A DNA stretch of 64,000 nt. It comes from a virus. The notes under the pieces are model-generated. The model saw only the letters and a program-made list of their open reading frames with translations. It did no database searches and was not told the origin of the DNA. The position numbers and the translations under genes are program-made. Location of the stretch: IMG/VR virus record IMGVR_UViG_3300027801_002650, positions 1 to 64,000 of that record; one strand, written 5' to 3'. Positions 1 to 64,000 of this stretch are shown here, in pieces (positions within the stretch are counted from its first letter, which is position 1; each line of letters begins with the position of its first letter).

Positions 1-107
1 ATCACTGCTTCAAGTGTTTTGTTATGCTTGTTGTCCCTGAGGACCTTTTCTTTATGGAGTCTGGAATTATCCGACCCAATCTCATCTAAGATCGTTTTAA
101 TAGTCAT
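1..107 (-). CDS. N-terminus of probable ATP-dependent DNA ligase (T4 gp30-like); runs off the left edge
   Basis: Not in the ORF track. Manual translation from ATG at 107 gives MTIKTILDEIGSDNSRLHKEKVLRDNKHNKTLEAV, which resembles the T4 gp30 N-terminal pattern (ILxEI...S...K..IL..NK.N..L..V). Only 35 codons are visible. Confidence 0.6.
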   Translation of the reverse strand, partial: MTIKTILDEIGSDNSRLHKEKVLRDNKHNKTLEAV

Positions 108-122
108 ATTTATTTTTAGATT

Positions 123-278
123 TTAGGATTTTGAAGTTTCTTCTTCTGATTCCAAACATGGTTCGCAGGTGTATTCAAACACTTTAGAACCATCTTCACA
201 TTTGATTTCTTCAAATCCAAAGTCTGGACTTTCATCGGTGTCTGATAGACATCCATATTTACACATTATCATACTCAT
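123..278 (-). CDS. 51-aa acidic Cys-rich protein (possible zinc ribbon)
   Basis: Manual translation: MSMIMCKYGCLSDTDESPDFGFEEIKCEDGSKVFEYTCEPCLESEEETSKS. A GAGG RBS lies upstream and a consensus promoter sits at 338-366. Confidence 0.6.
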   Translation of the reverse strand: MSMIMCKYGCLSDTDESPDFGFEEIKCEDGSKVFEYTCEPCLESEEETSKS

Positions 279-337
279 TTGACCTCTTTAGGTTTAAGTT
301 ATCGGCAATATCGCCTTTTTTTATTTTCACTATAACA

Positions 338-366
338 ATTATACCTTATTTAACTTAAAATGTCAA
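338..366 (-). promoter_or_regulatory. sigma70-type (early) promoter TTGACA-17-TATAAT
   Basis: Minus strand reads cTTGACAttttaagttaaataaggTATAAT, a perfect consensus with 17-bp spacer, intergenic and upstream of ORF 123-278. Confidence 0.85.
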
Positions 367-389
367 GCGTAATCTTATCTTTTTTAACT

Positions 390-944
390 TTATTCGAGTT
401 CAATGACGATTTCTGATGTGGTATTATCTTCAAAGAGGAAACCCCATCCACCTTCTTGCATTTCTTTTGCTAATGCTTGGACATTAATAAAACTCCAAAT
501 CATTGCCTTCTCTAACCCGTATGATTCTATTTCCCATGGTGTCTCCCAATACGGACTGCCTCCCAGATGTTTTGGTTGCGGGAACTGCCATTTCTTGCCC
601 TCCCAATACGTACCAGTCTTCTTATATATTAAACGACCTGTTGCGTACTGTGTAATATGAATAGACTCATGAGCAATCATGACCATGAACTCTTTCATGT
701 TATCACAAAGATCAGGGTTTAACGTAATCTTAAAATGATTTGGTTTATTCCGTCTTGCCATCCAATCTGGAGACACTTCACCTCCGAGATCATGTTTTTT
801 ATTTAAGCAAACTTTGACTGTGAGGAAGGACATCCTGCGTACTGATAACCAACCTGAACAGGTATGATCAATTAGATGATGGATTTGTTTTTTCCAATCA
901 TCTGGCATCCAATCTCTGCGTGACCCGTAGATAGTTACTTTCAT
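390..944 (-). CDS. zincin-like metallopeptidase (HExxH)
   Basis: IAHESIHITQY (HExxH) with downstream PWEIESY Glu motif. Confidence 0.7.
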   Translation of the reverse strand: MKVTIYGSRRDWMPDDWKKQIHHLIDHTCSGWLSVRRMSFLTVKVCLNKKHDLGGEVSPDWMARRNKPNHFKITLNPDLCDNMKEFMVMIAHESIHITQYATGRLIYKKTGTYWEGKKWQFPQPKHLGGSPYWETPWEIESYGLEKAMIWSFINVQALAKEMQEGGWGFLFEDNTTSEIVIELE

Positions 945-976
945 GTTCTCTTATTCAATTTTTATCATTAGTATTA

Positions 977-1005
977 ATTATACCACATATGATTTAAAAT
1001 GTCAA
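977..1005 (-). promoter_or_regulatory. sigma70-type (early) promoter TTGACA-17-TATAAT
   Basis: Minus strand reads cTTGACAttttaaatcatatgtggTATAAT. It shares TTGACATTTTAA and GGTATAATT with the 338-366 promoter and lies upstream of the zincin gene. Confidence 0.85.
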
Positions 1006-1071
1006 GTGAAAAGTATGATTTTGTTTTGGAGAGATTAGAAATGAGGGGTAAGTCGTCTAATGAAGATTAAC

Positions 1072-1100
1072 TTGACATTTCTTGCAAAAGGGGTTATACT
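1072..1100 (+). promoter_or_regulatory. sigma70-type promoter TTGACA-17-TATACT pointing antisense into the RuvC/portal genes
   Basis: cTTGACAtttcttgcaaaaggggtTATACT. There is no credible + strand gene downstream. Confidence 0.65.
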
Positions 1101-1151
1101 TGAGTGTCCGATCACTGTTGAATCAAATGTATTCATCACTCAATTGTTATT

Positions 1152-1766
1152 TTATGTATTATTCGTTTGATGTATTGTCTGGTAGTACCATTTAGCTATC
1201 CAATAAGCATCAGCTATGTCGGACCATTGTTTTATTTTGCCTAGTTCAATTCCCGTATCCTCAACAAAAGCAGCTAACATATCTACTTTAGGAGCATTCC
1301 CTTTTCCTGTTGCGTATTTCTTAACAGTACCAGGAACAACAGTATCAAACATCATATGATTCTGAAACAGTTTATATTTTAATATACCAGTATTCTCACC
1401 AATATTAAATACACGACCAGTAGCAGCATAGGCATAATTTTCTATGACTATGTTCTTAGGTCTGTGACACCAAGTCAACTCATCGATAACCCAAGATGCT
1501 AGTCTTGAATAACGATCAGTCTCAGTATTATATTTAGGGTATATTTTTGGATTTAGTGTTTTGGAGGTCTCCCTCCCCAGTACCACATCGCGATCACGAG
1601 CAACAAGATAGTTAATATTAAAATTGGATCCATCATAAATACAAAATGCGGGTGATGTCATACTATAGTCAATACCACAGACCTTAGTATCAGAATCCAG
1701 AATCCTCTGAGTCGTCGTAGAGTCCTGCTTCTTTTTCTGCTTGGATTTCTCCATCAATTCTTTCAA
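1152..1766 (-). CDS. RuvC-like Holliday junction resolvase (RNase H fold)
   Basis: GIDYSMTSP, VIENY, GENTGILKY, PGTVKKYATGKGNAPK and DIADAY are RuvC motifs with the acidic catalytic residues. The start is uncertain (TTG 1766 or ATG 1754) and overlaps the portal 3' end. Confidence 0.8.
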   Translation of the reverse strand: MKELMEKSKQKKKQDSTTTQRILDSDTKVCGIDYSMTSPAFCIYDGSNFNINYLVARDRDVVLGRETSKTLNPKIYPKYNTETDRYSRLASWVIDELTWCHRPKNIVIENYAYAATGRVFNIGENTGILKYKLFQNHMMFDTVVPGTVKKYATGKGNAPKVDMLAAFVEDTGIELGKIKQWSDIADAYWIAKWYYQTIHQTNNT

Positions 1767-3219
1767 TATCTTCCTCTGTTTGACGTAACATCTGCTGACG
1801 GATTTCCTTGATGGATAGGAACGTACCTTTATGGTCGATTGCCTGCCCTACAAGATTTAATCTCTGTTCTGTCAGTTCTGCATTTTTCAATTCGTCAAAA
1901 TGGGAATCAGTTTCATAGTTAAATAGAATCCCGTCTCTAATATTATCCCAGTCCTGCTTGTTGCAAATACCTTTGAGTAAGCATTGCTTCTTGAGGACAT
2001 CATAGAAAAGATTATTGAAACGAGCACGTAAACGATCAAGAAACTTAGCAAACTTTATCTCGTCACGGGTAATCTCTGATGCTCGACCAAAGAAACCTTG
2101 GCCAGAATCTTCTGTTGCCATTCGTGACAGTGGAACGTTTAGTGCCTTATAGAGTTTTTTCTGGAAGAAAAGAATATCGTCGATCTCTGCCAGATTTTCG
2201 CCACCAGGCAAAGTTGTGATCTCTGTTCCTCGACCACCTTCTCTTCGTGGGAGCCAAAAATCCTCTAGTATGGATTGAAATTTTCTGTCATCTCGCATTT
2301 CGCCAGTAGACGCATCATAAACCAGTTTATTCTTATACCGATTCATAATATCACGCATATACTGCTCTGCCTTTATCTTAGGCAAGTTACCGACATCAAC
2401 GTAGAAAATACGTCGCTCGGGTGCGCGAGATACACGATAGATGATTTGGGCATCTTCTATCATGCGTAAGTTATTTAGAGGTTTGATTGCCTTATGCAAA
2501 TAGCCAATCACCATTCGGCGACCACCATCCATAAGACCTGAGGTACAATAAGCAACTGCGTCAGACGCAACTCTTAGTGTTTGTTGATTGCCTGCTCCTC
2601 CAGAGAAAAATCCAGTAGGATTATAAACAAAGTAGTCCTGAGTACGTGGAATAACAACATCCAACTTCCTCATTCGTTCTTGTTCATCAGAGGTAGGAAT
2701 TTTGGTTTCTCGAACCTTTTTCATCTTAAGAGCATCTATTAATCTCATTTCCGTAATTCCCTTGTCGGGCGATTCAGGATCAATGATTAAATGATAGTGG
2801 AGTCTTCCGTCAACATACCATCGCTTAAAGATATCATAACCGAGGTTACGAAAATCCATCATTCGAAGGACGTGCTTGAACTCATCTCTTATTTGATTTT
2901 TGGTTTTGTCGCCAACGTTAAGGTTAGCAAGATTGAGGGTAATAAGATCCGACCTGCCAGTATCAACAATTACTTCATTGATGATATCGTCGATAGCCGT
3001 CTCGCATTCTGGTTGGAGAGACATTCCACGATAACGACCAATCAAGTCGAACTCATTTTTGACAGTTCCTTCTAAATCAAGAAACGTGCCGTATGCACCA
3101 GCACCCGAAGCAATGGGAGCTATTCCCTCTTCGGGTTCTGGTACTGTAAAAGTCTGTGAGGATAAAACCTTATCACTGTCATCTCTTCCGATCGTGAAAC
3201 CGAAAAGTTTGATTGCCAT
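1690..3219 (-). CDS. gp20: portal vertex protein (T4 gp20)
   Basis: WYVDGR, YLHKAIKPLNNLRMIEDA, RAPERRIFYVDVGNLPK, EDFWLPRREGGRGTEITTLPGG. Confidence 0.97.
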   Translation of the reverse strand: MAIKLFGFTIGRDDSDKVLSSQTFTVPEPEEGIAPIASGAGAYGTFLDLEGTVKNEFDLIGRYRGMSLQPECETAIDDIINEVIVDTGRSDLITLNLANLNVGDKTKNQIRDEFKHVLRMMDFRNLGYDIFKRWYVDGRLHYHLIIDPESPDKGITEMRLIDALKMKKVRETKIPTSDEQERMRKLDVVIPRTQDYFVYNPTGFFSGGAGNQQTLRVASDAVAYCTSGLMDGGRRMVIGYLHKAIKPLNNLRMIEDAQIIYRVSRAPERRIFYVDVGNLPKIKAEQYMRDIMNRYKNKLVYDASTGEMRDDRKFQSILEDFWLPRREGGRGTEITTLPGGENLAEIDDILFFQKKLYKALNVPLSRMATEDSGQGFFGRASEITRDEIKFAKFLDRLRARFNNLFYDVLKKQCLLKGICNKQDWDNIRDGILFNYETDSHFDELKNAELTEQRLNLVGQAIDHKGTFLSIKEIRQQMLRQTEEDIERIDGEIQAEKEAGLYDDSEDSGF

Positions 3220-3246
3220 AATTTAATTTCTATTAAAGGTTAAATA

Positions 3247-3861
3247 TTACGATACATCCTTTATGCCTTTGGAATTTGCACCCGCACCATCACCGCCAGA
3301 TACATCGAAATAGGAATAAGCAAATGTAACTGAAAATTCTTCAATTGCTTCTGCTTGATCAAATCCAAGATCGATTGCACTACAAGTTGTCGGGAAAGCA
3401 TAATAAAAATCGTATGCTCTTAAGTCTTCGCCTGCTTTAGATAACTGGATTACCTTGATAGTGGTAGATGATTGTCCACCTGAGCTATCAGCCAGGTTTA
3501 CAATATTACCAAATGGTTTACCAAATGATTGTATTTGGTGCATCCAAGTTTCTATCTCATGGCGAATCCCGAAATCTTCATCATTGTAGAATGAAAGAGT
3601 CAGATTCTCGTAAGTTCTGATTCCAGGCATTTTTACTTGCCTTCCCAGAAAGTTTACAGGAATTTCGCCAATTGTGGATCCTGGTAATTGAGCATTCTTA
3701 CACAAAAAGGAAACTTTTTGAAATCCTTCTTTCGTCACACCTTCAAGTTTTTCTGGTGCTGTAATTTCCACTTTGTATAAAGAAGGGCGAGCACCAGCAG
3801 CACCAAAATTATTGACGAATGCACTAATGTCGACATTTTTACCGAATTGTCCGTCTGCCAT
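3247..3861 (-). CDS. gp19: tail tube protein (T4 gp19)
   Basis: GARPSLY, LPGSTIG...FLGR, YNDEDF.IR, FPT..SAIDL, IEEFSVTF.Y; lies between sheath and portal. Confidence 0.92.
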   Translation of the reverse strand: MADGQFGKNVDISAFVNNFGAAGARPSLYKVEITAPEKLEGVTKEGFQKVSFLCKNAQLPGSTIGEIPVNFLGRQVKMPGIRTYENLTLSFYNDEDFGIRHEIETWMHQIQSFGKPFGNIVNLADSSGGQSSTTIKVIQLSKAGEDLRAYDFYYAFPTTCSAIDLGFDQAEAIEEFSVTFAYSYFDVSGGDGAGANSKGIKDVS

Positions 3862-3873
3862 TGTCTGTCCTTA

Positions 3874-6000
3874 TTATACGTTTCCGATTGCCTCGTCGAA
3901 ACTTACGCCAGAGCGAACAGCAACAAAAGACAGTCGAATAAAATTAATTGATTTAGTTGGTTTCACAAAGATATCGGCAACAAACTTGTTGCTATCAATA
4001 ACGTCGGCAGTGTTGTTTGTATCATCGCAAACAACTTGAAAGTCTGTAAGACCTTGTCCTGCTTGTATACCCTGCAGAAATCCCTCAGTCGATGACTGAA
4101 ATTGACTTCGTGTGAAATCTGTATTAAACTGAAATAACACCCCTCGTGCTGCTTCTCCAATAACTTTCTCCATAAAGATAAACAGTCGGCGAACGTTAAT
4201 GCGATCAAAAGCACTTGGTTTTGGAGACAATGTTTTGTCACCAAACAGCATTATTCCTTGTCCCGGAAACGAAACAACAGAGTTGTAACCAATTCTATAT
4301 AGCTCGTCTCTTTGTGCCTGTACTGGGTTATATGCCAGTTTGATCGGAGAGTTCAAAATACCTCTCTGTAGACCAGCAGGCGAGAACCAAGTATCTGCAT
4401 TTGTATCAGTTCTTGCACAAAGACCAGCAATGTCACCATTTAATGGTATCCATCTATAAGTATCATTGTATTTATCGTACTGATATCCCCATCCTGAATC
4501 TAAAATCGCATAAGTCGATGACTTAATAGAATTTCGGAAACCTTTGAGGTTTGATAGTTCTGATCCTGGAACCAAAACTACGTCAGAAAACTCAGGAGAA
4601 ACAAGTGCCACAGCATCTTTTCTCTTCTCAGCAACATTAATCACGTAGTTAGCCAAAGCAGGTCCGTCTCCATCAGGAGCAGCACCTTGCATCAACAAAC
4701 TTACCTCAACTGTATTAGGATCATTGAAAATGTCCCAACCAAGTTGTAAGTCTCCTACTGATACGTTGTTACCGTCAGATCCACCTTGCATTTCATAATA
4801 CTTCGTACCCTTGAGCAGATCAAATACGTTATCTTCTGCTTTATCTCCCCAGTTAGTAACGCCAGTTTGATGTTTTATGAAACGAACATATGCTGATGAA
4901 TTATTTAATCGGTTTTTGTAATAAATACTAGCACCTTCAGGTGACTTAGCATTCTTAGCAACACTCATGCTGTCATATGCTTCGAGGACATCATCCTCAA
5001 CATTAGTCCAGCGACCACGATAGTCATACACAACTAAGTGCATTTCATCGTTTGCAGAGTTAGCAGTTGTAGCAAACTCACTTGTCCCAGGTGATCTATC
5101 AAAATTAAGAGCGAACCTCCAACGAGAATCCATTGAAGTTCCACCGACAATAGCAGCTGGTGAAATTGGGCCATTGAGCTCAACACTTGCGTCGTTTGTA
5201 ACAGCGATTACTTCAGCTGAATTTGAACCGACTATAATAGTATCACCGACAAATATTTCGTTGGTAAAGTTAGAAGAATCACCTGTAACTGTGTTTGAAT
5301 TAGCAGTCATTGAGATAGTACCTGTTACGGTCTTCTCGAAGTTGGTTCTTGCATTTCTTACCCCGATGACACCACTTTGATCAGCAGGTGCATACTTGAG
5401 GGTTGCGTTTGTTGCATCAGTTACTGCAGAGATTACGTAAGCAACACTGTTAAGTGTGACAACGTCACCTGCTTCGAGTTCTGTGTCGAAGGCAGTTCCG
5501 ATACCTGTCATTGCTGTTCCAGTTATGGAACATGTACCAACCATATCATAGGCAGGTTTATCAGCTGGACAGATGGAAATACCTAAACTGTTCCCCAGAT
5601 CTCCTGGGAATTTTCCAATCCAGAATCGGTTAGCGGTTGCATCAGCACCACCACCTTGATCAGGATCGAGAGAAACGTATGCGGTATCGTTTTTTACGAG
5701 TCTACCTACGCTATCAGTTGTAGCATTTAAGGCAGTATCGTCGTCTGTAACACGACAAACTCGTAGATTATTACTATACGACAGAAAATTCGCTGCAGTA
5801 TAATAATGTACATAATTGTTATCGTTAGGTTTACTAAATGTATCTCGTAAATTGACTTCAGATGAGATTAAAACTCTCTCATCAACTGGTCCCCATGTAA
5901 ACTGTCCTACGCATGCCCCGATAGAGGTGGAAACGACAGGAGTTCCAGTGGTTAGATCAATCTCTCGAACATTAACACCTGGTGAAATTGGAAATGACAT
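3874..6000 (-). CDS. gp18: contractile tail sheath protein (T4 gp18)
   Basis: SPGVNVREIDLT, FTWGP, WFSPAG, GDKT...SAFDRINVRRLF, INFI.L.FVA. Confidence 0.97.
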   Translation of the reverse strand: MSFPISPGVNVREIDLTTGTPVVSTSIGACVGQFTWGPVDERVLISSEVNLRDTFSKPNDNNYVHYYTAANFLSYSNNLRVCRVTDDDTALNATTDSVGRLVKNDTAYVSLDPDQGGGADATANRFWIGKFPGDLGNSLGISICPADKPAYDMVGTCSITGTAMTGIGTAFDTELEAGDVVTLNSVAYVISAVTDATNATLKYAPADQSGVIGVRNARTNFEKTVTGTISMTANSNTVTGDSSNFTNEIFVGDTIIVGSNSAEVIAVTNDASVELNGPISPAAIVGGTSMDSRWRFALNFDRSPGTSEFATTANSANDEMHLVVYDYRGRWTNVEDDVLEAYDSMSVAKNAKSPEGASIYYKNRLNNSSAYVRFIKHQTGVTNWGDKAEDNVFDLLKGTKYYEMQGGSDGNNVSVGDLQLGWDIFNDPNTVEVSLLMQGAAPDGDGPALANYVINVAEKRKDAVALVSPEFSDVVLVPGSELSNLKGFRNSIKSSTYAILDSGWGYQYDKYNDTYRWIPLNGDIAGLCARTDTNADTWFSPAGLQRGILNSPIKLAYNPVQAQRDELYRIGYNSVVSFPGQGIMLFGDKTLSPKPSAFDRINVRRLFIFMEKVIGEAARGVLFQFNTDFTRSQFQSSTEGFLQGIQAGQGLTDFQVVCDDTNNTADVIDSNKFVADIFVKPTKSINFIRLSFVAVRSGVSFDEAIGNV

Positions 6001-6044
6001 CTTACTCCTATATTTTTGTAAACGTCAGCAGAAGTATTGCCCAT

Positions 6045-6053
6045 TATTTAGGG
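6045..6053 (-). promoter_or_regulatory. late-promoter-like box CCCTAAATA upstream of gp18
   Basis: Variant of the T4 late TATAAATA box in the gp17-gp18 intergenic space. The same motif occurs before gp13 and gp8. Confidence 0.7.
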
Positions 6054-6063
6054 TTTATGGAAT

Positions 6064-7701
6064 CTAGAGCCATTCGGATCCTTTATTTTCAAGCCAATCA
6101 TCATTTCCATCTCTGGCCACGTGTGTGGTTTCTGAAGGAATATCTATTAGGCCATCGTCAATAAAACCGAATGGGGTCAAATTATCCCATGTTTCTTCGT
6201 CAACGTCTTGTAATAAGTTTTCTCTTAGATTTACGTCAGTCAACTCAGCAAAATATCTCTGAGCAACCAACCAAGCAAATGATACGCAACACATTGCAAG
6301 GTCGTCATGTGTCCCAGGAGTTGCCTCCCAAGATTGACCTCTTTGTGCGAAACTATAAAATTCTGTTATAACGTGAACATCCTTTAGTAATATCTTTTCC
6401 TGTTCTATCAGATTCTTAATCGTCATACAACCTATGTTCTTTACTGGACGTGTCATTTTAAGTCCCATCATTGCAGACCTTTTGAAACCACTTGATATTT
6501 GAACGCCATTTCTTCCTGCGTTCCAGGTCATGAGAAGATTCTCATAACCAAGATCGTGTCTCAATATGTCACCAACTTGGGCACCTGACCCATCTATTTC
6601 TACAAGGGTGTATGCGTTATTGTACTGTTTAACTAGGCTATGTATTACATTTGGAAAAACAAGTGGTGTGATTAGGTTGTCTCGGTAAACCACTACCACC
6701 TCGTAAGGAATTTTTGTTATATCAAAAATAATAAATGCTGAATAATCCTTGCCTTTGCCCAAAGCAACATCCACAGTACAAGCATATAATTTGTCTGTAC
6801 TTGGCTCAGCATAAATGGTTAATCCTTGTCTGTTGATCAATGGTTTGGCCCATCTCAATGCCGTGAGGCAATTCGGGTCAACCAACGTTTGATCAGAACC
6901 AATAAATTCAGTCTCAAACTCTTGCCGAAACTGTTCTACTGATGTATTTCGTATAGTATTTTCTTTCCATTCTTCATCTCTTCCTGGAACTTCCGACCAA
7001 TGTACCTGAATAGGCACGAACTGTGAGCGACCATCGATTGCCTCTTTCCACATACGATAGTAGTGGTTCATCCCATAGGGGGTAGAAACAATCATTAATT
7101 TTGTGTTTTTACCGGAAGATATAGTAGGAAAAACAGAACGGAAAAAATCTTCTGCTAGATTATTTTCGACGAATGCAAACTCATCCAAAAATACCAAATT
7201 AAAAGAACTACCTCGAATGGCACTGGAACTAGTAGCAGAACTAACGATTTTTGAACCATTCTCCAGTTCGAAAGAACCTTTATTCCAAACTCCAACACCT
7301 TGTTGAAGCCAAAAGGGAAGATTCTCGTATGCAAGTTGCATCCTTGATAAGAGTTCACGAGAAGTAGCTGCCTTGTTTGCTAACATAGCAACAGACACAC
7401 TCTCATTAAATAGCATGTACCACAACAAATATGCGATTACGGTGACTGACTTTCCTGACTGCCGACCAACCTTACAGATAACAAAACGATTCTCGTGAAA
7501 GGTTTTTACCATTTTCTTTTGAAAACCATATAATGCAAAAGGAACTAATCCTCTTTCTAGATGTACGATTTTTACATAATTTTCAATAAAGTACTCAGGA
7601 TCCCCTGCACACTTAGCAAACTCTGCAATTTGTTCCTTAGTAAATTCTTGTTCTTGATGCTGTGCCTTAATCAGAGGATTATTAACGTACGATTTCACCA
7701 T
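6064..7701 (-). CDS. gp17: terminase large subunit (T4 gp17)
   Basis: Walker A GRQSGKS, Walker B LVFLDEFAF, VSTPYG, FRQEFE; nuclease motifs DVA.G.GKDYS and HDDLAM. Confidence 0.97.
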   Translation of the reverse strand: MVKSYVNNPLIKAQHQEQEFTKEQIAEFAKCAGDPEYFIENYVKIVHLERGLVPFALYGFQKKMVKTFHENRFVICKVGRQSGKSVTVIAYLLWYMLFNESVSVAMLANKAATSRELLSRMQLAYENLPFWLQQGVGVWNKGSFELENGSKIVSSATSSSAIRGSSFNLVFLDEFAFVENNLAEDFFRSVFPTISSGKNTKLMIVSTPYGMNHYYRMWKEAIDGRSQFVPIQVHWSEVPGRDEEWKENTIRNTSVEQFRQEFETEFIGSDQTLVDPNCLTALRWAKPLINRQGLTIYAEPSTDKLYACTVDVALGKGKDYSAFIIFDITKIPYEVVVVYRDNLITPLVFPNVIHSLVKQYNNAYTLVEIDGSGAQVGDILRHDLGYENLLMTWNAGRNGVQISSGFKRSAMMGLKMTRPVKNIGCMTIKNLIEQEKILLKDVHVITEFYSFAQRGQSWEATPGTHDDLAMCCVSFAWLVAQRYFAELTDVNLRENLLQDVDEETWDNLTPFGFIDDGLIDIPSETTHVARDGNDDWLENKGSEWL

Positions 7702-8110
7702 CCTCCTTGACCTGACCTCTTTTCACCAACGATAGCAAATCTTTCGTAGATCCTACTAATACATTTTGCTGGACGTTTGTGGTGTTATTCACAGTTTTGC
7801 TCCGAGCATCATTTACTTTTTCTTTTTGCTGATGTAGAGTCATCAGTTTTATTTGAGCATCAGTGTACTGTGAAAACATAGAACCGAAAACCTCAAATGC
7901 TCTTTGGTGACCAGATGCCTTTGCTAGCTCCAACATTTCACCCATTGCTTCGGTCTGCATTTCCATAGCAGTATACATGTTATCTCTGGAATATTCAAAA
8001 TCAGTTTCTAGTTCTAGATTACCCTTTGGTGCCGGAACGACTTCTACTTCGGTTGATTCTTTTTTAACAGGTAGATCGAATATATGTTTTAGTTCTTCAT
8101 CTTGATTCAT
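7682..8110 (-). CDS. gp16: terminase small subunit (T4 gp16)
   Basis: DFEYSRDN, H.RAFEV and VLVGSTKDL motifs; overlaps the gp17 start. Confidence 0.88.
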   Translation of the reverse strand: MNQDEELKHIFDLPVKKESTEVEVVPAPKGNLELETDFEYSRDNMYTAMEMQTEAMGEMLELAKASGHQRAFEVFGSMFSQYTDAQIKLMTLHQQKEKVNDARSKTVNNTTNVQQNVLVGSTKDLLSLVKRGQVKEDGEIVR

Positions 8111-8120
8111 AACATATCTC

Positions 8121-8543
8121 TCAAATAGTAATACGAGCTGGTGTTACAGAAGATTCTTTAGCGTTTTTATCTGCACAAGCTCTAGTGACAACGTATACAT
8201 ACTGAGTATTTTCTGGAGTAAGTATTTGTACATCTGCAAGATTTTTGCGGAACCATTCCCACGAATGTTCCTCTTCGTATTTTTTCATAGTACACTTGAC
8301 TATTGCAAATACGTCCTCTGGTCTTATCCGTTGTTGAATGCCTGGGTGGCTAGCCATAGTATGAAAGTATCTTGCATACCAATATTCTTTACCATCTTGT
8401 GGCCACGGAGCGTGTTTACTCTGTTCGGCCTGCTTCATCTCTATTTGAGCTGGAACTTTCTTTTCATCAGTAGGTGGTTGTGGGGTCATATTTATTGTGC
8501 ACCCCATCATAAAAAGAGCTAGCACCATTACGAAGTATTTCAT
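8121..8543 (-). CDS. putative lipoprotein
   Basis: MKYFVMVLALFMMG-C signal peptide with lipobox-like Cys15, followed by a Pro-rich linker. Confidence 0.6.
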   Translation of the reverse strand: MKYFVMVLALFMMGCTINMTPQPPTDEKKVPAQIEMKQAEQSKHAPWPQDGKEYWYARYFHTMASHPGIQQRIRPEDVFAIVKCTMKKYEEEHSWEWFRKNLADVQILTPENTQYVYVVTRACADKNAKESSVTPARITI

Positions 8544-8545
8544 AA

Positions 8546-9358
8546 TTATCCTTCAAAAGGTTCTAATTGCGGTACACAAGTCACAGGATTAAAATGCATT
8601 GCGGTATTAAAGAAATTTTGTTCTGTTGTTATTGTGTACGGGTCAAACTGCGTTGCCGACGTCGGTGAAGGTTTTATTTCAATGTTAGAATTAAACCCTG
8701 CAGATGTATCTGTATCTGCTGCCAAGTGTACATCAACGTGTTTAACAATTCCCCTAGGACTTTCCTCAACTTCTGGAAAGAAATGCCCCTTCATTGTAAA
8801 TTGTAAAGTCCAAATAATTGTTCTTGTTCCATCAGGACTGTTTTCGTAAGTGTCCTCATTTGTTACACTATCTAAAACAACGGGTACGTCTAAACTTAAA
8901 TCCATTTTATCAACTAACTTCAAACTGGCAGTAAAATCAGGATGAAAGTATGGCACGATTTGTTCTATGATCTGTTGCCCATCTTCTTGGTTTTTACACC
9001 AGACATGAAGCTCAAACGAAAAATCGTATGGAATACTGCTACCCATAGCACGTATTTGTCCGCCAACATTACTGACGAACTTATGTAATGGATTTATTTT
9101 TCTCGACATATCATACGACATAGTTGACATCATGAATCCCATGCGCGGAAGCATTTGTGATGCCTTCCTTGCTAATTCAGGATCTGAGACCAATCGTTGT
9201 CTATAATAATCTTTGCTTGCGTAAGATATTGGAACCCGTAACCTGCCTATAATCTTTGAATCACTATCATAACGACGCACTTCAATATTATTAAACAATG
9301 TACCAAAATAAGCAACGTATTTTTTTACTAGCCTATGGTAAAGATGATTCCCAAACAT
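8546..9358 (-). CDS. gp15: tail sheath stabilizer/completion protein (T4 gp15)
   Basis: FGTLFNNI, VPISY, LPRM, QIIEQIVPYF.P, R.IIWTL.F. Confidence 0.93.
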   Translation of the reverse strand: MFGNHLYHRLVKKYVAYFGTLFNNIEVRRYDSDSKIIGRLRVPISYASKDYYRQRLVSDPELARKASQMLPRMGFMMSTMSYDMSRKINPLHKFVSNVGGQIRAMGSSIPYDFSFELHVWCKNQEDGQQIIEQIVPYFHPDFTASLKLVDKMDLSLDVPVVLDSVTNEDTYENSPDGTRTIIWTLQFTMKGHFFPEVEESPRGIVKHVDVHLAADTDTSAGFNSNIEIKPSPTSATQFDPYTITTEQNFFNTAMHFNPVTCVPQLEPFEG

Positions 9359-10446
9359 TAGAATTGCCCTTCTGAAAATGGATCGTTCTCCGAAAAGTCG
9401 ATGAAGTTATTAGCAAAATCCTCGAGTTCAACATTCATTGCTGATTCATCAGCATTGTCTGACAGTTCCTCGAGTTCAACCGAAGGAGCATTACCAAGAC
9501 CATCATTTGCGAGAAGGTAGGTAAAGGTAGTATAAGCACCAGATGTTTGCCCATAAATGTGGTCACCCGTAGATAGTCCTGGCGTCATTGGAGCGATGAC
9601 AAGTTTACCAGTGTTGCTATCATGACTAAGAACACGAGCACTTGCAGTATTAGCGTTACTATCGTCCGTTCCAAGCACCGTAGTTTCACGGAGAATTTCG
9701 CCACGTTGAAACTGCCCAACAGCACCACCTTCAATAGTAGTACAGGTTGATTCGACAAGCATCTGAGAGAGTTTATCTTCGATACTATCGATTTCAGGAA
9801 CTCCAGTAATAAATATTTCATTGCTATACTCTAGTAAGTCACACGTCAGCACAAATTGGGGCAATGTTCCTCCTGGATACATTGGAGACTCATGCTCAAC
9901 AAAAGTGATTTGGAAACACTTTTCGTTGTACGGAAAATAAATCAAGTCACCTTCCATTGGACGACGATTTCTGCTTCCATACTGAACGCTATCTTCTAAG
10001 TAAAATTTGTCACCAGAATCATCCTCGTTTACTAGACGATCGATTGTTGATCCTGTTTCTGGTTCAAATAATAATCTATCATATCCATCAGAATCTTCCG
10101 TATTCCATGTCTGGACTGGTGATGCTGAGGTTAGTTCCAACTCATCCCAAGTTTTTCTGGAGCAAGACAATGTAACTCTATCTTTAATATCCAGACCAAA
10201 CTTAGAATAAAACTCGCCTTCGCCTTCAAATCCCTCAGTCGACTCTAACATCATTGCTACGTTGAGTGAGGTCTTGAAAATGAGTTGAGTTGCTTGTCCA
10301 AAGATAGGGTCTTCTCTATTGTAATCTTCTCTAGGCAGGTATATTATATCTCGACCACCGAGAAAAATAGTCTCGGCAGTGATCGATTGAATAAGTCCTT
10401 GTTCCCCAACATCTCTATAGTGGTGTATGTATGGACTTGTTGGCAT
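9358..10446 (-). CDS. gp14: neck protein (T4 gp14)
   Basis: YLPR, SKFGL, RP.EGDLIYFP, FVEHE.P, C-terminal IDFSENDPF. Confidence 0.92.
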   Translation of the reverse strand: MPTSPYIHHYRDVGEQGLIQSITAETIFLGGRDIIYLPREDYNREDPIFGQATQLIFKTSLNVAMMLESTEGFEGEGEFYSKFGLDIKDRVTLSCSRKTWDELELTSASPVQTWNTEDSDGYDRLLFEPETGSTIDRLVNEDDSGDKFYLEDSVQYGSRNRRPMEGDLIYFPYNEKCFQITFVEHESPMYPGGTLPQFVLTCDLLEYSNEIFITGVPEIDSIEDKLSQMLVESTCTTIEGGAVGQFQRGEILRETTVLGTDDSNANTASARVLSHDSNTGKLVIAPMTPGLSTGDHIYGQTSGAYTTFTYLLANDGLGNAPSVELEELSDNADESAMNVELEDFANNFIDFSENDPFSEGQF

Positions 10447-10779
10447 TTATGTCCTAGTTACTGTGATATCCATTGTCGCAGGATCGATAGTAATATCGCA
10501 CGAAATTGTCATTGGGCCAATATCTGGCATGTCCGGCATCCCGGGAATCGATGGAACATCATTGTTGTCAGGATCGACCATGCAGTCAATAAAATGTTCC
10601 ATAGTGTCGCAAGGGTGGCTTGGATCTGAACTTATGATTGTGTCAATCGCTTCCATTGCGTCAGGTGGAACTGCCTTTTTAATCATCTTCATTACGTGGT
10701 CTTTTGCGAGATCTGTTGCCGCATCGGCACAGAGACCTCCAATTACATTAGTCAACAAGGGTATTAATAAGGGTAACAT
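10447..10779 (-). CDS. hypothetical 110-aa protein with amphipathic N-terminus and Asp/Pro/Met/Cys-rich C-terminus
   Basis: Abuts gp14 and the upstream gene; GGAG RBS before the ATG. Confidence 0.65.
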   Translation of the reverse strand: MLPLLIPLLTNVIGGLCADAATDLAKDHVMKMIKKAVPPDAMEAIDTIISSDPSHPCDTMEHFIDCMVDPDNNDVPSIPGMPDMPDIGPMTISCDITIDPATMDITVTRT

Positions 10780-11117
10780 TATTCTCCTTTTTTTGGTTTA
10801 CTTGATGAAATGCGGGCATCGATTTGTTTTAATTTTGCTGTACTTACGTGGACTACAAAGTCTACCAACACAGGCAACAAATCCCTAAAGGATAATGCCA
10901 CTAAAAATGCTATCAAATATTCAAACTCTTTATAAGGTACTAAGTAACTAATCTGAAAAATATAGTAAACAAACAGCATTCCCGAACTCATGTAAACTGC
11001 GTTGCGAAAAAAGTTTGCTAATTTGCTAGTTACGTCATTTACCATTACTAAAACAGAGTAAAGTAGTATAAAGACCATCATGAGAATGAGGTTCATGCTT
11101 TCTATTAAAGTTTCCAT
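10779..11117 (-). CDS. small membrane protein, about 3 TM helices (holin-like topology)
   Basis: Three hydrophobic stretches and a basic C-tail (SSSKPKKGE). Holin function is inference only. Confidence 0.55.
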   Translation of the reverse strand: METLIESMNLILMMVFILLYSVLVMVNDVTSKLANFFRNAVYMSSGMLFVYYIFQISYLVPYKEFEYLIAFLVALSFRDLLPVLVDFVVHVSTAKLKQIDARISSSKPKKGE

Positions 11118-11509
11118 TATTTCAATTCTCCCCCAGAATCAGAAAAGCTCGCTTCTGCCTTTGTTTTCTCCAGAGCCAGTTGTTCTCTTTTCTTTTCCTG
11201 TACTATTTGTTGCAGTTCTTGCGGACTGATATTGCACTGGAATGCTTCTAGAATTTCCTGTGCACCTTTTCCTTGCAACAATAAGTTCAAGGATTTTTCA
11301 TAATTATCATTCGCGTCGTCTAATTCATGGTCCACAATAGTTTGTAAAACAGCATTTTCCGCGACAATGATTTTCTCAATCAATGCGGGAAGTGACATTA
11401 TTGTTATTGTTAACCATAAGATAGCACCCACGAGAATCCATAAAACCTTTGACTGCTTTACCATTATCGCAGGTTCATGCTTATCTGTGTTTGTTTGTTC
11501 TTCTGCCAT
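11117..11509 (-). CDS. single-TM coiled-coil protein
   Basis: VLWILVGAILWLTITIMSL TM segment followed by a helical E/Q/K-rich region. Confidence 0.55.
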   Translation of the reverse strand: MAEEQTNTDKHEPAIMVKQSKVLWILVGAILWLTITIMSLPALIEKIIVAENAVLQTIVDHELDDANDNYEKSLNLLLQGKGAQEILEAFQCNISPQELQQIVQEKKREQLALEKTKAEASFSDSGGELK

Positions 11510-11519
11510 TTTATCTCAT

Positions 11520-11527
11520 TATTTATG
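11520..11527 (-). promoter_or_regulatory. late-promoter-like box CATAAATA
   Basis: Lies in the short intergenic gap just upstream of ORF 11117-11509. Confidence 0.45.
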
Positions 11528-11541
11528 TTAAATTTTTCAAA

Positions 11542-12327
11542 TCACGCAACAAAAAAATCCATCGGTAATTCGAAGTTTAGGGACATTTCCTCATTCAGTA
11601 ACTGCAGATTTTCTTTTGCCTCTGAAAGGATCGCCTCGCCATTCAACGTCACACCTCCTGGTAACGCAACACCCTGTAACTTGATCAAATTTGACCCCCA
11701 CTGGTATCTGAAAAGTTCAGTACAATATTTCTTTAACCACATATCATTCCATACATCGGGGTATGTATCCGGATCAGTTTTCCTGTGACCCACAATAATA
11801 ATGGTATCACCTAATATTATATCTGGTTGGCTTGACGCTGCTCCTGGCCATACGAGGTCCAGATAAAGTCTATCTGTATGTCTATTGAATCTTATGTTTT
11901 GTCCACGACTGTTGAAAAGTTCATCAATCATGTCGAGGTTTTGCATTGATATAGCAAAGTTGTTCATATTACCTTTGGCAAGGTGAGGCATGTCATTCAT
12001 CATATATTGGTATTTGAATGACCACATACCGGAAGTGCCTCGCATACTAGTAGGTGGGAGTATGCGTTCAATGCCTATGTATTCGTCTGAGACTTCTATC
12101 CATTGCCTGTCAATGTCAACTTGGGAGAGTTCATGCTTCCAATAATATCGCGATGATCCGTCAAAATGGTAATCTGACCATTTCTGCAATCCTTCGTCTA
12201 TCCGATCTTCTAGTTGAACGTCGGCGACGTTGATTTCAATGACAGGTGACCCAAGTTTCCTTAGGCAATAATTCTTAAAATCTGTTCTGCTTACTGGTTT
12301 GCTCATGGTGCCCCTAAGAAAGTTCAA
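11542..12327 (-). CDS. gp13: neck protein (T4 gp13)
   Basis: YCLRKLG.PVIEINV, YHFDG, VWND.WLK.Y, QWG.NL.K..GV.LPGGVTLNG. The true start is probably ATG 12306 (MSKPVSR). Confidence 0.95.
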   Translation of the reverse strand: MNFLRGTMSKPVSRTDFKNYCLRKLGSPVIEINVADVQLEDRIDEGLQKWSDYHFDGSSRYYWKHELSQVDIDRQWIEVSDEYIGIERILPPTSMRGTSGMWSFKYQYMMNDMPHLAKGNMNNFAISMQNLDMIDELFNSRGQNIRFNRHTDRLYLDLVWPGAASSQPDIILGDTIIIVGHRKTDPDTYPDVWNDMWLKKYCTELFRYQWGSNLIKLQGVALPGGVTLNGEAILSEAKENLQLLNEEMSLNFELPMDFFVA

Positions 12328-12330
12328 CCA

Positions 12331-12358
12331 TATTTAGGGTTACACGAATCCCTAAATA
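12331..12358. promoter_or_regulatory. back-to-back late-promoter-like boxes (CCCTAAATA on both strands)
   Basis: TATTTAGGG (12331-39), 10 nt, CCCTAAATA (12350-58) form an inverted repeat. One box faces gp13 and the other faces the enzyme island. Confidence 0.7.
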
Positions 12359-12362
12359 GTAC

Positions 12363-13739
12363 ATGAATGATAATGTGATTGAATGGGGATTAAGTTTTGG
12401 ATCCCATGACTCGGCTATTTCGGTATTTATTAATGATCAACTTGTCTTTGCTACAGAAGGCGAAAGATGGTCCGGAATCAAGCACGATAAACAACTCCCT
12501 CCTAACCTCCTCAATTTCCTCAGAACAACTTACGGTAAACCTGCTAAAATATACTATTTTGAGGACCACTACAAAAAGGAACATCGGCGCAAAGAAGCAG
12601 GTCAACCTTCTAAACCGAAACCATCCATCTGGAACGGCAACGATGTCTTTCACTATGATTCCTGGATTCTTACTGGTCATCATCAATCACATGCTAGCTG
12701 GGGATATTATACTAGCCCATTTGATACATGCACCACCCTTGTTATCGACAGTATCGGCGAATGGGATACAATGTCTGTATGGAAATGCGCAAATGGAAAA
12801 ATGACAAAAATATCTGGATGGACTTACCCACAATCATTAGGACTGATGTATACTGCCGCAACCATAGCAGGTGGATGGAGAGGCAACGACGAAGAATACA
12901 AAATGATGGGTGCATCTGCCTTAGGGAATGGTGACAAAGAATACAATATCCTGAAAGAACTATTTGATTCAAAATACAACTTTCACAAAGGATGGGTATA
13001 TGAGGGTGATAGGTTTGAAATTGCTGCTGGTGCCCAGAAACTATACGAAAAGTGGTTACATAACATAACAACGAACATAACTGGCCCCATAGTTTTGACT
13101 GGGGGATGCGCACTCAATGTACGAGCAAACATGCTGATCAAAAATGATCTGTACGTACCACCTGCCCCGAATGATGCTGGATCAGCAATAGGTTGTGTCT
13201 TAGCGCATAAGAAACAAAAACTTGACATTTCTCCCTATCTAGGGTATAATATAATGAAGCCAATTGTTTTAGAGGAAATAGGTAAAGAATTGACAGACGA
13301 CGGCATAGTTGGAGTTGCACATGGTAAATGTGAGTTTGGGCCAAGAGCACTGGGTAACAGATCTATACTAGCCAATCCTAGAAAAAGGCACTGGAAAGAA
13401 AGACTGTGCAAGATAAAGAACCGAAGCAGTTGGAGACCATTTGGTTGCATCGTGAAAGAAGAAGACGTAAATAAGTATTTCTTGCGTGGAAAACCTTCCC
13501 CTTATATGAATACATGCTTCTTTGCCAACCAGAATATGAATGATTTTCCTGTAGAATTATTGCACGAAGATCAAACTGTTAGAGTGCAAACAATAACTTC
13601 TGACCATTACCTTTATCCTCTCCTCAACGACTTCCCAGTCCTAATAAACACGTCACTAAATATAAACGGGAAGCCAATCTGTAATAATGAGCAAGATGTG
13701 GAAGATTTCAAACGGGAAACAGGTATCGCTGTCCTATAA
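12363..13739 (+). CDS. carbamoyltransferase (NodU/CmcH/TobZ family)
   Basis: HDSA, HHQSHA, DSIGEW, SLGLMY, EYKMMG, GGCALN, DAGSAIG, EFGPRALGNRSILA, RVQT, NTSLN..GKPI. Confidence 0.93.
   Translation: MNDNVIEWGLSFGSHDSAISVFINDQLVFATEGERWSGIKHDKQLPPNLLNFLRTTYGKPAKIYYFEDHYKKEHRRKEAGQPSKPKPSIWNGNDVFHYDSWILTGHHQSHASWGYYTSPFDTCTTLVIDSIGEWDTMSVWKCANGKMTKISGWTYPQSLGLMYTAATIAGGWRGNDEEYKMMGASALGNGDKEYNILKELFDSKYNFHKGWVYEGDRFEIAAGAQKLYEKWLHNITTNITGPIVLTGGCALNVRANMLIKNDLYVPPAPNDAGSAIGCVLAHKKQKLDISPYLGYNIMKPIVLEEIGKELTDDGIVGVAHGKCEFGPRALGNRSILANPRKRHWKERLCKIKNRSSWRPFGCIVKEEDVNKYFLRGKPSPYMNTCFFANQNMNDFPVELLHEDQTVRVQTITSDHYLYPLLNDFPVLINTSLNINGKPICNNEQDVEDFKRETGIAVL
13222..13250 (+). promoter_or_regulatory. 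intragenic sigma70-type promoter
   Basis: aaaaacTTGACAtttctccctatctagggTATAAT, a perfect consensus with 17-bp spacer inside the carbamoyltransferase inter-domain linker. Confidence 0.75.
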
Positions 13740-14229
13740 TGAGATTGAGACCAATGATGTCCTAGAAATAGAAAACTTTTGGGTTCCATATTGGAAACAA
13801 CGAAGGTATATTAACTACGACATCAACTATCTTAAAATAGATAGAATGGAGACTTGTTTCATTTATAGAAATCATGGCGAGTTCTGTATGATGTCGGGTG
13901 TTGATGACATAAGCAATTTTATCCCGAATACATACAGAATATTAGTACGGGCAACCACAACACAATATGCCCCCAAAGTCTGGGGAAAGTACGTTGAAGA
14001 AAGATTTTTCTCAAATGTGGTCGCGGGAATCTCGTTAGATTGGTGCTTAGAAAAAGGCAAAGAAGTAGTAATCACAACAAACGTTGATTCCAGAATAACA
14101 AAGGTTGTCAGACGCAGTAAAAGAAAATGGTTACATGAAAGATCAATCGAAAACATATATGGAGTCGATCAGGTTGTTTGGGATATTGATTATGAAAGAT
14201 GCATAGATGATAGAACAATTAGATTTTGA
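13687..14229 (+). CDS. hypothetical protein (possibly GNAT-like fold)
   Basis: Operonic ORF. The fold guess rests only on the alpha/beta pattern. Confidence 0.5.
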   Translation: MSKMWKISNGKQVSLSYNEIETNDVLEIENFWVPYWKQRRYINYDINYLKIDRMETCFIYRNHGEFCMMSGVDDISNFIPNTYRILVRATTTQYAPKVWGKYVEERFFSNVVAGISLDWCLEKGKEVVITTNVDSRITKVVRRSKRKWLHERSIENIYGVDQVVWDIDYERCIDDRTIRF

Positions 14230-14665
14230 CGTTGACATAGAGTTAGTCAAATCTGAAATAAGAAAAATAATACCCGAATACGATGATCAAATACTTTTGC
14301 AGACAGTCAAAGGTAAGGATCCTTTTTATGGAGCTAGAGCAGGCATCGAGTTTACTGAGGGCGAGTTTCAATTCTGTGAGTTCTTTTGGACTGAGATGAC
14401 ATACACTAATTCTATACTGGCAAAGTTTAAATTGGTGAGAAGCAGACTTATGAATCTAAAAAGTAAGACGTGCCTGTCGTATCACAAAGATCCTACGCCA
14501 AGATTTCATATGCCAATCATCACGAACGAAAGTTGTTTTTTAATTATAGACAAAAAAGTACACCACCTCCCCGTGGGTAAGTGTTATATTATCGATAGCA
14601 CTTTACCACACACAGCAGTTAACGCATCCTTCGAGGATAGACTACACATTATAGGAACAATATGA
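14207..14665 (+). CDS. Asp/Asn beta-hydroxylase-like 2OG-Fe(II) oxygenase (cupin)
   Basis: HKD...RFHMPIITN...HTAVNAS...RLHII: HxD...H facial triad plus terminal Arg. Confidence 0.8.
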   Translation: MIEQLDFDVDIELVKSEIRKIIPEYDDQILLQTVKGKDPFYGARAGIEFTEGEFQFCEFFWTEMTYTNSILAKFKLVRSRLMNLKSKTCLSYHKDPTPRFHMPIITNESCFLIIDKKVHHLPVGKCYIIDSTLPHTAVNASFEDRLHIIGTI

Positions 14666-15306
14666 ACGGATCATTTCGCAAAATGATAAAGGAGACGATA
14701 CACGAGTCTCAAAAATGTCAGAGAAACTGGGATCTATCAAAACATATCTCAGAAGAAGACAAACAACTGATCTTAGAATCGGCAACAAATTGCCCCTCAA
14801 AGCAAAACCTCAACTACTATAAATTACACGTTATTGAGGATCGGGGGACTATTGAGAAGATACATGAAAAGACCAAAGGATTTGGTCCAATCTACTTTGA
14901 TTACAATCCAGAACAAAGAGAAGAGAATGCTTATGACGCCAGCAAGTCGGGAGAAATGTATACTAACTCTCAGACCTTGGCTCAATTGCTTTTAGCATTT
15001 ACTAAGAACGATGAAGGGTTGATCGAAAGAGAAAACGATGATGACTATGACGAGGATCGTGCAATGGCAGTTGGTATTGCCGCAGGATACGTCAATGTCG
15101 TTGCCACTCAACTTGGATATGCTACAGGATGTTGCAAGTGTATGGACGGAGATGAGATCGAAGAGATTTTAGGAGAGTCACCTATTTTACTTATGGGTGT
15201 TGGCGTTCCTGATAAGACTCGTAATCGCAGAGAACATCACACTGAGGATTTTGTATTTCCGACTCTTAAGAAAATGAAGAATATCGAAACAGTAATACAT
15301 TCATGA
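14662..15306 (+). CDS. nitroreductase-family flavoprotein
   Basis: QRNWD, CPSKQN, AVGIAAGY...AT.LGYATGCC, LLMGVG.P. Confidence 0.8.
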   Translation: MNGSFRKMIKETIHESQKCQRNWDLSKHISEEDKQLILESATNCPSKQNLNYYKLHVIEDRGTIEKIHEKTKGFGPIYFDYNPEQREENAYDASKSGEMYTNSQTLAQLLLAFTKNDEGLIERENDDDYDEDRAMAVGIAAGYVNVVATQLGYATGCCKCMDGDEIEEILGESPILLMGVGVPDKTRNRREHHTEDFVFPTLKKMKNIETVIHS

Positions 15307-15605
15307 TTCTGACAAATAGTATTATTAAAGTCAAGGGTGAGTTCGAAAGTAAAGAAGAAATAAAAAAGTATCTCTATAGTTTTATAGAAGATCACCCTTT
15401 CCGAAAATACAATCAGGAAATAGCAGACGAATTTGGAGAAGAATTGTTCTCTATGACATTTGTTCCGAAGGACACAGTTGTTTTAACCCAACGTTATCCT
15501 TCTGAAAAACATTACATAATAGCGAAACATTTCAGAGACGACATTATAGAAGTAATGAAAGATATCGTTGAATATTACGAACCAAGTGATCCAATATTGG
15601 TATAG
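15303..15605 (+). CDS. hypothetical protein
   Basis: ATGA overlap with the upstream stop codon; 100 aa. Confidence 0.65.
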   Translation: MILTNSIIKVKGEFESKEEIKKYLYSFIEDHPFRKYNQEIADEFGEELFSMTFVPKDTVVLTQRYPSEKHYIIAKHFRDDIIEVMKDIVEYYEPSDPILV

Positions 15606-15607
15606 TT

Positions 15608-16840
15608 ATGAAATTATGTATTATAGGAGGTAGCACTGCTGGTTGGTGGACTGCTGGATATTTTGAGAAACATATGCCCGATTGGGACATAACATTATAT
15701 GATTCCCCGAATATACCAGGATTAGGTGTTGGCGAATCAACTTTACCGCAACTCAAATGGTGGTGGGAAGAGTTAGGAATACAAGAAAAAGATTGGGTCA
15801 AAGAATCCAATGCTGTTTTAAAATATGGCAACTACAAAGAAGGGTGGAACGCACCCGAATTTGATAAACCATTCGTGACTCGCTTTTGGTTCAACGACGA
15901 TAATAAGTTTGACCAAATGATGGCAGACCCAGCCAACTTTGATAAGAATGGAAAGATAATCGAGGAAAACTTCTATAAGGAATTTGACTCCCCTGACTCT
16001 AGGTCAGATTATGCTTACCATGTTTGCGCAGAATCTGCTGCCGATATAGTAAGACAATCTTGTACACAAACTAAATACATTGAGGAAGAGGTGGATGAAT
16101 TGCCACCAGGTTTTGATTTGTATGTTGACGCAACAGGGTTTAAGCGAAAGTTTGTACAAGATTTTACAAAAATGAGTATTTCAGATTATCATTTTGTGGA
16201 TTCTGCTTGGGTTTGCCCCATGGAGAAATCTCCCAATGATGCTGATGTAACAAAATCAATTGCGAGAAAATATGGTTGGACGTTTGAAGTCAATTTACAG
16301 AATCGCGTGGGCATGGGTTATATACATTCAAGCAGTCACGTTAATAAAGAGGAAGCACTCAAAGAGTTTCGGGAAATTTATGGGGCACTTAATAGAACAC
16401 CCTTGTCCCCACAAGGAGGAGAAAGATTCATAAAGTGGGATCCAATGATCCTACAGAATCCCTGGTCAGACAATGTAGTTGCAATAGGAACATCTTCTGG
16501 TTTTGTAGATCCTCTTGAAGCAACTGCGTTGTTTATGACGCAAAGTGGTATTACGCAATTAGCGAATACTATCAAAAGAGGATACAGCAAGAAATCTTAC
16601 AATCGTGTGATGCGAAGAATATGGAATGACGGACTTAGATTTCAGCTGGCACACTACACTTTGAGCAGTCGAACGGATACACAGTTTTGGCTCGACTCAC
16701 AAAAAGGTGCCGACGAAAAATTTATCTGGGATAATTATCAAAAATACAGTGGCTCATATCAATGGATATTCCCAGATGGGATTTGGTGTCAACTGGGTAT
16801 ATACTTAAATAAAATGGAACACTATGCTCCTAAACTTTAA
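15608..16840 (+). CDS. tryptophan halogenase-family flavin-dependent enzyme
   Basis: IIGGSTAG, GVGEST, AVLKYG (catalytic-Lys position), AYH, DATGF, GFVDPLEAT, HYTLS.RTDT.FW. Confidence 0.88.
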   Translation: MKLCIIGGSTAGWWTAGYFEKHMPDWDITLYDSPNIPGLGVGESTLPQLKWWWEELGIQEKDWVKESNAVLKYGNYKEGWNAPEFDKPFVTRFWFNDDNKFDQMMADPANFDKNGKIIEENFYKEFDSPDSRSDYAYHVCAESAADIVRQSCTQTKYIEEEVDELPPGFDLYVDATGFKRKFVQDFTKMSISDYHFVDSAWVCPMEKSPNDADVTKSIARKYGWTFEVNLQNRVGMGYIHSSSHVNKEEALKEFREIYGALNRTPLSPQGGERFIKWDPMILQNPWSDNVVAIGTSSGFVDPLEATALFMTQSGITQLANTIKRGYSKKSYNRVMRRIWNDGLRFQLAHYTLSSRTDTQFWLDSQKGADEKFIWDNYQKYSGSYQWIFPDGIWCQLGIYLNKMEHYAPKL

Positions 16841-17048
16841 TCACTTAGCTGAGTCAAACTCATCCTACTGGCACCACTTCAAATACTCAGGGTTGTGTAC
16901 AATGTGTGCTGGTGCAGTATTTTTGCTAGGAATAGTTCATACATTTTTTCCGTTTATCGGTGACTGGTGGACAATTAGACTGTCAGAGAAAATATCAAAA
17001 ATAACATATGAACAATTTGGATATAAGAAACTACAAAAAAGAGACTGA
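16824..17048 (+). CDS. small membrane protein (DUF6356-like)
   Basis: HL....SYWHH...hydrophobic...VHTFFPF pattern. Confidence 0.55.
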   Translation: MLLNFNHLAESNSSYWHHFKYSGLCTMCAGAVFLLGIVHTFFPFIGDWWTIRLSEKISKITYEQFGYKKLQKRD

Positions 17049-17964
17049 GGAAATCATTCGTAAGTGGGAAAGAAAAGAGGATTTCACTTATTATACGTCA
17101 GGGTCAACAGGGGTGCCCAAGAAAATAACACATTCCTGGAAATTGATGACAGCTGTTGCTGAGGAGAATTGCCTCTATAATAACTATACAAAGAATGATG
17201 TAATAGTAAACGCATGCCTTCCAGCATCCTCAATCGGATATCCAGTTCTTTCTGTTTTACCTGCTTTGCTGACAGGATGCAGGTTGCAAACAATTGAGTT
17301 TAATCCTTATTCATATCTTGATGTGGTAAAGGAAGCAACTCATATGTTTATTCTTCCAGCAGTGTATAGAGTTATTAAAAAAACTGATAAATGGAAAAAA
17401 TTTGATTGTACTGGGAAAATAGTATCTTGTGGTGCTGACATTGTACCCGAGGGAATCAAGGAAGACGTTTTATCAAAAGGTGCTAAGAAGTTCCATCATT
17501 TATATGGATCGACAGAAGTGCCTCCTGCGATTTCCGACTCAGAAGATGAAAGACAGATCGGCCAAAACCTTTCGCCTTTGATTGATTACTATGTCGAGAA
17601 TGATGAACTGTTTATCAAATGGAAAAGTCAGGAATCATATTGGCAATCTGGGGACTTGGTCGATGAGAACATGAGAGTAACAGGCAGAAAGAAAAATATC
17701 CTAGCATTGAACTGTTCTCGCATACAACCTGAGACCATTGAGAGATACGTACTGGATAACACCAACGTAAATAAATGCCTGCTTACAACCAAAAAAGACA
17801 AGGTATGGATGTATTTTGATGGTGACGAAGAAAATGATGTTGTTAAAGAAAGGGTACAGGAGTGGTATAAAGATTCTCCTGTCACAGTAAAAAAAGTTGG
17901 CAAAATATTAGTCAACAAAATGAATAAACTAATAAGAACCGCACAGTACGAAGGAGTTTCATGA
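17008..17964 (+). CDS. short AMP-binding (ANL) adenylate-forming ligase
   Basis: YTSGSTGVPK, YGSTE, SGDL, GRKKN and a C-terminal Lys motif. Confidence 0.85.
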   Translation: MNNLDIRNYKKETEEIIRKWERKEDFTYYTSGSTGVPKKITHSWKLMTAVAEENCLYNNYTKNDVIVNACLPASSIGYPVLSVLPALLTGCRLQTIEFNPYSYLDVVKEATHMFILPAVYRVIKKTDKWKKFDCTGKIVSCGADIVPEGIKEDVLSKGAKKFHHLYGSTEVPPAISDSEDERQIGQNLSPLIDYYVENDELFIKWKSQESYWQSGDLVDENMRVTGRKKNILALNCSRIQPETIERYVLDNTNVNKCLLTTKKDKVWMYFDGDEENDVVKERVQEWYKDSPVTVKKVGKILVNKMNKLIRTAQYEGVS

Positions 17965-18725
17965 TCGGTTTTATCAATATAGTCAAATGTCTTATTGAAG
18001 ATTATAAGGTGGATAACGCATTTGATCTAGAACAGCTGATTCTCTTAAAACGAGAACATAATATGCAATTCTCGAATATGGGGGAGCCACCTACAAAGTT
18101 CGTTTATTATGACGAAGACCTAAAAGAATATAATATGATATTCATGTATCTCAGAGAAGCAGATATGATTGAGCAATATGTTGATTCCGTTAAGGATTCA
18201 GGGCAAACCAAATTTCCAGAAGAGTATATTGTTTCAAGATATGGCTCAATGTCAGACCTGAATGTTGCGATTAGACCTATCGACATTCCTGACACTCTTA
18301 TTTCAAAGATGAGGGCAACTTTAGAGTTAGGGCACATTAGATGGTCTGACAAAAAGAGATTTGCTAGCATTGATATTTCTACCGAAGATAAGTTTGTTAA
18401 GTGGATAAATACTAATGAGATAGATAAGATTTGGACAACCATACCAGAGGAATTGGATGGTGAAAACAAAGCAGAGCAATTTGAAATCTGGATTAGTCAA
18501 AAAGGAATAGCACTCAACGTTGAGTATCAAGTGAATGCTGATAACGATAACGTGAGATATTCTAAAGACCAAGAACAAATATCAGATGTGGTTCCTGCTG
18601 GTCTTAGTTTATACCAGGACGAACTCAAACAAGTTATTGATCAAGCAAAAACTGCTAAATTTTCTGATGAATTCTTTTCAGCATTAACTGGCGCAGGTGC
18701 AACAGTAGACAAAACACAATTTTGA
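17961..18725 (+). CDS. hypothetical protein
   Basis: ATGA-coupled ORF of 254 aa; no motif recognised. Confidence 0.7.
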   Translation: MIGFINIVKCLIEDYKVDNAFDLEQLILLKREHNMQFSNMGEPPTKFVYYDEDLKEYNMIFMYLREADMIEQYVDSVKDSGQTKFPEEYIVSRYGSMSDLNVAIRPIDIPDTLISKMRATLELGHIRWSDKKRFASIDISTEDKFVKWINTNEIDKIWTTIPEELDGENKAEQFEIWISQKGIALNVEYQVNADNDNVRYSKDQEQISDVVPAGLSLYQDELKQVIDQAKTAKFSDEFFSALTGAGATVDKTQF

Positions 18726-19801
18726 GCAAATATTTTTGTGCATCACCTTTTACCAGAATGACCAGGTCTCCGAATGGTGACCTGAGAACCTGCGTGTATT
18801 CCCCACCTTTAGAGGGAGAATACACAAACATTCTTAGTGCTTTCAAGTCTGACGAAATGGAGACAATTCGCCAAGAGATGAGAGACGGTAAACGAAGACC
18901 TGAATGTGAGTGGTGTTATTTTTATGATGAATCCAACCAATATTCCTGCCGACAAGACATAAACGAACGATACCCAGAACCACCATCTACACAGTTACGA
19001 GAATTAGATTTTGCTGCCTCAAACAAGTGCAACTACATTTGCGTAACTTGTGACGAGTCTGCTTCATCTGGATGGGAACAGAGAAACAAAGAATTTAGAT
19101 TTGCTGCTAATGAAATCAAACATAAATTACCTGCTGACCTATCAGGGATTAGCAATCTAAAACAATTAACAATCATGGGTGGTGAGCCAACTATTGAACC
19201 TTACTACACTAATGAGTTCTGGGATTTGATCGAGAGTAAGACAGACAAGAACTTGTGGTTCCAGATGGTCACAAACTGCTCAGCATTCCCCAGCAAAAGA
19301 TGGATGGATTTTCTCTCGGGTCTTGAGCATGTCAGCATAGGAATATCGTTAGACGGCATAGGAGAAGTCGGAGAGTTCTGCCGACTAGGTTGGAAAGAAC
19401 GACCTTGGCGCAAAAACTTTTTGAAATGGATGAAGTTTTTTGATAGAGGATATGAGCTTGGGTCAAGGCATGACGGACCTTGGATAAATATTGTACTTAG
19501 CAATTATAATATATTATTCAGTGCTAAGACTTTGAAATACGTTTCAGAGTTTGGTATGAGGCATCGAGTCATGCTCACAACTGCCTTTGAACCTGACTAC
19601 CTCTGTCCTGCATATCTTCCCGATAAATTTAAAGAAGAAATAGAGTTAATGGAGTATTTTGACGACAATCATCGAGACTTTGTTATTGACGTGTTAAAAA
19701 CAGGTGAGTACAGCGAACCTGTGTATAAGAAGTTCCAAGACTACACTAAATATTTAAACGCATTTGTGAAAGTACCAGAACCATGTCTACATTTTGTATG
19801 A
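18722..19801 (+). CDS. radical SAM protein with N-terminal twitch/SPASM-like domain
   Basis: CNYICVTC and GGEP; N-terminal CASPF...TC...CEWC. Confidence 0.9.
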   Translation: MSKYFCASPFTRMTRSPNGDLRTCVYSPPLEGEYTNILSAFKSDEMETIRQEMRDGKRRPECEWCYFYDESNQYSCRQDINERYPEPPSTQLRELDFAASNKCNYICVTCDESASSGWEQRNKEFRFAANEIKHKLPADLSGISNLKQLTIMGGEPTIEPYYTNEFWDLIESKTDKNLWFQMVTNCSAFPSKRWMDFLSGLEHVSIGISLDGIGEVGEFCRLGWKERPWRKNFLKWMKFFDRGYELGSRHDGPWINIVLSNYNILFSAKTLKYVSEFGMRHRVMLTTAFEPDYLCPAYLPDKFKEEIELMEYFDDNHRDFVIDVLKTGEYSEPVYKKFQDYTKYLNAFVKVPEPCLHFV

Positions 19802-20931
19802 GTCCATTCGTAAGAATGACGCAATGGTGGAATGGTAATCTTAATACCTGCACTCATTATGGTGAAATGTCTGGTGACGGGACTGACATTGAGAAACAGG
19901 TGTTCATACCCGATGGTAAATATGATAGCCTCGCAGAAGCATTCGAGGGTGAAGAGATGGAAGACCTCAGACAGAAAATGCTGAACGGCAAGAAGCTCGA
20001 GGGATGCCGTTACTGTTATCATTTAGAATCTTTAGGACTCATGAGTTTGAGGGAGAGCATCAACTCCTGCTATGATGTTTCTGCAAGAAAAAAAGAGTTG
20101 AAGGAAATAGAGATTTATCCTTCAAACAAATGCAACTTTAGATGTACTATCTGTAACTCAGAAGCAAGCAGTGTATGGGGGAATACCACAATGCAAACTC
20201 CTGGAAGAATTCCTTCAAATCCATATATGCTTGACGGACTTGGTGATATGAATTTGATTACTATCTCAGGTGGTGAGCCAATTATCATGCCAGATTATGA
20301 TGGAGACTTCTTTGAGGGCAGGTCTACGAAAATGTTCACGATGGCAACCAATAACTCAGTATTTCCTAGTGACCAGTTCTTTGAGTTCTTGGAAAGGTGT
20401 GAGGATATTTTAATATATCTTAGTTTGGACGGTATAGGGGAAGTTGGAGAATGGTGTCGCAAGGGTTTGAAGATGTCGAGATTTGAGAGGAATATGTACA
20501 AATGGCAACACTGGTTTGAGAATAGTAAGTTTGAGAGAAAGGGTAATCCTGATTACAAACTGCGACCACCTTACCTTACTGGTCTGAGAATAATGTATGT
20601 GATGCAACCATATAATATTCTAAATATGTATGAGACTCTAGAATGGGCAGAAGAACACGACATTATTTTAGATATGAGAAATTGCTACTCGCCAGAAAAA
20701 TTGAATGTTGCCTACTTGCCCGATAGTATTAAGAATGATATTATGCAGGAAACAAAATTCTACAACGACGACCATAGAGAGTTCGTTGAGAAAATACTTG
20801 CATCTGCTAAATATGATGAGAGCAGGACAAGAGACTTTATAGAGTATACAAAATACTTGATGGTGCTTGACGAAATACCTAGTCAATCATTGGAGATTTA
20901 TAAAAAATGTTTGGATATAATCTCAGATTGA
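19783..20931 (+). CDS. radical SAM protein with N-terminal twitch/SPASM-like domain
   Basis: CNFRCTIC and GGEP; N-terminal CMSPF...TC...CRYC. Confidence 0.9.
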   Translation: MSTFCMSPFVRMTQWWNGNLNTCTHYGEMSGDGTDIEKQVFIPDGKYDSLAEAFEGEEMEDLRQKMLNGKKLEGCRYCYHLESLGLMSLRESINSCYDVSARKKELKEIEIYPSNKCNFRCTICNSEASSVWGNTTMQTPGRIPSNPYMLDGLGDMNLITISGGEPIIMPDYDGDFFEGRSTKMFTMATNNSVFPSDQFFEFLERCEDILIYLSLDGIGEVGEWCRKGLKMSRFERNMYKWQHWFENSKFERKGNPDYKLRPPYLTGLRIMYVMQPYNILNMYETLEWAEEHDIILDMRNCYSPEKLNVAYLPDSIKNDIMQETKFYNDDHREFVEKILASAKYDESRTRDFIEYTKYLMVLDEIPSQSLEIYKKCLDIISD

Positions 20932-21512
20932 ATGTCGATGATCATGTCTGGACTAACTCCAAAGAACTGTACAGTCCAGAAAGGCATGTCATCATTGACA
21001 AATACAGAGACGGGTGCACAAGAGTTCCTTGTTGCCGGAATGACAATATAGGATTAGAAAACTCTAGTTGGCCATTGCCTGTATTTATTATTTGGGCAAA
21101 TGGTATTTATGTCAACCATCTCATGTGTTTTATGACTGAGGATGAAGCATTACGTTGGGTGCAACAGTGGATTAGAGAGGAAAAGGGTAAAAACTGTGGG
21201 AGATGGAACTTCCCCCACATCCACGCACATAACGTATTCGGCAATGATGTTTCATCTTTTTTACATCCTGTCTTTGATGGAGGCAAATTTATCGAGACAG
21301 TGACAGATGGACAGATAACAAATGAAAACTTCTGGAATGGTGGAACAATGGAAACATATCAAAATCACACCATTTTTAAAACAGATGCGGTAAACTCCTT
21401 TGATGTTATGGATCATTGGTTTGGTGTAGAAACCTACGCCAATGAGTTTATCGAATCCTTTTATGATGAACCCTGGCCAAGCGATTGGGATCTTGATTTG
21501 GTAATGAGTTAA
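20907..21512 (+). CDS. hypothetical protein
   Basis: Operonic ORF of 201 aa, Trp-rich. Confidence 0.7.
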   Translation: MFGYNLRLNVDDHVWTNSKELYSPERHVIIDKYRDGCTRVPCCRNDNIGLENSSWPLPVFIIWANGIYVNHLMCFMTEDEALRWVQQWIREEKGKNCGRWNFPHIHAHNVFGNDVSSFLHPVFDGGKFIETVTDGQITNENFWNGGTMETYQNHTIFKTDAVNSFDVMDHWFGVETYANEFIESFYDEPWPSDWDLDLVMS

Positions 21513-21519
21513 AAAAATT

Positions 21520-22005
21520 ATGGAATTTCAGTTTGAAGTAAGAAGCAAAATATACCCAAGCAAAACCTGGGACACCACCGACCAGTTCTGTATCGATCAT
21601 GATCATTCTATACCAATGCATTATCAAAAACGCATACTTGAAATAGCATCGGAGTATGGCGTTTACAGAAAAATAGAAATGCTAAACGACGGCAAGGGCA
21701 TGAAGTTGTATGCTCGTCTACCTTCCCCAACAATGTTTTCTGAATGGCTAGCCAAAAGAATAGACTATTTCTATGAGGCAAAGAACTCAGAAACAGAAGA
21801 AGACATGGAGGGAGAGATCCCTTATTTTCCAAACTCTTTTCAAAAACGATGCTGGCATTTGTCAAACTTCTCTCCCTTGATTCCCTACGATATTTTTTGG
21901 GAGAATGTGCATAAAGCATTTGACCTCGCAGAACACGAATGCAAACTCAACTTAGACACTTTCAATGTTACAGCAAAAAAGGCATATCATGACCTTTATT
22001 CCTAA
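21520..22005 (+). CDS. hypothetical protein
   Basis: Operonic ORF of 161 aa. Confidence 0.7.
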   Translation: MEFQFEVRSKIYPSKTWDTTDQFCIDHDHSIPMHYQKRILEIASEYGVYRKIEMLNDGKGMKLYARLPSPTMFSEWLAKRIDYFYEAKNSETEEDMEGEIPYFPNSFQKRCWHLSNFSPLIPYDIFWENVHKAFDLAEHECKLNLDTFNVTAKKAYHDLYS

Positions 22006-22741
22006 AGAAGATTTTGAAAGACTGCATCATCAAAACATCATACCAACAGATATGAAAATAAATGTAGAAGATTTTAAGTCTGAGATCAAAAATTATGACC
22101 AACACTTTTCCCAATGGGGAGACAAGTTCACAGACCTGGCTAGACTTGGATTGCCGTTGGTCAATAAAAATGGTAAACTTGGCAACAATCCCGAACCTGC
22201 TTGTTGGCCATTGGACAGATGGAACTTTGTTAACTTGGGATACGAAGATACGGACGAAGGATTTACAGAGTTCTATAAAAATATACAGGAAAATATATTG
22301 TCTGACAAACTTGAACTTGAAATAGATTTTACTGAACCAACAAAAGCATTGGATATGAAATCCCTTGATCCTCTGAATGACATCAAAGAATACATGGTTC
22401 GTAGTTGTATTCTTAAATGGGACACCCGTGCCCACTTCAAACCTCACTATGATACGTGGCACCCTGTTAGATGGCTGAGACTTTGGGGTACAACAGATCC
22501 CGACAGCATGTATTTAAGATTTAGAGCAGAAGACGATAATACAGATGGCTTTTGTATGTGGAATGAAACCAACCAAGAGCATGAAATTTATAAAGCAGAA
22601 GAGAACATTGAAGCAGGTAGACTGTACCTGATGAATACGTTGAAATGGCATGACGCATTTGCCTTCAACGATAATGTACACCAGTTCTTTATAGCATTAA
22701 ATATTGATTCTTATGAACACATTTTGCATGGCACCATTTAG
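21965..22741 (+). CDS. 2OG-Fe(II)/cupin oxygenase-like protein
   Basis: FKPHYD...LRLWG...GRLYLMNT.KWHDAF (HxD...H). Likely start is ATG 21989. Confidence 0.6.
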   Translation: MLQQKRHIMTFIPKEDFERLHHQNIIPTDMKINVEDFKSEIKNYDQHFSQWGDKFTDLARLGLPLVNKNGKLGNNPEPACWPLDRWNFVNLGYEDTDEGFTEFYKNIQENILSDKLELEIDFTEPTKALDMKSLDPLNDIKEYMVRSCILKWDTRAHFKPHYDTWHPVRWLRLWGTTDPDSMYLRFRAEDDNTDGFCMWNETNQEHEIYKAEENIEAGRLYLMNTLKWHDAFAFNDNVHQFFIALNIDSYEHILHGTI

Positions 22742-23780
22742 CAGGATGACTGGCGGTCCCGAAGGGACTTACCGTACCTGTTGCTATCACCCTCCTATCG
22801 AAAAAAGATACACTAATGTCCTTGATGCATTTGAGGGTGGGGAGATGCAAATCCTGAGGCAGAGAATGCTGGATGGTGAGCACATCAAAGAATGTGAATC
22901 TTGCTACTATTATGAATCCATAGGCGAACTGTCCCAGAGACAGGTCATCAACCAAGAGCATACGTACATAAAAGAATATCATTTAGAAGGTCTTGAAATT
23001 TCCTTCAACAACAAATGTAACTTTGCATGTGTCACCTGTAAACCTGAGTCGAGTAGTATATGGGAAGATCGTGTGGGCAAGATAGACAAAATCACACCTG
23101 ATTATTCCGGAGTTGATTTTAGCAAACTGAAACATCTGTCGTTTACGGGAGGTGAACCAACTATACAAAGGGAGTTCTCTCCTAAGTTTTTTGCGATGCT
23201 CGATGAGCAAGTAAAATACGATACATTATTTTTTTCAATGAACACAAACTGCTCCAAGTTTGTTCATAGACCTTGGGTAGAGTTTATTAATAAGTTGAAG
23301 AGAGTAATGATAATGACAAGCATCGATGGGATAGGAGCTGTCGGAGAATGGGTCAGGTTAGGATTGAAGATGGATATCTGGGAAAAGAATGCTCTAAGGT
23401 GGAAAGACCTCTTGAAAGACAATAAAGAATATACTTACGGAGACATGACAAGTGGTGTCTGGTCAAATTTTGTAATGACAAACTATAACGTGTTCAACGT
23501 AGATGAAACTGAAAAATACCTTGCGTCACTTGGTATTCGGATGAGGAAAACAAATTGTTTTAGTCCAGAGTATCTTAGTCCAGAATATTTGCCTGACGAA
23601 ATCAAAAAGGAATTACCTGCTAACGATTTTGTGCAGAACATTTTGAATGCAAATGAATATAATGAAAAACACTGCAAGGAATTCATGGTGTATACAAAAT
23701 ACCTTGAGACATTTGCTCCTGCACCTGAAGAAGCAAAATTTGTCTATCGAAAATTAGAAGAATACTATGTGGCCAATTAG
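22704..23780 (+). CDS. radical SAM protein with N-terminal twitch/SPASM-like domain
   Basis: CNFACVTC and GGEP; N-terminal CMAPF...TCC...CESC. Likely start is ATG 22713. Confidence 0.9.
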   Translation: MILMNTFCMAPFSRMTGGPEGTYRTCCYHPPIEKRYTNVLDAFEGGEMQILRQRMLDGEHIKECESCYYYESIGELSQRQVINQEHTYIKEYHLEGLEISFNNKCNFACVTCKPESSSIWEDRVGKIDKITPDYSGVDFSKLKHLSFTGGEPTIQREFSPKFFAMLDEQVKYDTLFFSMNTNCSKFVHRPWVEFINKLKRVMIMTSIDGIGAVGEWVRLGLKMDIWEKNALRWKDLLKDNKEYTYGDMTSGVWSNFVMTNYNVFNVDETEKYLASLGIRMRKTNCFSPEYLSPEYLPDEIKKELPANDFVQNILNANEYNEKHCKEFMVYTKYLETFAPAPEEAKFVYRKLEEYYVAN

Positions 23781-24720
23781 CATTGAAAAAGCAAAAAGAT
23801 TGCAGATAGAAATAACAACATTCTGTAATGCTGCGTGTCCTTCGTGTGAGCGAGCCAACTATAAAGTGGGGACTATTTACAAGAGGCACCTGAACTCCAT
23901 ACACGTAAGTCTAAAACAACTGCAGAAATGGCTACCTTTGGAAGAAATGAAATCAATGGAAGTCTTCCATTTATGCGGTAACATAGATGAGCCAACGTTA
24001 AATCCTGAGATTTTTGAAATTTGTGAATGGCTAGAGCAGTATGCTCGAGTACATATTTCGACTAACGGAGGAACAAAGAACAAGGAATTTTGGAAAAAAC
24101 TGGCGACTCTAAAAAACACGTCAGTTATCTTTGGTATCGATGGTCTCGAAGACACGAACCATATCTATCGCAAGAATGTACGATGGGTAAAACTGCACGA
24201 CAACTATAGTACTTATATAAAACACGGTGGACTAGCCTTCTGGCAGTTTATTATATTTGAACACAACAAGCACCAATTAGAGGATGCCAGAGAAAAATCT
24301 ATAGAAGAAGGATTTGCATCTTTCAATACTATTCACTCTATGCGAGAAAACCATGAGGTGGAAGCAGTTGCAAATGAAAGAGTCAAAGAAACATGCGTCA
24401 AATGTAAAGCAACATACGATAATGATGATTTGGGCGATGTAGGTTTTTATATAGACGTGAGGGGAACTGTTTGGCCTTGTTGTTGGATGGCAACAAGTTG
24501 GGTATCCAATAACGATATTGCACCAAAAACAAAACACTTTGGGCACTTCTTAGCTCATAATTTAAACTACGATACGTTGCAAGACATTATCAGTGGTGAC
24601 CTGTTTACATACTTATGGGAGAACCTGGGTCAGTTCGATATATGTAACCAAAAATGTAAAGAAAACATAACCGATACCATTGTCTGGAATGCAGACTGGG
24701 AAAATATTATGAAAAGGTAA
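23767..24720 (+). CDS. radical SAM protein with C-terminal SPASM/twitch-like domain
   Basis: CNAACPSC, CGNIDEP, TNGG, IDG; C-terminal C...WPCC...C..KC. Confidence 0.9.
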   Translation: MWPISIEKAKRLQIEITTFCNAACPSCERANYKVGTIYKRHLNSIHVSLKQLQKWLPLEEMKSMEVFHLCGNIDEPTLNPEIFEICEWLEQYARVHISTNGGTKNKEFWKKLATLKNTSVIFGIDGLEDTNHIYRKNVRWVKLHDNYSTYIKHGGLAFWQFIIFEHNKHQLEDAREKSIEEGFASFNTIHSMRENHEVEAVANERVKETCVKCKATYDNDDLGDVGFYIDVRGTVWPCCWMATSWVSNNDIAPKTKHFGHFLAHNLNYDTLQDIISGDLFTYLWENLGQFDICNQKCKENITDTIVWNADWENIMKR

Positions 24721-24722
24721 AT

Positions 24723-25682
24723 ATGATTTATGATGAATGGAATAATTTAGGCGAGGTCATAGTTGGTACCTCATATGAGGATTGCACTCTTGCTGGACTC
24801 GAGCAAATCGTCGATGAGACCAATGAAGATCTGGATACTCTTGCTAAAATGCTCGAGAATGAATGGTGCACTGTTCACAGACCTAAACAACCTGAGTTTG
24901 CTCAAACTAAAGAAGGTGGCGTGGAAATCCATCACCCCATCATGCCGAGAGATTCCTTTGGATTTTTCGGGGACAAAATGATACAAACTCAAAACCTTAA
25001 AGAATCCAAGCAAGCAGAACTTGGCCTCTACGAACCTATTGTGAACTCACATATGTTGAGTCGTAGATATGGATTATGGAGAATGCCGCACCCCTCAATC
25101 GATCCTGATCATGGGGTAGATGTATTATGGAGTGCGTCTAATCTTATGAAATGCGGGTATGATATATTGTACACCCAACCTGTGGAAAGAGATGAAACTA
25201 ACGGGATTGGAACTCAAGCAGGACTGGACTGGATTGCTACCAGACTTGGTACATATAATTTTATTGAAGTGCCGACGGGTGGTCATGTAAACAGCAAACT
25301 AACTCTTCTCAAGCCAGGTCTTCTAATGACACACAACGAAAAGTTTATTCCTAAAGAACTCAGAAAGTGGGATAAGATAATCGTTGAACAAATCAAAAAA
25401 CCAAGATTCTCTGATACGTACACTCAAACATATTTGAAGAACTTTAAAAATTGGAAAGATTGGACTGGAAAACGGGACTCGATTCTAGAAATAAACTGCC
25501 TTGTTATCCGTCCTGATAAGATTATCACTACTGCCCAGAGTAAAGATAATATTAAGAAAATGGAAGACAAAGGAATTGAAGTGGTTATATGGGATCATAG
25601 ACACAGATACTTTTGGGATGGTGGCGCACATGATTGCACACAAGATACTGCTCGCGGAGGCGAAAGAAAGAAATGGCGTTAA
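24723..25682 (+). CDS. amidinotransferase-family (pentein) protein with altered catalytic residues
   Basis: DEW..L.EVIVG, ETNEDLD, V.RP, MPRD, GH...LKPGLL, NCL.I, WDGG.H..T.D. Confidence 0.8.
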   Translation: MIYDEWNNLGEVIVGTSYEDCTLAGLEQIVDETNEDLDTLAKMLENEWCTVHRPKQPEFAQTKEGGVEIHHPIMPRDSFGFFGDKMIQTQNLKESKQAELGLYEPIVNSHMLSRRYGLWRMPHPSIDPDHGVDVLWSASNLMKCGYDILYTQPVERDETNGIGTQAGLDWIATRLGTYNFIEVPTGGHVNSKLTLLKPGLLMTHNEKFIPKELRKWDKIIVEQIKKPRFSDTYTQTYLKNFKNWKDWTGKRDSILEINCLVIRPDKIITTAQSKDNIKKMEDKGIEVVIWDHRHRYFWDGGAHDCTQDTARGGERKKWR

Positions 25683-26398
25683 CTGTCGATATTTATGGCG
25701 ATAGTTTCTCCTGTCCCTGCTGCAAAACTGACGAAAAAGACACCTACCTCGATATACTATCCGATCAATTTTTATTGGACAATACATCAAAGCATGGTGT
25801 TGGTGCACAATGGTGCGTTGAGAAGTTTATGGCAAGACAGTCTCATGGTGATTTTCTTTTATTCTGTCTGCCAGATGCACAAAGACTGTGGTTACAATAT
25901 TTACCGGACTACATGGCTAGCCAGTCAAACAAAATATATGCCATGATGAAGGCAAATAACATGGACTTTCCTGAAGAACTGGAAGAGTTGGCAGTTGAAG
26001 AAGCACCTAAAATATTTAAGGACTATGAAGGATACTACAACACAGGCATGCACAGAATTTTTGAGGTCTTGGCTTCGAGTTTTATTTTGTCAAAGGCGAA
26101 ACATTACAAGAAGGTTTTGATATGGCCATCGTCTGGCTCAGGTTTTCCTTTTCGTAACTATAACCACGCATTAGAAATACCTTCTAATGTACTCATGGTT
26201 CCGAAGTCCTTGACATTCATATCCCAATTCGAAATAAATAATAAAACAAATCAGCCACATTTTGATTTTGATACTAGAAGCAATCACTTGTCACATGCAA
26301 ATCACATTGTCCTTGCTAAGCAGATATCACAGTTTTTCTTGACAAACAAACACCCTGACATTATGGAATTTAAAAGATATATCTATGGAATGCAATAG
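25634..26398 (+). CDS. SGNH/GDSL-like protein (putative hydrolase or acyltransferase)
   Basis: N-terminal YGDSFS, S..GVG, and C-terminal NHLS..NH. Likely start is ATG 25673. Confidence 0.5.
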   Translation: MHTRYCSRRRKKEMALTVDIYGDSFSCPCCKTDEKDTYLDILSDQFLLDNTSKHGVGAQWCVEKFMARQSHGDFLLFCLPDAQRLWLQYLPDYMASQSNKIYAMMKANNMDFPEELEELAVEEAPKIFKDYEGYYNTGMHRIFEVLASSFILSKAKHYKKVLIWPSSGSGFPFRNYNHALEIPSNVLMVPKSLTFISQFEINNKTNQPHFDFDTRSNHLSHANHIVLAKQISQFFLTNKHPDIMEFKRYIYGMQ

Positions 26399-27422
26399 AC
26401 TAAAGGGATACTTAGATCTTAGTCAAGCAGATGGCAGAGTCACACCATGCTGTTTGTTTGATATAGCTACAGGATGGAACTCAAACATTTATACAGGTGT
26501 CGATTTTTCTGAATGGTCAAATCCTGTCAAAAAAGGTTGCTGGCCTTGTGTAGAAAATGAATCTAATGGCCATGAGTCAATGCGACAGACTGCCGTTGCA
26601 GAAGGCATACAAATTGCCCTTGACTTTACGTGTAACTTCATGTGCCGTATTTGTCGACCTGCCTTGTCATCAAAATGGGATTCGGTCGACGAGGACTGGA
26701 CTCGGTTTGATAAAGACCATTTTTACAAGGATCCAAACAGAAAACGATTCGCTAATGAGCAAGAACGATTTCTAAACCTTGTAGATCTCTCAGAAATGAA
26801 AGAAGTCCGAATCGTGGGCGGAGAACCTTTCCTTTCAAAAAAATTAGTACCATTTCTTAAAAGACTGCCCAAGTCTGCCAAAGTTGATATAAATACTAAT
26901 GCTAGCATTTTCCCAGATGATGCAACAATCAAAGAACTGGAAAAGTTTGATTCTGTTCAAATAGACGCAAGCATTGATGCCGTCGGGGAGCTAGCCGAGT
27001 GTATTAGGTTTGGTACTATCTGGTCTGAGGTAGAGAAAAATATTAACAGACACATATCACTTTGGGATACTTACATTTATACTACTATCTCAGTTTTGAA
27101 TGTGAACAATCTAAATGAAGTATATGACTTTGCTGGTGGAGATGAATACCACGGAGGCAAAAGCAGAATGAATCCCTTGATTACACCAACCTTCCTACGA
27201 CTTGAACAGATACCACAAAACATAAGAAAATCATGGGGCATAAAATCACTGAGAGGCATGGGTGATTTTAACAATATTATTTGTAATGAAACTGAAGTAA
27301 AACCTGAGCATAAGAAATGTATAGACTTTATACAAACTTGCGATAAACATCAGGGAATACTTTTTCAAAATGTAAATAAAGAAATGTGGGAAATATTATG
27401 GACATTAGCATACCCAAAGTAA
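26385..27422 (+). CDS. radical SAM protein with N-terminal twitch-like domain
   Basis: CNFMCRIC and GGEP; N-terminal C...PCC...CWPC. Confidence 0.9.
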   Translation: MECNRLKGYLDLSQADGRVTPCCLFDIATGWNSNIYTGVDFSEWSNPVKKGCWPCVENESNGHESMRQTAVAEGIQIALDFTCNFMCRICRPALSSKWDSVDEDWTRFDKDHFYKDPNRKRFANEQERFLNLVDLSEMKEVRIVGGEPFLSKKLVPFLKRLPKSAKVDINTNASIFPDDATIKELEKFDSVQIDASIDAVGELAECIRFGTIWSEVEKNINRHISLWDTYIYTTISVLNVNNLNEVYDFAGGDEYHGGKSRMNPLITPTFLRLEQIPQNIRKSWGIKSLRGMGDFNNIICNETEVKPEHKKCIDFIQTCDKHQGILFQNVNKEMWEILWTLAYPK

Positions 27423-28198
27423 CAACCCGTTATACTGATAAAATAATGCAGGAGTTGCATGATATAAGATTTTTCGATGATTCCGATGAGATGAAGAAAC
27501 GTCAATCGACACTCAAAATCAAAGAAGAGTTTGTTGAAATTCCTGTAAAAACAATCGGCATGTGGATGTCAGGTGGTGCCGACAGTTCCCTCTGTGCCTG
27601 GATGATAAACAAAAAGATTCGCGATGAAAATCTTGATATAAAATTCCAACCAATGTCTGTTCGTAGAGGAAGACCATCAAATCCTATCTATGCTGGCAAC
27701 GTTATCGATTTTATAGAGGGTGACCTAAATATTACAATGAATGATCACATCATTTATTATCCAGACATTGCAGATGAGTACCAAAGAGAAATAAAGGAGT
27801 TTAGAGACAGAGACGTTGAGAACTTCAACTCTGGATTAATCGAGATTATGTATTCAGGAATAACCTCAAATCCCCCTGATAATGATATGAGTATTTTTGT
27901 AGACAAAAAATGTGAACCTACGAGAAACGAGTCGGCTGAGAAACCTCTAGAATCAGTTAGTGGACTAGCTCATTATATAAATCCCTTTTTTCAAATAAAC
28001 AAAAAAGATATTAAAACTCTTTATGATGATTTCAAATTGACCTACACATTATTTCCTATCACCAGAAGTTGCGAAGGTGATCCAGAAGATACTGGAAATC
28101 TTTCATATCATTGCGGAAAATGCTGGTGGTGTGAAGAAAGAATGTGGGCATTTGGATTTTTAGATAATCCTCCTCCCCAATATATTTATGATAATTGA
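27386..28198 (+). CDS. QueC-like PP-loop ATPase
   Basis: SGGADS PP-loop, NPF...NKK and TRSC...HCGKCWWC Zn site. Confidence 0.75.
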   Translation: MGNIMDISIPKVTTRYTDKIMQELHDIRFFDDSDEMKKRQSTLKIKEEFVEIPVKTIGMWMSGGADSSLCAWMINKKIRDENLDIKFQPMSVRRGRPSNPIYAGNVIDFIEGDLNITMNDHIIYYPDIADEYQREIKEFRDRDVENFNSGLIEIMYSGITSNPPDNDMSIFVDKKCEPTRNESAEKPLESVSGLAHYINPFFQINKKDIKTLYDDFKLTYTLFPITRSCEGDPEDTGNLSYHCGKCWWCEERMWAFGFLDNPPPQYIYDN

Positions 28199-29612
28199 TA
28201 AAGATCCTACCAATCTACCCTCAAAAACTTTCTGTGCTTTACCTTGGATGCACGTATCCACACGACCGAATGGCCACATGCGTGTTTGCTGTACAGCAAA
28301 CGCATCAGGTGTTCAGAATAAAGACTCAACAAAAAAGACTCTCTCAGAGGCAGGTGTACTCAGAAGAGATGATGGTCTTCCAGCAAATCTAGCAACGACA
28401 AGTTTGCTTGATGCTTGGAACAACGAATACATGAGGTCAGTTCGCAAAATGATGCTTAATGGTGAAAAACCTCCCTCATGCTTGAAATGCTTTAAGGAAG
28501 AAGATGCAGGACACAGAAGCAAACGACAATGGGAAACTGCCAAGTGGGTAGGAGAACTCGGACTCGACGATATCATCGGAGAAACAAACGAGGATGGCTC
28601 CGTACCTCCAAGAGTCAGGTACATTGATTTACGTTTGGGCAGTAAGTGTCAGTTGGCTTGTGTTATGTGTTCTCCTCATGATTCTTCTAAATGGGTAAAG
28701 GAATATAAAGAAATCTACCCTGATCTAAAGAACGAACGACTACGCGACTCACAACTCTGGGAAAAAGACTCCGGAAAGTTGGCATGGTCAGGTGGCTCGT
28801 ATGCTTGGCACAAATCAAATCCTACATTCTGGGATGAGTTTTGGACTCAGGTTCCTACGCTGAAACAACTGTACTGGGCAGGTGGCGAATCATTGATTAT
28901 GGATGAGCACTACATGGTGCTTGAGAAGATCATTGAAATGGGGCATGCTAAAGATATAGAACTACGATACAACTCAAATGGTCTCGAATGGGAACCACAC
29001 TTGTTTGATTTATGGAAAGAATTTAGAAATGTAATTTTTCATTTCAGCATTGACTGTCATGAGGAGAAAAACCATTTCATTCGATACCCATCTAATTGGG
29101 AACAAGTCGTGACCCAAATGGAAGCACTTGATGATTACCCGCACGGCAACTTGAGACTTACTACAGCCACGACAATCATAGCTCTCAATTTGTTTTATCT
29201 TCCCGATTTTATCAAATGGAAACTGAGCAAACAATGGAAGCTGTTAAACAAGTTTCCTGCTGGAGCAGGCATGATAGATTTACATCTTGCCTACTGGCCA
29301 CCTCAATTAAACTGCAAGGTACTGCCAAAGTGGTTCAAGATGGAGGTAACCGAAAAGTTTAATGAGTTCTATCCTTGGCTTGAAGAAAACTGGCAAAAAT
29401 GCAATGGCGTAGAAAATCTGTCATTTACAGAGTGGCGTGAACTGCCATACGGCATAAAAAGACTTGAGGGACTTGTTTCATTTATGAACTCGGAGGACTG
29501 GTCTGAACGATTGCCCGAAACTGCAGAGTGGTGTTATACCATAGCAAAAAGAAGAAAACTTGATTTTTTGAAAATCTTTCCTGACCTCGAATGGCTACAA
29601 TGGTATGCTTAA
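28188..29612 (+). CDS. radical SAM protein with N-terminal twitch domain
   Basis: CQLACVMC and GGES; N-terminal CALPW...VCC...CLKC. Confidence 0.92.
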   Translation: MIIDKDPTNLPSKTFCALPWMHVSTRPNGHMRVCCTANASGVQNKDSTKKTLSEAGVLRRDDGLPANLATTSLLDAWNNEYMRSVRKMMLNGEKPPSCLKCFKEEDAGHRSKRQWETAKWVGELGLDDIIGETNEDGSVPPRVRYIDLRLGSKCQLACVMCSPHDSSKWVKEYKEIYPDLKNERLRDSQLWEKDSGKLAWSGGSYAWHKSNPTFWDEFWTQVPTLKQLYWAGGESLIMDEHYMVLEKIIEMGHAKDIELRYNSNGLEWEPHLFDLWKEFRNVIFHFSIDCHEEKNHFIRYPSNWEQVVTQMEALDDYPHGNLRLTTATTIIALNLFYLPDFIKWKLSKQWKLLNKFPAGAGMIDLHLAYWPPQLNCKVLPKWFKMEVTEKFNEFYPWLEENWQKCNGVENLSFTEWRELPYGIKRLEGLVSFMNSEDWSERLPETAEWCYTIAKRRKLDFLKIFPDLEWLQWYA

Positions 29613-30753
29613 TATAGAAAATATAGAAGACAAATCAAATCGTTATCAGATCATATGGGACCTCGGACGCAGGTGCTCATATGCCTGCTCATATTGCCCT
29701 CCTCACAGAAACAATAAGTGGTCTACATTTATTGACTATGAAAAACTATGCGACACCGTAGACAAGGTTGCTCAATATGCGTTACTGTATGATCAGTTTC
29801 GTAAAGTGCCTGCTATGAAAAAACTTAGTTTTACTGGCGGTGAGCCAACTGTTCATCCGGACTTTTTTAAATTCCTAAGATACGTAAAGACTACTTACCC
29901 CTTTTTCAGTAGAGGTCTGACTACAAATGGGTGGTTTTCGAATAGTGTTTTAGATAAAGTGATGTCCCTGACAACTGGTGGTACTCTGTCATATCATTGT
30001 GAATCAACAGATAAACAGAAAAAACAAGTAATAAGCAATGCTATCGTATTACGAGAAAAGTACAAGGTAAACGTAATGTTTCACAAAGATTACTTTTGGG
30101 AATGCGTAGATGTTTGCGAGACAATGGAGAAAAATGGTGTAGACTACGTACCACGAATCATAGGAGATGATCATCCCGATGATAAAAAGTCCATAGAGTT
30201 AGGTTATACACAGGTGTACGAAGAAGATCAAATGAAATGGTTTAGAGATTACTGGAAACAGAAAGGACAAAATGTTGCAGAATCAGGAAACACCCAAAAA
30301 GGATTGGGACGTCCCTGTTGCGGAGGCAGATGCTTTAAGGCAGACGGCAAGGATTCTTACTTTCTCCCTGATACAAACTTTCAGGGTTGGAGCTGTATGG
30401 TTAACTGGTATTTTCTTTTCATAAACTCAGAGGCAGATCGTGTATGGACTCATCAAACTTGTGGCGTAAATCTTGATGGAAAAGTTGCTCCTCTTGGAAA
30501 GATATCCGAGTTTGACGATATACTTGACAAACTCGGCGATTCATTGTATACTAGAAGGGTGCCAATGATTACGTGTCCGAAAACATTTTGTGGATGTGGT
30601 ATGTGCATCACAAAATCAAAAGACAATGTGAAAGAGATGTTTGACAGGCATACTGTCGATGAGTTGGACTTTGAGAAAGTATCACAAAAGAAAAGCAACT
30701 GGTTCACAGACGAAACAACGAAAAGGGTTTTTGAGAAGTTAGATGCTGTGTAA
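29605..30753 (+). CDS. radical SAM protein with C-terminal Cys-rich domain
   Basis: CSYACSYC, SFTGGEPT, TTNG; C-terminal PCC...FQGWSC...CPKTFCGCGMC. Confidence 0.92.
   Translation: MLNIENIEDKSNRYQIIWDLGRRCSYACSYCPPHRNNKWSTFIDYEKLCDTVDKVAQYALLYDQFRKVPAMKKLSFTGGEPTVHPDFFKFLRYVKTTYPFFSRGLTTNGWFSNSVLDKVMSLTTGGTLSYHCESTDKQKKQVISNAIVLREKYKVNVMFHKDYFWECVDVCETMEKNGVDYVPRIIGDDHPDDKKSIELGYTQVYEEDQMKWFRDYWKQKGQNVAESGNTQKGLGRPCCGGRCFKADGKDSYFLPDTNFQGWSCMVNWYFLFINSEADRVWTHQTCGVNLDGKVAPLGKISEFDDILDKLGDSLYTRRVPMITCPKTFCGCGMCITKSKDNVKEMFDRHTVDELDFEKVSQKKSNWFTDETTKRVFEKLDAV
30524..30552 (+). promoter_or_regulatory. intragenic sigma70-type promoter
   Basis: cTTGACAaactcggcgattcattgTATACT with a 17-bp spacer. 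Confidence 0.55.
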
Positions 30754-31696
30754 AATGCCTTTCACCCATTCTTTTATAGATGGGGAAACTATGAAACCTT
30801 GCTGTATGTTTGAAGGCGAGGGAGACGTACGGGAACAGTTTCTAGCAGGCATAAAACCTGAAGGATGCAAACCTTGTTTCGACAAAGAGGAACGTGGAGG
30901 AACCAGTTCGAGACAGTATTACAATCAACGATATGACTTTTTGCCTCTGGACAAAGTCAGAACCTTTGACCTGAGAATCGATGATGTATGTAATCTAAAG
31001 TGTGTTATGTGTGGACCTGATCAGTCTACCAAATGGAGAGAAGACATTGAGATATTCGATGAGTTTGTTGGTAGACCACTGTGGAACAGGAAAATACCAC
31101 TGCCAGATTTATCTGATGCATTAGAAATAAGCATCCTTGGTGGAGAACCATTCTATATGAGAACTGCTGAGAACATATTGAAAAAGCAGTCCCGAGACAC
31201 CCGCATTATTTTGAACACAAATGCTTGCATCGATGCAGACAACAAACTGCTGGGCATATTAAAAGAGTTTGATGTTGTTGAAATCGTAATATCGATTGAC
31301 GGGTACAAGCAAGTAAACGATTATATTCGTTTCCCATCAGAGTGGGATAAGTTTGAGTCTGGTATAGATATTATTTTTTCCCTCGACAATATTGAATATA
31401 AACCATTTAACACAACAGTCAGTTGCCTAAACCTGCCAGACCTTGATAATATCAAAAACTACACAAAGCAATACTCAGACTACAAACACTACATAAATTA
31501 TCTTACCGACCCAGACTTTTTGAGTATAAATGCTTTGCCACCGAAAGTCATAGAATACTGTGATGTTGACGTAGACTATGAGTTCGACAAAAAGTTGAAT
31601 CAAAAGATGAGAGCATACTTGAGTAAGTTAGACAAGAAAAGAAATACAAATAGCAAAAGGACATTACCATGGTGCTGGATCGACCATTCAGAATAG
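30743..31696 (+). CDS. radical SAM protein with N-terminal twitch domain
   Basis: CNLKCVMC and GGEP; N-terminal CKMPF...PCC...CKPC. Confidence 0.9.
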   Translation: MLCKMPFTHSFIDGETMKPCCMFEGEGDVREQFLAGIKPEGCKPCFDKEERGGTSSRQYYNQRYDFLPLDKVRTFDLRIDDVCNLKCVMCGPDQSTKWREDIEIFDEFVGRPLWNRKIPLPDLSDALEISILGGEPFYMRTAENILKKQSRDTRIILNTNACIDADNKLLGILKEFDVVEIVISIDGYKQVNDYIRFPSEWDKFESGIDIIFSLDNIEYKPFNTTVSCLNLPDLDNIKNYTKQYSDYKHYINYLTDPDFLSINALPPKVIEYCDVDVDYEFDKKLNQKMRAYLSKLDKKRNTNSKRTLPWCWIDHSE

Positions 31697-32634
31697 AGTT
31701 TGAGATAAGTTCTCTATGTAATGCTCTCTGCTCAGGTTGTCAACGAACAATGATGGACAACAGGGGAAAGTACTACTACAAAGGAAATATTACCATAGAC
31801 CAAATGACAGATTGGTTTGATGAGGTTGACTTGACTAATGCCAAAATTAAACTGTGTGGTGTGTTAGGTGACCCGATTGTCAACCCTGACTGCTATGAAA
31901 TATGTTCCTATTTGATGCTAGAGAAGAAAGTCAAAAGCATAGAAATATCTACCAATGGTGGTATGAGATCATCAAAGTTTTGGACTCAGTTAGGCGAGTT
32001 ATCAGCGATGAGCGGCAATCGTTTATATGTACATTGGTCAATAGACGGAGTTACCAAAAATGATTACAGAGAAAACGTAAACATCGACAAGGTCTGGGAA
32101 AACTTTCATACTTACTATAATGCTGGTGGTAAATGCATTTGGCAGTATATACATTTTGATTACAACGCAGACGAAATCCCTCTGGCAAAACAAAAAGCAA
32201 AAGAGTTAGGTGTTGAGTTAAAGATACGTGTCAGTTGGAGAAATACTGCTGATGCAGCAAAGTTTAAATCAAGCGAAGCACTAAAGATCGACGAAGACAT
32301 ATACGAGACAGTTGAGACTCGAGCACGCACGGGTGACTATGAGGCAGCAAATATTGTTTGTCGACATCAGTTAGAAAATGAGCTGTTCGTTACATCAGAA
32401 GGCAGAATATGGCCTTGCTGTCATTTACAAGATGAACAGGTTGCAGGCAAAACTGACATACTAACAAAAGTTGGTTTAAAAAATGATCTACAGCAGTCAA
32501 AATTTTACGACATTATTCAGTCTGAGTGGTATGAAAAAACACTGGCCGAGTCGTGGGAAAAATCACACCCTCTTCACCTACCCAGGTGCTATTTATCCTG
32601 TGGAGATTTTGCGAAAAGAAAAGTTATTAAATGA
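31669..32634 (+). CDS. radical SAM protein with C-terminal SPASM/twitch-like domain
   Basis: CNALCSGC, CGVLGDP, TNGG; C-terminal C...WPCC...CYLSC. Confidence 0.9.
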   Translation: MVLDRPFRIEFEISSLCNALCSGCQRTMMDNRGKYYYKGNITIDQMTDWFDEVDLTNAKIKLCGVLGDPIVNPDCYEICSYLMLEKKVKSIEISTNGGMRSSKFWTQLGELSAMSGNRLYVHWSIDGVTKNDYRENVNIDKVWENFHTYYNAGGKCIWQYIHFDYNADEIPLAKQKAKELGVELKIRVSWRNTADAAKFKSSEALKIDEDIYETVETRARTGDYEAANIVCRHQLENELFVTSEGRIWPCCHLQDEQVAGKTDILTKVGLKNDLQQSKFYDIIQSEWYEKTLAESWEKSHPLHLPRCYLSCGDFAKRKVIK

Positions 32635-33464
32635 TAGATAGTCCCGAAAGAGAATACACATTAGACTGGTTGCAGTATGAAAGACAGCAACCAATGTACG
32701 ATGAGAGCATCAATGATTTTTATGCTCGTATTTTTAAGGAAACTCCAGTTCACGCAAAAACTATTGACGTAGATTTTTTACATGCCTTTGACGAATGGTT
32801 GAGAAATCATCAGTTCAGCAGTTTTACAGGAATGGATGCATTCCCTGTCAGGCATGTCATACAGGGTGTCACACATTACATCGACGACCTGTATCAGACA
32901 TATGGTTCTTTGCAGATATTCAAAAATGATTATAAATACCACTGGCGACTGAACAATGAAATAGAGTATGCTACTATCGATACCCTGGATAAAAGGCACC
33001 TACTTATATCAATGCCGTTTCCTTACTACGGTGATATACATCCTGGCATGTACACAATACTCGATGCGTGTTATGAAAAGGGAATCCCTGTGCATGTTGA
33101 TGCTGCTTGGATTAGTTGCATACGCAATATTGATTTCAATTTTGACCACCCTGCTATTCAGACTTTTGCTATCAGTTTAAGTAAAGGAGGCATAGGTGGT
33201 TGTCGAATCGGTGTGAGATATGCACGATGGACAACTGAAGGACCTATCACATTAATGAATAAGTTTAACATGAATCAACAACCACTGATGTGGATTGGAA
33301 CACGTTTCATGAAGGAGTTTGGTCCAGAGTATTTTTGGAAAAAATATGAAAACAAATATAATCAAGTTCTTAAGGATTTCAAACTGCAACCATCAAAAGC
33401 AATACACCTTGCTATGAGCAACGGTAAACCTGTTGGTGTTCGATCACTGCTGAGGGCATTATGA
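32631..33464 (+). CDS. fold-type-I PLP-dependent enzyme (aminotransferase/decarboxylase-like)
   Basis: VHVDAAW (PLP Asp) and SLSK (Schiff-base Lys) followed by RIG. Confidence 0.7.
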   Translation: MIDSPEREYTLDWLQYERQQPMYDESINDFYARIFKETPVHAKTIDVDFLHAFDEWLRNHQFSSFTGMDAFPVRHVIQGVTHYIDDLYQTYGSLQIFKNDYKYHWRLNNEIEYATIDTLDKRHLLISMPFPYYGDIHPGMYTILDACYEKGIPVHVDAAWISCIRNIDFNFDHPAIQTFAISLSKGGIGGCRIGVRYARWTTEGPITLMNKFNMNQQPLMWIGTRFMKEFGPEYFWKKYENKYNQVLKDFKLQPSKAIHLAMSNGKPVGVRSLLRAL

Positions 33465-34672
33465 GTTGTATTCTACCTTGGATCAATTTTGGTACAAATA
33501 TTTACGGGCGACCGAGAGTCTGTGGTTACTCTAACATAAATGCACAATGGAAGCATATGTTTGAGAAAAGAGGTTTACCATGGCCACCTACTAAAATTGA
33601 AGACACCCCAAAGGAAATCCTTGAAAGTGACTTTGCCAAAGAGTTCCAGACTTGGAATGGTAAGTTAGAAAAGCATGGTGTAAAAGAGCAGTGGAACAAC
33701 ATTTATTTTAGAGAGATTCGTGAAACATTTTTGAATGGTGAGTGGCCAGCAAACTGTGGCAGATGTAAGCATGTTGAAGAGTTGGGTGGCAAGTCAAAAC
33801 GCATAGACGAAAATGATATGTGGCATGACGAAAATCTGATCGTAGAAACAGAATATCCAAAGCACATCGATGTAAGAACTGGTACAGTCTGCAACTTTAA
33901 ATGTATTCATTGTAGTCCAAATGTTAGCTCGAAATGGGTTGAGGACAAGGAAGTCGCCATAAAATATGGAACCGAATACGTAGAAAATGATAATACTTGG
34001 ATAGCAAAAGATAATGACTTTTGGAATCAACTTGACATTTCTCAAATAAAAAGGTATAATTTCTTAGGTGGTGAATCGTTTTATAATAAAAGACATAACG
34101 AGTTTATCAAAAAACTGAATGAAAGCGAGTATGCGAATGAAATAGAAATCGCTTACGTCACCAATGGTTCGTTCAGATTTGAGAATATGGAAAACTTCAA
34201 AAAGGTAAGACTGAGATTGTCTGTTGACTGTGTAGAAACAGCAGGGGAATATTTTCGTTATGGATTAAAATGGGATGATTGGTGTGAAAACATTAAAAAA
34301 TTTCCGTCAAACTTTGACACATCCTTTCAATGGACTTGCAGTAATGTAAGCATGTTCTACTTAGTAGATACCTACAAGTTATTGCGCAAACAGTTTCCTG
34401 ACATTAGATTTTTGTTTGAGAATCATGTAACAGAACCCTACTATATGTCAGCACAAAATCTGCCCAGTAGCATCAAAGAAAAAATCAGTGACGAAATTGA
34501 TTTTGAAATAGATCCTTTTTACGTTAATTATATGTTTAAAAAAGATGGATGGTCAGAAAAAGGTGAAACTTTTATTAACTATCTAAACGATTTAGATAAA
34601 GCAAGAAAAACCAATTGGAGAAAAAGTCTGTGTGGTCTAGAGAAAGCATTGAGTGGATTGACGTTGAGCTAA
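33461..34672 (+). CDS. radical SAM protein with N-terminal twitch domain
   Basis: CNFKCIHC and GGES; N-terminal CILPW...VC...CGRC. Confidence 0.9.
   Translation: MSCILPWINFGTNIYGRPRVCGYSNINAQWKHMFEKRGLPWPPTKIEDTPKEILESDFAKEFQTWNGKLEKHGVKEQWNNIYFREIRETFLNGEWPANCGRCKHVEELGGKSKRIDENDMWHDENLIVETEYPKHIDVRTGTVCNFKCIHCSPNVSSKWVEDKEVAIKYGTEYVENDNTWIAKDNDFWNQLDISQIKRYNFLGGESFYNKRHNEFIKKLNESEYANEIEIAYVTNGSFRFENMENFKKVRLRLSVDCVETAGEYFRYGLKWDDWCENIKKFPSNFDTSFQWTCSNVSMFYLVDTYKLLRKQFPDIRFLFENHVTEPYYMSAQNLPSSIKEKISDEIDFEIDPFYVNYMFKKDGWSEKGETFINYLNDLDKARKTNWRKSLCGLEKALSGLTLS
34032..34060 (+). promoter_or_regulatory. intragenic sigma70-type promoter
   Basis: aacTTGACAtttctcaaataaaaaggTATAAT, a perfect consensus with the same flanks as the 13222 promoter. 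Confidence 0.75.
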
Positions 34673-35553
34673 CGTCATTTTGTAATATAGACTGCCCAGG
34701 TTGTTTCCGGCAAGTCAAAAGGGATAAGGTTGATCATCTTCTAAACAAAAGCATGATTACTTTAGATCAGATTAAAACATGGCTGACATACAAGAACTTT
34801 CCTAACGCAAAACTGGTCAACTTTTGTGGATCGATTGACGAACCTACCTTACATCCTGATATGTTGGCAATCTTAGACCACCTTGACGGCATAGACATTA
34901 ACATATCATCGAATGGCTCAACTAAGACAGAAAAGTTTTGGGGCGAGTTAGGAAAAAGAAAAATATCTGTTTTCTTTGGTCTTGACGGCATAGACCAGGA
35001 GTCACTTGAAAAATACAGGATAGGTGCAAACTTCAAAAAAGTGCAGGCAAATTGGAGAGCATTCATTAAGGCAGGTGGCAAAGCAACGTGGCAGTTTATA
35101 GCATTTGATCACAATGAGCACTTGATGGATGACGCCAAACGCATGGCAAAAAAAGAAGGATTTACTGACTTCAGATTGATTTATTCTCATAGAAATGAGA
35201 ACCAAGAGTCTAAGAAACTACAAAGAAAAGAAGAACAGACCATTGTATGTAAATATGGGGAGCAAAATAGAATCTTTATTAGTCACACAGGTGTGATGCT
35301 CCCTTGTTGCTTTTTGAACTCAGAGTTCCTACAGTCTTATGCTACAAAAGAATACCATACTGACTTTCAACAACTGTTCAAAAATACAGGTGACGTGCTG
35401 AACAACAGTTTGAAATATGCTGAGCCAGACGAAATCATTGACGGGGAATTGTGGAAAGAAATCGTTTCGTCGTGGGATCACAAACCAATATCAAGGTGTG
35501 AAACTACGTGCAAGCAAGCAAAGCAAGATGTATTTCTTGGAGAGACATTATGA
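34615..35553 (+). CDS. radical SAM protein with C-terminal SPASM/twitch-like domain
   Basis: CNIDCPGC, CGSIDEP; C-terminal C...PCC...CETTC. Confidence 0.9.
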   Translation: MEKKSVWSRESIEWIDVELTSFCNIDCPGCFRQVKRDKVDHLLNKSMITLDQIKTWLTYKNFPNAKLVNFCGSIDEPTLHPDMLAILDHLDGIDINISSNGSTKTEKFWGELGKRKISVFFGLDGIDQESLEKYRIGANFKKVQANWRAFIKAGGKATWQFIAFDHNEHLMDDAKRMAKKEGFTDFRLIYSHRNENQESKKLQRKEEQTIVCKYGEQNRIFISHTGVMLPCCFLNSEFLQSYATKEYHTDFQQLFKNTGDVLNNSLKYAEPDEIIDGELWKEIVSSWDHKPISRCETTCKQAKQDVFLGETL

Positions 35554-36281
35554 AGATAAGTGATTATCGTGAATATGCTAATCGTCTATCTGCATTACGA
35601 GAGAAATTGGCCGACATTGAAAAGGTCTTTTACAATGTTGAAAAAGAACAACGGGCGACGAAGTATGCTCAGGTAGGCAGGTGGATAGAGGGCAATCTGT
35701 CACAAGATTATTCACAGTCCTGGGAAGACTCAATGTCTGCTCAACAGTACGAATCTAAAAAATGGATGGTCGATGAAATAGCAAATCTTAAACCAAAGTT
35801 TGAATACTCCGAACCCTGCCACATTGAGGTTGTTGGTTCTTGGTTCGGGTGGCCATTGATGGAATACATTGATCATGCCTTTCCCAATATAAAACAGGTA
35901 GACCTGTATGATAAGGATGAACTGTGCCATCCTGTCATGGCTCAATACAAAAATCACTTTGCCCCTAAATATTCAGTCCACCAATTTGGTGATTGGTTTG
36001 AAAGAACTGATAAAAGAAGAAGGCAGGTGATCATTAATACTTCTGGTGAACACATGTCTAACATTTCTGCGAACAAAGAAATGTTCAAAGGAAATCCTCT
36101 TATTATCATAATGTCAAATGATTATTTTGATGGAGATGGCCACACTCACTGTGTCCCTGACGTAGAGGAACTTGTGCGTCAACAAAATCTCGGGGAAACC
36201 TATTACACTGGTACACGATCAATGCAGACTTATAACAGATTCATGGTGATTGGGAGAATGCATGCTGAAAGTACTGACTGA
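35508..36281 (+). CDS. class I SAM-dependent methyltransferase-like protein
   Basis: VVGSWFG (motif I-like), DLYDKD (motif II-like), INTSGEHM, RFMVIG. Likely start is ATG 35550. Confidence 0.65.
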   Translation: MQASKARCISWRDIMKISDYREYANRLSALREKLADIEKVFYNVEKEQRATKYAQVGRWIEGNLSQDYSQSWEDSMSAQQYESKKWMVDEIANLKPKFEYSEPCHIEVVGSWFGWPLMEYIDHAFPNIKQVDLYDKDELCHPVMAQYKNHFAPKYSVHQFGDWFERTDKRRRQVIINTSGEHMSNISANKEMFKGNPLIIIMSNDYFDGDGHTHCVPDVEELVRQQNLGETYYTGTRSMQTYNRFMVIGRMHAESTD

Positions 36282-37164
36282 CAAGGGACTGAAGACAGCA
36301 ACAGTCAGTCAATTAAAACAGAATACAAACTTTAAGGGATGGGTTTGCCAACCAAATCAATACGTTATTGACGTAGAGAAATGGACAGTTAGGCAAACAG
36401 TTTGCGGACACCCTGACGAACAATCTATTGGAGAGTTTGTCCCTATCAAAGAAACCATCTGCCCCAACGACAACTGTTTTTGTGGCAATGATATAGAAAT
36501 GAGAAAAGGAAAGACACACGATTTTCTTAAACTAATCAAACATGCCCCCGATAAGATTGACCCGTACAGAGGTGAGAAGATACTCGCCATCGATAATAAA
36601 AACAGAGTCAACGTCAACTTTTATACTGAAAAGAAATGCAATTATAGTTGCTCATACTGTGAACCTGAGAATCATTCATCTACTAAATCCATTGACATCG
36701 AAAAATACAAAGAGGCATGGAATACTGTAAATCCAAAAAATGTCTCTACCATAAATATATCTGGTGGCGAGCCAACACTCAACAAAAAATATATTGACTT
36801 TGTAAAATGGTTGAGCGAACACAATCCTTACGCACACATATCGACATCTACAAATGGATCTAAGTCTGCCGATTATCTTAGGCATCTTAATACATACTCT
36901 CACCTAGCGATAAGCATACATTTTGAATTTATTACAGAATCCTACATAAAAAAGTTACATAGGTTTCTTTCACACAGAAACGAAAACAAAAAGTCAGTAA
37001 GATTAAAATGCATGTTGCATCCAGAAAAAATCCAACAAGTAAAAAGTTTTATGGACGGATTCAAGGGATATCCGGACATCCAAGTTTCGGTCACTCCTTT
37101 GTGGACACCTGGTACAAAAGATATTATGGAATATGAGGAAGAAGTATGGAATTTAGTGACATAA
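36250..37164 (+). CDS. radical SAM protein with the Cys-rich auxiliary domain at the N-terminus
   Basis: CNYSCSYC, SGGEPT, STNG; N-terminal FKGWVC...VC...CPNDNCFC. Likely start is ATG 36262. Confidence 0.9.
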   Translation: MGECMLKVLTDKGLKTATVSQLKQNTNFKGWVCQPNQYVIDVEKWTVRQTVCGHPDEQSIGEFVPIKETICPNDNCFCGNDIEMRKGKTHDFLKLIKHAPDKIDPYRGEKILAIDNKNRVNVNFYTEKKCNYSCSYCEPENHSSTKSIDIEKYKEAWNTVNPKNVSTINISGGEPTLNKKYIDFVKWLSEHNPYAHISTSTNGSKSADYLRHLNTYSHLAISIHFEFITESYIKKLHRFLSHRNENKKSVRLKCMLHPEKIQQVKSFMDGFKGYPDIQVSVTPLWTPGTKDIMEYEEEVWNLVT

Positions 37165-38198
37165 GGCAAGTACATTTTGAACCATCACAGGGATGCAATG
37201 CTTCTTGTCCTATGTGTGACAGGAATCAAAATGGTGGGGCAGTTAATCATCACCTTACAAATGCTACGTGGACTGCTGAAGAGTTCATGAACAAGATAGA
37301 CTTTGAGTTTATCAAGAAAACCAACTTCTGGTATTTTTGTGGGAACCACGGGGATCCACATATGTGTGAGGACCTACCCAGAATTTGTGCGTGGATGAAA
37401 CAGAAAAATCCAGGGATTCGTTTACTTACCACAACAAATGGTGGAGCACGTGATGTGTCTTGGTGGGAAGAACTTGCACAATACTCAGAGGTCAACTTCT
37501 CCGTCGACGGACTAGAGGACACAAATCATCTCTATCGTCAAGGTGTGAGGTGGCAAAGGGTTGAGGAAAATATGGTAGCATTTTGTGAGGCAGGTGGTTT
37601 CGCGAAATGGACATTCCTTGTCTTTCGTCACAACGAGCATCAGGTTGAGGATGCTAGAAGATGGGCTACGGCACTTGGCGTAAAAGATTTTATTGTTAAA
37701 AAGTCAGGCAGGTATATCAACACTGCTACCCTGACTGAGAAGGATGGCCACCAAGCAGTCAACAAAAAGGGTGAAACGAAACAATACCTCGAGCAACCTT
37801 TGAATCCCAAATATCAGAACAAGGCACTGCCCCAGTACAAGGTGCTAGAGAAAAAGTATGGAACTTTTGATAAATACCTTGAGGTGTGTAAAATAGACTG
37901 TAAAGCAGAAGACAAAAAAGAAATCTATATCTCAGCAGAGGGATACACTTTTCCTTGTTGCTGGTTGGGTGGGCAACCTCTTAAGTGGTGGCGTAAACAA
38001 AAATCTGGTGATGTACATGATATGATTGGTGACTACGACCTGATAAACATAAAGAAGACACCCCTGAAAGAGATCATAACGGGTGGGTTCTTTAACCGAG
38101 TACAGGAATCTTGGACTGGTGACAGACTCAAGACCTGTGCGTTAAAGTGTAACTCCGGACAAGATAACTACGATCCTTTTTCAGCACAATGGCAGTAA
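37146..38198 (+). CDS. radical SAM protein with C-terminal SPASM/twitch-like domain
   Basis: CNASCPMC, CGNHGDP, TNGG; C-terminal C...FPCC...CALKC. Confidence 0.92.
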   Translation: MEFSDIRQVHFEPSQGCNASCPMCDRNQNGGAVNHHLTNATWTAEEFMNKIDFEFIKKTNFWYFCGNHGDPHMCEDLPRICAWMKQKNPGIRLLTTTNGGARDVSWWEELAQYSEVNFSVDGLEDTNHLYRQGVRWQRVEENMVAFCEAGGFAKWTFLVFRHNEHQVEDARRWATALGVKDFIVKKSGRYINTATLTEKDGHQAVNKKGETKQYLEQPLNPKYQNKALPQYKVLEKKYGTFDKYLEVCKIDCKAEDKKEIYISAEGYTFPCCWLGGQPLKWWRKQKSGDVHDMIGDYDLINIKKTPLKEIITGGFFNRVQESWTGDRLKTCALKCNSGQDNYDPFSAQWQ

Positions 38199-39298
38199 AA
38201 TTCTCACAAACTGACTTTACCAAAATCCCTTGGGACGATATTGAGATGGTGGGGCAATGGACGATGCTCCATCGCGACCTATTCAATGTGTCGTGGTTGC
38301 TTGGTAGATACTGTAACTACTCCTGCAGTTATTGCTGGCCGTATGCTTCAACCAAAAAGAAAGATTGGAGATCGGAAGACCTCGTACTGCTTACTATTGA
38401 AGAAATCAAACGACAGGCAAGAGAACGAGGATTTAACTCGTTCCACTTCTCATTCTCTGGTGGAGAACCCACCGTAGTTCCTACTCTTATTCCTCTCCTA
38501 GACAACCTCCGTGAAGATATTGGAAACTGTAACTGGCTGTCTACACACCTTACCTCTAACATTTCACGGAAAATGAAATGGTGGGAGGAATATTGCCAAC
38601 TAACTAAGGACTTTCATCGAGTATCAATCACAGCATCCTACCATAAAGAGCATATCAATACTCCTGAAAAGAGAGCAGACTTTGCTGATAAACTTGAATA
38701 TCTTCAGTCACAGGATGTGCAGGTAACGGTCAACTCAGTAATGATACCCGAGAGATTTGATCACCTCTGGGAAGACGCCAACTACTTCCATGAGAGGAAA
38801 ATCAACGTGACGTTGAAACCTCAGTCAGATCCCACAGCAAGTTTTGTGGTTGATGGATACACTGATGAGATGATGAATATACTTCACAATGGTTTACCTC
38901 AGCAAGATTTCACTGAAAGAAAAAGGCAGGTTGTCAGACCTACGTCAAAGTTCCCTCGCATGAAAGCGATTGACGGCCAACATTATCAGATTGAAATGCA
39001 GGACAAGGACGGGAAAACATGGCGACTTGACCAGGCAGAGAGGTTCAACTCCTTTGGTTTTAATAAGTTCAAAGGTTGGGACTGCTCATCAGGGTATCGT
39101 AGCATAATCATACGGGAACCTGACGGGTCGATCAAAAGAAGTTATAGCTGCTCGGACGAACCTTTGGGTTATATTAACAAAGGATTTAGATTATTTGATT
39201 CTCCTATGCCTTGCATCACTGATTCGTGTGTATCGAGTGCTGACTCTAAAATACCAAAACGGAAACCCTCGTCAAACGCAGATCTATGGTCCAGCTGA
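38189..39298 (+). CDS. radical SAM protein with C-terminal Cys-rich domain
   Basis: CNYSCSYC, SFSGGEPT; C-terminal FKGWDC...SC...CITDSC. Confidence 0.92.
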   Translation: MAVKFSQTDFTKIPWDDIEMVGQWTMLHRDLFNVSWLLGRYCNYSCSYCWPYASTKKKDWRSEDLVLLTIEEIKRQARERGFNSFHFSFSGGEPTVVPTLIPLLDNLREDIGNCNWLSTHLTSNISRKMKWWEEYCQLTKDFHRVSITASYHKEHINTPEKRADFADKLEYLQSQDVQVTVNSVMIPERFDHLWEDANYFHERKINVTLKPQSDPTASFVVDGYTDEMMNILHNGLPQQDFTERKRQVVRPTSKFPRMKAIDGQHYQIEMQDKDGKTWRLDQAERFNSFGFNKFKGWDCSSGYRSIIIREPDGSIKRSYSCSDEPLGYINKGFRLFDSPMPCITDSCVSSADSKIPKRKPSSNADLWSS

Positions 39299-39978
39299 AC
39301 ACCCTGAAGTGGGGAGATAAATACGACAATCAATATGTCAATCGACTGTACAGTCTACTTGGCAAGCACCTTGATCTGCCATTTGTCCTGAGAGTGTGGA
39401 CAGACAATAAGAAAGGTATTACCAATGAGTGCGAGTTTCGTGATATCCAAGATCTACGTCCATACGACACAGAACGAATGTTCACGTATGAAAAGTTAAT
39501 GCTAATAAATAATGATGAAGCAGATGTTAATGGTTGGCTAGACTTGGACATACATATCAACAAAAACATAACACATTTGGTATCTCGACCTCATCCTAAC
39601 ATTACTTTTATCTGGAACTATTGGAACAATTTTGCTGATATGAGTCTAGGACCTTATGGTAAAGGATCATCCTGTCACGTCAATAGTTCATTTGTATTTT
39701 GGGACAGGAACAAAGCGACGTGGTTACGTGAGTACACTGATCAAAACTGGGAGAAAATTGCTTGGACATACAAAAGTCTGGATAAGTATTTGTTCTATCA
39801 GCATGTAAGAAATAATAGATTGAGTTTTTGGGGTGATAATATATTCTCCAATTACAACGTGAATGGGGTAGAAGGATGCGTGACGTTGTTCAACACCTCC
39901 CACCTTTATAATAACAATATATCTGTAATGAAAAAACATTATGAACTCCACGAAACAGATTTATTCATGGTTAGTTAA
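39286..39978 (+). CDS. GT-A-fold glycosyltransferase-like protein
   Basis: LKWGDKY...YVNRL, WTD, DLD (DxD), NSSF. Confidence 0.7.
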   Translation: MVQLNTLKWGDKYDNQYVNRLYSLLGKHLDLPFVLRVWTDNKKGITNECEFRDIQDLRPYDTERMFTYEKLMLINNDEADVNGWLDLDIHINKNITHLVSRPHPNITFIWNYWNNFADMSLGPYGKGSSCHVNSSFVFWDRNKATWLREYTDQNWEKIAWTYKSLDKYLFYQHVRNNRLSFWGDNIFSNYNVNGVEGCVTLFNTSHLYNNNISVMKKHYELHETDLFMVS

Positions 39979-40348
39979 ACACGACGAACTAACCTTTGTC
40001 GCATGCAACGAGCTGGAACTGATGAGACAACTTGAAACCATGGGTGTAGAGGTCTGGAATATCAACTATGACATAAACTATAACACCGATGATAAAGTAA
40101 TCTGTAAAGATGCTATCTTTGATGACGTAGAGTTCCACGGATGCGTGGTTCATTGGAACTGCGAAAAGACCTACCCAATAGGCAGAATCCATAGTGGCGA
40201 GTTTATCCTCAGAGGAGACAACCAAAATCACAATGGTGACTGTAGTCCAATTAAAAACTGTGAACAACTGATTTCTCAGAATCAACTGAGTGAAGTTTAT
40301 GATATGTACCAGGATGGTGCTCACACATATGTATATGGAAGAACATGA
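39941..40348 (+). CDS. hypothetical protein, truncated methyltransferase-like
   Basis: VVHWNCEK...H..DC.PI...EQLI.QNQL resembles the C-terminal half of ORF 35508-36281. Confidence 0.5.
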   Translation: MNSTKQIYSWLVKHDELTFVACNELELMRQLETMGVEVWNINYDINYNTDDKVICKDAIFDDVEFHGCVVHWNCEKTYPIGRIHSGEFILRGDNQNHNGDCSPIKNCEQLISQNQLSEVYDMYQDGAHTYVYGRT

Positions 40349-40863
40349 CAATAGTCGTAATGGTTTGCACTGGCGATAAATACAATAAGAATGATGTTGC
40401 CAATATAGAATATCAATTGCACAACGTAGGGTTTGATTATGATCGTGCTCATGTAATCACAAGAGGCGAAGGATCAGTCTACGATAAACTCAAAATGTTT
40501 GAGCAATGTAAGAAAGACGAGAACTACGTCTACTTTGATTTAGACTTAATAATCAAAGATCCAATAGACGTGGTTAGAGATGAGTTTACTTTATTGTTTG
40601 CTTGGTGGAGACCGCCATTTCACACGCCACTTAACTCCTCAATAATGACATGGCGTGGTGACCGAAGTGATATAGCAAAAAACTTTAAACGAGAAAAATA
40701 TGACAAGGGAATAGACGAATATTTTTACAAAGAAGTCGAATATAAAATCTATGATAGAATAGCATGGTCTTGGTACTGGGACAAAAGAATGCACGATTTT
40801 CCTGTTTGTTTATTGAACCATAACGTAGAAACACCTGAATGGACTACAGAGTATATGCCGTAA
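40345..40863 (+). CDS. GT-A-fold glycosyltransferase-like protein
   Basis: GDKY, KL.MF, YFDLDLII (DxD), NSSIM.W. Confidence 0.7.
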   Translation: MTIVVMVCTGDKYNKNDVANIEYQLHNVGFDYDRAHVITRGEGSVYDKLKMFEQCKKDENYVYFDLDLIIKDPIDVVRDEFTLLFAWWRPPFHTPLNSSIMTWRGDRSDIAKNFKREKYDKGIDEYFYKEVEYKIYDRIAWSWYWDKRMHDFPVCLLNHNVETPEWTTEYMP

Positions 40864-41501
40864 GAATCGGGGAAGGGTACGGTCTCGAACACGAAACAAG
40901 ACTCGAAAAGCAGTTAGATATTAATTGGATTCGAGACGAAGAGGAAGGAGTTGCACTCCAATGGAACAAGCTAAGAGCATTCGAGGGCGAGGATTGCCCC
41001 GTGGTGCTAATCGACATTGACTTAGAGTTCATGAACGACTACAAAGATTTGTTTGAGTTGCCTGTTAAGAGGGGCGAGTTCCTGACTACAAAAAACTGGT
41101 ACGGGCAAGATAATCCTACAGCAATACATTACAAAATCGCAGGAGGATTTTACAAGTTTTGGCCAGAAGACACCAAATATATTTTAGATACGTTCAGAAA
41201 AGATAAACAATATTGGCAAAATCACTACATCGCTGAGGGAATAACCTGCGGACCTGTCAATGGGGAAATGAATTTTGTTGAAGATTGTGTCAGAGGGAGA
41301 ATCGGTGCCACCCCTCTGAAAATGAAATTTGTTCCAGATGCGTGGCATACTAAATGGAAAGATAAACCTGAAAAGGAATATATTTACCATATGTCAAAAT
41401 TATATGATAATGAATATTTATGGTTGGGAGATTTCCACCCCGATATTAAGCTGGTACACTACCAGCAGGGGAAAGATTTGCCTCATCATCAGGAACCTTA
41501 G
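40839..41501 (+). CDS. GT-A-fold glycosyltransferase-like protein
   Basis: RIG..YG, WNKL, LIDID (DxD), GGFYK, GE.NFV, KLVH. Confidence 0.65.
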   Translation: MDYRVYAVRIGEGYGLEHETRLEKQLDINWIRDEEEGVALQWNKLRAFEGEDCPVVLIDIDLEFMNDYKDLFELPVKRGEFLTTKNWYGQDNPTAIHYKIAGGFYKFWPEDTKYILDTFRKDKQYWQNHYIAEGITCGPVNGEMNFVEDCVRGRIGATPLKMKFVPDAWHTKWKDKPEKEYIYHMSKLYDNEYLWLGDFHPDIKLVHYQQGKDLPHHQEP

Positions 41502-42027
41502 TCATGACAGAATAATAAAGACTAAAAATCTCAAAGGGATCCTTGGACATGCGTATCCGTGATTTGATCTTTTTATCAGCATTCTGAACTTCCTCTTTCT
41601 CAAATATGTCCAACTTGAGTTTGAAGATATCCTCGCTTGTTGCTTGCTCTATAGTACTAAGAAAGACCTTCTCAACTACTTCTTTTATAACCACCTCTTT
41701 TACTGCTTGAGGAACTGCTGCTTCCTTGTTATTTGCTTTCCATTCTTTATACTCAGTGAATTCTTGGGCAGTTTCTGCCTCCATCACGTTCCATTCTTCA
41801 GTGGAAAGAGTTATCTTTCTTTCAAGTTCAGCATCACTACCATTTCCCCATTCCGGATCCATAAGGATTTCCTTAAAGGATTCCGAAGCATGGTCGACAA
41901 TAAAAATATCATGTTCATATTCACCGTATTCATTATGGCGAACGACCTCAATCGTGCTTGGGCGATCTAACTGTTTGTCTTCTTCTGGATTCGTTACCCA
42001 GTTTACCCATCTTGGTGTGTTTTTCAT
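41446..42027 (-). CDS. hypothetical protein
   Basis: Coupled to the upstream minus-strand gene; its 3' end overlaps the last island gene convergently. Confidence 0.7.
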   Translation of the reverse strand: MKNTPRWVNWVTNPEEDKQLDRPSTIEVVRHNEYGEYEHDIFIVDHASESFKEILMDPEWGNGSDAELERKITLSTEEWNVMEAETAQEFTEYKEWKANNKEAAVPQAVKEVVIKEVVEKVFLSTIEQATSEDIFKLKLDIFEKEEVQNADKKIKSRIRMSKDPFEIFSLYYSVMTKVPDDEANLSPAGSVPA

Positions 42028-42980
42028 ATTAGCTTAAAGTAATAGTTTGTTATATTTGAAGCACCACCACTTGGGGTTCGATGCGAAAAATAGTTTGGAT
42101 TCGAATAATTTTGTGACGTAGACGATGATTCCTGGCGTCTGTCACTCATAGAACCTCTGTTGGTTCCATTGTTCGTACCACCCATCCTATATTGTAATCT
42201 ACCACCTCCCGAAATATTTCTTTTGAGAATGGGTAGCAGTACATTTTGGATGAGACTCGAGCCAGTTGAAATATCCTGAGGATGGAAACCTTGTGATGCT
42301 CCTCCGACTGTCCATCGATGTGAAGTAGGAGAGGAAGGGGCATAAGGAGAAGGATCGCTCAAATTCCGTTTAAGATACAACCTGTATGTGGTTGATCCTG
42401 CAGAATATGTAGTATCGGTAAAAACAACTCCTTTGTCAGTCCACGTTCCCGAGCCACCATTGCTTGGTGTTCCAGTTCCTACTCTGTAAGTTCCTACCTC
42501 ATGTCCAGTTCTCATTATTGAAATAGCATCATTAACGATAGTATCTAAAAAATCTGTTTCGGTATTGATGTATTGGAACTGGTATCCACTTCCTTTATAA
42601 TAAAGAAATGATTGATCAGTAATAGTAGCAGCACTTGGCATACCAACGGCATCTAAGTTTTGTTGCCAACGACTACTTGATATTGTAGAAGTTGTAGTAC
42701 TGGGATATCCTGGATAATCTGTTCCAGTTCCACCACCTGCTGTGTTCGAGTTTGATGCAGCATTTCTTCTTGTATCGGTAGTAGATCCTCCAGCAGGGTT
42801 AAATATATCTGCTTTCCCTGTTCCTGTTGAAACTCCTCCAACTGCGCCAATTCCGCCACCATTCAAATAGTTACCGAATGCTACTGCCAAATTATATTTC
42901 AGGGCACCTATCTCTGAATCCGACCACTCCTTGAATCCGTTAAGTGTGTAATCCCATTTTATTGGTCTTCGTGTCGCCAT
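42024..42980 (-). CDS. putative virion structural protein (G/S/T-rich)
   Basis: Composition and position directly downstream of the fibre genes. Confidence 0.6.
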   Translation of the reverse strand: MATRRPIKWDYTLNGFKEWSDSEIGALKYNLAVAFGNYLNGGGIGAVGGVSTGTGKADIFNPAGGSTTDTRRNAASNSNTAGGGTGTDYPGYPSTTTSTISSSRWQQNLDAVGMPSAATITDQSFLYYKGSGYQFQYINTETDFLDTIVNDAISIMRTGHEVGTYRVGTGTPSNGGSGTWTDKGVVFTDTTYSAGSTTYRLYLKRNLSDPSPYAPSSPTSHRWTVGGASQGFHPQDISTGSSLIQNVLLPILKRNISGGGRLQYRMGGTNNGTNRGSMSDRRQESSSTSQNYSNPNYFSHRTPSGGASNITNYYFKLI

Positions 42981-42983
42981 ACA

Positions 42984-45900
42984 TTAAATTAGTCGATTGC
43001 CAGATGCGTCAAATACTCCGAAATCAATCCAGGTAGAGTTCCCGTCGCCATCTGTACATTGTAAAATTTTATTGGATGCTGCACTGGTTCCTGGACGAAT
43101 TCTGATTGCATCGTTTGAATCATCACCAATATCAATTCTTGTTCCTGTCAGAATTATAGCAGTATCAGTCATATCAAAATTTGATGCGCCAGTATCTAAA
43201 TTAATCTGCGTCGCACCATTTATTTGAAGAGAACCTGAAGTCCCGTTGATTATTGGGACAGTTATCGATGTAGTTACTCCAAGAGTATTATCTATCGTGG
43301 TAGCACCATCAATATTCATTGTGGAGTTGTGCTCAGAATGACCATCAACATCAAGGGTAGAGTTAAGAGTCGTTGCTCCGTCTACATCAAGTGTAGAGTT
43401 AAGAGTCGTTCCTCCGTCTACATCCATTGTACTATTAAATGTAACGGCTCCATCAGTATTTAGGGTGGAATCAAAATCAACTGATCCGTTTACCGTGAAG
43501 GAACTGTTAAAGACAACTGCACCTGTAACATTGGCAGTACCTCTGACTTTGAACTTGGCGTCGGGAGCATTACTTATATGAGTACCAACATCGCCCAAAT
43601 CATATGAATCACCGATGTATACGTTACCCGAGACACCCGAAGAACCTTTGTCGATTGTCATTATATGGTTTGAGTTCGAAACAAAAACCATATCATTTTC
43701 TGTATGCACAGAATCAGAAGCTACGCTAGCAGCATCAGTAGAAGAACCATACGGGTTAATAAAAGTATCGCCACCATTTTGTATATCCGACAAAACACCG
43801 AAACCAGCCCAGGTAGTTCCATCAGTCATCACACCTTCAAAGGCATTAATGTCTGTGTTAAATCTTACCGAACCTGCCCTGAGGCCATTTCCTGTAGTAG
43901 AAGGTCTTTGTGCAGTTGTACCTGTCGGCAACCTTACTACACTATTAGCACTTGTATGTAATGAAATCCAACTATTCGCTGAAATCAACATTTCTTCTGT
44001 GCCATCGGTAACAAAAGTCAAATCATTGAAGACGTGACTTGCGGCATTGATTACACTTGTTGCGTTTGTGGGATTACCATAAGGATTAATAAACGTATCT
44101 GAACCATCAGACGAGTCAACAAGACCACCAGTTCCTGACCACGTAGTTCCGTCGCCCAGTACAACTTCCATTGCATTGGTATCCATGTTGAAACGTAAGG
44201 ATCCTGCGTCATAACCTCCAGCAATAGCGGAAGGTCTTTCAGCAGTTGTGCCTCGTGGAATCTGAAGTACCCCATTCGAAGTAAATGATGCCCAACCAGT
44301 CGAATCGATGATAAATCTCTTATCCCCTGCAACAGTAACAATCACGTCGTCCAGAGTATGGACAGCATTCCCCTGTATCCCTACATGCGTTCCAGCAGGA
44401 TCATGCGAAAATGGATTGACATCATTGCCATAAACACTCAAAAATGTATTATTACCTGAACCAGATCCAGTATCAACTGTACCTGACCCGAGAGGCATAA
44501 AACGTAGACTGTCTGTACTTGAATCATCCTCAAATACACCTTCGTACACATTGAGTTCAGTATTAAATCGGATCATTCCGACTTGCATACCATCGCCCTG
44601 AGCATCAAGAGGATTTGTTGTGTCTCCACCTGCATCTGTTGATGGGAATCTTGGTTGCTCGGCAGTAGTACCCTTTGGTATTACTATACCACCATTAGAA
44701 GTGAAGTGGGCGTATCCAAGATTATCAATAAAGAATCTCTCAACTCCGTCAGTTACAAATACAATATCGTTGAGTGTATGCCCTGCAGCAGATACAACTG
44801 CTGTTGGGACTGATGGATTCCCGTATACATTTATGAAGGTATCAGATCCGTCATCGGAGTCAATCATAGAATGGAAAAGTGCCCAGTGTTTTGTAGTACC
44901 TCCACCTGCACTGGTCATTATTGATTCTAGACAGTTCAGCTCGCTGTTATATCGGAGTGATCCTTTGTAATCATCGATGTGAGGATTATCCCCTGATCCA
45001 CCACTTAGATTTGGTCTCTGTCCACTATTTCCTACAGGAAGTCCGAAAGCAGCAGTATTGTCTATTCTCATGTTATCAGAGAACGAAAAATACTGATCAG
45101 AATCTGTCCATTTTAAACTATGCTCTGTATTTCCTGGCAGTACAAGACCACCCGATGAAACAGCAGCATCAGACTGTGGACCTGCCCAAGAAAGAGTTGG
45201 GGAAAAAGTACCTACGATTGCACCGATAGGAGTTCCATCTGCGTTATTAATCGAAAACTCATAGATATCGTGGATTGCCTCGACTGCGTAGAGACCTTCT
45301 AGAGTGTTTTGAATATCGTTAACATTAGTAATCCAAAGCAACTCACCTACATTTAATCCATGCGGAACCTGTGCCCCTGTTCCAGTTGTAGTCTGGATGT
45401 TTGGCATTCTAATTCTAAGATTTGCTCCGTCGGATAGACATACGCATTCATTTCTTAAACCATTGACCATTCCAATATTAATTAACCTGTCTTCAATAGC
45501 AAGTGAGGTCGCATCGACTGAGGACTGTTGTCCGAGTATTGTCAGGTTACCGGAAATGGTAATATCTTTTTCAAATAATACATAGTCTTTAAAAACAGCA
45601 TTAACAACTGTGTTCGTTGTAGCAGCATTGATTGTAAATACAGGAAAGGCAGTTCCAGTGTTACCGACGTACATCTGAATAGTATCTTCATCAGTTCCTG
45701 GAGCATTTTCCACTTTGATTACAGTATCAACGTCTCTGTCGCCAAGTTCTCCACCACCCAATGTCTTCCAACTTATCGTGTTTTCGTTCCAGTATGTAAG
45801 AGTTCCTAAAGTAAGATCATATCGAAGCATTCCTGCTTCTGGATTTATCGGTGCTTCACCTGCTGTACCACGTGGTAATAATATAGCATCTGTAGTACGA

Positions 45901-46292
45901 CATATTAAGGATCGTATTCCTGACGGGTCGGTTATTGGATCGACAAGAACATCATTAGCAGTACCATAAGTATTGGATGCCTTATCCCAAGAACCAGCGT
46001 AGAACCCTGAAGTAGTTACGGCAGTGTTCGTATTTGTTTGTTCGCCATTTGCTAAGAAAAAGTATGATACATTTGAGGTGAAATTATTACCGGTAATGTC
46101 ATTGGCAACAAACGAAGCGAATTCGTCTCTAACTACCAGACGTGAAATGAGATCTGAATAATCGACATTCGTGTTTGACGATGTCGCATTATTTACACGT
46201 GAGATAGTTTGGTTGGTTAGCACCCTCCAGTCATCAAATGTGCTGATAGTATCTACTGTTGTTATTGGCTCTAAAGGTGTATATCCTGACAT
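42984..46292 (-). CDS. tail fibre-like structural protein with internal repeats
   Basis: N-terminal TFDDWR.LTN motif, about five P.G.T..RP...G..R(F/Y)N / DTFI repeats, and 12-aa STLDVDGATTLN repeats. Confidence 0.75.
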   Translation of the reverse strand: MSGYTPLEPITTVDTISTFDDWRVLTNQTISRVNNATSSNTNVDYSDLISRLVVRDEFASFVANDITGNNFTSNVSYFFLANGEQTNTNTAVTTSGFYAGSWDKASNTYGTANDVLVDPITDPSGIRSLICRTTDAILLPRGTAGEAPINPEAGMLRYDLTLGTLTYWNENTISWKTLGGGELGDRDVDTVIKVENAPGTDEDTIQMYVGNTGTAFPVFTINAATTNTVVNAVFKDYVLFEKDITISGNLTILGQQSSVDATSLAIEDRLINIGMVNGLRNECVCLSDGANLRIRMPNIQTTTGTGAQVPHGLNVGELLWITNVNDIQNTLEGLYAVEAIHDIYEFSINNADGTPIGAIVGTFSPTLSWAGPQSDAAVSSGGLVLPGNTEHSLKWTDSDQYFSFSDNMRIDNTAAFGLPVGNSGQRPNLSGGSGDNPHIDDYKGSLRYNSELNCLESIMTSAGGGTTKHWALFHSMIDSDDGSDTFINVYGNPSVPTAVVSAAGHTLNDIVFVTDGVERFFIDNLGYAHFTSNGGIVIPKGTTAEQPRFPSTDAGGDTTNPLDAQGDGMQVGMIRFNTELNVYEGVFEDDSSTDSLRFMPLGSGTVDTGSGSGNNTFLSVYGNDVNPFSHDPAGTHVGIQGNAVHTLDDVIVTVAGDKRFIIDSTGWASFTSNGVLQIPRGTTAERPSAIAGGYDAGSLRFNMDTNAMEVVLGDGTTWSGTGGLVDSSDGSDTFINPYGNPTNATSVINAASHVFNDLTFVTDGTEEMLISANSWISLHTSANSVVRLPTGTTAQRPSTTGNGLRAGSVRFNTDINAFEGVMTDGTTWAGFGVLSDIQNGGDTFINPYGSSTDAASVASDSVHTENDMVFVSNSNHIMTIDKGSSGVSGNVYIGDSYDLGDVGTHISNAPDAKFKVRGTANVTGAVVFNSSFTVNGSVDFDSTLNTDGAVTFNSTMDVDGGTTLNSTLDVDGATTLNSTLDVDGHSEHNSTMNIDGATTIDNTLGVTTSITVPIINGTSGSLQINGATQINLDTGASNFDMTDTAIILTGTRIDIGDDSNDAIRIRPGTSAASNKILQCTDGDGNSTWIDFGVFDASGNRLI
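43348..43424. repeat. 36-bp tandem repeat (2 copies plus a partial) encoding STLDVDGxTTLN
   Basis: acatcaag(g/t)gtagagttaagagtcgtt(g/c)ctccgtct x2, with 2 mismatches. Confidence 0.8.
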
Positions 46293-46299
46293 TTAATCC

Positions 46300-49137
46300 T
46301 TACCATGTTTCGTCGGTGAATGCAATTCTTCTCCAAATGTTTGTAGCTCCGTCATAGTCTGCTATGCAGTAGTAAAAATAACTTGCATCGGCAGAAATCA
46401 TTCCTTCCTTGTCTGAGGAAGACCCAACTGAAGTACTGACGCTATCTGTTCTTGCTCTTGTCAGTGATTTTACCGTCGTTGGAATATATTTAGCTGACGT
46501 CGAATCGTACGCCAGTACGTTATCCTCATTTGGGCTAGTGTTTTGGTCCACGTCAGAATGATTACTAATACTACCAATCACTTGATCTAGATCCCTGGCT
46601 TCCCATAACAAACCATTACCCTTTACGAGCACGTCACCCTCAGTGGAACCATTCAAAGCATCTACATCACCGAGATCTTGTAGATAATGATTTCCTAATT
46701 CGAGTTGTGCATCTGTAGCAGGTGCCCATAGACTTCCGTCCCATTTTAATACATTTCCTACACTTGGAGGACCTGGTGAAACATTCGTTAAATCCTCAAG
46801 TTCGTGCGTATTTTCTACAAGGGATGTTGGTTCAAAAGCAAGACCAGTCCATTGAAGAACTGCCCCTGACACTAAACCACCACCCATTGAAACATCGGAT
46901 AGATCCATAATGCTGGAAGACGAAAGATCTAAGGTGTAAATGTATTCATCTGCTGGACCCCATTTAGAGGAAGCAGTATCATATTTTAATATTTGTCCAT
47001 CAGTTGCGACAGTCGTCGACACATCAGGTATGTCAGCAAGAACGTTTGGTGCTAAAGGCAAGGAATATGAAGTCCATTCCGTCCCATCGTATCTTAGAAC
47101 ATCGCCTACCAACTTCCCTGCTGTTATAGTATCAACGTCGTTCATAGCATCGATAGTTATCGTGCTCAGAATCTGTAAGTAGGAAGTATCGTCTGCTGGT
47201 ATAAAGTTGCCTGTAGCAGTCTCATATTTTAAGAGTTGGCCGTCAGTCGGTGCATTCGTAATAATATCTATATCTGAGAGTCTGTTTAATCCGAAAGAAC
47301 CAATCTCCGTCATTACGTCATTGCCTGGTTTCCATTTATTGTCGCTTGTATCAAACCTCAGGATTTGATCATGCAAAGGTTTATCGACTAAAGGATACGG
47401 ATACTCAACATCAACAAGGTCACTAAGCTCTGGCATATCGTTTGCTGCCCAAGTGCCGGCATACCATTCTTCTGCCGTCTGATCCCACCGTAAATACAGT
47501 GACTTAGAAGGCGTCGAAGACGCATTTGACGTATTTACGTCCGAAAAGACCCCCAGCTGGTAAAGGGACGGGTCATTGACATCAACCTCCGCACCCCATC
47601 TTTGTGATGCTGTATCCCATTTTAGAACGTAATTATCTGTGAGGGTAGTAGCATCTACGGGTAAATCTATGTCCGCGAGCTCATGCAGTTTGTTCGTTGA
47701 TAGATCAACAAAGGTTGCTTCCACATCTCCTGGAATCCATTGAGAAATACTTGACTCCCAACGAAGAACCTGATGATGAGATGGAGGATAAACAGAAGTA
47801 TTAACATCTGCCATTTTATCAACAGTCCCAAACATCGGTGTATAATTACAGTCAAAAAACGTTCCATCATCTCTAGTAAATGTAACTGTATTTGCTTTAG
47901 CACTTGTTTGTGGATTTACGACTGCGTGGGCAGTAGAAGTATTTGCTGCTGAAGTATCTTGACCTGCCTCCCAACGATTGTTGGTAACACTCCACTGAAG
48001 TACTGATTTTTCTATGAGTCCTGCCGTATGTATATCGGCGAATCTGGTAATAGAATCAAAAAGTGGAGCAACGTTCATTGTTGATTCAGAGTTATTTTCT
48101 CTGGTAACGACAACTGTATTTGCTGGTTCGTTCAGTACGATGCTTCTTATAGAGGTATTAGAAACTGTATTTGGTGTCCATTTATTTACTGAGGCATTAT
48201 AATGTAAAAGTTGCCCATCCACTGGAGTCAAATCAGTGTTAAAATCAATCAACTCAGTAATCGAAAGGTTTTGTGCTTTCCAGACTGAGCCATCCCAGTA
48301 CAATCTATCACCTGCTACTGGAGCACCAAGATTTACATCAGCAAGATCATCGATCCCTGAAGTACCGACTGGTGTAACTACCTGAGAAATCCATTTTGTT
48401 CCGTTCCAAGTAAGTACGTCATTTACGGAAGCACCTGTAAGATCAATTCCATCTAAATCCTGAAGTGTTCCTGCGGCATTCACCCATCCGTCATCTATGT
48501 CATAAAACTGAAGAAGGTTTAATTCTGTATTTAAACGAAATTGCCCTTCGAGACCTGCGGTGTTTGATGTAATGCCCTGTGGTATTTTTATTGGTCCTAT
48601 AAACTCAGTATTCCCGTATGTAAAACCATCACCATTTAAATAAAATTGTCCTTCGACATTAGCATTTGCTTCTGCCGTAAAGTTCGTGAAAATTCTTGTT
48701 CTATCAACTTGCATAGTGGCCACGTAATTTTGAGTGCCTCCAGCATAAAATTTTATTGTCTCGTCATCGATGGTCTCATCTGTTCCATCTAATTTGATCA
48801 TTGTAGAATTGTCATCGTCAGCGATATAATTGATCGTACCTGAGATATCGCCTGTCAATATAATATTGTTACAGGTTATATCACCAGCAGCAAACTGCCC
48901 GTCCGGACCTCTCATCACAATAGTATTACCAAAGAAAAGATTACCACCTGCTGTTCTGTGGTCAAGGTTCACCGTATTCTGATCAGTAATAGAATTATTG
49001 AACAGTTTTACTATTTGATTGAAACCTTGCCTGAACCCATCAAGTGTATCTGCTTGGGTAATCTCGACCATAGGATCAAGAGTATTCGCTATTGCGTTAT
49101 CAGCATTAGTTACTGCGTTATTTGCGTCTTCTGCCAT
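46300..49137 (-). CDS. tail fibre-like structural protein with about 15 L.DL.DV...VL.W...W repeats
   Basis: Repeats such as LADVN...GDRLYWDGSVW and LEDLTNV...GNVLKWDGSLW; C-terminal YFYYC....WRRIA. Confidence 0.75.
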   Translation of the reverse strand: MAEDANNAVTNADNAIANTLDPMVEITQADTLDGFRQGFNQIVKLFNNSITDQNTVNLDHRTAGGNLFFGNTIVMRGPDGQFAAGDITCNNIILTGDISGTINYIADDDNSTMIKLDGTDETIDDETIKFYAGGTQNYVATMQVDRTRIFTNFTAEANANVEGQFYLNGDGFTYGNTEFIGPIKIPQGITSNTAGLEGQFRLNTELNLLQFYDIDDGWVNAAGTLQDLDGIDLTGASVNDVLTWNGTKWISQVVTPVGTSGIDDLADVNLGAPVAGDRLYWDGSVWKAQNLSITELIDFNTDLTPVDGQLLHYNASVNKWTPNTVSNTSIRSIVLNEPANTVVVTRENNSESTMNVAPLFDSITRFADIHTAGLIEKSVLQWSVTNNRWEAGQDTSAANTSTAHAVVNPQTSAKANTVTFTRDDGTFFDCNYTPMFGTVDKMADVNTSVYPPSHHQVLRWESSISQWIPGDVEATFVDLSTNKLHELADIDLPVDATTLTDNYVLKWDTASQRWGAEVDVNDPSLYQLGVFSDVNTSNASSTPSKSLYLRWDQTAEEWYAGTWAANDMPELSDLVDVEYPYPLVDKPLHDQILRFDTSDNKWKPGNDVMTEIGSFGLNRLSDIDIITNAPTDGQLLKYETATGNFIPADDTSYLQILSTITIDAMNDVDTITAGKLVGDVLRYDGTEWTSYSLPLAPNVLADIPDVSTTVATDGQILKYDTASSKWGPADEYIYTLDLSSSSIMDLSDVSMGGGLVSGAVLQWTGLAFEPTSLVENTHELEDLTNVSPGPPSVGNVLKWDGSLWAPATDAQLELGNHYLQDLGDVDALNGSTEGDVLVKGNGLLWEARDLDQVIGSISNHSDVDQNTSPNEDNVLAYDSTSAKYIPTTVKSLTRARTDSVSTSVGSSSDKEGMISADASYFYYCIADYDGATNIWRRIAFTDETW

Positions 49138-49144
49138 TTATACC

Positions 49145-52100
49145 TTATGAGAATGCAAAAAATCTTAATGATTTCAAATATGGAACGGTAGTAGAGTCAG
49201 CAGATGTAAAGACAACCTTAACCTGAAAAGTAGAATAGGTGTCATAGACTATCTCATCTTTGTCTCGTATAATAAAATCCTTTGGTGTTTCCCAACCAAA
49301 GGTCGTAATTCCGTCCCCATAAACATATTTATTTTGTGTACCTTCGAGTTTATGATACATTGCATCATAAATCTTTTCTTTACTGAATCCTGAGACTGCT
49401 CTGAAATACACATGCACGTCAGTGCCTCCTGGTCGAACTCCCTCTGCCATAACCCGTAATCCTTTAGCAGGTATGTTCGCCCCTGTAGCAAAAATCTTTG
49501 AAATGTATCTTGCCTGACAGTTACCTTTATAAGGATCAAGCTCGCTTTTTGCTCGAATAATAGCGACAGTTGAAGGAGGTGTGGAACCTGACTTCTGTAA
49601 TACTGTTGCAGTTACATTTCCTGTGTATCCTGTGCCTTGATTTGTTACGTTTACTCCAAGAACACGTCCACCTGGCCCAACGACGAGTTCGGCGACTGTA
49701 ATCTCGAGTCCGTTTGCATATGTTCCACCACCCGTCAGAGCGATTGTAGCATTTGTATTTCCTGAAGCAGTTGTATCGTAATCATATCCTAGACCTGGCT
49801 CTTCAACAATAAAGTCTGAACCAACCATTGTAGCATCGTTAATAATGTTTTCAGTCGTTACCAATTTCATCTGATCCTTATCGAGGACAGGTGAAACTCT
49901 ATCATCCCATGTCTGCATGCTTACGTTGATCACGAAAGTATTAGAATCATTTGCCATAACTCTTTGCTGACCTTCTCGACCGAAAACATTAAAATTATAG
50001 TTTTCGTTTACTCTAAAGGTTGTGTACGACAGATCAGTACCAGTTGCTACTGAGGTTGATCGGTATGTAAATCCTGGTTCAGCAATATTCCCGAAAGTCA
50101 TGTATGGCGACCTGACATAAAAATTATCGTATGCCGCATTGACAGTTGGGAAATCCTTGACGTTGAAAAATGCCGCAGAGTTAGGAGTATTATAAAACTT
50201 CGCTCTATGTAAATCTATTGTCAAAGTAGTATTATTGTCCCTGTCCCAGCGACCATGGTTGTTCGTTCTCCAGAGTCCTAGGAAGTGTTTAAATCGTGGA
50301 ACTCTGTGTTCTTCGTTCAGTAGAGTCTCTCCGACTCGTGACATGTGCAGTCTGTACTCAGGATTATCCGAGTCAAAACATAAAGCATATGCCTTTCCTG
50401 GCTTACAAAAAACAGGATTGAGAAAGGTAAATGCCGTTTGAGTATCATCATTTGCACTGTCAGGAATTATTACTTGAGTAATCTCAGTTGCCTGAATCAG
50501 TACTTCTGAAAAAGGAAGTGTCTCACTCGGAGACGGAAATCCATCAACCATAGGACGCATTGAAATTTTCAATGGTAATCCAGTATTGGCGAAAGAATCG
50601 CTATTAGCAACATAGCAGAATCCACCTGTTAGAAATAATCCTCTTGGATAGTCCGACGGATCAACATAAAGCTCTTGAGCAAAGCACCTCTTAAAATTCG
50701 AGGAAGTCTTTTGCCTTTCGACTTCAGTATAATAAACATTAGCATCGTTATTGTCTGCTCGTCTCTTGAGAGTTTCCCTTGTCGTAGAATTGTTCGGCAA
50801 GAAAGGTTTACCATAAAAGGTTGTTTCCGCGAACGTAGTCTCTGTTGCAGTTGCATCGGTATCATCAGCATTTGTGATACGAAATACCTTGTCAGTAGCG
50901 GTAAATCTACCTGCTGGCAGGTCATATGCTCCAGCAACGATCCCAAATTGATCAACAGCAAGCGATGTAGGTGCTGGTTCGAACGTAAGGATCTGACCTC
51001 TTGCTCCAGAATCCTGCCCGTCAACCGTATCCACCGAAGTAGTACTAAAATCCTGATCAGAAGTTTGGATTACGTAGAGTGAAGTCTGATTTGCACTTGG
51101 TTTTGCTATAGCAACTACGATACCTACTGCAGTTTCAAGTGATACTGCTTGTCGTACCTCTTCACCTGTATTGTACAGGGCAGTCGCGATATTTTCGTCA
51201 TCAAACTTGATTACCTTAGCAAATCGTATGAAGTCTTTATCTATTCTTTCGTTATCAAAATAAACAAAAAGATTAGCATGTGCTTTCATTCCCTCAGCAG
51301 AAAAATAAACAGTTTGCTTTGGCATGTAAAAGGCAGTCGTCAAATCTCTTTCGTATGCACCGCCACCTATGCTTTCAGTAAACTGAACAGGTGCAACAGG
51401 TTGCATAATATCATCAGAAAGCAAACCGTATTGGCGAGAAGTCTTTGGTCTTTGTGTCAATCGTATAGAATGTACCCCGTACCAGTGGAACTGGTGCAAG
51501 TTCATTACAGCATTTTTATACGGCACGATCGACTTTTCAAATGCATCGTTCTCACCTACTGTATTAATAATAGTAGAAGGTCTGACAGTATCGTCCATCC
51601 AGTTGTTAAACTGAGGAGTAATACTTATCTGACCTCTGAAAGCAGATCGACCAAAAGGATTCAATGGAACCGTATTAGTATAATATGGATTCGTGAATAC
51701 AGTATTGTCGTTAATTGCCTCAGCCACTATGAGAGAAGGGTAACTATCTACGTTCTTAGAAGCGATTGATGAATACTCAAGGTCGTATGTGTTAAGTATT
51801 ATTTTCGGGTGTACTGTTTTCTCGTACGTATCGACACTTGCTGCGAAATCAATATTGTCTATGTCACTCTTCCCGTGCCCCTCAAAGTTATCAAAGGCAG
51901 AGAATACCGTATTTGGATGCCCGTCATTCATATTCTGGTTGGCAAAGTTTACAGCCAAATCGTAGAATGGATTTATCTCAGCATCAGCAGGCATCAACCG
52001 TATATCAGAAGGATCGGCTGAAAATGGAACTGTAGTAACGTCTGTCAGTTCGTAATGGGATTTCCTTGGAATTGGAGCATAAGGTTTTGCAGAATCACTG

Positions 52101-55100
52101 CCCTCAAGTTTTTCTATGTCAAGTTCGCTGTCAATCTTTATAGTATCGTTTCGCGCAGTATAATATGCTACACTAGTAGAAATACCGTACTCAATACTCG
52201 GAAACTTCTTAAACTCGCTTGTCCATATTTGTCCAGTATTATCGATTGTCTCAGAAGCAATTGGATCAGTATTTTGTGCCGCACTTGAAATACCAAGATT
52301 ATTTCTCTGTGGTCTAAAGTCAAGGCAGTTGGACATTGAATACTGTTTACCTGTTGCAGACACATGTACTGGTAAATCGTTTCTCGCTATATTATTAGGA
52401 TATGAATCAATGCAGAAGTAAGAACCACCCGAATCAACGTGACGAAAGTAATCAAAAATGATACCGATTTGACCCGTTGGTGGTTCACCAATAAGTTTTA
52501 TCCCACCCCATTCGTAATAGTTATCTTCCATACCAGAATACATCTCGTAGTTCTGGGTTGCATACACCGTATTTGCTCCTGACAAGGATGACCCCGTAGC
52601 AGCAGCACTAAGATCCGAAGGATTCAATGCATTTGGCGTTCCACTTGCATCAACTTGGCTGTCAAGAATCGCCCGTATTCTAAAAACATCTATTGTCTGT
52701 AGACTATCAATCAATCCCACAGTTTTATTAGGATCGGTAACTATTACAGACTGCCCTTCGAATAAGGTTTTTTGTTTTGGTACTACGGCAGTCTCAGTTT
52801 CTGCTGCGAAATACACGTCCACGTTCGATGCTGATCCAGCATCCTGTATTGTAAATGTAACTTCTTTTGCCTTTGTAGCAGAACCACCCCCCGATAACGA
52901 AACCGTATCGTACGATGATGAGAAGTTTAGAGAGTTACCGACTGGTGTCGACAAAGTATCAGATGTACCTGTGACAAATATTGCGAATAACTCCCTTGCT
53001 TTCTTTGCGTCCACATCGGCATTGTCATATTCCGTAAATGTAAATCCAGCAGGGGCAGAAACAGAAAGCGACTTTGTTAAGCCAACTCCCCCAGTTACGT
53101 TAGTATTCGTTACCTTCCTACTTACGTACTTGGTGTTAATAACACCATTCTCATCCCTGATTGAACTTACTTCAAACGGAAGTTCATACAAAAATTGTGA
53201 TTCTTGACTCTGAGAAAGTAAAACAGAACCACCCTGTGAATCCACTCCATTATTCGCCGAAATCTGTAATCGAGTGGGAACTGAAAGTCCGTCATGGACG
53301 CAAATTGCTTTAACATCTTTCGCCTGATAGATAAACCTGTAACCATCACCAGGTAATGGTTCGTTAGGCATCTCTGATACAACGCAAGATGTATTCTGAT
53401 AATAAGTTTCAATCTTTGTTCTCTGACCTTTTAATGCTCCCGAAGTAAATTCAACAGTAACTCCGTTGTAGGCATCGTCCAGAGAAGCAGTAGGACCATT
53501 GAGCGAAATAAACGTAAGATTCGCTACAGATCCGATAGTATTTGCTAAAGTTTGTGGTTTAATATTCCATAGTACTGTCGCATATTCGTTTTTACCTTGA
53601 TCCACATTTTCTATGTTGTATGGAATAAAGTCTCTCATTCTTGCTGTCGCCATGACAGTAGAACCCAATTGAGTTTGCGATGCTGTATTTGGTGATATAC
53701 AGGTATGGAGGTAGAGAACCTGGTCTAGATTCTCTGCGTCGATCGAGTTTGGTGCCCCAATACCAGAACATAAAAAGTAATTCTGTACAGGTAATCCAAC
53801 TGAAATCTTATCTAAGTACTGTAACTCTCTTGGAGCACGAATAGGAAGTGTTTCTGTTCTTTGGTAATTTATAACTGTATTACCTAACTGTAATATTCCT
53901 GGCTCAATATGTAATGAGTAAGTATTTGAGTTTACAATATTTTGAGTTGTACCATCACCGACAAGAGCATTCAATGTCATCTGTGTATCATTCGCGACTG
54001 CTACAACATTGGCACCTGCTGTTGGTGAAACAATATAAGGTTGGCCACTTAAATATTTCTCAGTTTGCTTTTCGACATATAATTGTGTGTCATTAGAAAC
54101 TGCGACAATCTCGTAATCTTTATTAGATATGGAAATTTTCTTTCCAATATCAAAGTCGGCCAGAAACTGTGTATTTGTGCCAGTGATAAAACCTGTACCA
54201 TTAGTTGATACGGTCCCGTTTCCGTAGTATCTCTGGTTGCTCAAATAAACAATGTCCCCGACTTTGAAATCGGACGTAAAACTTGTACCTTCACCTGAAA
54301 TGACAGCTACCGACTGGGCATTTGTTGTGCCTTTAACCCCAAAGTTTTGAGATATGCTAAGAGTTTGCCGTTTAATAGATTTTCTCTCATATTCTTTCGT
54401 GTCATGCCAAATATTTACCGGATCTTCGCTAGCCCATGACGACGCAACCACTCCATTCGCTATTCTGAATAACTCAAGGAACTTAGTATTTGCATCTCGG
54501 TCAAACGTATTTCCGACAAAGGATGATCCTCGATACTCACGTTTGGACAGAACAAGTTTTTGTCTGAACCTTGTGGCACCAGGAGCATTGAAGTTGTATG
54601 ACCCGTTAGCAGGGTCAAGGAGGGTTCTTCCTAAATCTACACCCGACTGAGAAGGACTTGTATTTGCGTCATTCTCATCTACAATGATTTCATCAATGTA
54701 AAACCCAACAGAGTAGTCAGGGGCAGAAGAGTATTTTTCAAGGACCAAATACTGCTCAGGTACGTAGTTCAGAAACCCAGACATATAATAGACGGATTCC
54801 TGAACTGATACCAATGAAGCAACATTTGAAGCATTTGGAATCTTGGATGGGCCAGTAGCAGAGGTTGTAGTCGCCTGCTCGCCGTCATCATCTGTTGAAA
54901 CCGTAATACCATCACCAAACTGTTTGTCTGTAAAATATCTAACTATAAGAGTGTTCATGTCTGCAGCATCGCGAGGAACAACGCCAACGACATATGCTCT
55001 GGCCGTACCAGTGGTGTCAGACGCACCAGATATCACTGTATTTTGAAATGCACTCGCAACCAAGTCGACGGAGTCGAACTGGTTTTCTAATTTAATGGAT

Positions 55101-55330
55101 GCCAAACCTGTATCAATTACGATACCTCCTCCCGAGACTAGGTCTCCGTCAGAGTAAGAGGTGTTGGCTAACTTCGTGATTTGATCCTGTAAAATTGTCT
55201 GCGACTGCGTAAGTTCTCTGGCCTGTACTGCATACGATGGTCTGAATAAAACTCTGTAAAAATTATCGAGCTCTGAAAAATCGTCGTAGTAAGGACCTGA
55301 GGTAAAATTTAATGAATCTTGTACTGGCAT
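49145..55330 (-). CDS. VrlC-like large virion structural protein (DUF4815-type)
   Basis: PYYDDF...FYRVLFRP..AVQARELTQ.Q.ILQ.QI, L.DPA.GS.N..APGA.R, LDFRP, C-terminal FQVKVV....VP....LR. Confidence 0.8.
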   Translation of the reverse strand: MPVQDSLNFTSGPYYDDFSELDNFYRVLFRPSYAVQARELTQSQTILQDQITKLANTSYSDGDLVSGGGIVIDTGLASIKLENQFDSVDLVASAFQNTVISGASDTTGTARAYVVGVVPRDAADMNTLIVRYFTDKQFGDGITVSTDDDGEQATTTSATGPSKIPNASNVASLVSVQESVYYMSGFLNYVPEQYLVLEKYSSAPDYSVGFYIDEIIVDENDANTSPSQSGVDLGRTLLDPANGSYNFNAPGATRFRQKLVLSKREYRGSSFVGNTFDRDANTKFLELFRIANGVVASSWASEDPVNIWHDTKEYERKSIKRQTLSISQNFGVKGTTNAQSVAVISGEGTSFTSDFKVGDIVYLSNQRYYGNGTVSTNGTGFITGTNTQFLADFDIGKKISISNKDYEIVAVSNDTQLYVEKQTEKYLSGQPYIVSPTAGANVVAVANDTQMTLNALVGDGTTQNIVNSNTYSLHIEPGILQLGNTVINYQRTETLPIRAPRELQYLDKISVGLPVQNYFLCSGIGAPNSIDAENLDQVLYLHTCISPNTASQTQLGSTVMATARMRDFIPYNIENVDQGKNEYATVLWNIKPQTLANTIGSVANLTFISLNGPTASLDDAYNGVTVEFTSGALKGQRTKIETYYQNTSCVVSEMPNEPLPGDGYRFIYQAKDVKAICVHDGLSVPTRLQISANNGVDSQGGSVLLSQSQESQFLYELPFEVSSIRDENGVINTKYVSRKVTNTNVTGGVGLTKSLSVSAPAGFTFTEYDNADVDAKKARELFAIFVTGTSDTLSTPVGNSLNFSSSYDTVSLSGGGSATKAKEVTFTIQDAGSASNVDVYFAAETETAVVPKQKTLFEGQSVIVTDPNKTVGLIDSLQTIDVFRIRAILDSQVDASGTPNALNPSDLSAAATGSSLSGANTVYATQNYEMYSGMEDNYYEWGGIKLIGEPPTGQIGIIFDYFRHVDSGGSYFCIDSYPNNIARNDLPVHVSATGKQYSMSNCLDFRPQRNNLGISSAAQNTDPIASETIDNTGQIWTSEFKKFPSIEYGISTSVAYYTARNDTIKIDSELDIEKLEGSDSAKPYAPIPRKSHYELTDVTTVPFSADPSDIRLMPADAEINPFYDLAVNFANQNMNDGHPNTVFSAFDNFEGHGKSDIDNIDFAASVDTYEKTVHPKIILNTYDLEYSSIASKNVDSYPSLIVAEAINDNTVFTNPYYTNTVPLNPFGRSAFRGQISITPQFNNWMDDTVRPSTIINTVGENDAFEKSIVPYKNAVMNLHQFHWYGVHSIRLTQRPKTSRQYGLLSDDIMQPVAPVQFTESIGGGAYERDLTTAFYMPKQTVYFSAEGMKAHANLFVYFDNERIDKDFIRFAKVIKFDDENIATALYNTGEEVRQAVSLETAVGIVVAIAKPSANQTSLYVIQTSDQDFSTTSVDTVDGQDSGARGQILTFEPAPTSLAVDQFGIVAGAYDLPAGRFTATDKVFRITNADDTDATATETTFAETTFYGKPFLPNNSTTRETLKRRADNNDANVYYTEVERQKTSSNFKRCFAQELYVDPSDYPRGLFLTGGFCYVANSDSFANTGLPLKISMRPMVDGFPSPSETLPFSEVLIQATEITQVIIPDSANDDTQTAFTFLNPVFCKPGKAYALCFDSDNPEYRLHMSRVGETLLNEEHRVPRFKHFLGLWRTNNHGRWDRDNNTTLTIDLHRAKFYNTPNSAAFFNVKDFPTVNAAYDNFYVRSPYMTFGNIAEPGFTYRSTSVATGTDLSYTTFRVNENYNFNVFGREGQQRVMANDSNTFVINVSMQTWDDRVSPVLDKDQMKLVTTENIINDATMVGSDFIVEEPGLGYDYDTTASGNTNATIALTGGGTYANGLEITVAELVVGPGGRVLGVNVTNQGTGYTGNVTATVLQKSGSTPPSTVAIIRAKSELDPYKGNCQARYISKIFATGANIPAKGLRVMAEGVRPGGTDVHVYFRAVSGFSKEKIYDAMYHKLEGTQNKYVYGDGITTFGWETPKDFIIRDKDEIVYDTYSTFQVKVVFTSADSTTVPYLKSLRFFAFS

Positions 55331-55347
55331 ATCCGTAACTCTTATTC

Positions 55348-55367
55348 TGGGGCAGTCACCTGCCCCA
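55348..55367 (-). other. GC-rich RNA hairpin with GNRA (GUGA) tetraloop between gp8 and the VrlC-like gene
   Basis: UGGGGCAG-GUGA-CUGCCCCA, an 8-bp stem with no U-tract after it. Confidence 0.6.
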
Positions 55368-55371
55368 TTGA

Positions 55372-57207
55372 TTAGAACTGAACAATTAGCTTGATATCTT
55401 CAACTTGGTCACTCGCACGTGAAACAGGCGAACGATTTTCTACATAAAGAATGTCCCCACGATACTTCAACATGTCAGGTGGATCCATGACCACACTTGA
55501 GGAAGTAGCATCATTTGCTGCGGTAACTGGGTCGGTAGCAACACCTGTAGGATCGGTAGTAGTGATACGCATGATTCGCTCTCCAACTTGGAAAGAACCA
55601 GCAACACTATCCCAACCTGTAGTGGCATTAGCACCTCGCGTAATTTCAGTAACACGGAGCATTGGGTAAATTTGAGGATCAGTTCCTGATCCAAGAGTTC
55701 CCGCAGTATTTGCATCTGCAGTATTGTTATAATCAACGACAAACCCTTTAGCACCCGAAAGTGATCCAATGACCTGCTGGTCAGGAAGGTAATAATCGGA
55801 GGACGCACCAATTTGTGAACCAATCTTAATCTTGATGGTTTGATCAGCAAGAGTAGATGTGAACAGAGCAGCAGCATCTGCGTGCTGTATTGGATCGCGA
55901 ACAAGTCCGATTTTCCGGAAGTCGTTTGAAACTGTAAAGGTGTTAGACTCAGAACCTTCGAGTCTTACGTTCAACATGACGTTGTAACCAAACAGTTCTT
56001 CTACCATATTATAACCTTGACCACCAACAGGACTTACGAGAGGTCGGAAGTCAGCAGCAGTAGTAACGGTAGCAGAAGCATTCTGTGTGATTGTCAAATC
56101 AGCTGTGTGATAACCAGATCCCACCTCTGCGATGCTGATATCGGTAATACTTGCAGTATTATCACCCGTAGCGTAAGCTAAGGCACCTGTTCCATCACCA
56201 TTAATAGTGACAGTTGGGCCGATTTTAACATCATCACCTGCTGTAAGTGCAGCAGTAAGGTCATATGTGTATGCGGCATCAGCAACTTGTGAGCCGAGGT
56301 TTCCAGTATTCGCCTCTAATGTAAATGTAGTTCCGTTATGAGCATCGATCTTAGCCAGGAGTCCTGGGGCAGAAGATGACTGCGAAACATAGATAGAGGA
56401 ATCGACGAACGCATCCTGTGTAGGATTGGCACCACCATGATTGGTGAAGTCAAGTACTACGTCAGGAGTTGCACCACCGAGAGTTGATGAAGAAACATCA
56501 GCACCGGAAAAGAGATAACCAGCACCATTACCGCTTGCGTTTCTCAACACAACGTCAATAGCACCATTAACTGCGTTATTCTCAATTTCCCACTGGTTTG
56601 TTCCGTCGTCAGGAATATATGTTTTCCCGTCTAAAGCATCAACACCAAGAAGGGCGAAGTCGTCTGTTCTAACACGTCTAACTGGGACGAACGAAGTAGT
56701 AATAAACTTCAGTGCGTCGGCAGCTGTAATTGTGTAGAGGTATTTCCACTTATATCCATCAGAAGTTGTTTCTGACACACCAGCACTTGTATTAATACTG
56801 GAAGGCATAACGGTGGATTGTACCCCATGATTGTTGTACATACATTTGTAGACATTAAAGTCCTCAGTAACAACAAAGAAGGGTTTGCTATAAAGTGTAG
56901 CATCCTGGGAGTCAAATTGGTCATAGACTGTGCCAGTTGTCCAGTTGTAGCGATTAACTACGTGGGACACATCACCTGATATACATCTCTTTGCGAGAAT
57001 CATATCATCCCAATGGCCATATTCTGTATTTTCTACAGTGTCCGTTGGGGAAGGTGGGGCAGAGTCAATATTGACACTACTTGCATCTAACCAGGGAGAC
57101 ACCTTACCGATGAATATGTACTGGTTAGTTCCCGAAGTCTCCGAGAATGCTTCCAGAAATTGTTCCGAGTTATGAATACGGAACTTATTCGTTACGATAG
57201 CAGGCAT
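55372..57207 (-). CDS. gp8: baseplate wedge protein (T4 gp8-like)
   Basis: AIVT.KFR, W..GTVY, VYKC, DGYKWKYLYTI, NDFR.IGL..DP, GDILYVENR.P..R..DQ.EDIK.I.QF. Confidence 0.88.
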   Translation of the reverse strand: MPAIVTNKFRIHNSEQFLEAFSETSGTNQYIFIGKVSPWLDASSVNIDSAPPSPTDTVENTEYGHWDDMILAKRCISGDVSHVVNRYNWTTGTVYDQFDSQDATLYSKPFFVVTEDFNVYKCMYNNHGVQSTVMPSSINTSAGVSETTSDGYKWKYLYTITAADALKFITTSFVPVRRVRTDDFALLGVDALDGKTYIPDDGTNQWEIENNAVNGAIDVVLRNASGNGAGYLFSGADVSSSTLGGATPDVVLDFTNHGGANPTQDAFVDSSIYVSQSSSAPGLLAKIDAHNGTTFTLEANTGNLGSQVADAAYTYDLTAALTAGDDVKIGPTVTINGDGTGALAYATGDNTASITDISIAEVGSGYHTADLTITQNASATVTTAADFRPLVSPVGGQGYNMVEELFGYNVMLNVRLEGSESNTFTVSNDFRKIGLVRDPIQHADAAALFTSTLADQTIKIKIGSQIGASSDYYLPDQQVIGSLSGAKGFVVDYNNTADANTAGTLGSGTDPQIYPMLRVTEITRGANATTGWDSVAGSFQVGERIMRITTTDPTGVATDPVTAANDATSSSVVMDPPDMLKYRGDILYVENRSPVSRASDQVEDIKLIVQF

Positions 57208-57256
57208 TTTATTCTCCTGTAAGTTTTAAAAAGTAATAAAGCATCAATAGCTTTTT

Positions 57257-57264
57257 TATTTAGG
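57257..57264 (-). promoter_or_regulatory. late-promoter-like box CCTAAATA upstream of gp8
   Basis: Intergenic; same motif as before gp18 and gp13. Confidence 0.65.
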
Positions 57265-57268
57265 TTTA

Positions 57269-60200
57269 TCAATCAAGAGTCGAAACTCCGTCATGGGTAT
57301 CAAACCTGATAAAGTCTTCAAAAACAATATCAGCAATCGTACGTGGATTACTAAGACTGTCTAAAATAATCTCAGATTTTGTGGCACGAATCGGTTCATC
57401 ACTAAGAATGGTATGACCCTGTTGAGTCAATAACCAATCATCTTGTTGAACCATATCGTACTTTTCTGTCAGCACAAAGTCATGCAAGGAATCATATCCC
57501 GCAATGATCGAATCACCATATCCGGTGAATAATTCCAGATCTAAGTCAAATCCCGTTTCTGTAGTAATAAAGAAAGGAGATCCGCCCAATTCTGCGTCAA
57601 GGATCAATGTGTTGTATGTTCCCTCAGCAAGTATAAACTCATCCAGTTCTGTAGCAAGACCTCCTTCACCATCATAAACTTCTGTTATGATTGGGGTGTC
57701 GTCTTCCTCAGCTAAAATGAACTGCAGGGGTTCTTCTATTAATAGGCCATGAAGTTGAACATCATCACCTTGGATGAATATTCTTCCCTGCCCATATTGT
57801 ATTACGGCGTAAGACGTCTCAATGTGTCTCGTACCTTCTGTCGTGGCATCAACTAGAAAACTAAGATTTGCTATATCCCCTGTATCTGGGGGAATACCTA
57901 CGTCAGAGAGTATACTTCCACCAAGGTCTGCGGTGATAGTGTTTGCGTATAGCTCAAAAATCTCAGTTGTGAGAGGTATCTCGTTAAGTTGGAGCACATG
58001 CTTTTCGACGTCTATAACATGACTTCGAATGTCTGTAGAATGGATACTCCAATCGTAATCTATACTCGTTATTATCTGCGAGTTAGAGTTATTTAGGGCT
58101 GACGTTCCTCCGTTGAATTGGTCCCCTGTCGCAGTTATATTGAACTGAATGACGGGTGTTATTTCAAAAGGAGCGAATTGAAACGGAACAAGATTCGTTA
58201 CGTCAATCGTTACACCAGCATATGTAAAATCATACTCAGTTTTTAGCGATGTCGTATTTCCAGCAAAGGTATACGCTCCATTAACACTGATTGGTTGTGG
58301 AGGCACTAAAAATGGATCTATGTAATCAATTTCAATAGTCGATACATCACCAGCAAACAATGCAAATTGGTTGCTAAAGTCTGGCGTATCTTTTCCTAGA
58401 CCCGAAGGTTTCCCTACGGTGAAATGGGTAGTATTAGCCCCACTCAAAAACAATGCATGAGAATTCATGATGGTGCTATCTACCAGAAAATTATTGGGCA
58501 CACTTGAATATATACCTTTAATAGATTGCTGCATAAATCCATCATTTCGTCCGTTACCGAACGTCCAGATCTGAGTTGTATTCGCTGTGACACGTTTTAG
58601 ATTCGGATCACGCACTCCTTCGATTGCTATGTTATTGGCATCATCAACATACACAAAGGAACTTTCTTCTAAAGATTTCCAACCCATTGGATCAAGGCCA
58701 AATCCACTTCTATTATCATAACTGTTTCCTCCGATTTCTCTACCGGAAAGGGTTCGATTATGGGTTGCAACCAAAGCAACTTTCATACCATGCTCATAGA
58801 AAGTTGAAAACGATCCAGTATTAGATGAGGATCGCAATGTCTCTGGACCAGAGGCACCAACAGTAAATCCTTCAGGAACAGCTGTCGTGACCGTATTTAC
58901 GGTCAACGGATGTGCTGAACTACTCAGTTCTGTTGTCTCTCCTGACTCGAGTTCGGAAAGATAGAAACGGAACTGGTTATTCAAAGGATCGTCGGTGCCT
59001 TCAATCCAACCTGTTTCAGGATCATCTGTTCTGAATTCGTTGATCCCTGCTCCACAATGTCTACCATTATAAGATATAGTTATTGAGTACCATTTATCGA
59101 GTCTTGTTCTATATCGATTTGGCCAATTATAAGGTACCGTGTCCGTTGGATCTATCTCTAGTCGCGTAATAAAAGTATTTGCACCATCGGGATCACCGTA
59201 AGTAAAAACCATGAATCGGTTGTTGATACCAAATCGAAATCCAGGACCTTCATTGTCATTTGCCTGTGACCAAATCCACATTGGATCCCAATTATTACTA
59301 TCTTGATTCCCTCTGTTATGTCCATCTAGGGATTGAAAGGTTTCAATATTAAACATAGCAGTTACTGTCCACTCATTATTAGCAGCAGAAATGTCACTGT
59401 CTTGTTGTTTAGCAAGTGGGTAACTGTCGTAGGTGTTTATCCTTAGACCATTGGTATCATTTCTTCTGTGTACAAGTGCTGTATCTCCGATCGGTGTCCA
59501 GATTGTTTCATACGGGGTAACTCCATAATAGTTTGGTCCTCGATCTGTAACAGAGTATGGAAATACATCAGCGCATCCGACAATATCATAATCAAAGATT
59601 AATGACTCGAAACTCAGATCCAATGATACTGTAATTTGTGGAGTTATGAACGAGGTTAAATCCCAATGAATCACGTTTTCACCCAAATCGGATGTAGCAA
59701 TTGTCCAGGCGTATACTATTCCCAAATGGAATTCATGTTCAGGTTCGGCAAATTCTGAGCCACCGATCAAGTTCCCAACAAGTATTGGATCATGTACTTC
59801 ATGTATTGGAAGAACGATCGTGGATGCATCTATTGGAAGTTGGACATCCAATTCAAATTCATTTTGTCTATGGTACTGCGAATGTGTAATAATCTGTTGC
59901 CGTGGAACAAAGAGATAAAATTCTTCTTCCCACTCATGGGATTCTCTTACGATCAAGTCCTGCTCAGGCATATAGAGAATAGGTTCGTAGTATGAGTAAA
60001 TGGTCGCAGTATTATATTCTACAATAAACTCAAAAGTCAATGACCTTTCGTGCAGAGACGTTACAACACAGGCACCGATATCCTTTGGAGCAAATCCATC
60101 AACATCAGCAGGTGTGCCTCCATCCAGTATTTCTCTTAAATCTGAGTCTTTAGAATAGGAACGATAGACAGGTGACTGAGGAAAGTTCCACCAGATTGTT

Positions 60201-63200
60201 CCAGCATTGAAAGGAACAAGGTGGTTATGAATTTCTCGAGATACTGTAACAGAAGCATCGTAGAAAATCGGATCAGACATTTCTAGTTGAGGTTCGCTAT
60301 AGACTACTATAGATGTTAAATCAATTAAAAGAACATCTGCTCTGTCAGGTGGAGCAATATATGGTGGAGGAACCTCCAAATACAATTCTATTTCAATATG
60401 CCTTGGGAAAGTCTGAGGCATCCACCAGCGTGCTTGCTCGTCATTGATATGGTCACCATCTTCGTAAACCAAAAAGTTTCCGTCCTCAGTATAGAAATAG
60501 TAAGGAACGTTTTGTGCAGGTTTACGATTTGGCTCCCACATAACTGGAGTCAAATTCATAGGTTGAATGTCCCCAAAATCCAACTCGTAAGCAGGATAAT
60601 CCTGGATAACACTCCATCCACGAGTATCTCGCCGGAGGTCACTTCCTTCTTGATTATACTCAGAGAACTGTCTGTCAACTAAATCCCAATTGTATACAAG
60701 ATTTCTGATTGACTCTGGGATTTCTTCGTTTAGAATGTAACCATTGTCCTCAAACGTAACAGCACTATTAGGATTATCATCTAACAAACAATGCCACCCA
60801 CCAGATTCTGTTTCTAATCCGTAAGGGATGAGAGTATGATCAATAACCCTTTGTTCTCCAGCAACGTATGCTAACGTGTCGGGCATTGATTGGGAATGAT
60901 GATATTCTATTTCTACTGCCTCAGGATGCACGGAAAACTGTACATTGGCCTGCATATTATACTCTAACTGAGGACTATGAGTAGGGGTAAAGACACTAAA
61001 GGTCGTCGACGCATCATAGAAGCAGTAAATCTCTTTGTGATACTCTACTGGAATATCACCGCATTCATCCTCTATTGCCAAGTACTCAAGTTGAAATCCT
61101 TGTGATTCTGTTACCATCCTTGAAGAAAAGTTACCAATAACGTCTGTGTTTGCTACCTTCTGTTCGCTTGATTCTGTTATTAGTAGTTCCCCTGTAGTAT
61201 TATACCCTATGTCAATTCCAATTTTTTCTGCTGAAGTGGTTACAAAGTCTGGGTAGTATGTTGAATGGTATTCGGGAGGTGTCATTATCAGTCTCTCGTA
61301 CAACATCTGACTACTTGCTACGCTAGCAGTTTCCTGAATCAAAAGTCCACACTGTCTTCCAAGTGGCAATTTAACAGCAGTACTGGTAGCACTGATAACC
61401 ATTAATATGTCTATTTCAACAGCCGTAGGAATGGCAATGATTTCCCCAATTTCAACATTAAAATCACCCAAGTCATTGAGAATAAACATTTCCATATTGA
61501 TTGGTTTTACCACCTCAGGATTCAGCCAACCTTCGTCTGCCGCAACATGGACAGGCAAGTAATGATACTCAGTTGGTACTAATGGATTTCCGTGGCCACG
61601 TATTTCTATTTCGACATTCATCGAAGGAGTGGCATAAAGATTCAGTGTTGGATAAATCTCTGGCTGAGTGGATCCTGATATGTGTAGTACGCTAGGTATT
61701 TGAGTATTGATGAAATCGTTATTGTGGTAAACAATAGTTGGTTCGGAAAAAGCAAACCAGTCTCTGTGAGTATGGACTGACCCGTTAGCACCTGCTTGCT
61801 GCCAATCAGCACTAAACTCTTCCGATAACATATTTCCATCGTCTTCAAAGACTATCTGAAGATTTCCAGTTGGATCTTGATTCTGTTGCTCAGCGAAGAA
61901 TACGAAACTATTGAAATCTGGCAAATCGGCTATGACTCTATCATACCTAACCCTGTAAGGTTCTGGGATTGTAGTTGGATTGTCTCTCCAGTCCCTGTAG
62001 ACTGTTCCGTCGTAATCAGATGGATGGCGTTCCTTATCAAAAAGAGGATTGTAAAAATTTTGAGTCGTTACGTCTATGGGGAGATCGAAGTCTATCTCGT
62101 TTTGCATCTCTGCATAAATCCTACCATCCAGTGCCCAGTAAGGATAATCAAAATTAATCGGATTCCAAACTGCCCCAGGAGTTGTATCTTCAATCTTGAG
62201 ATAGAATGGAGCAGAAATCTCACCACCGAAAGTCATCTGTATTTCTTGTCTATAGAAACTTGCATTTCGTGTGATAAATGACCCAGATAATTCCTCTTCT
62301 ATATGAAACTGAGGAGGATTAGTATCGGTCATTGTTGCTTCAAATGGCCCATAATGTGTGAAGTTGTACGTTGCTACATTTGCATCTCCATCAAGGTAGA
62401 TGGCATTGCCCACGAACTGATCATAAACATTGTTGTCACCACCGAAATTAAGAACTGCCCCACCGAGGTGAGTCACTGTGTATTCGTTGTTTGTGCCTGT
62501 AGGCGTAACCTTGTACTCGGAATAAACAAAATCTGTATTTAGGTGATCGAGAGAACCTGTATTAGCAGGTTGAATAGCAAAAAGTGATGCTGTAACATTT
62601 CTGTATTGGTGATCACCTGAGAAAATGCCTCCGGGGATAAATGTAGTCTCAGGAAGTTTTACTGTTAAACTGCCAAGAGAAGAAATCTCTGCTTTAAAAT
62701 CTAACTGTTTCCCGTCGATCAATGTACCCTTGATACAGACAATCTCTCCGATGTTAAAACCTGCTCCGTTCATATTATCAAAACGATAGAAGTTTCCAGG
62801 ACCATCAATATTTGAACTGACAGTCATAATTCCATTAGAGGTGCCTGTAAATTTATGAGGTACGATGTCTGAGATAATAATTTTTTCAATCTCAGGACCT
62901 GTGTAATCAACTCCAGCATTATCCTTGATTCGAACAGTCTTAGCTGCTTCTGCTCCCTCGTAATATGAAATAGTAGTTTCAAATCCTGAGTTAAATCTAT
63001 CAGTCGGGCCACCGAAATCAATCTTATGACCAGCAACATATACTGCCTCGTGTCTATTTAAACCCAAAGGTGTCATCGAATAGACAGCAGGATTTGCCAA
63101 TGGAACTGATTCTATAGGGGAATCCTCGACCGTATACACGTAAGTAGGACTTGAGCCACTTCCAATATTGAAGTTTGTATCGCCCCAAGGTGTAGTAGCA

Positions 63201-64000
63201 AATCCCATGTTCTTAATGAAAATAGTATCAGCAGTTTTGCCAAGATACATACCAAAACCAACACCATACATACTGCTAGAATCTGACAACCCAACCCGTA
63301 ACCATTGACCAGGAGATATGCTGTTAAAATCAACAAACATCATTATTCCCGGTGTTGAGATACTGGTAACATCTCTTAAACGTACATCAGCAATATGAGT
63401 CACACCATCAATAGTAAACTCCCCGTAGTTGTATCCTGGGAAAACATCAACTGTCATTAATGGGGCAGAGGGAGTTTGGGGAATGAACCAATTTTGTGGA
63501 TATGACAGTGCTGAAGCAGTTGTATTTGAAGTCTGTATCGTTATAAGTGTTTCGGCAAGGAAATCAAATCCGTCGAACTCAAGAACCTGTGGTACTGTCT
63601 GTCGGATAATCGCGTTATGTATGCCTCCTCCGTAGATATCCGATGGGCCACCCCAATCTAATACGGGACCTGATACACGAGCAACATTATAATTACTAGA
63701 ACCTTCGTGAGTAAAGGTATAAACTGAAGGAACCTCAAAACTCGGATTTCCACCTGACACAACTGTGAGGTTTTCGATCGAAGGATTTACAAGTCCTATC
63801 TCATTAATTTCTGCAGTAAAGTTTGCTCTGTTCAATAGATTATTGGAAGCATCCTTGAGATTTACCCGTCCTTCAAAAGTATTAATGTCCCCACGTCGGA
63901 GACTTCCGCCATTGATTATATCACCGGAAATGTATGTGACAACGAACCTGTCAGGTGTTAACATGTAATCAAGTCGATAAATACCGATCTCACCCGTATC
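57269..64000 (-). CDS. very large acidic structural protein (gp7 position, baseplate-associated), 5'-truncated
   Basis: The frame stays open from 63964 to the window edge (DTGEIGIYRLDY-M). It lies upstream of gp8 and contains a LamG/ConA-like segment (WTVTAMF...WYSITISYNG...FYL) and repeats. Confidence 0.65.
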   Translation of the reverse strand, partial: DTGEIGIYRLDYMLTPDRFVVTYISGDIINGGSLRRGDINTFEGRVNLKDASNNLLNRANFTAEINEIGLVNPSIENLTVVSGGNPSFEVPSVYTFTHEGSSNYNVARVSGPVLDWGGPSDIYGGGIHNAIIRQTVPQVLEFDGFDFLAETLITIQTSNTTASALSYPQNWFIPQTPSAPLMTVDVFPGYNYGEFTIDGVTHIADVRLRDVTSISTPGIMMFVDFNSISPGQWLRVGLSDSSSMYGVGFGMYLGKTADTIFIKNMGFATTPWGDTNFNIGSGSSPTYVYTVEDSPIESVPLANPAVYSMTPLGLNRHEAVYVAGHKIDFGGPTDRFNSGFETTISYYEGAEAAKTVRIKDNAGVDYTGPEIEKIIISDIVPHKFTGTSNGIMTVSSNIDGPGNFYRFDNMNGAGFNIGEIVCIKGTLIDGKQLDFKAEISSLGSLTVKLPETTFIPGGIFSGDHQYRNVTASLFAIQPANTGSLDHLNTDFVYSEYKVTPTGTNNEYTVTHLGGAVLNFGGDNNVYDQFVGNAIYLDGDANVATYNFTHYGPFEATMTDTNPPQFHIEEELSGSFITRNASFYRQEIQMTFGGEISAPFYLKIEDTTPGAVWNPINFDYPYWALDGRIYAEMQNEIDFDLPIDVTTQNFYNPLFDKERHPSDYDGTVYRDWRDNPTTIPEPYRVRYDRVIADLPDFNSFVFFAEQQNQDPTGNLQIVFEDDGNMLSEEFSADWQQAGANGSVHTHRDWFAFSEPTIVYHNNDFINTQIPSVLHISGSTQPEIYPTLNLYATPSMNVEIEIRGHGNPLVPTEYHYLPVHVAADEGWLNPEVVKPINMEMFILNDLGDFNVEIGEIIAIPTAVEIDILMVISATSTAVKLPLGRQCGLLIQETASVASSQMLYERLIMTPPEYHSTYYPDFVTTSAEKIGIDIGYNTTGELLITESSEQKVANTDVIGNFSSRMVTESQGFQLEYLAIEDECGDIPVEYHKEIYCFYDASTTFSVFTPTHSPQLEYNMQANVQFSVHPEAVEIEYHHSQSMPDTLAYVAGEQRVIDHTLIPYGLETESGGWHCLLDDNPNSAVTFEDNGYILNEEIPESIRNLVYNWDLVDRQFSEYNQEGSDLRRDTRGWSVIQDYPAYELDFGDIQPMNLTPVMWEPNRKPAQNVPYYFYTEDGNFLVYEDGDHINDEQARWWMPQTFPRHIEIELYLEVPPPYIAPPDRADVLLIDLTSIVVYSEPQLEMSDPIFYDASVTVSREIHNHLVPFNAGTIWWNFPQSPVYRSYSKDSDLREILDGGTPADVDGFAPKDIGACVVTSLHERSLTFEFIVEYNTATIYSYYEPILYMPEQDLIVRESHEWEEEFYLFVPRQQIITHSQYHRQNEFELDVQLPIDASTIVLPIHEVHDPILVGNLIGGSEFAEPEHEFHLGIVYAWTIATSDLGENVIHWDLTSFITPQITVSLDLSFESLIFDYDIVGCADVFPYSVTDRGPNYYGVTPYETIWTPIGDTALVHRRNDTNGLRINTYDSYPLAKQQDSDISAANNEWTVTAMFNIETFQSLDGHNRGNQDSNNWDPMWIWSQANDNEGPGFRFGINNRFMVFTYGDPDGANTFITRLEIDPTDTVPYNWPNRYRTRLDKWYSITISYNGRHCGAGINEFRTDDPETGWIEGTDDPLNNQFRFYLSELESGETTELSSSAHPLTVNTVTTAVPEGFTVGASGPETLRSSSNTGSFSTFYEHGMKVALVATHNRTLSGREIGGNSYDNRSGFGLDPMGWKSLEESSFVYVDDANNIAIEGVRDPNLKRVTANTTQIWTFGNGRNDGFMQQSIKGIYSSVPNNFLVDSTIMNSHALFLSGANTTHFTVGKPSGLGKDTPDFSNQFALFAGDVSTIEIDYIDPFLVPPQPISVNGAYTFAGNTTSLKTEYDFTYAGVTIDVTNLVPFQFAPFEITPVIQFNITATGDQFNGGTSALNNSNSQIITSIDYDWSIHSTDIRSHVIDVEKHVLQLNEIPLTTEIFELYANTITADLGGSILSDVGIPPDTGDIANLSFLVDATTEGTRHIETSYAVIQYGQGRIFIQGDDVQLHGLLIEEPLQFILAEEDDTPIITEVYDGEGGLATELDEFILAEGTYNTLILDAELGGSPFFITTETGFDLDLELFTGYGDSIIAGYDSLHDFVLTEKYDMVQQDDWLLTQQGHTILSDEPIRATKSEIILDSLSNPRTIADIVFEDFIRFDTHDGVSTLD

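Follow-up and report, generated by a model that had tools for sequence, protein, structure and literature searches.

The 64,000-nucleotide window analyzed here (IMG/VR virus record IMGVR_UViG_3300027801_002650) contains a highly unusual phage island, and the gap in front of it probably shows how the island is switched on at one of its ends. The island comprises 29 kb and 35 genes, with Pfam matches to radical SAM in approximately 16. Its first gene (12363–13739, + strand) encodes a carbamoyltransferase (Pfam PF16861 and PF02543) for which ATG 12363 is the proposed 5'-terminal start. A gap of 56 bp separates it from the gene for the neck protein gp13 (head–tail adaptor; 11542–12306, − strand), which is directed away from the island and was identified with tblastn through annotated neck proteins of phiM12, Melnitz, and Stenotrophomonas phages, with which it shares ~42% identity. 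As the initial annotation had noted, this gap contains a 9-bp inverted repeat, formed by two oppositely oriented copies of CCCTAAATA. One copy (12331–12339, −) lies 24 nt 5' of the gp13 ATG at 12306; the other (12350–12358, +) is followed by 4 nt (GTAC) and then by the carbamoyltransferase ATG, at the distance that had been claimed, and a 10-nt spacer (12340–12349) separates the two. Each box is proposed as the −10 element of a late promoter. Our overall reading, to which we assign a probability of roughly 0.6, is that the gap holds two divergent late promoters, that the island mRNA is leaderless, and that the island is not expressed only late.

T4 late promoters consist of TATAAATA, which is read by the sigma factor gp55 with gp33 and the gp45 sliding clamp, according to the excerpted texts of PMC2988020, PMC1524935, and PMC7892883. 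The sites studied here likewise have one A/T-rich box of the −10 type before virion genes and lack a −35 element, whereas their word is CTAAATA, preferentially preceded by CC or AC, in two cases an ATG follows 4 nt after the box, and their dependence on gp55 is presumed; TATAAATA itself is not enriched, with 2 copies versus 4.2 expected. The same core word is found in Aeh1, in which the late box CTAAATA begins at −12, TATAAATA of T4 occupying −13 to −6 (Nolan 2006, PMC1524935, in excerpt). In the T4-like cyanophages S-PM2 and Syn9, NATAAATA precedes late genes (PMC2984593, in excerpt). When seven sites were aligned, a small sample, the conserved positions were confined to the box and about 4 nt in front of it, with no −35-like element. 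The boxes are A/T-rich, lie in the sense orientation near virion genes, and are kept in relatives, as would be expected of T4-type late promoters. Both gap boxes are thus predicted, with considerable confidence, to be divergent late promoters of the T4 type, with the CTAAATA word described for Aeh1. Each would be a single −10-like box, (A/C)CCTAAATA, acting independently of the other, and the reader, by analogy with T4, would be the host RNA polymerase with a phage gp55-type sigma factor, gp33, and the gp45 clamp. No gene for gp55, gp33, or gp45 was found in the contig, which is ~50% complete and carries virion genes and the island only. All sequenced cyanomyoviruses are reported to have g55, g33, and g45 (PMC2984593, in excerpt), and Melnitz is stated to have its counterparts (PMC9004378). 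Because the T4 box lies at −13 to −6, the canonical +1 falls 6 nt after the box. The left box would give a gp13 mRNA with a 5' leader of ~18–19 nt, and the reading as a whole makes a single-base prediction, namely 5' ends at 12363 and ~12325.

The copies that had been reported upstream of gp18 and gp8 were recovered, as CCCTAAATA at 6045–6053 (−), 44 nt 5' of the gp18 (tail sheath) ATG at 6000, and as ACCTAAATA at 57257–57265 (−), 49 nt 5' of the gp8 (baseplate wedge) ATG at 57207. A further (A/C)CCTAAATA box occurs at G000 70196–70204 (−). Pfam was the basis for assigning gp18, gp8, the portal, gp15, gp14, and the carbamoyltransferase. Within the island, CTAAATA also stands at 13656–13662 (+), 24 nt 5' of ATG 13687 of island gene 2, and at 19746–19752 (+), 30 nt 5' of ATG 19783 of a radical SAM gene; both are possible internal late promoters. 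The former sits in the 3' end of the carbamoyltransferase gene and is kept in L054–L056, but it overlaps the conserved codons S-L-N-I. An internal CCCTAAATA (35963–35971, +) lies in the sense orientation within an island gene, with the next start 278 nt on. At 27725, ACCTAAATA-N5-ATGAATGAT has the same first three codons as the island start, but it falls after the PP-loop motif of its gene and was rejected as the start of that gene.

In the window, CCCTAAATA occurred 7 times versus 0.57 expected, a number reached in none of 100 shuffles, whereas CTAAATA occurred 17 times versus 11.5 expected and 6 of 100 shuffles reached 17, so that the latter count alone is not significant. In the 80.8-kb contig, for 7 of the 20 CTAAATA copies, a start on the same strand follows within 60 nt of the end of the copy (binomial P = 2e-7), and the word ranked first in start proximity among 5,266 control 7-mers of similar abundance. 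The genes behind these seven copies are gp18, gp13, gp8, gp25, the carbamoyltransferase, and two further island genes, of which the first four are virion genes (by Pfam, and by tblastn for gp13). The initial annotation had expected CTAAATA to be enriched upstream of structural genes, and in this form the expectation was borne out. All 20 contig copies lie on the local coding strand. Some purine-rich coding 7-mers match this 20:0 bias (e.g., AAGAAGA, 25:0), and because such words equal it, strand bias was dropped as a main argument.

The gp13/carbamoyltransferase junction was compared in nine contigs (the window, L009/L049, L010, L011/L059, L054, L055, L056, L057, and L058), all of which carry a CTAAATA box on both sides, with spacers that vary. 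The gp13-side CCCTAAATA box was present in 10 of 10 close contigs (L008–L011 and L054–L059), including the island-free L008. This conservation fits a long association of phage and island, in agreement with the earlier description of the island as domesticated. Megablast against GenBank phages returned no close relative; among viral contigs, a search with the carbamoyltransferase sequence alone gave no relative, and a carbamoyltransferase alignment query retrieved only the two contigs already known.

From the late box, the initial annotation had inferred that the island is co-expressed with virion proteins, which would favor a role in virion assembly or modification. This was supported only in part: late boxes do stand at the island, but they establish neither co-expression nor a virion role, and two perfect sigma70 promoters are present inside it. 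These TTGACA-N17-TATAAT consensus sites lie in the sense orientation within the carbamoyltransferase gene (13222–13250, +) and within an island radical SAM gene (34032–34060, +). The contig contains four perfect sites of this kind versus ~0.1 expected (a hand estimate from base composition), and an extended TTGACATTT...GGTATAAT signature is common to the two island sites and to the promoters (338–366 and 977–1005) of small early-type genes. The 13222–13250 site is kept in L054, L055, L056, L058, L059/L011, and L010 and not in L057, counted as 5 of 6 relatives. Inside gp13, no sigma70-like promoter aimed at the island was better than 9 of 12. Because two sense consensus promoters lie inside the island, most of its genes are also readable by the unmodified host polymerase; as far as these sites indicate, the island is not late-only, and its conserved internal sigma70 promoters should drive most of the genes too. 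Because these host-type promoters are conserved, a late box at the 5' end gives no grounds for inferring an action of the island on the virion.

The same sites could be taken to mean that the island is driven mainly by its internal sigma70 promoters, early or continuously and outside the virion-assembly program, with only a minor part for the late box. Distant marine homologs of the carbamoyltransferase (L071, L073, and L089) do lie behind sigma70-like promoters with a Shine–Dalgarno (SD) sequence. We nevertheless consider this rather unlikely, given that the full-length carbamoyltransferase gene begins upstream of both internal promoters with the late box alone before it, that all nine junction contigs retain this box, and that CTAAATA precedes two further island genes. 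Nor are the two kinds of promoter exclusive: a review describes middle-mode expression in RB49 and S-PM2 as probably arising from early promoters that overlap late ones (PMC2984593, in excerpt). The island resembles these phages, in which "middle" expression occurs without MotA/AsiA, in having both sigma70 consensus promoters and late boxes, and differs from them in that its sigma70 sites are intragenic, distant from the late box, and non-overlapping.

With late promoters preferred for both boxes, the question becomes where the island mRNA begins. The mRNA from the right box would begin with the A of ATG 12363, give or take one base, and translation of the carbamoyltransferase would then start from a 5'-terminal AUG on a message with neither leader nor SD sequence. 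We lean toward such a leaderless mRNA starting on ATG 12363, given the behavior of the ATG among relatives. The gap between the island box and the ATG is N4 in the window, L009/L049, and L056 and N5 in L054/L055, so that four of the five junction lineages hold the ATG 4–5 nt past the box despite 0, 3, or 4 codons inserted behind it (N-termini MIEW, MNDLIEW, and MNDNVIEW). Because the N-termini vary while the gap hardly does, the position of the ATG is tied to the box rather than to the protein core. In one lineage (L010, L011/L059, L057, and L058), by contrast, the gap is N34–35, and a leaderless start is therefore not obligatory; the leaderless mRNA that the initial annotation had suggested gains support from the other four and from gp25. 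The gp25 gene has the same arrangement, AACCTAAATA-N4-ATG, in 5 of 5 clade members, which are the genome of the window (A of the gp25 ATG at G000 70191) and 4 of 4 relatives; of the five spacers, four have sequences that are distinct at every position. At 77–83% identity, the relatives compared for gp25 are close, and the fixed 4-nt spacer is for that reason weak evidence by itself. Moreover, gp25 lies behind a co-oriented gene, and a read-through mRNA could serve its translation. A pyrimidine (C or T) precedes the ATG in every N4/N5 island and gp25 case, and the start is always ATG; together with the fixed spacing, this is the sequence signature of a leaderless mRNA.

The initial annotation had also pointed to the lack of a visible ribosome-binding site. 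GGAG, GAGG, and AGGA are indeed absent at −18 to −4 of ATG 12363, but this is not distinctive: an SD core (GGAG, GAGG, or AGGA) was found in only 19 of 63 crude gene calls of the contig, and because the other 44 share its absence, the missing site is not diagnostic. The classic phage leaderless mRNA is that of lambda cI, transcribed from PRM. Like leaderless bacterial mRNAs, the island start has a −10 box directly before it, at a distance of a few nucleotides, an AUG, and no SD core; unlike them, its promoter would be of the phage late type and read by a phage sigma factor. A leaderless gene class is modeled by GeneMarkS-2 (PMC6028130), and leaderless mRNAs are reviewed in PMC9031893.

A variant that keeps the late promoters would have the island mRNA begin inside ATG 12363 or a few bases beyond it, with translation from GTG 12375, or its equivalent in relatives, via a very short SD-less leader or mainly from other transcripts. 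By canonical spacing, +1 coincides exactly with the A of the ATG in L054/L055, in line with a leaderless mRNA; in the N4 cases it falls one base further on, so that the strict T4 spacing (−13 to −6) places the start on the T and a leaderless start assumes a 1-nt shift. The in-frame GTG 12375 aligns with the MIEW start of the relatives and would have a leader of ~10 nt; SD-less starts are common (44 of 63 genes), and one lineage carries a leader of 34–35 nt. We judge this variant unlikely, however. In L009/L049 and L056, MIEW begins at the N4 ATG itself, and the conserved G-x-S...HD core has no other in-frame start before it; across three N-terminal lengths the ATG stays with the box, and the pyrimidine that always precedes the A fits a start on that A.

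In the cyanophages S-RIM2, ACG-2014b, and S-SRM01, CCTAAATA, TCTAAATA, and CATAAATA lie 20–23 nt upstream of gp25, which is thus leadered, in contrast to the N4–N5 of gp25 and island gene 1 in this clade. In five cultured genomes, HTAAATA-N4-5-ATG showed no excess over the reversed control (14 versus 19), and in the records of five relatives, box-N4-ATG was found only at three gp25 sites. Tentatively, this clade of uncultured marine T4-like phages may use a portable CCTAAATA-N4/5-ATG unit of "late promoter plus start codon." If so, ~16 nt holding a gp55-type −10 box and a 5'-terminal AUG would set where both transcription and translation begin, one type of unit would serve gp25, a core baseplate gene, as well as the gene that opens an acquired radical-SAM island, and foreign operons could join the late program without a ribosome-binding site. 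A leaderless mRNA would further mean that some marine phages of the T4 family link late transcription directly to translation that is independent of an SD sequence. Gene calling would be affected, as starts would be pinned to promoter boxes, as would the inference of auxiliary-gene expression from sequence, and the ease with which foreign operons are domesticated would need to be rethought. The literature search returned no paper linking leaderless mRNAs with T4-like late promoters, and among the matches listed for CTAAATA in phage, only unrelated ones; leaderless late mRNAs, if real, would be a T4-family trait not found described in the literature searched.

The inverted repeat might instead be one palindromic element, such as an operator bound by a protein, a hairpin in RNA or DNA, or a scar left by recombination when the island inserted. 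Its arms can form a 9-bp stem with a 10-nt loop, the box-to-box spacer is also N10 in L009/L049, L054, L055, and L056 (four lineages, the sequence not being constant), and the island-free L008 has the gp13-side box only. We regard this reading as highly improbable. The 56-nt gap folds at −11.7 kcal/mol, which is unexceptional (z = −1.8; 10 of 200 shuffles fold equally well). No terminator-like site was found in 12307–12362, no T-run follows the hairpin, and Rfam gave no match at E up to 1 across 11900–12800. The same word stands singly before gp18, gp8, and gp25, and in the L010/L011 lineage, the boxes are in swapped order, N18 apart, with each still pointing at its own gene. A search of viral contigs for TATTTAGGG-N10-CCCTAAATA found four loci, of which one was related (L049, the same contig as L009); among the other three, which include L048 and L050 with extended palindromes, none had the gp13/carbamoyltransferase junction. 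A chance pair in A+T-rich sequence, with which the CTAAATA count alone would agree, is effectively refuted by the enrichment of CCCTAAATA, the start proximity, and conservation in nine junction contigs and five gp25 loci.

Assembled contigs from RNA libraries also cover parts of this region. Of six RNA-labelled runs found, X10 and X16 (one study) and X12 (a second study), together with the DNA run X6, were compared with 3000–22000. The RNA-library pieces, of which 32 of 111 are listed, are contigs that carry no start, strand, or timing information and may include DNA carry-over; those listed cover gp18–gp20, gp13, and parts of the island. Cover was low over 12510–13143, which we did not count as evidence. 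For gp13, 11527–12267 is covered in X10 and 11977–12313 in X12, the ends lying 46 nt apart at different places. Among the pieces listed for gp18, one contig stops at 6024 and two others continue. Listed pieces from the island span 14528–15397, 15881–16666, and 18143–18706 in X10, 18051–18520 in X12, and 16177–16614 and 20182–20645 in X16.

The source contig, an IMG/VR viral contig of 80,839 bp with 40% G+C that is estimated to be approximately 50% complete (the window is its first 64 kb), carries a T4-like virion module on the minus strand, in which Pfam identified the portal gp20, tube gp19, sheath gp18, terminase gp17/gp16, gp15, gp14, and gp8 and, past the end of the window, gp6, gp25, and gp5. 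The gene at 11542–12306 (minus strand) was assigned to gp13 from its tblastn identity of approximately 42% to neck proteins annotated in Sinorhizobium phage phiM12, Methylophilales phage Melnitz, and Stenotrophomonas phages. An island of approximately 35 genes (12363–41501, plus strand), which begins with a carbamoyltransferase gene, separates gp13 from the fibre-side genes. Pfam also identified an Asp/Arg hydroxylase-like gene, a nitroreductase, a tryptophan-halogenase-like gene, and an AMP-binding enzyme, with radical SAM matches in approximately 16 island genes.

The gap between gp13 and the island contains CCCTAAATA on both strands, the two copies being separated by 10 nt. The copy facing gp13 (12331–12339, minus strand) is separated by 24 nt from the ATG of gp13 (12306), and the copy facing the island (12350–12358, plus strand) ends 4 nt (GTAC) before the carbamoyltransferase ATG at 12363. 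The ATGs of gp18 and gp8 are preceded by CCCTAAATA at 44 nt and ACCTAAATA at 49 nt, respectively. The initial annotation had placed these boxes correctly. In the window, CCCTAAATA occurred seven times against 0.57 expected, and none of 100 shuffles reached seven; the count of CTAAATA alone was not significant (17 vs 11.5 expected; 6 of 100 shuffles reached 17). What stands out for CTAAATA is its placement, not its count: of its 20 copies in the full contig, 7 end no more than 60 nt ahead of a start codon on the same strand (binomial P = 2e-7), and none of 5,266 control 7-mers of comparable abundance scored higher. Four of these start-proximal copies precede gp18, gp13, gp8, and gp25; the other three precede the carbamoyltransferase gene, island gene 2 (start at 13687), and a radical SAM gene (start at 19783). 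All 20 copies lie on the local coding strand, but a few purine-rich coding 7-mers showed an equal strand bias, and we attached little importance to it. T4's own TATAAATA was not enriched (2 copies vs 4.2 expected). When the seven start-proximal sites were aligned, conservation was confined to the box and the 3–4 bases before it, with nothing conserved at the –35 position. The gene directly downstream of gp13 encodes 130 aa (11117–11509, minus strand), and 11 nt separate its ATG from AACATAAATA, a box variant of the T4/cyanophage type (ATAAATA) located within 11510–11541. Inside a PP-loop (QueC-like) gene, ACCTAAATA-N5-ATGAATGAT occurs at 27723–27745 (plus strand), and its in-frame ATG and next two codons are identical to those that open the carbamoyltransferase gene at 12363 (ATGAATGAT); the match may be left over from a duplication of promoter plus start, or may be due to chance.

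Viral relatives were collected with a tblastn-confirmed gp13 scan (26 loci) and metagenome relatives with a scan using an alignment of three carbamoyltransferases (80 loci, of which 75 were parsed and 5, without a 5′ end, were dropped). The divergent gp13/carbamoyltransferase junction was found in nine contigs: the window, L009/L049, L010, L011 (the same contig as L059), L054, L055, L056, L057, and L058. Each retained a CTAAATA box on both sides of the junction, always CCCTAAATA on the gp13 side, and on the island side CCCTAAATA in eight contigs and ACACTAAATA in L056, with differing spacer and leader sequences. The two arms could instead constitute one palindromic site or hairpin, and they can pair into a 9-bp stem with a 10-nt loop (–11.7 kcal/mol), but this fold is unremarkable (z = –1.8; 10 of 200 shuffles folded as well), is not followed by a T-run, and had no match in Rfam. 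Moreover, in the lineage of L010, L011, L057, and L058, the box order is swapped: each box sits on the far side of the other, the two are separated by N18, and the carbamoyltransferase leader is 34–35 nt. Each box still faces its own gene, which favours two independent directional elements over a single palindromic site. A chance origin of the pair was excluded by the CCCTAAATA enrichment, the start proximity of CTAAATA, and the conservation in relatives. In the sequence-level tests, the element behaves as expected for a T4-type late promoter, in its CTAAATA variety; the part of the genome that would encode the putative factors gp55, gp33, and gp45 falls outside the contig. The initial annotation correctly recognised the conserved pair as putative late promoters.

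Among the 75 parsed metagenome loci, CTAAATA occurred within 90 nt of the start only in L054, L055, L057, L058, and L059, and also in L056, one of six loci for which the automatic start was missing, which was read by hand. More distant carbamoyltransferase homologues lay within operons or behind sigma70-like promoters with a Shine–Dalgarno (SD) sequence, such as L071, L073, and L089 (TTGAC...TATAAT plus GGAGG). Other distant homologues (approximately 36% identity; L108, L112–L114, L116, L123, and L126) had a T4-type TTATAAATA 58–62 nt before the ATG and adjoined an apparent divergent gene. Marine phages thus seem to differ in the class of promoter under which they place this one enzyme family. 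The closest gp13 relative, L008 (85% identical), lacks the island at the gp13-side site and has a single CCCTAAATA before gp13, with co-oriented genes upstream. Five such genes (positions 1–4000) stand there instead of the island and had no tblastn similarity to the fibre-side genes of the window, so that the stretch upstream of gp13 is hypervariable. The gp13 leader TTTCTTAGGGG(T/C)ACC-ATG (12307–12330) was almost invariant across five contigs, with one change in L049 (TTTATTAGGGG), was more conserved than the spacer between the boxes, and probably carries the SD-like AGGGG of gp13.

The suggestion that the island mRNA might be leaderless is plausible, and comparative evidence now points the same way. 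The island box and the ATG are separated by GTAC (window), GTAT (L009/L049), GAAT (L056), or AATAC (L054/L055), and the corresponding N-termini are MNDNVIEW, MIEW, MIEW, and MNDLIEW. The insertions behind the ATG thus amount to 0, 3, or 4 codons, while the distance from box to ATG has stayed at 4–5 nt. At the level of sequence, the ATG is tracking the box, and in L009/L049 and L056 it is the sole start codon before the conserved G-x-S...HD core. The N4 layout recurs at an unrelated core gene, gp25, where AACCTAAATA-N4-ATG is present in all five genomes compared (that of the window and four relatives), with the spacers ctgt, catc, caat, aaac, and agac. Every N4/N5 case has a pyrimidine before the start codon, which is always ATG, as expected if transcription starts on the A. 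A passage in Nolan et al. (2006; PMC1524935) places T4 TATAAATA at –13 to –6 and the Aeh1 CTAAATA from –12, positions that would put the canonical +1 at the sixth base after the box. In L054/L055, this base is exactly the A of the start codon; in the N4 cases, it is the base following that A. From this geometry, a leaderless island start is the most likely reading, at somewhat better than even odds (roughly 0.55). Because an SD core (GGAG, GAGG, or AGGA at –18 to –4) was present in only 19 of 63 crude gene calls, against a background of 9.5%, its absence at the ATG at 12363 adds little.

In cultured cyanophages, the gp25 box (CCTAAATA, TCTAAATA, or CATAAATA) lies 20–23 nt before the ATG, in contrast to N4 in the window's clade, and no box precedes the gp25 ATG of a T4-like coliphage or of Aeromonas phage PX29. 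Five cultured genomes held 14 copies of HTAAATA-N4-5-ATG and 19 of its reversed control, so the layout is not enriched there. Relative to the known T4-type late promoter, the variations are the divergent arrangement of two boxes separated by 10 bp and, most of all, the fusion of box and start codon (box-N4/5-ATG). In our literature searches, no paper connected leaderless mRNAs to T4-like late promoters or to cyanophages.

The contig also contains four perfect TTGACA-N17-TATAAT sites, whereas approximately 0.1 would be expected (hand estimate from base composition). Two at the left end (338–366 and 977–1005, minus strand) each precede a small early-type gene, and two on the plus strand lie in sense within the carbamoyltransferase gene (13222–13250) and an island gene (34032–34060). 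These four share the extended signature TTGACATTT...GGTATAAT with an 11-of-12 match at 1072–1100 (plus strand), antisense to the neighbouring minus-strand genes. The site at 13222–13250 overlaps the conserved peptide LDISPYLGYN; L057 has lost it, whereas L054, L055, L056, L058, L059/L011, and L010 keep it. If the perfect sites within the island are active, unmodified host polymerase can transcribe every island gene after approximately 13257, and the late box would be needed only for the full-length carbamoyltransferase, which no sigma70-like site better than 9/12 faces from inside gp13. According to a review (PMC2984593), mixed early and late control is thought to underlie the middle-mode expression of RB49 and S-PM2. 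The phage was also present in three metatranscriptome runs, drawn from two studies, as assembled contigs that cover gp13 and parts of the island; starts, strand, and timing are invisible in these contigs, which may include DNA. The proposed role of the island in virion modification gains no support from promoter type alone, and the sense sigma70 sites within the island weaken the step from late to virion-related.

Several further features were observed on the contig. A RuvC-like gene (1152–1700, minus strand; weak match to PF02075, GIDYS motif near the start) begins within or directly after the 3′ end of the portal gene and contains an in-frame CCCTAAATA at 1531–1539. The 41-nt gap after gp8 (55331–55371) holds a G+C-rich hairpin on the minus strand (GGGGCAG-GTGA-CTGCCCC) without a T-run, the only strong stem seen between virion genes. 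Downstream of gp8 (55372–57207) are ORFs of 2,061, 945, and 1,102 codons on the minus strand, and a single open frame of 3,545 codons (57269–64000 and on to position 67906 of the whole contig, minus strand) lies between gp6 and gp8, the position of gp7.

Follow-up and report, generated by a model that had tools for sequence, protein, structure and literature searches.

A 29-kb block of 35 genes in an uncultured marine T4-like myovirus most likely makes and attaches unusual sugars, and we regard a late-expressed, wholly cytoplasmic sugar/glycan-tailoring pathway as its probable nature. The analysed DNA (64,000 nucleotides, referred to as the window) carries this island at positions 12363-41501 as 35 back-to-back ORFs, all on the + strand and most of them overlapping or abutting. 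Exactly 14 of the 35 ORFs contain CxxxCxxC, which confirms both counts of a first-pass annotation. It belongs to a modular class of islands that is widespread in uncultured marine phages and already known from passing mention in the literature.

The island has - strand genes on both sides: gp20, gp19, gp18, gp17, gp16, gp15, gp14 and gp13 to the left, and genes for fibres, baseplate and virion to the right. The left boundary is a gp13-like neck/head-tail adaptor (11542-12327, - strand; phrog_211, E 5e-33). In P-RSM4, the nearest cultured relative, a fibre gene directly abuts gp13, and the earlier proposal of a dedicated, co-oriented tailoring pathway inserted into the fibre/gp13 slot is supported. 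The late-type promoter invoked at first has a counterpart at the island head, a divergent pair of late-promoter-like CCTAAATA boxes (12331-12358), one directed towards gp13 and the other towards the island. The box occurs 10 times in the window against 2.2 expected (10 copies were reached in 0 of 100 shuffles), with copies also upstream of gp13, gp18 and one baseplate gene. Because the left junction is spanned by contigs of other studies and the right junction is common to related contigs, an assembly chimera is excluded and the block is real. In agreement with the first-pass annotation, families of NRPS/PKS, transporters, integrases or replication proteins did not appear in any Pfam scan. In a hydropathy scan, a membrane helix was predicted for a single island protein, the 74-residue ORF7 (16824-17048; DUF6356 under the cut-off). 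A point against the sugar reading is that the window also lacks a nucleotidyltransferase, sugar dehydratase or epimerase, flippase and polymerase; the pathway would need to begin with host sugars and would depend on host export if its target were the envelope.

All 14 proteins with the motif matched the radical SAM (rSAM) family PF04055, 10 above the Pfam cut-off and four under the threshold (E 5e-8 to 1.6e-6), and every rSAM match in the 80.8-kb record fell inside the island. Seven are N-terminal-twitch paralogs (NF033640, cut-off 170 bits; family A): ORF10 (18722-19801; 186 bits, motif CNYICVTC), ORF11 (19783-20931; 182.6 bits), ORF15 (22704-23780; 194 bits), the twitch-like ORF19 (26385-27422; 160.6 bits, slightly below the cut-off), the hallmark enzyme ORF21 (28188-29612; 392 bits), ORF23 (30743-31696; 180.6 bits) and ORF26 (33461-34672; 251.6 bits). 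Family B comprises ORF16 (23767-24720; PF04055 33.9 bits, C-terminal SPASM PF13186 22.6 bits) and its paralogs ORF24 (31669-32634; 30.5 and 20.8 bits, respectively), ORF27 (34615-35553; 39.6 and 19.1 bits) and ORF30 (37146-38198; 40.8 and 22.3 bits). The singletons are ORF22 (29605-30753; PF04055 31 bits), which has 16 Cys and a 75% identical counterpart in the relative G001, ORF29 (36250-37164; 46.4 bits) and ORF31 (38189-39298; 52.2 bits). ORF21, ORF30 and ORF31 belong to a core module, and an ORF30 homologue adjoins the ORF21 homologue in 51 viral loci. Among sequences that share 56-80% identity, about 150 of the 474 ORF21 columns do not vary, and phages with 49% identity in the portal have 77% identity in ORF21. 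Such strong conservation is in line with an enzyme whose small substrate is fixed, and it favours the sugar reading. Against that reading, no island enzyme has a characterised close relative, and no solved or assayed member of the N-twitch family was found. Structure searches with the ORF21 model (pLDDT 81) returned generic rSAM cores only, with RiPP maturases, viperin, BlsE and MoaA tied at Z 8-9; the fold therefore cannot tell sugar from peptide.

SPASM/twitch enzymes are best known for peptide maturation, and it is conceivable, if unlikely, that the radical chemistry of the island acts directly on peptides or proteins, either in a RiPP-like manner or on the virion. Cross-links, epimerisations or hydroxylations would then be installed by the SPASM/twitch rSAMs on a ribosomal substrate, for example the giant fibre proteins, with sugars added secondarily by the GT-like proteins. 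This architecture, the Asp/Arg-hydroxylase-type oxygenase in the island and the position amid virion genes downstream of a late-promoter-like box are all compatible with such a role. The RiPP maturases SkfB, CteB, anSME and SuiB, which share the rSAM core plus an auxiliary Fe-S domain, are the nearest solved structures and among the top neighbours of ORF21, but these matches are generic (TM only ~0.3). Furthermore, Pfam reports no PqqD/RRE domain in any island protein: in family A the twitch domain is N-terminal (permuted order) and fills the place expected for an RRE, and in family B CxxxCxxC begins at residues 17-23. No precursor, protease or exporter was seen. A conserved 74-residue protein (cluster 5) lies inside the core of many related viral loci, but neither the window nor the bacterial loci described below contain it, and it is conserved over its full length, unlike a leader-core precursor. 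The core is, moreover, accompanied by glycosyltransferases.

The glycosyltransferase-like proteins are encoded at the 3' end of the island. Based on its model (pLDDT 68.6), ORF32 (39286-39978) is a GT-A-fold, retaining-type glycosyltransferase-like protein with an invariant D-L-D, and its best Foldseek matches are LARGE1, LgtC and GT6 enzymes (E ~1e-6, TM 0.55-0.6). ORF34 (40345-40863) is a GT-A-like paralog of ORF32 (hhalign 93%, E 2e-7 over the DxD region); the ORF32 model and this homology favour the sugar reading. ORF35 (40839-41501) has GDKYG and D-I-D motifs and is a possible third member, with an hhalign value of only 25% against ORF32 and no match in a PDB search. Thus, among three GT-A proteins claimed initially, ORF32 stands by fold and ORF34 by homology, while ORF35 is unproven. 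ORF33 (39941-40348; 135 residues; cluster 16 in 12 loci) is a constant companion of ORF32, ORF34 and ORF35. Two - strand genes of 193 and 318 codons (41446-42980), which gave no family in Pfam or PHROG, are convergent with the island and partners of the ORF32-35 block; their arrangement is kept in loci L020, L023-L027, L032 and L049.

Glycosylation of DNA is classic among T4-like phages, and some phage base modifications involve rSAM enzymes. Hypermodified phage DNA had been listed as an alternative; a 7-deazaguanine derivative, or a modified pyrimidine bearing an exotic sugar, would serve to evade host nucleases. This reading could also draw on the QueC-like ORF20. We consider it very improbable. 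The QueC match is marginal, FolE and QueD have no match within the island, and the GT-A fold of ORF32 differs from the GT-B fold of the T4 DNA glucosyltransferases. G000, G003, G005 and the complete relatives G001 and G002 yielded no TGT/DpdA family gene, and the two complete relatives also yielded none of the thymidylate-synthase family (hydroxymethylase). The genome of the window itself is ~50% complete, so that gene absence from it is no proof against DNA modification; it is the complete relatives that weaken this alternative.

The remaining genes include putative decorating enzymes. ORF1 (12363-13739; PF16861 135 bits, PF02543 102 bits) is a carbamoyltransferase of the NodU/CmcH/TobZ type, a family that includes sugar O-carbamoyltransferases, and ORF17 (24723-25682) is an amidinotransferase homologue with a profile match to StrB1, a sugar/inosamine amidinotransferase (E 1e-32). 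Both memberships favour the sugar reading. ORF17 has Asp at the catalytic Cys position (GGAHDC versus GGAHC(C/F/L) in eight orthologues) and has also lost an Asp (GGHVN versus GGHxD). ORF3 (14207-14665; PF05118 44.8 bits) is an Asp/Arg beta-hydroxylase-type 2OG oxygenase, ORF4 (14662-15306; PF00881 40.7 bits) a nitroreductase-family flavoprotein kept in 15 related loci, ORF6 (15608-16840; PF04820 205 bits) a Trp_halogenase-family flavoenzyme, and ORF8 (17008-17964; PF00501 55.5 bits, profile positions 166-358 only) a partial ANL (AMP-binding) enzyme. These six agree with the first-pass annotation. Its other assignments are more tentative: a second cupin/2OG oxygenase in ORF14 (21965-22741), an Atlas lead with Asp_Arg_Hydrox on 14% of neighbour-cluster members and no Pfam or PDB match; a QueC-like/PP-loop ATPase in ORF20 (27386-28198; PF06508 23.3 bits, NAD synthase and QueC at E 4e-4; kept in 24 loci); a PLP enzyme in ORF25 (32631-33464), a short aminotransferase-like protein (NF006967 E 6e-5, PDB 3g7q E 0.095) with invariant S-L-S-K; and a class I SAM-methyltransferase or spermidine-synthase-like fold in the core protein ORF28 (35508-36281; spermidine-synthase profile E 1e-4, Atlas class I MTase clusters at 0.97). 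ORF18 (25634-26398), taken at first to be SGNH-like, has only a GDS motif and no Pfam or PDB match. No family was matched by ORF2 (13687-14229; 180 residues), ORF5 (15303-15605; 100 residues, without Cys; no significant Pfam family), ORF9 (17961-18725; 254 residues), ORF12 (20907-21512) or ORF13 (21520-22005); the last two are conserved with their neighbours in L002 and L008.

This inventory is also what a free small molecule (aminocyclitol, aminoglycoside-like or nucleoside-like) made during infection and acting on the host or competitors might call for, a role we judge distinctly unlikely. It would account for the StrB1-type amidinotransferase, the TobZ/NodU-type carbamoyltransferase, the halogenase-family flavoenzyme and the ANL fragment, and rSAMs of nucleoside and aminoglycoside pathways are among the ORF21 neighbours (BlsE Z 8.4, DesII Z 7.3, AprD4 Z 5.5). 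Against this role, no scaffold-forming enzyme, exporter or self-resistance gene was seen, ORF17 is without its catalytic Cys and one Asp, three GT-like genes are fixed beside virion genes, and the structural matches are non-specific. BtrN, DesII, AprD4 and BlsE have the rSAM core, some with an auxiliary twitch cluster, and act on sugar-type substrates, so by analogy their chemistry may be of the kind proposed here. The island enzymes, however, show no sequence-level membership of those families; the twitch domain of family A is N-terminal, and ORF21 matches them no better than it does the peptide maturases. An amidinotransferase and an rSAM 'maturase' also stand side by side, with AHBA_syn, in the cultured T4-like marine cyanophage S-SCSM2R, where the trio was read as 'antibiotic synthesis genes' (PMC12801897); as far as the published description allows comparison, these are three genes versus 35 here. 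A tblastn search of the August 2025 collection with ORF17 and ORF31 found no phage of this kind.

The sugar reading is further favoured by bacterial counterparts of the core. Homologues of ORF21, ORF30, ORF31 and ORF28 with ~50-60% identity (50-61% for ORF31) are linked in 54 Bdellovibrionota-labelled genome loci; in Bdellovibrionota, too, ORF30 and ORF21 homologues adjoin. The isolate Bdellovibrio sp. HCB2-146 (L100) has them in the company of five GT2 genes and one gene for a DUF2142-like membrane protein. For 17 such loci with 150 non-rSAM neighbours in all, GT2 was the commonest family (13), followed by carbamoyltransferase (3) and QueC-like proteins (3). The accessory set of carbamoyltransferase and QueC-like protein is the same as in the phage. 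Against the sugar reading, this bacterial context is correlative, the DNA is unannotated and mostly from MAGs, and GT2 enzymes can glycosylate peptides too. The bacterial loci differ in having usually 3-6 rSAMs versus 14, in including membrane proteins and in being chromosomal, in predatory bacteria.

The cluster is not the singular case it had seemed. Relatives of ORF21 number 134 in IMG/VR contigs and 73 in genome loci. Two complete T4-like relatives have 15-16 rSAM genes each, and another record has 23. A close homologue is absent from 50,697 cultured-phage records. The recurrent non-rSAM genes of 80 related viral loci include those for UDP-glucose/GDP-mannose dehydrogenase, DegT-type sugar aminotransferase, cytidylyltransferase, FkbM methyltransferase and carbamoyltransferase, and the nucleotide-sugar enzymes among them favour the sugar reading. 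So does the 'host recognition cluster', a hypervariable region in pelagimyophages and cyanomyophages, which holds fibres, glycosyltransferase-type genes and 'radical SAM cassettes' in the same slot, from fibre/VrlC genes to the neck genes gp13/gp14 (Zaragoza-Solas et al., 2020, PMC7029224). The gene mixture and the gradual, cassette-wise variation are alike, whereas the enzymes here form a single 29-kb antisense block; the cassettes were named in passing, with no families, counts or bacterial counterparts given. The curli gene CsgG occurs in all marine pelagimyophage groups (PMC7029224). Since both CsgG and psbA are absent from the complete relatives examined, the clade is neither typical pelagimyophage nor cyanophage.

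From families, paralogy, synteny, distribution and bacterial context, we infer a sugar substrate, individual reactions and an acceptor as follows. The conserved core is made up of five parts (ORF21, ORF30, ORF31, ORF28 and the GT-A-like transferases), a module also present in polysaccharide-type loci of Bdellovibrionota. Around it, the phage may have gained paralogous rSAMs (seven twitch, four SPASM and three others) and decorating enzymes, namely the carbamoyltransferase, the amidinotransferase-like protein, a QueC-like carboxylate-activating ATPase, the aminotransferase-like protein, the 2OG oxygenase(s), the flavoenzyme with nitroreductase and the ANL fragment. Radical chemistry (e.g., oxidation, epimerisation, dehydration or C-C rearrangement) would rewrite nucleotide sugars of the host, or else a sugar that an acceptor already carries. 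The rewritten sugars would be aminated, amidated, carbamoylated or methylated, and the soluble GT-A-like ORF32 and ORF34, possibly with ORF35, would move them onto the acceptor. Virion proteins and a host envelope glycan are about equally likely as that acceptor, at some 25% of the overall probability each. The initial preference had been for virion fibres or an attached glycan, and its glycan part is the one supported by the ORF32 fold, the GT2 context and the nucleotide-sugar enzymes.

Virus-encoded cytoplasmic glycosylation of virions is known from the capsid glycans of chlorovirus PBCV-1 and from glycosylated mycobacteriophage virions. The present system would resemble them in its soluble GT-A-type transferases next to structural genes, without membrane machinery; those systems are not known to have rSAM enzymes. 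A-N-T is enriched in the virion proteins of this phage and is a possible non-canonical Asn motif.

The completeness of the 80.8-kb IMG/VR virus record, of which the window is the first 64 kb, was estimated at ~50%. The window carries a T4-type late module on the - strand, with the portal gp20, tube gp19, sheath gp18, terminase gp17/gp16, gp15, gp14 and gp13 on the left flank and fibre-like, baseplate-wedge and giant virion proteins on the right flank. The ORF at 1152-1766 codes for a RuvC-like resolvase (phrog_159) and overlaps the terminal part of the portal gene, a position at which T4 has head-assembly genes. Between the two flanks lie 35 + strand ORFs (ORF1–ORF35, 12363-41501) that for the most part overlap or abut, and the antisense placement of this island between gp13 and the fibre genes, as described in the first-pass annotation, was confirmed. 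The base composition of the island equals that of the rest of the phage, and the change of coding strand is accompanied by a flip of the strand skews. The portal is only 52% identical to those of its best cultured relatives, the cyanomyoviruses. In P-RSM4, the best cultured portal relative, gp13 is directly abutted by a YadA-like fibre gene; therefore, the enzyme block is an insertion relative to these cultured phages.

The arrangement is not an assembly artefact: the left junction is bridged by independent runs and the right junction recurs in relatives. Specifically, near-identical copies of the region 11001-21000 were found in 14 or more public runs, which come from ~10 studies. A 3,161-nt contig from an independent DNA run covers 11579-14739, including the gp13/island junction, with 38 differences, and a 13,253-nt contig carries on from it up to 27962. 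At the right junction, ORF32-35 are convergent on two - strand genes without known family, which are followed by the fibre genes. This junction was found again in the related contigs L020 and L006, and the convergent form also in L023-L027, L032, and L049. RNA libraries yielded contigs identical to island genes; as these are contigs only, with possible DNA carry-over, no transcription is claimed from them.

The box CCTAAATA occurs in 10 copies in the window against 2.2 expected. A divergent pair lies in the spacer of 35 nt that separates gp13 from ORF1; further copies precede gp18 and a baseplate gene. It is plausibly a late-promoter box, which is no proof of timing. In one independent run, a 12-nt insertion, AATCTCGAGATT, is located at 12346, exactly between the divergent boxes, and represents strain-level variation of the putative promoter spacer between gp13 and ORF1.

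The motif CxxxCxxC is present in exactly 14 of the 35 ORFs, and all 14 match the radical SAM (rSAM) family Radical_SAM (PF04055), ten of them above the cut-off of 29.5 bits and four below it at 24-29 bits (E <=1.6e-6). The ORF calls, the motif count and the PF04055 matches bear out the initial count of 35 contiguous ORFs with 14 intact motifs, and no further rSAM gene was found outside the island in the 80.8-kb record. An all-against-all comparison divided the 14 proteins, all encoded on the + strand, into seven paralogs (family A; ORFs 10, 11, 15, 19, 21, 23, and 26), four paralogs (family B; ORFs 16, 24, 27, and 30) and three singletons (ORFs 22, 29, and 31). Family A corresponds to NCBIfam NF033640 (N_Twi_rSAM, “twitch domain-containing radical SAM protein”). 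Six members score above its curated cut-off of 170 bits (ORF10, 186; ORF11, 183; ORF15, 194; ORF21, 392; ORF23, 181; ORF26, 252) and ORF19 is slightly below it at 160.6 bits. The Cys-rich auxiliary domain of this family is N-terminal to the SAM cluster, with the invariant C16, C34, C98, and C101 preceding C154, C158, and C161. In family B, CxxxCxxC is located at residues 17-23 and a SPASM-like domain at the C-terminus. The SPASM (PF13186) scores of ORF16 (22.6 bits) and ORF30 (22.3 bits) are above the gathering score of 21.5 bits and those of ORF24 (20.8 bits) and ORF27 (19.1 bits) are below it, while C212, C231, C232, C295, and C299 are invariant in all four proteins. To our knowledge, the NF033640-type N-terminal-twitch family has thousands of metagenome members and no assayed representative.

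Foldseek with ORF21 retrieved only generic rSAM cores (best E 2e-4, TM ~0.3), and VIA gave a tie among peptide, nucleotide and sugar enzymes at Z 8-9; the structural neighbors are generic and tied, and the substrate class is thus undecidable from the fold. The conservation pattern of ORF21 resembles that of an enzyme with a fixed small substrate. Direct peptide (RiPP) chemistry would suit this class of enzymes and its closest solved structures, SkfB, CteB, and anSME, but these matches are equally generic (TM ~0.3) and their Z of 8-9 is shared with viperin, BlsE, and MoaA. The 35 ORFs were rejected as a RiPP biosynthetic cluster, since no precursor, RRE or PqqD-like protein, leader protease or exporter was found among them, and we regard peptide chemistry as improbable. 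Pfam scans of the 35 ORFs returned no PqqD, peptidase or ABC family, a search that novel precursors may escape. An RRE would not fit into the short N-termini of family B, and the small ORF5 and ORF7 are not conserved alongside the core genes (ORF21, ORF28, ORF30, ORF31, and the GT-A-like proteins).

The remaining ORFs support part of the list of tailoring families drawn up at first pass. A carbamoyltransferase, an Asp/Arg-hydroxylase-type oxygenase, a nitroreductase, a Trp_halogenase-family flavoenzyme and a partial ANL enzyme, all on the + strand of the island, were confirmed by Pfam, and the matches for ORF20, ORF25, ORF28, and ORF35 are weaker. ORF28 has weak but concordant evidence for a class I methyltransferase or spermidine-synthase-like fold, ORF25 has a weak aminotransferase likeness with an invariant SLSK, and ORF20 has a marginal QueC/PP-loop likeness. 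No family was assigned to ORFs 2, 5, 9, 12, 13, 14, 18, and 33, with PDB profile searches included for ORF14 and ORF18. Profile comparison places ORF17 (24723-25682) among the amidinotransferases (StrB1, E 1e-32). Where eight orthologues from other viral loci read GGAHC(C/F/L) and GGHxD, ORF17 reads GGAHDC and GGHVN, so that Asp occupies the position of the nucleophile Cys and Asn replaces a catalytic Asp. Judging from these residues, ORF17 is probably a StrB1/AGAT family member by descent and not a canonical catalyst. This altered catalytic site, together with the lack of scaffold, export or resistance genes, argues against a free aminoglycoside- or nucleoside-like metabolite, a product that the StrB1-, TobZ-, and halogenase-type families would suit and that we consider quite improbable.

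Hypermodification of DNA, with which the QueC-like ORF20 is compatible, is very unlikely. TGT/DpdA (PF01702) is absent from the whole record (~50% complete) and from the related viral genomes G001, G002, G003, and G005, and the thymidylate-synthase family (PF00303, dCMP/dUMP hydroxymethylase) is absent from the whole record and from G001 and G002, both of which are 100% complete by CheckV. In contrast to 7-deazaguanine DNA modification, which involves QueC/D/E, FolE, and DpdA, the island shows only the marginal QueC-like match and no DpdA/TGT. Similarly, the T-even type of hydroxymethyl-pyrimidine DNA glycosylation needs a PF00303 hydroxymethylase-type family, which these three genomes lack.

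The predicted structure of ORF32 is a GT-A glycosyltransferase of moderate confidence (pLDDT 68.6). Foldseek returned 265 PDB matches at E <=0.001; among the matches listed, almost all are GT-A proteins with TM 0.55-0.6, and the leading ones are LARGE1, LgtC, and GT6. Having both the modelled Rossmann-like fold and an invariant D86-L87-D88 as the DxD motif, ORF32 is classified as a predicted GT-A protein. ORF34 counts as GT-A through homology to ORF32, while ORF35 shares only motifs with it and its glycosyltransferase identity is unproven. For the families of ORF32, ORF35, ORF14, ORF18, and cluster 3, a gene cluster described below, no usable result came from profile searches against PDB sequences. 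Within the island, a membrane helix was predicted only in the 74-aa ORF7, and every island enzyme is therefore expected to be soluble.

Clustering of all ORFs from 80 related viral loci revealed a recurring unit. It consists of cluster 3 (a DGD-motif protein of 232 aa), cluster 2 (an ORF28-like protein), often cluster 5, ORF30-like and ORF21-like proteins and frequently ORF31. Cluster 5 is a well-conserved 74-aa protein (L034-L060, e.g. L034:1405-1626) with the consensus ...ESARALATMDATSVNIHQFNKQAHHNS.NWYKAVINWY.... In 27 viral loci it is encoded between the genes for the ORF28-like protein and the SPASM rSAM, and it is absent from the window and from the loci of Bdellovibrionota. When each prokaryotic species was represented by a single genome, a scan found 73 ORF21-type loci, 54 of which are labelled Bdellovibrionota by a count of titles. 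Many of these are on large contigs or whole chromosomes, and one is from an isolate, Bdellovibrio sp. HCB2-146. The homologues of ORF21, ORF30, ORF31, and ORF28/cluster 2/cluster 3 are adjacent there, with ~50-60% identity. The module of HCB2-146 has as neighbors a gene for a DUF2142-like membrane protein and five for GT2 glycosyltransferases. Of 150 non-rSAM neighbors at 17 chromosomal loci, 13 belong to GT2, more than to any other family, carbamoyltransferase and QueC-like proteins occur three times each, and the remainder are unrelated housekeeping genes. Bdellovibrio isolates that have the orthologous core can be cultured and manipulated genetically, and thereby give access to a system that no cultured phage offers. 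MAG contigs filed under unrelated taxa (L091-L095, L097, L099, and L102), including Chloroflexota, Acidimicrobiaceae, Verrucomicrobiales, Gammaproteobacteria, and Rickettsiales, have phage-like rSAM arrays and an ORF21 that is 51-84% identical to that of the window. A few marine ones with 55-84% identity have entire arrays of this kind under five unrelated phylum labels. All of these are probably phage contigs that were mis-binned.

Among phages, ORF21 has 134 confirmed relatives in IMG/VR contigs (54-89% identity) and 2,910 relatives, nearly all unnamed, in a protein collection. At least five CxxxCxxC ORFs within ~20 kb were observed in 52 of the 80 viral loci examined, and other records have 15 and 16 (two genomes rated 100% complete), 11, 11, and 23 rSAM genes. 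The first-pass impression that a phage pathway with this many rSAM enzymes is unique thus did not hold. On sequence comparison, the island class is widespread in uncultured marine phages and common to predatory bacteria. Among 50,697 cultured-phage records, megablast found no match to the island or the left flank, and tblastn searches with ORF21, ORF31, and ORF17 gave remote partial matches or none, with no close homologue. G001 (L082-L090) is a complete 177-kb T4-like genome in which, after joining of the contig ends, the island is a few kilobases from gp17-gp20. Its identities to the window are 49% for the portal, 53% for the terminase, and 43% for the sheath, and 77% for ORF21 and 75% for ORF22. 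These values point to stronger constraint on the island enzymes, which would be much better conserved than the virion core, or to cassette exchange between distant lineages.

Our literature search found a sole relevant description, in which the class is mentioned in passing: the pelagimyophage “host recognition cluster”, a hypervariable region bounded by VrlC and gp14 (Zaragoza-Solas et al., 2020; PMC7029224). A curli-type CsgG/CsgF operon was reported in all marine PMP groups (PMC7029224), whereas CsgG (PF03783) is absent from the whole record, G001-G003, and G005, including two complete genomes. psbA is also absent from the complete relatives examined. With both genes absent, these relatives match neither cyanophages nor the marine pelagimyophages described so far, and both identities were rejected for the island-bearing clade.

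We consider it reasonably probable that the island encodes a cytoplasmic sugar-tailoring pathway, because the rSAM core is accompanied, in phages as in bacteria, by glycosyltransferases and by nucleotide-sugar and sugar-decorating enzymes, and because ORF32 has the predicted GT-A fold and the conservation of ORF21 suits an enzyme with a fixed small substrate. The 83 recurrent non-rSAM clusters in the viral loci include two UDP-glucose/GDP-mannose dehydrogenases, a DegT/EryC1-type aminotransferase, a cytidylyltransferase, FkbM methyltransferase, carbamoyltransferase, and PhyH and TauD dioxygenases. In such a pathway, sugar carbons would be rewritten by the rSAM enzymes, the sugars would be decorated by the aminotransferase, PP-loop ATPase, amidino-/carbamoyl-transferase, methyltransferase-fold, and oxygenase proteins, and the product would be transferred by the soluble GT-A-like proteins. 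Diversification of the product is suggested by the expansion of the two paralog families (7 + 4) and by the way in which relatives differ cassette by cassette. Of the original proposal, a macromolecule-tailoring pathway probably acting on a glycan, the glycan side gained support from the GT-A fold of ORF32 and the GT2 and nucleotide-sugar gene context. The link to glycosyltransferases gives the N-terminal-twitch rSAM family a concrete candidate substrate class. Approximately one-third of the visible genome fragment is given to oxygen-sensitive iron-sulfur enzymes of uncharted chemistry, a large investment that implies strong selection.

Two acceptors were considered for the tailored sugar. A virion target is favored by the solubility of all enzymes and the lack of a flippase or polymerase, by the late-type box at the head of the island, and by the ORF32-35 block, which is always convergent on the same two genes beside the fibres irrespective of the orientation of the rSAM array. 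A host-envelope target was suggested in published work (PMC7029224) and is also favored by the bacterial context with membrane proteins in HCB2-146. In the five large virion proteins (42984-64000 of the window and 64001-80839 of the record), the tripeptide A-N-T occurs 18 times against 3.2 expected. It is the top enriched tripeptide, none of 500 shuffles reached 18, and it occurs once in all 35 island enzymes. The closest relative, G006, has 24 occurrences against 4.8 expected. The sites are in non-repetitive contexts, and ~6 of 14 aligned sites are common to the window and G006. The cyanophage P-RSM4 shows no enrichment (6 against 8.5 expected), nor do the island-bearing G001 and the small samples of G003, G008, and G009. 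The enrichment falls from ~5.7-fold to ~2-fold under a first-order expectation that allows for the AN and NT dipeptide bias. Given this corrected value and the lack of enrichment in G001, G003, G008, and G009, A-N-T is a lead and not evidence of an acceptor motif.

A more far-reaching and doubtful possibility is that the phage clade and Bdellovibrionota share a radical-SAM “sugar foundry” making exotic sugars found nowhere else. The fibre and baseplate proteins of the phage would receive these sugars in the cytoplasm, perhaps at Asn motifs of the A-N-T type, and rSAM cassette exchange between distant phages would diversify the glycan coat of the virion. If so, the host range would be changed or the virion hidden from host and grazer recognition, the enzymes would represent a new carbohydrate radical enzyme family, and virion glycosylation would for the first time be seen to depend on rSAM enzymes. 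Few viruses on Earth rival marine T4-like phages in abundance, and a product that decorates virions or remodels host surfaces would be of direct relevance to oceanic host range and superinfection.

ORF21 homologues were also observed in MAGs labelled Micavibrio, Dojkabacteria, and Parcubacteria (L124, L147, and L160). These organisms live attached to other cells, as phages do. The pattern is no more than suggestive, with binning errors being possible. The 83 recurrent viral clusters also contain the Fe-S supply genes NifU, Nfu_N, FeS_assembly_P, and the FTR1 iron permease. In a second phage lineage (L053, L062, L064, L066, L070, and L074), genes for DUF59/FeS_assembly_P, NifU/Nfu, an FTR1-type permease, ClpS, and ClpP are located directly upstream of the rSAM arrays. 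The presence of Fe-S supply genes by the arrays suggests that the phages may provision their own iron-sulfur enzymes.

Follow-up and report, generated by a model that had tools for sequence, protein, structure and literature searches.

Candidate sigma70-type promoters written into enzyme codons of a gene island in an uncultured marine T4-like myovirus

Promoters inside genes are familiar from tightly packed phage genomes, where packing forces them into coding sequence. The T7 class II and class III promoters and the internal promoters of T4 (for example, within gene 49) lie inside the preceding gene, usually near its 3' end, are recognized through a phage-specific polymerase or a late sigma factor, and subdivide long transcription units in time. 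Intragenic promoters in general tend to be weak and little conserved, and they are not easily told from noise. In promoter maps of Escherichia coli, intragenic sigma70 promoters were limited to those reading frames in which the stop codons contained in TTGACA and TATAAT are not read, and rare codons, AGG for one, were over-represented among them (bioRxiv 10.1101/2020.01.04.894907).

In T4-type phages, consensus sigma70 sequences serve as strong early promoters (PMC2839356). Host-consensus promoters in accessory or plastic gene regions are also a feature of PeSL (promoter-early stem-loop) cassettes, in which the promoter is intergenic, between small accessory ORFs, and has an adjacent stable stem-loop that serves as terminator or attenuator (PMC2839356; PMC1524935). 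T4-type late promoters are short TATAAATA-like boxes just 5' of late genes, and in the T4-like phage Aeh1 the reported late-promoter consensus is CTAAATA (PMC1524935).

A gap-free gene island and its promoter-like sites

The window analyzed here is the first 64 kb of an 80.8-kb contig from an uncultured marine T4-like myovirus, an affiliation reflected in a portal protein 52% identical to gp20 of cyanomyophages. A 29-kb gene island on the plus strand (12363..41501) holds 35 ORFs and is flanked by structural genes on the minus strand. The island is large and its enzymes are uncharacterized; it includes 14 radical SAM (rSAM) genes, and 23 kb of it gave no megablast match to GenBank phages. Because the island is transcribed opposite to the flanking structural genes, read-through from those genes is impossible, and because its ORFs abut or overlap, with a largest inter-ORF gap of 7 nt, any sigma70 promoter within it must overlap coding sequence.

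The only non-coding DNA of the island is a 35-bp junction with a gp13-like gene, in which two CCCTAAATA boxes lie in inverted orientation (12331..12358); the same pair is present in two related loci, L096 and L097. CCTAAATA recurs throughout the structural genes, in each of their intergenic gaps, and is present again 11 nt ahead of the first ATG of the island. Judged by motif and position, the two boxes are likely T4-type late promoters, one per direction. Since this junction carries late-type boxes and is the only non-coding DNA available, a host-type promoter serving the island would again have to reside in a gene.

Two perfect sigma70-type sites were identified in sense orientation within real island ORFs. 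The first (13222..13250, plus strand; TTGACA at 13222-13227, TATAAT at 13245-13250) lies in island gene 1, which encodes a 458-aa carbamoyltransferase (12363..13739, plus strand; Pfam Carbam_trans_N and Carbam_trans_C). The second (34032..34060, plus strand; TTGACA at 34032-34037, TATAAT at 34055-34060) lies in a gene for a 403-aa rSAM protein (33461..34672, plus strand; Pfam Radical_SAM). Both match the bacterial consensus, in which the hexamers stand 17 +/- 1 bp apart, at 12/12 hexamer positions with a 17-nt spacer; the host sigma factor is assumed to recognize this consensus. Their flanks carry C at -36, T at -29 and G at -14, as in strong promoters, with C before TTGACA and GG before TATAAT at 13222, and transcription is predicted to start ~7 nt past the -10 element, near 13257 and near 34067.

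The contig contains four perfect TTGACA-17-TATAAT sites, the remaining two being intergenic and on the minus strand. There are exactly five copies of CTTGACATTT in the 80.8 kb (both strands), each followed by 17 nt and TATA[AC]T, and AACTTGACATTTCT is common to both coding sites and an intergenic site at 1072; the homology shared among the sites is only ~14 nt plus 8 nt. A first-pass annotation of the window had described perfect hexamers with exact 17-bp spacing at 13222 and 34032 and an extended signature common to coding and intergenic promoters. Both sites were located there, and the five copies of CTTGACATTT are confined to such sites. With a late-type box 5' of gene 1, here and in the relatives, the architecture it proposed is also present.

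Both coding sites are read in one frame (xTT GAC A.. and TAT AAT), and the G at -14 comes from the rare codons GGG and AGG. In their overlap with coding sequence, stop-avoiding frame and rare codons, they resemble the intragenic promoters of E. coli, from which they differ in being phage sites, perfect 12/12 matches and placed on conserved protein motifs. The E. coli intragenic promoters are for the most part weak and are not known to be conserved, whereas the sites here are conserved across orthologues whose synonymous positions are otherwise largely randomized. Unlike the internal promoters of T7 and T4, they are host-type, lie 430 to 560 nt from the next gene and occupy conserved catalytic-domain motifs.

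Codon choice and conservation at the coding sites

The peptides encoded are LDISPYLGYN at 13222 and LDISQIKRYN at 34032, and both families, carbamoyltransferase and rSAM, conserve LDI.....YN as a protein motif (RYNFLGGES persists in homologues as distant as 43% identity, and PYLGYNI occurs widely). Because the motif is conserved for protein reasons, no promoter is needed to explain the amino acids, and Y-N is usually spelled TAT AAT in these AT-rich genomes. The recurrence of LDIS....YN in unrelated proteins had been put forward as a signal; this does not hold for the peptide, a family motif found in many orthologues whose DNA has no -35 element there, and it does hold for the choice of codons. 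By these comparisons, the signal is codon choice alone, not amino acids.

Chance expectations were obtained from 300 synonymous-codon shuffles of all 65 ORFs. Shuffled sequences contained a mean of 0.03 perfect sense sites (maximum 1) versus 2 observed, for which we calculate a Poisson P of ~4e-4. Synonymous choice allows a perfect site at just two positions of the entire proteome, and each of them has one. The codon-usage probability of each coding site is 0.027 for the 12 core bases and ~3e-4 with the extended signature, the uncommon codons being CTT (0.19-0.23), GGG (0.12) and AGG (0.13). Across the first 0.5 Mb of related loci, six perfect sites were found, all at the two orthologous positions.

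For the 11/12 class, the shuffle mean was 1.16 versus 1 observed. The single sense site of this class (30524..30552, plus strand; TTGACA at 30524-30529, 17 nt, TATACT at 30547-30552) lies in another rSAM ORF, lacks the TTT and GG signature, and in its one available orthologue, at locus L057, is replaced by TTGATA and TACGAA. It had been listed as a third promoter; given its non-significant count and its absence from the orthologue, we rejected it as a member of the family and consider it probably a chance look-alike.

The rSAM gene, for which 165 homologues and island paralogues were collected, was compared by a metagenome scan. Its site spans residues 191-200, directly before the GGES SAM-binding motif, and is retained in the three closest orthologues (L027-L029; 83-86% amino acid identity), in which both hexamers and the GG are unchanged and synonymous changes are confined to the spacer. 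Over residues 185-201, 13 of 15 conserved codons are identical in all four sequences (baseline 0.396; binomial 2.5e-4), and the gene has only two peaks of synonymous conservation, one at this site and one at the overlap with the next gene. The L057 sequence has another spacer peptide and another Arg codon (CGG), yet TTGACA, GG and TATAAT are present. About 45 other rSAM orthologues with the same peptide use the TTA GAT spelling and have no -35 element. Perfect sites have ~2 origins in roughly 30 rSAM lineages, a rate near the ~3-4% expected from codon usage alone, which weighs against a promoter reading. In another relative, G003, a perfect site in this frame lies within one of the other rSAM genes of the island.

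At 13222, the site spans residues 287-296, where the N-terminal domain meets the C-terminal one. Codons were compared within IMG/VR among three DNA sequences, representing ~2 independent lineages. The L096 and L097 orthologues share 60-62% amino acid identity with the window protein and use identical codons at just 45-49% of conserved residues. They nevertheless retain exactly CTT, GAC, A.., GGG, TAT and AAT, that is, all promoter-defining codons, whereas in the spacer every codon of a conserved residue differs and two residues also differ in amino acid. Against a three-way identical-codon baseline of 0.288, 5/5 promoter codons are identical (P ~0.002). Synteny is the same in both loci, with the carbamoyltransferase as first gene beside a divergent gp13-like gene.

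Full-length homologues measure 450-460 aa. The closer P0122 (83%), P0123 (71%), P0125 and P0126 share the LDI..YN peptide, and these four together with P0127 and P0128 share LD-I..[YF]LGYN. In contrast, none of the 29 phage carbamoyltransferases that are more distant but have DAGSAIGCVLAHK carries the site. Scanning IMG/VR with the carbamoyltransferase as a single protein returned nothing, and a genome-collection scan returned only one bacterial homologue, at 26%.

The first-pass annotation had called two perfect sites unlikely by chance and proposed dual-coding DNA, naming codon shuffles and synonymous-site conservation as checks. The shuffles bear out the former, and promoter codons are conserved next to free spacer codons at both perfect sites (in L027-L029, L057, L096 and L097). 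Together with the codon probabilities and the shared signature, these results support the view that the perfect sites are dual-coding DNA under nucleotide-level selection.

Competing explanations

We consider, with moderate confidence, that 13222 and 34032 are most likely working promoters for the host housekeeping (sigma70-type) RNA polymerase, written into enzyme codons. The same sites could be a coincidence, in which promoter-prone LDI.....YN peptides were spelled with promoter codons by chance, inherited by close relatives and are functionless. This account gains from the status of both peptides as family motifs, from the preferred TAT AAT spelling of Y-N, from the lack of the -35 element in most rSAM orthologues with the same peptide, and from the chance-level count at 30524. 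It has to contend with a joint codon probability for both sites of ~7e-4 for the cores and ~1e-7 with the extended signature, with hexamer and GG codons that are conserved beside free spacer codons where synonymous sites are largely randomized, with an Arg codon switch in L057 that keeps GG, and with the absence of the 10-mer CTTGACATTT from the rest of the contig; we judge it improbable. Alternatively, 13222 might drive a gene within a gene, from which the YrdC-like C-terminal part of the carbamoyltransferase would be made as a short protein of its own. This would agree with the conservation of that site in orthologues and with its location between the Pfam N-terminal domain (to residue ~209 to 280) and the C-terminal domain (from 308). 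No conserved downstream in-frame start codon with a ribosome-binding site was found in the window, L096 or L097, however; the in-frame ATG at 13254 precedes the predicted transcription start and is missing from L096 and L097, and the rSAM site is unfit for such a role, as a product from there would lack the CxxxCxxC cluster motif. For want of a conserved in-frame start, the isoform was rejected as a candidate, and we regard this account as very improbable.

Polymerase is bound very tightly at perfect consensus promoters, and its escape from them can be poor, which counts for an account in which the DNA is selected for binding RNA polymerase without yielding productive transcripts. The sites would then be sigma70-holoenzyme sinks or roadblocks on late read-through, or PeSL-like patches of recombination homology. 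Perfect sites do occur at differing island positions in different relatives. From the predicted transcription starts it is 430-560 nt to the beginning of the nearest downstream genes; leaders of such length favor this account and weigh against the promoter reading. A weak terminator-like hairpin at 34659-34677 also weighs against the promoter reading. Against sinks or patches, all sites are sense-oriented with genes downstream, the shared homology is short, and the defining PeSL features are missing, because the coding pair is not intergenic and 0/5 sites have a stem-loop. We consider this account unlikely.

A possible regulatory map and the intergenic promoters

If 13222 and 34032 are promoters for the host polymerase, selection would have used the only two places where L-D-I-x5-Y-N can spell a perfect TTGACA-17-TATAAT synonymously, and would have fixed CTT, GAC, A.., a codon ending in GG, TAT and AAT. 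Transcripts would start near 13257 and 34067 and run into the downstream island genes, with the 3' part of the host gene (0.4-0.55 kb) as leader. By analogy with T4-type phages, in which host-type consensus promoters are early ones, expression of the genes after gene 1 would not depend on late transcription and would probably come before it, and full-length carbamoyltransferase would depend on the late box. The temporal model of the first-pass annotation, with the carbamoyltransferase late only and the downstream enzymes early, is plausible on this analogy, and the idea that Fe-S clusters might be loaded in advance comes from the T4 analogy alone. It is possible, though less likely than not, that the model extends to this group of marine T4-like phages. 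Its gap-free island would then be run by host-type promoters in pre-adapted L-D-x-x5-Y-N motifs, the gene-1 promoter being held through divergence to 60% protein identity and others turning over between rSAM genes among lineages; hence the carbamoyltransferase would be made only late and the downstream enzymes from the onset of infection.

The element is of a known kind, an intragenic promoter, and is a clean example that reveals no new mechanism. The signal is unusually clean in that the consensus is perfect, the sites are the only two the proteome allows, and orthologues split protein from DNA constraint codon by codon; those with the same peptide and no -35 element are a simple natural control. 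If true, the reading would document long-term dual coding in which a catalytic-domain motif and a maximal-strength promoter coincide and time a phage biosynthetic pathway. It offers a concrete regulatory map for an uncharacterized phage enzyme island, and suggests a general route to functional promoters of uncultured phages from metagenomes alone.

The sites resemble T4-type early promoters and PeSL cassettes in being host-consensus sequences in accessory or plastic gene regions (PMC2839356; PMC1524935). Consensus sigma70 promoters in a T4-type phage are a PeSL trait found here, and only those at 338, 977 and 1072 are intergenic; 13222 and 34032, unlike PeSLs, are within ORFs of 458 and 403 aa. 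Folds of 129-nt stretches at the five sites revealed no stem-loop relative to shuffles (z-scores -0.57 to +0.70). With no stem-loops and with intragenic coding sites, PeSL membership was rejected.

The three intergenic sites fit the T4-type early promoter class. An 11/12 match (TATACT) at 1072..1100 on the plus strand is directed antisense into RuvC-like and portal genes. An RNA gene 3' of it was considered and rejected, as no Rfam family matched at the gathering score (best 20 bits, E 0.34, threshold 45) and the fold was no better than shuffles. The perfect site at 338..366 on the minus strand, of the form CTTGACATTT ... GGTATAAT, lies 5' of a 51-aa ORF (278-123), and the perfect site at 977..1005 on the minus strand, with a TGG extended -10, lies 5' of a 184-aa ORF (944-390). 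The product of this last ORF has a weak SprT-like match.

Promoter-consensus sites within a plus-strand island

The virus record analyzed is a single one of 80,839 bp, the window being its first 64 kb. The portal protein matches gp20 from marine cyanomyophages at ~52% identity, and we therefore assign this contig to an uncultured marine T4-like myovirus, of which it is a fragment. The majority of the contig consists of structural genes on the - strand, amid which lies a 29-kb block of 35 + strand ORFs (12363-41501; the island) encoding a carbamoyltransferase, an Asp/Asn hydroxylase-like protein, a nitroreductase, a tryptophan-halogenase-like protein, an AMP-binding enzyme, and many radical SAM enzymes. 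The widest gap separating neighboring island ORFs is 7 nt (longest-ORF starts used). The radical SAM proteins encoded at 28188-29612 and 33461-34672 carry a Cys-rich SPASM-like segment N-terminally, ahead of the CxxxCxxC core (Pfam SPASM spans residues 16-101 of a 474-aa radical SAM protein); in the usual radical SAM architecture this segment is C-terminal.

The sequences described in the first-pass annotation were all found where it had placed them. A scan of the full contig for perfect TTGACA-17-TATAAT (the sigma70 consensus) returned four sites, two intergenic on the - strand (366 and 1005) and two inside ORFs on the + strand (13222 and 34032). Sites matching at 11 of 12 positions and starting CTTGACA occur at 1072 (intergenic) and 30524 (coding). 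Counting both strands, CTTGACATTT has exactly five copies in the contig, each with TATA[AC]T after a 17-nt interval, and the 14-mer AACTTGACATTTCT is common to sites 1072, 13222, and 34032. Four sites have GG immediately 5' of the -10, so that position -14, the most important one in the sigma70 extended -10 element, is a G. The ORFs hosting the two perfect coding sites are real genes: that at 12363-13739 shows the two Pfam domains of a carbamoyltransferase and has same-length homologues, and the radical SAM ORF (33461-34672) has 165 homologues and six island paralogues. For sites 13222 and 34032, identity with the promoter-early stem-loop (PeSL) cassette of T4-type phages was rejected, as both are intragenic and a stem-loop, sought beside every site, was found at none.

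The intergenic site at 1072-1100 (+) is a candidate strong promoter that, downstream to ~1800, is aimed antisense into a RuvC-like gene (1766-1152) and the portal gene. No + strand ORF lies downstream of it, and it could yield an antisense ('anti-late') RNA; all Rfam matches in this downstream region were below gathering score and its fold was not unusual.

Chance expectation and codon-level conservation

Synonymous codons were permuted 300 times within each of 65 ORFs, keeping proteins and per-gene codon usage. Perfect sense sites with a 17-nt spacer numbered two, versus a mean of 0.03 per shuffle (maximum 1), so the earlier view that the pair was unlikely to arise by chance held against this control. 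Synonymous choice could generate a perfect site at just two positions in the whole proteome, and both are realized (13222 and 34032). Given the codon usage of this genome, the codons needed to spell the twelve core bases have a probability of 0.027 per site, or ~3e-4 when ATT, TCT, and the GG-ending codon are included; uncommon codons among those required are CTT (0.19-0.23), GGG (0.12), and AGG (0.13). The 11/12 sense class numbered one versus a shuffle mean of 1.16, and site 30524, which had been counted as a third signal, is therefore not significant. Across the whole contig, eight 10/12 sense matches were observed versus a shuffle mean of 13.1 (at least eight in 97.7% of shuffles), a hint that spurious promoters are mildly avoided in the contig ORFs; this is consistent with the general counter-selection of spurious promoter motifs (PMC1939733).

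Site 13222 falls on a motif, PYLGY[NED]I, that is widespread in the carbamoyltransferase family and marks the beginning of the C-terminal domain; the nearest homologues also share LD-I. The near-relative DNA compared comprised two orthologues (L096 and L097), whose proteins are 60-62% identical to that of the window and which use the same codon at just 45-49% of conserved residues. All three sequences read CTT GAC A.. ... GGG TAT AAT; within the spacer, the conserved Ile, Pro, and Leu are each spelled differently, and two positions carry different amino acids. The promoter-defining codons are thus identical at 5/5 positions (P ~0.002, three-way identical-codon baseline 0.288). Fixed hexamers and G at -14 around a free spacer are the pattern predicted for a sigma70 promoter, and the proposed synonymous-site conservation is borne out in these two orthologues. 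Both relatives share the window's synteny, with the carbamoyltransferase as gene 1 adjoining the divergent gp13-like gene. The site was absent from 29 more distant phage carbamoyltransferases with the same upstream peptide, which mostly use GGA and AAC. A separate C-terminal-domain product was also considered and rejected, a conserved in-frame start having been sought and none found.

In the radical SAM family, the peptide LDISQIKRYNFLGGES is kept in nearly all homologues to ~50% identity, RYNFLGGE is kept still further, and the island paralogues have a related motif, D-[LIF]-S ... GGE[PS]. The amino acids therefore require no promoter explanation, and the shared peptide, earlier read as part of the signal, is a conserved family motif. 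Orthologue DNA was compared codon by codon in 14 sequences from IMG/VR and 69 from metagenomes. TAT AAT, being the favored way to encode Tyr-Asn, is almost universal, and ~45 same-peptide orthologues without the -35 write Leu-Asp as TTA GAT (or with CTG, TTG, etc.). The perfect site is kept in the three closest relatives (L027-L029; 83-86% amino acid identity), which form one clade with the window, and in L057 of the sister clade, and is absent from that clade's other two members. Within the window clade, all four sequences agree at 39.6% of conserved degenerate codons overall and at 13/15 of those across residues 185-201 (binomial 2.5e-4); the two exceptions, TCT/TCC and AAA/AAG, both fall within the spacer. 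L057 retains TTGACA, GG, and TATAAT with a different spacer peptide (LDKVHIKRYN) and Arg written CGG, not AGG. Independent origins, one or two in ~30 lineages, are near the expectation from codon usage alone. The evidence for DNA-level constraint at this gene is real but moderate. The sole other comparable stretch of synonymous conservation in the gene (residues 384-399; 34610-34677) falls where this gene overlaps the following one (start 34615 or 34630) and where there is a weak terminator-like hairpin (34659-34677).

Occurrence in related loci and in known systems

Six perfect sites were present in the first 0.5 Mb of related loci (1 Mb over the two strands), all at positions orthologous to 13222 and 34032, and the full 28-kb contig behind L096 had zero further perfect sites. 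The 46.5-kb contig of a further relative (L001) has one perfect CTTGACA-17-TATAAT (L100 1501-1529, IMG/VR contig 45571-45599), which is sense-oriented, uses the same reading frame as the two window sites, and falls within another of the island radical SAM genes (peptide LDMYEWLRYN). Because the window orthologue of that gene (37146-38198, 42% identity) cannot encode a perfect site, putative internal promoters seem to turn over between island genes. Five further perfect sites were found in cyanophage-like contigs; judged by sequence, 3/5 would introduce a stop codon in that frame and 3/5 have a TGn extended -10, as ordinary phage promoters of this type would be expected to.

E. coli commonly has sigma70 promoters within its genes, which bias codons to rare ones, such as AGG, and avoid frames where a hexamer would introduce a stop codon (bioRxiv 10.1101/2020.01.04.894907); sites 13222 and 34032 are thus not a new kind. 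They differ from the E. coli examples in their perfect consensus, their placement on conserved catalytic-domain motifs, and a codon-level conservation demonstrable in uncultured phages.

Late-type boxes and transcription of the island

Every structural-gene intergenic gap contains CCTAAATA (6051, 57263, and contig 70202), and an inverted pair on both strands (12337 and 12352) lies in the 35 bp that separate the gp13-like gene from the island. The + copy ends 4 nt 5' of the carbamoyltransferase ATG. In the window the junction boxes are back to back, leaving nearly leaderless genes (leaders of only 4 and 10 nt); L096 and L097 keep the same pair, but crossed and further from the start codons, with leaders of ~30 nt. 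CTAAATA, the reported late-promoter consensus of the T4-like phage Aeh1 (PMC1524935), has 20 copies in the contig, 20/20 on the sense strand of local genes. An exact sigma70 consensus serves as a strong early promoter in T4-type phages (PMC2839356).

Given the junction boxes and the gap-free ORFs, the 5' end of the island carries a putative late-type promoter, and the rest offers no intergenic space for another. The two conserved host-type sites are located 0.86 kb and 21.7 kb from the island start, and their most economical reading is as internal promoters, from which host polymerase would transcribe downstream island genes independently of the late programme. The temporal split inferred in the first-pass annotation, by which the carbamoyltransferase would be late only and downstream enzymes could be early, fits this architecture.

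At the other end of the island, its last gene (+) and the gene that follows (-) converge and share 56 nt (41446-41501) with no terminator between them, and transcription exiting the island would therefore read the tail-fibre region in antisense. One - strand ORF of 3,545 aa (contig 57269-67906), which extends beyond the window end and adjoins ORFs of 2,061 and 1,554 aa, far exceeds typical T4 baseplate/fibre proteins.
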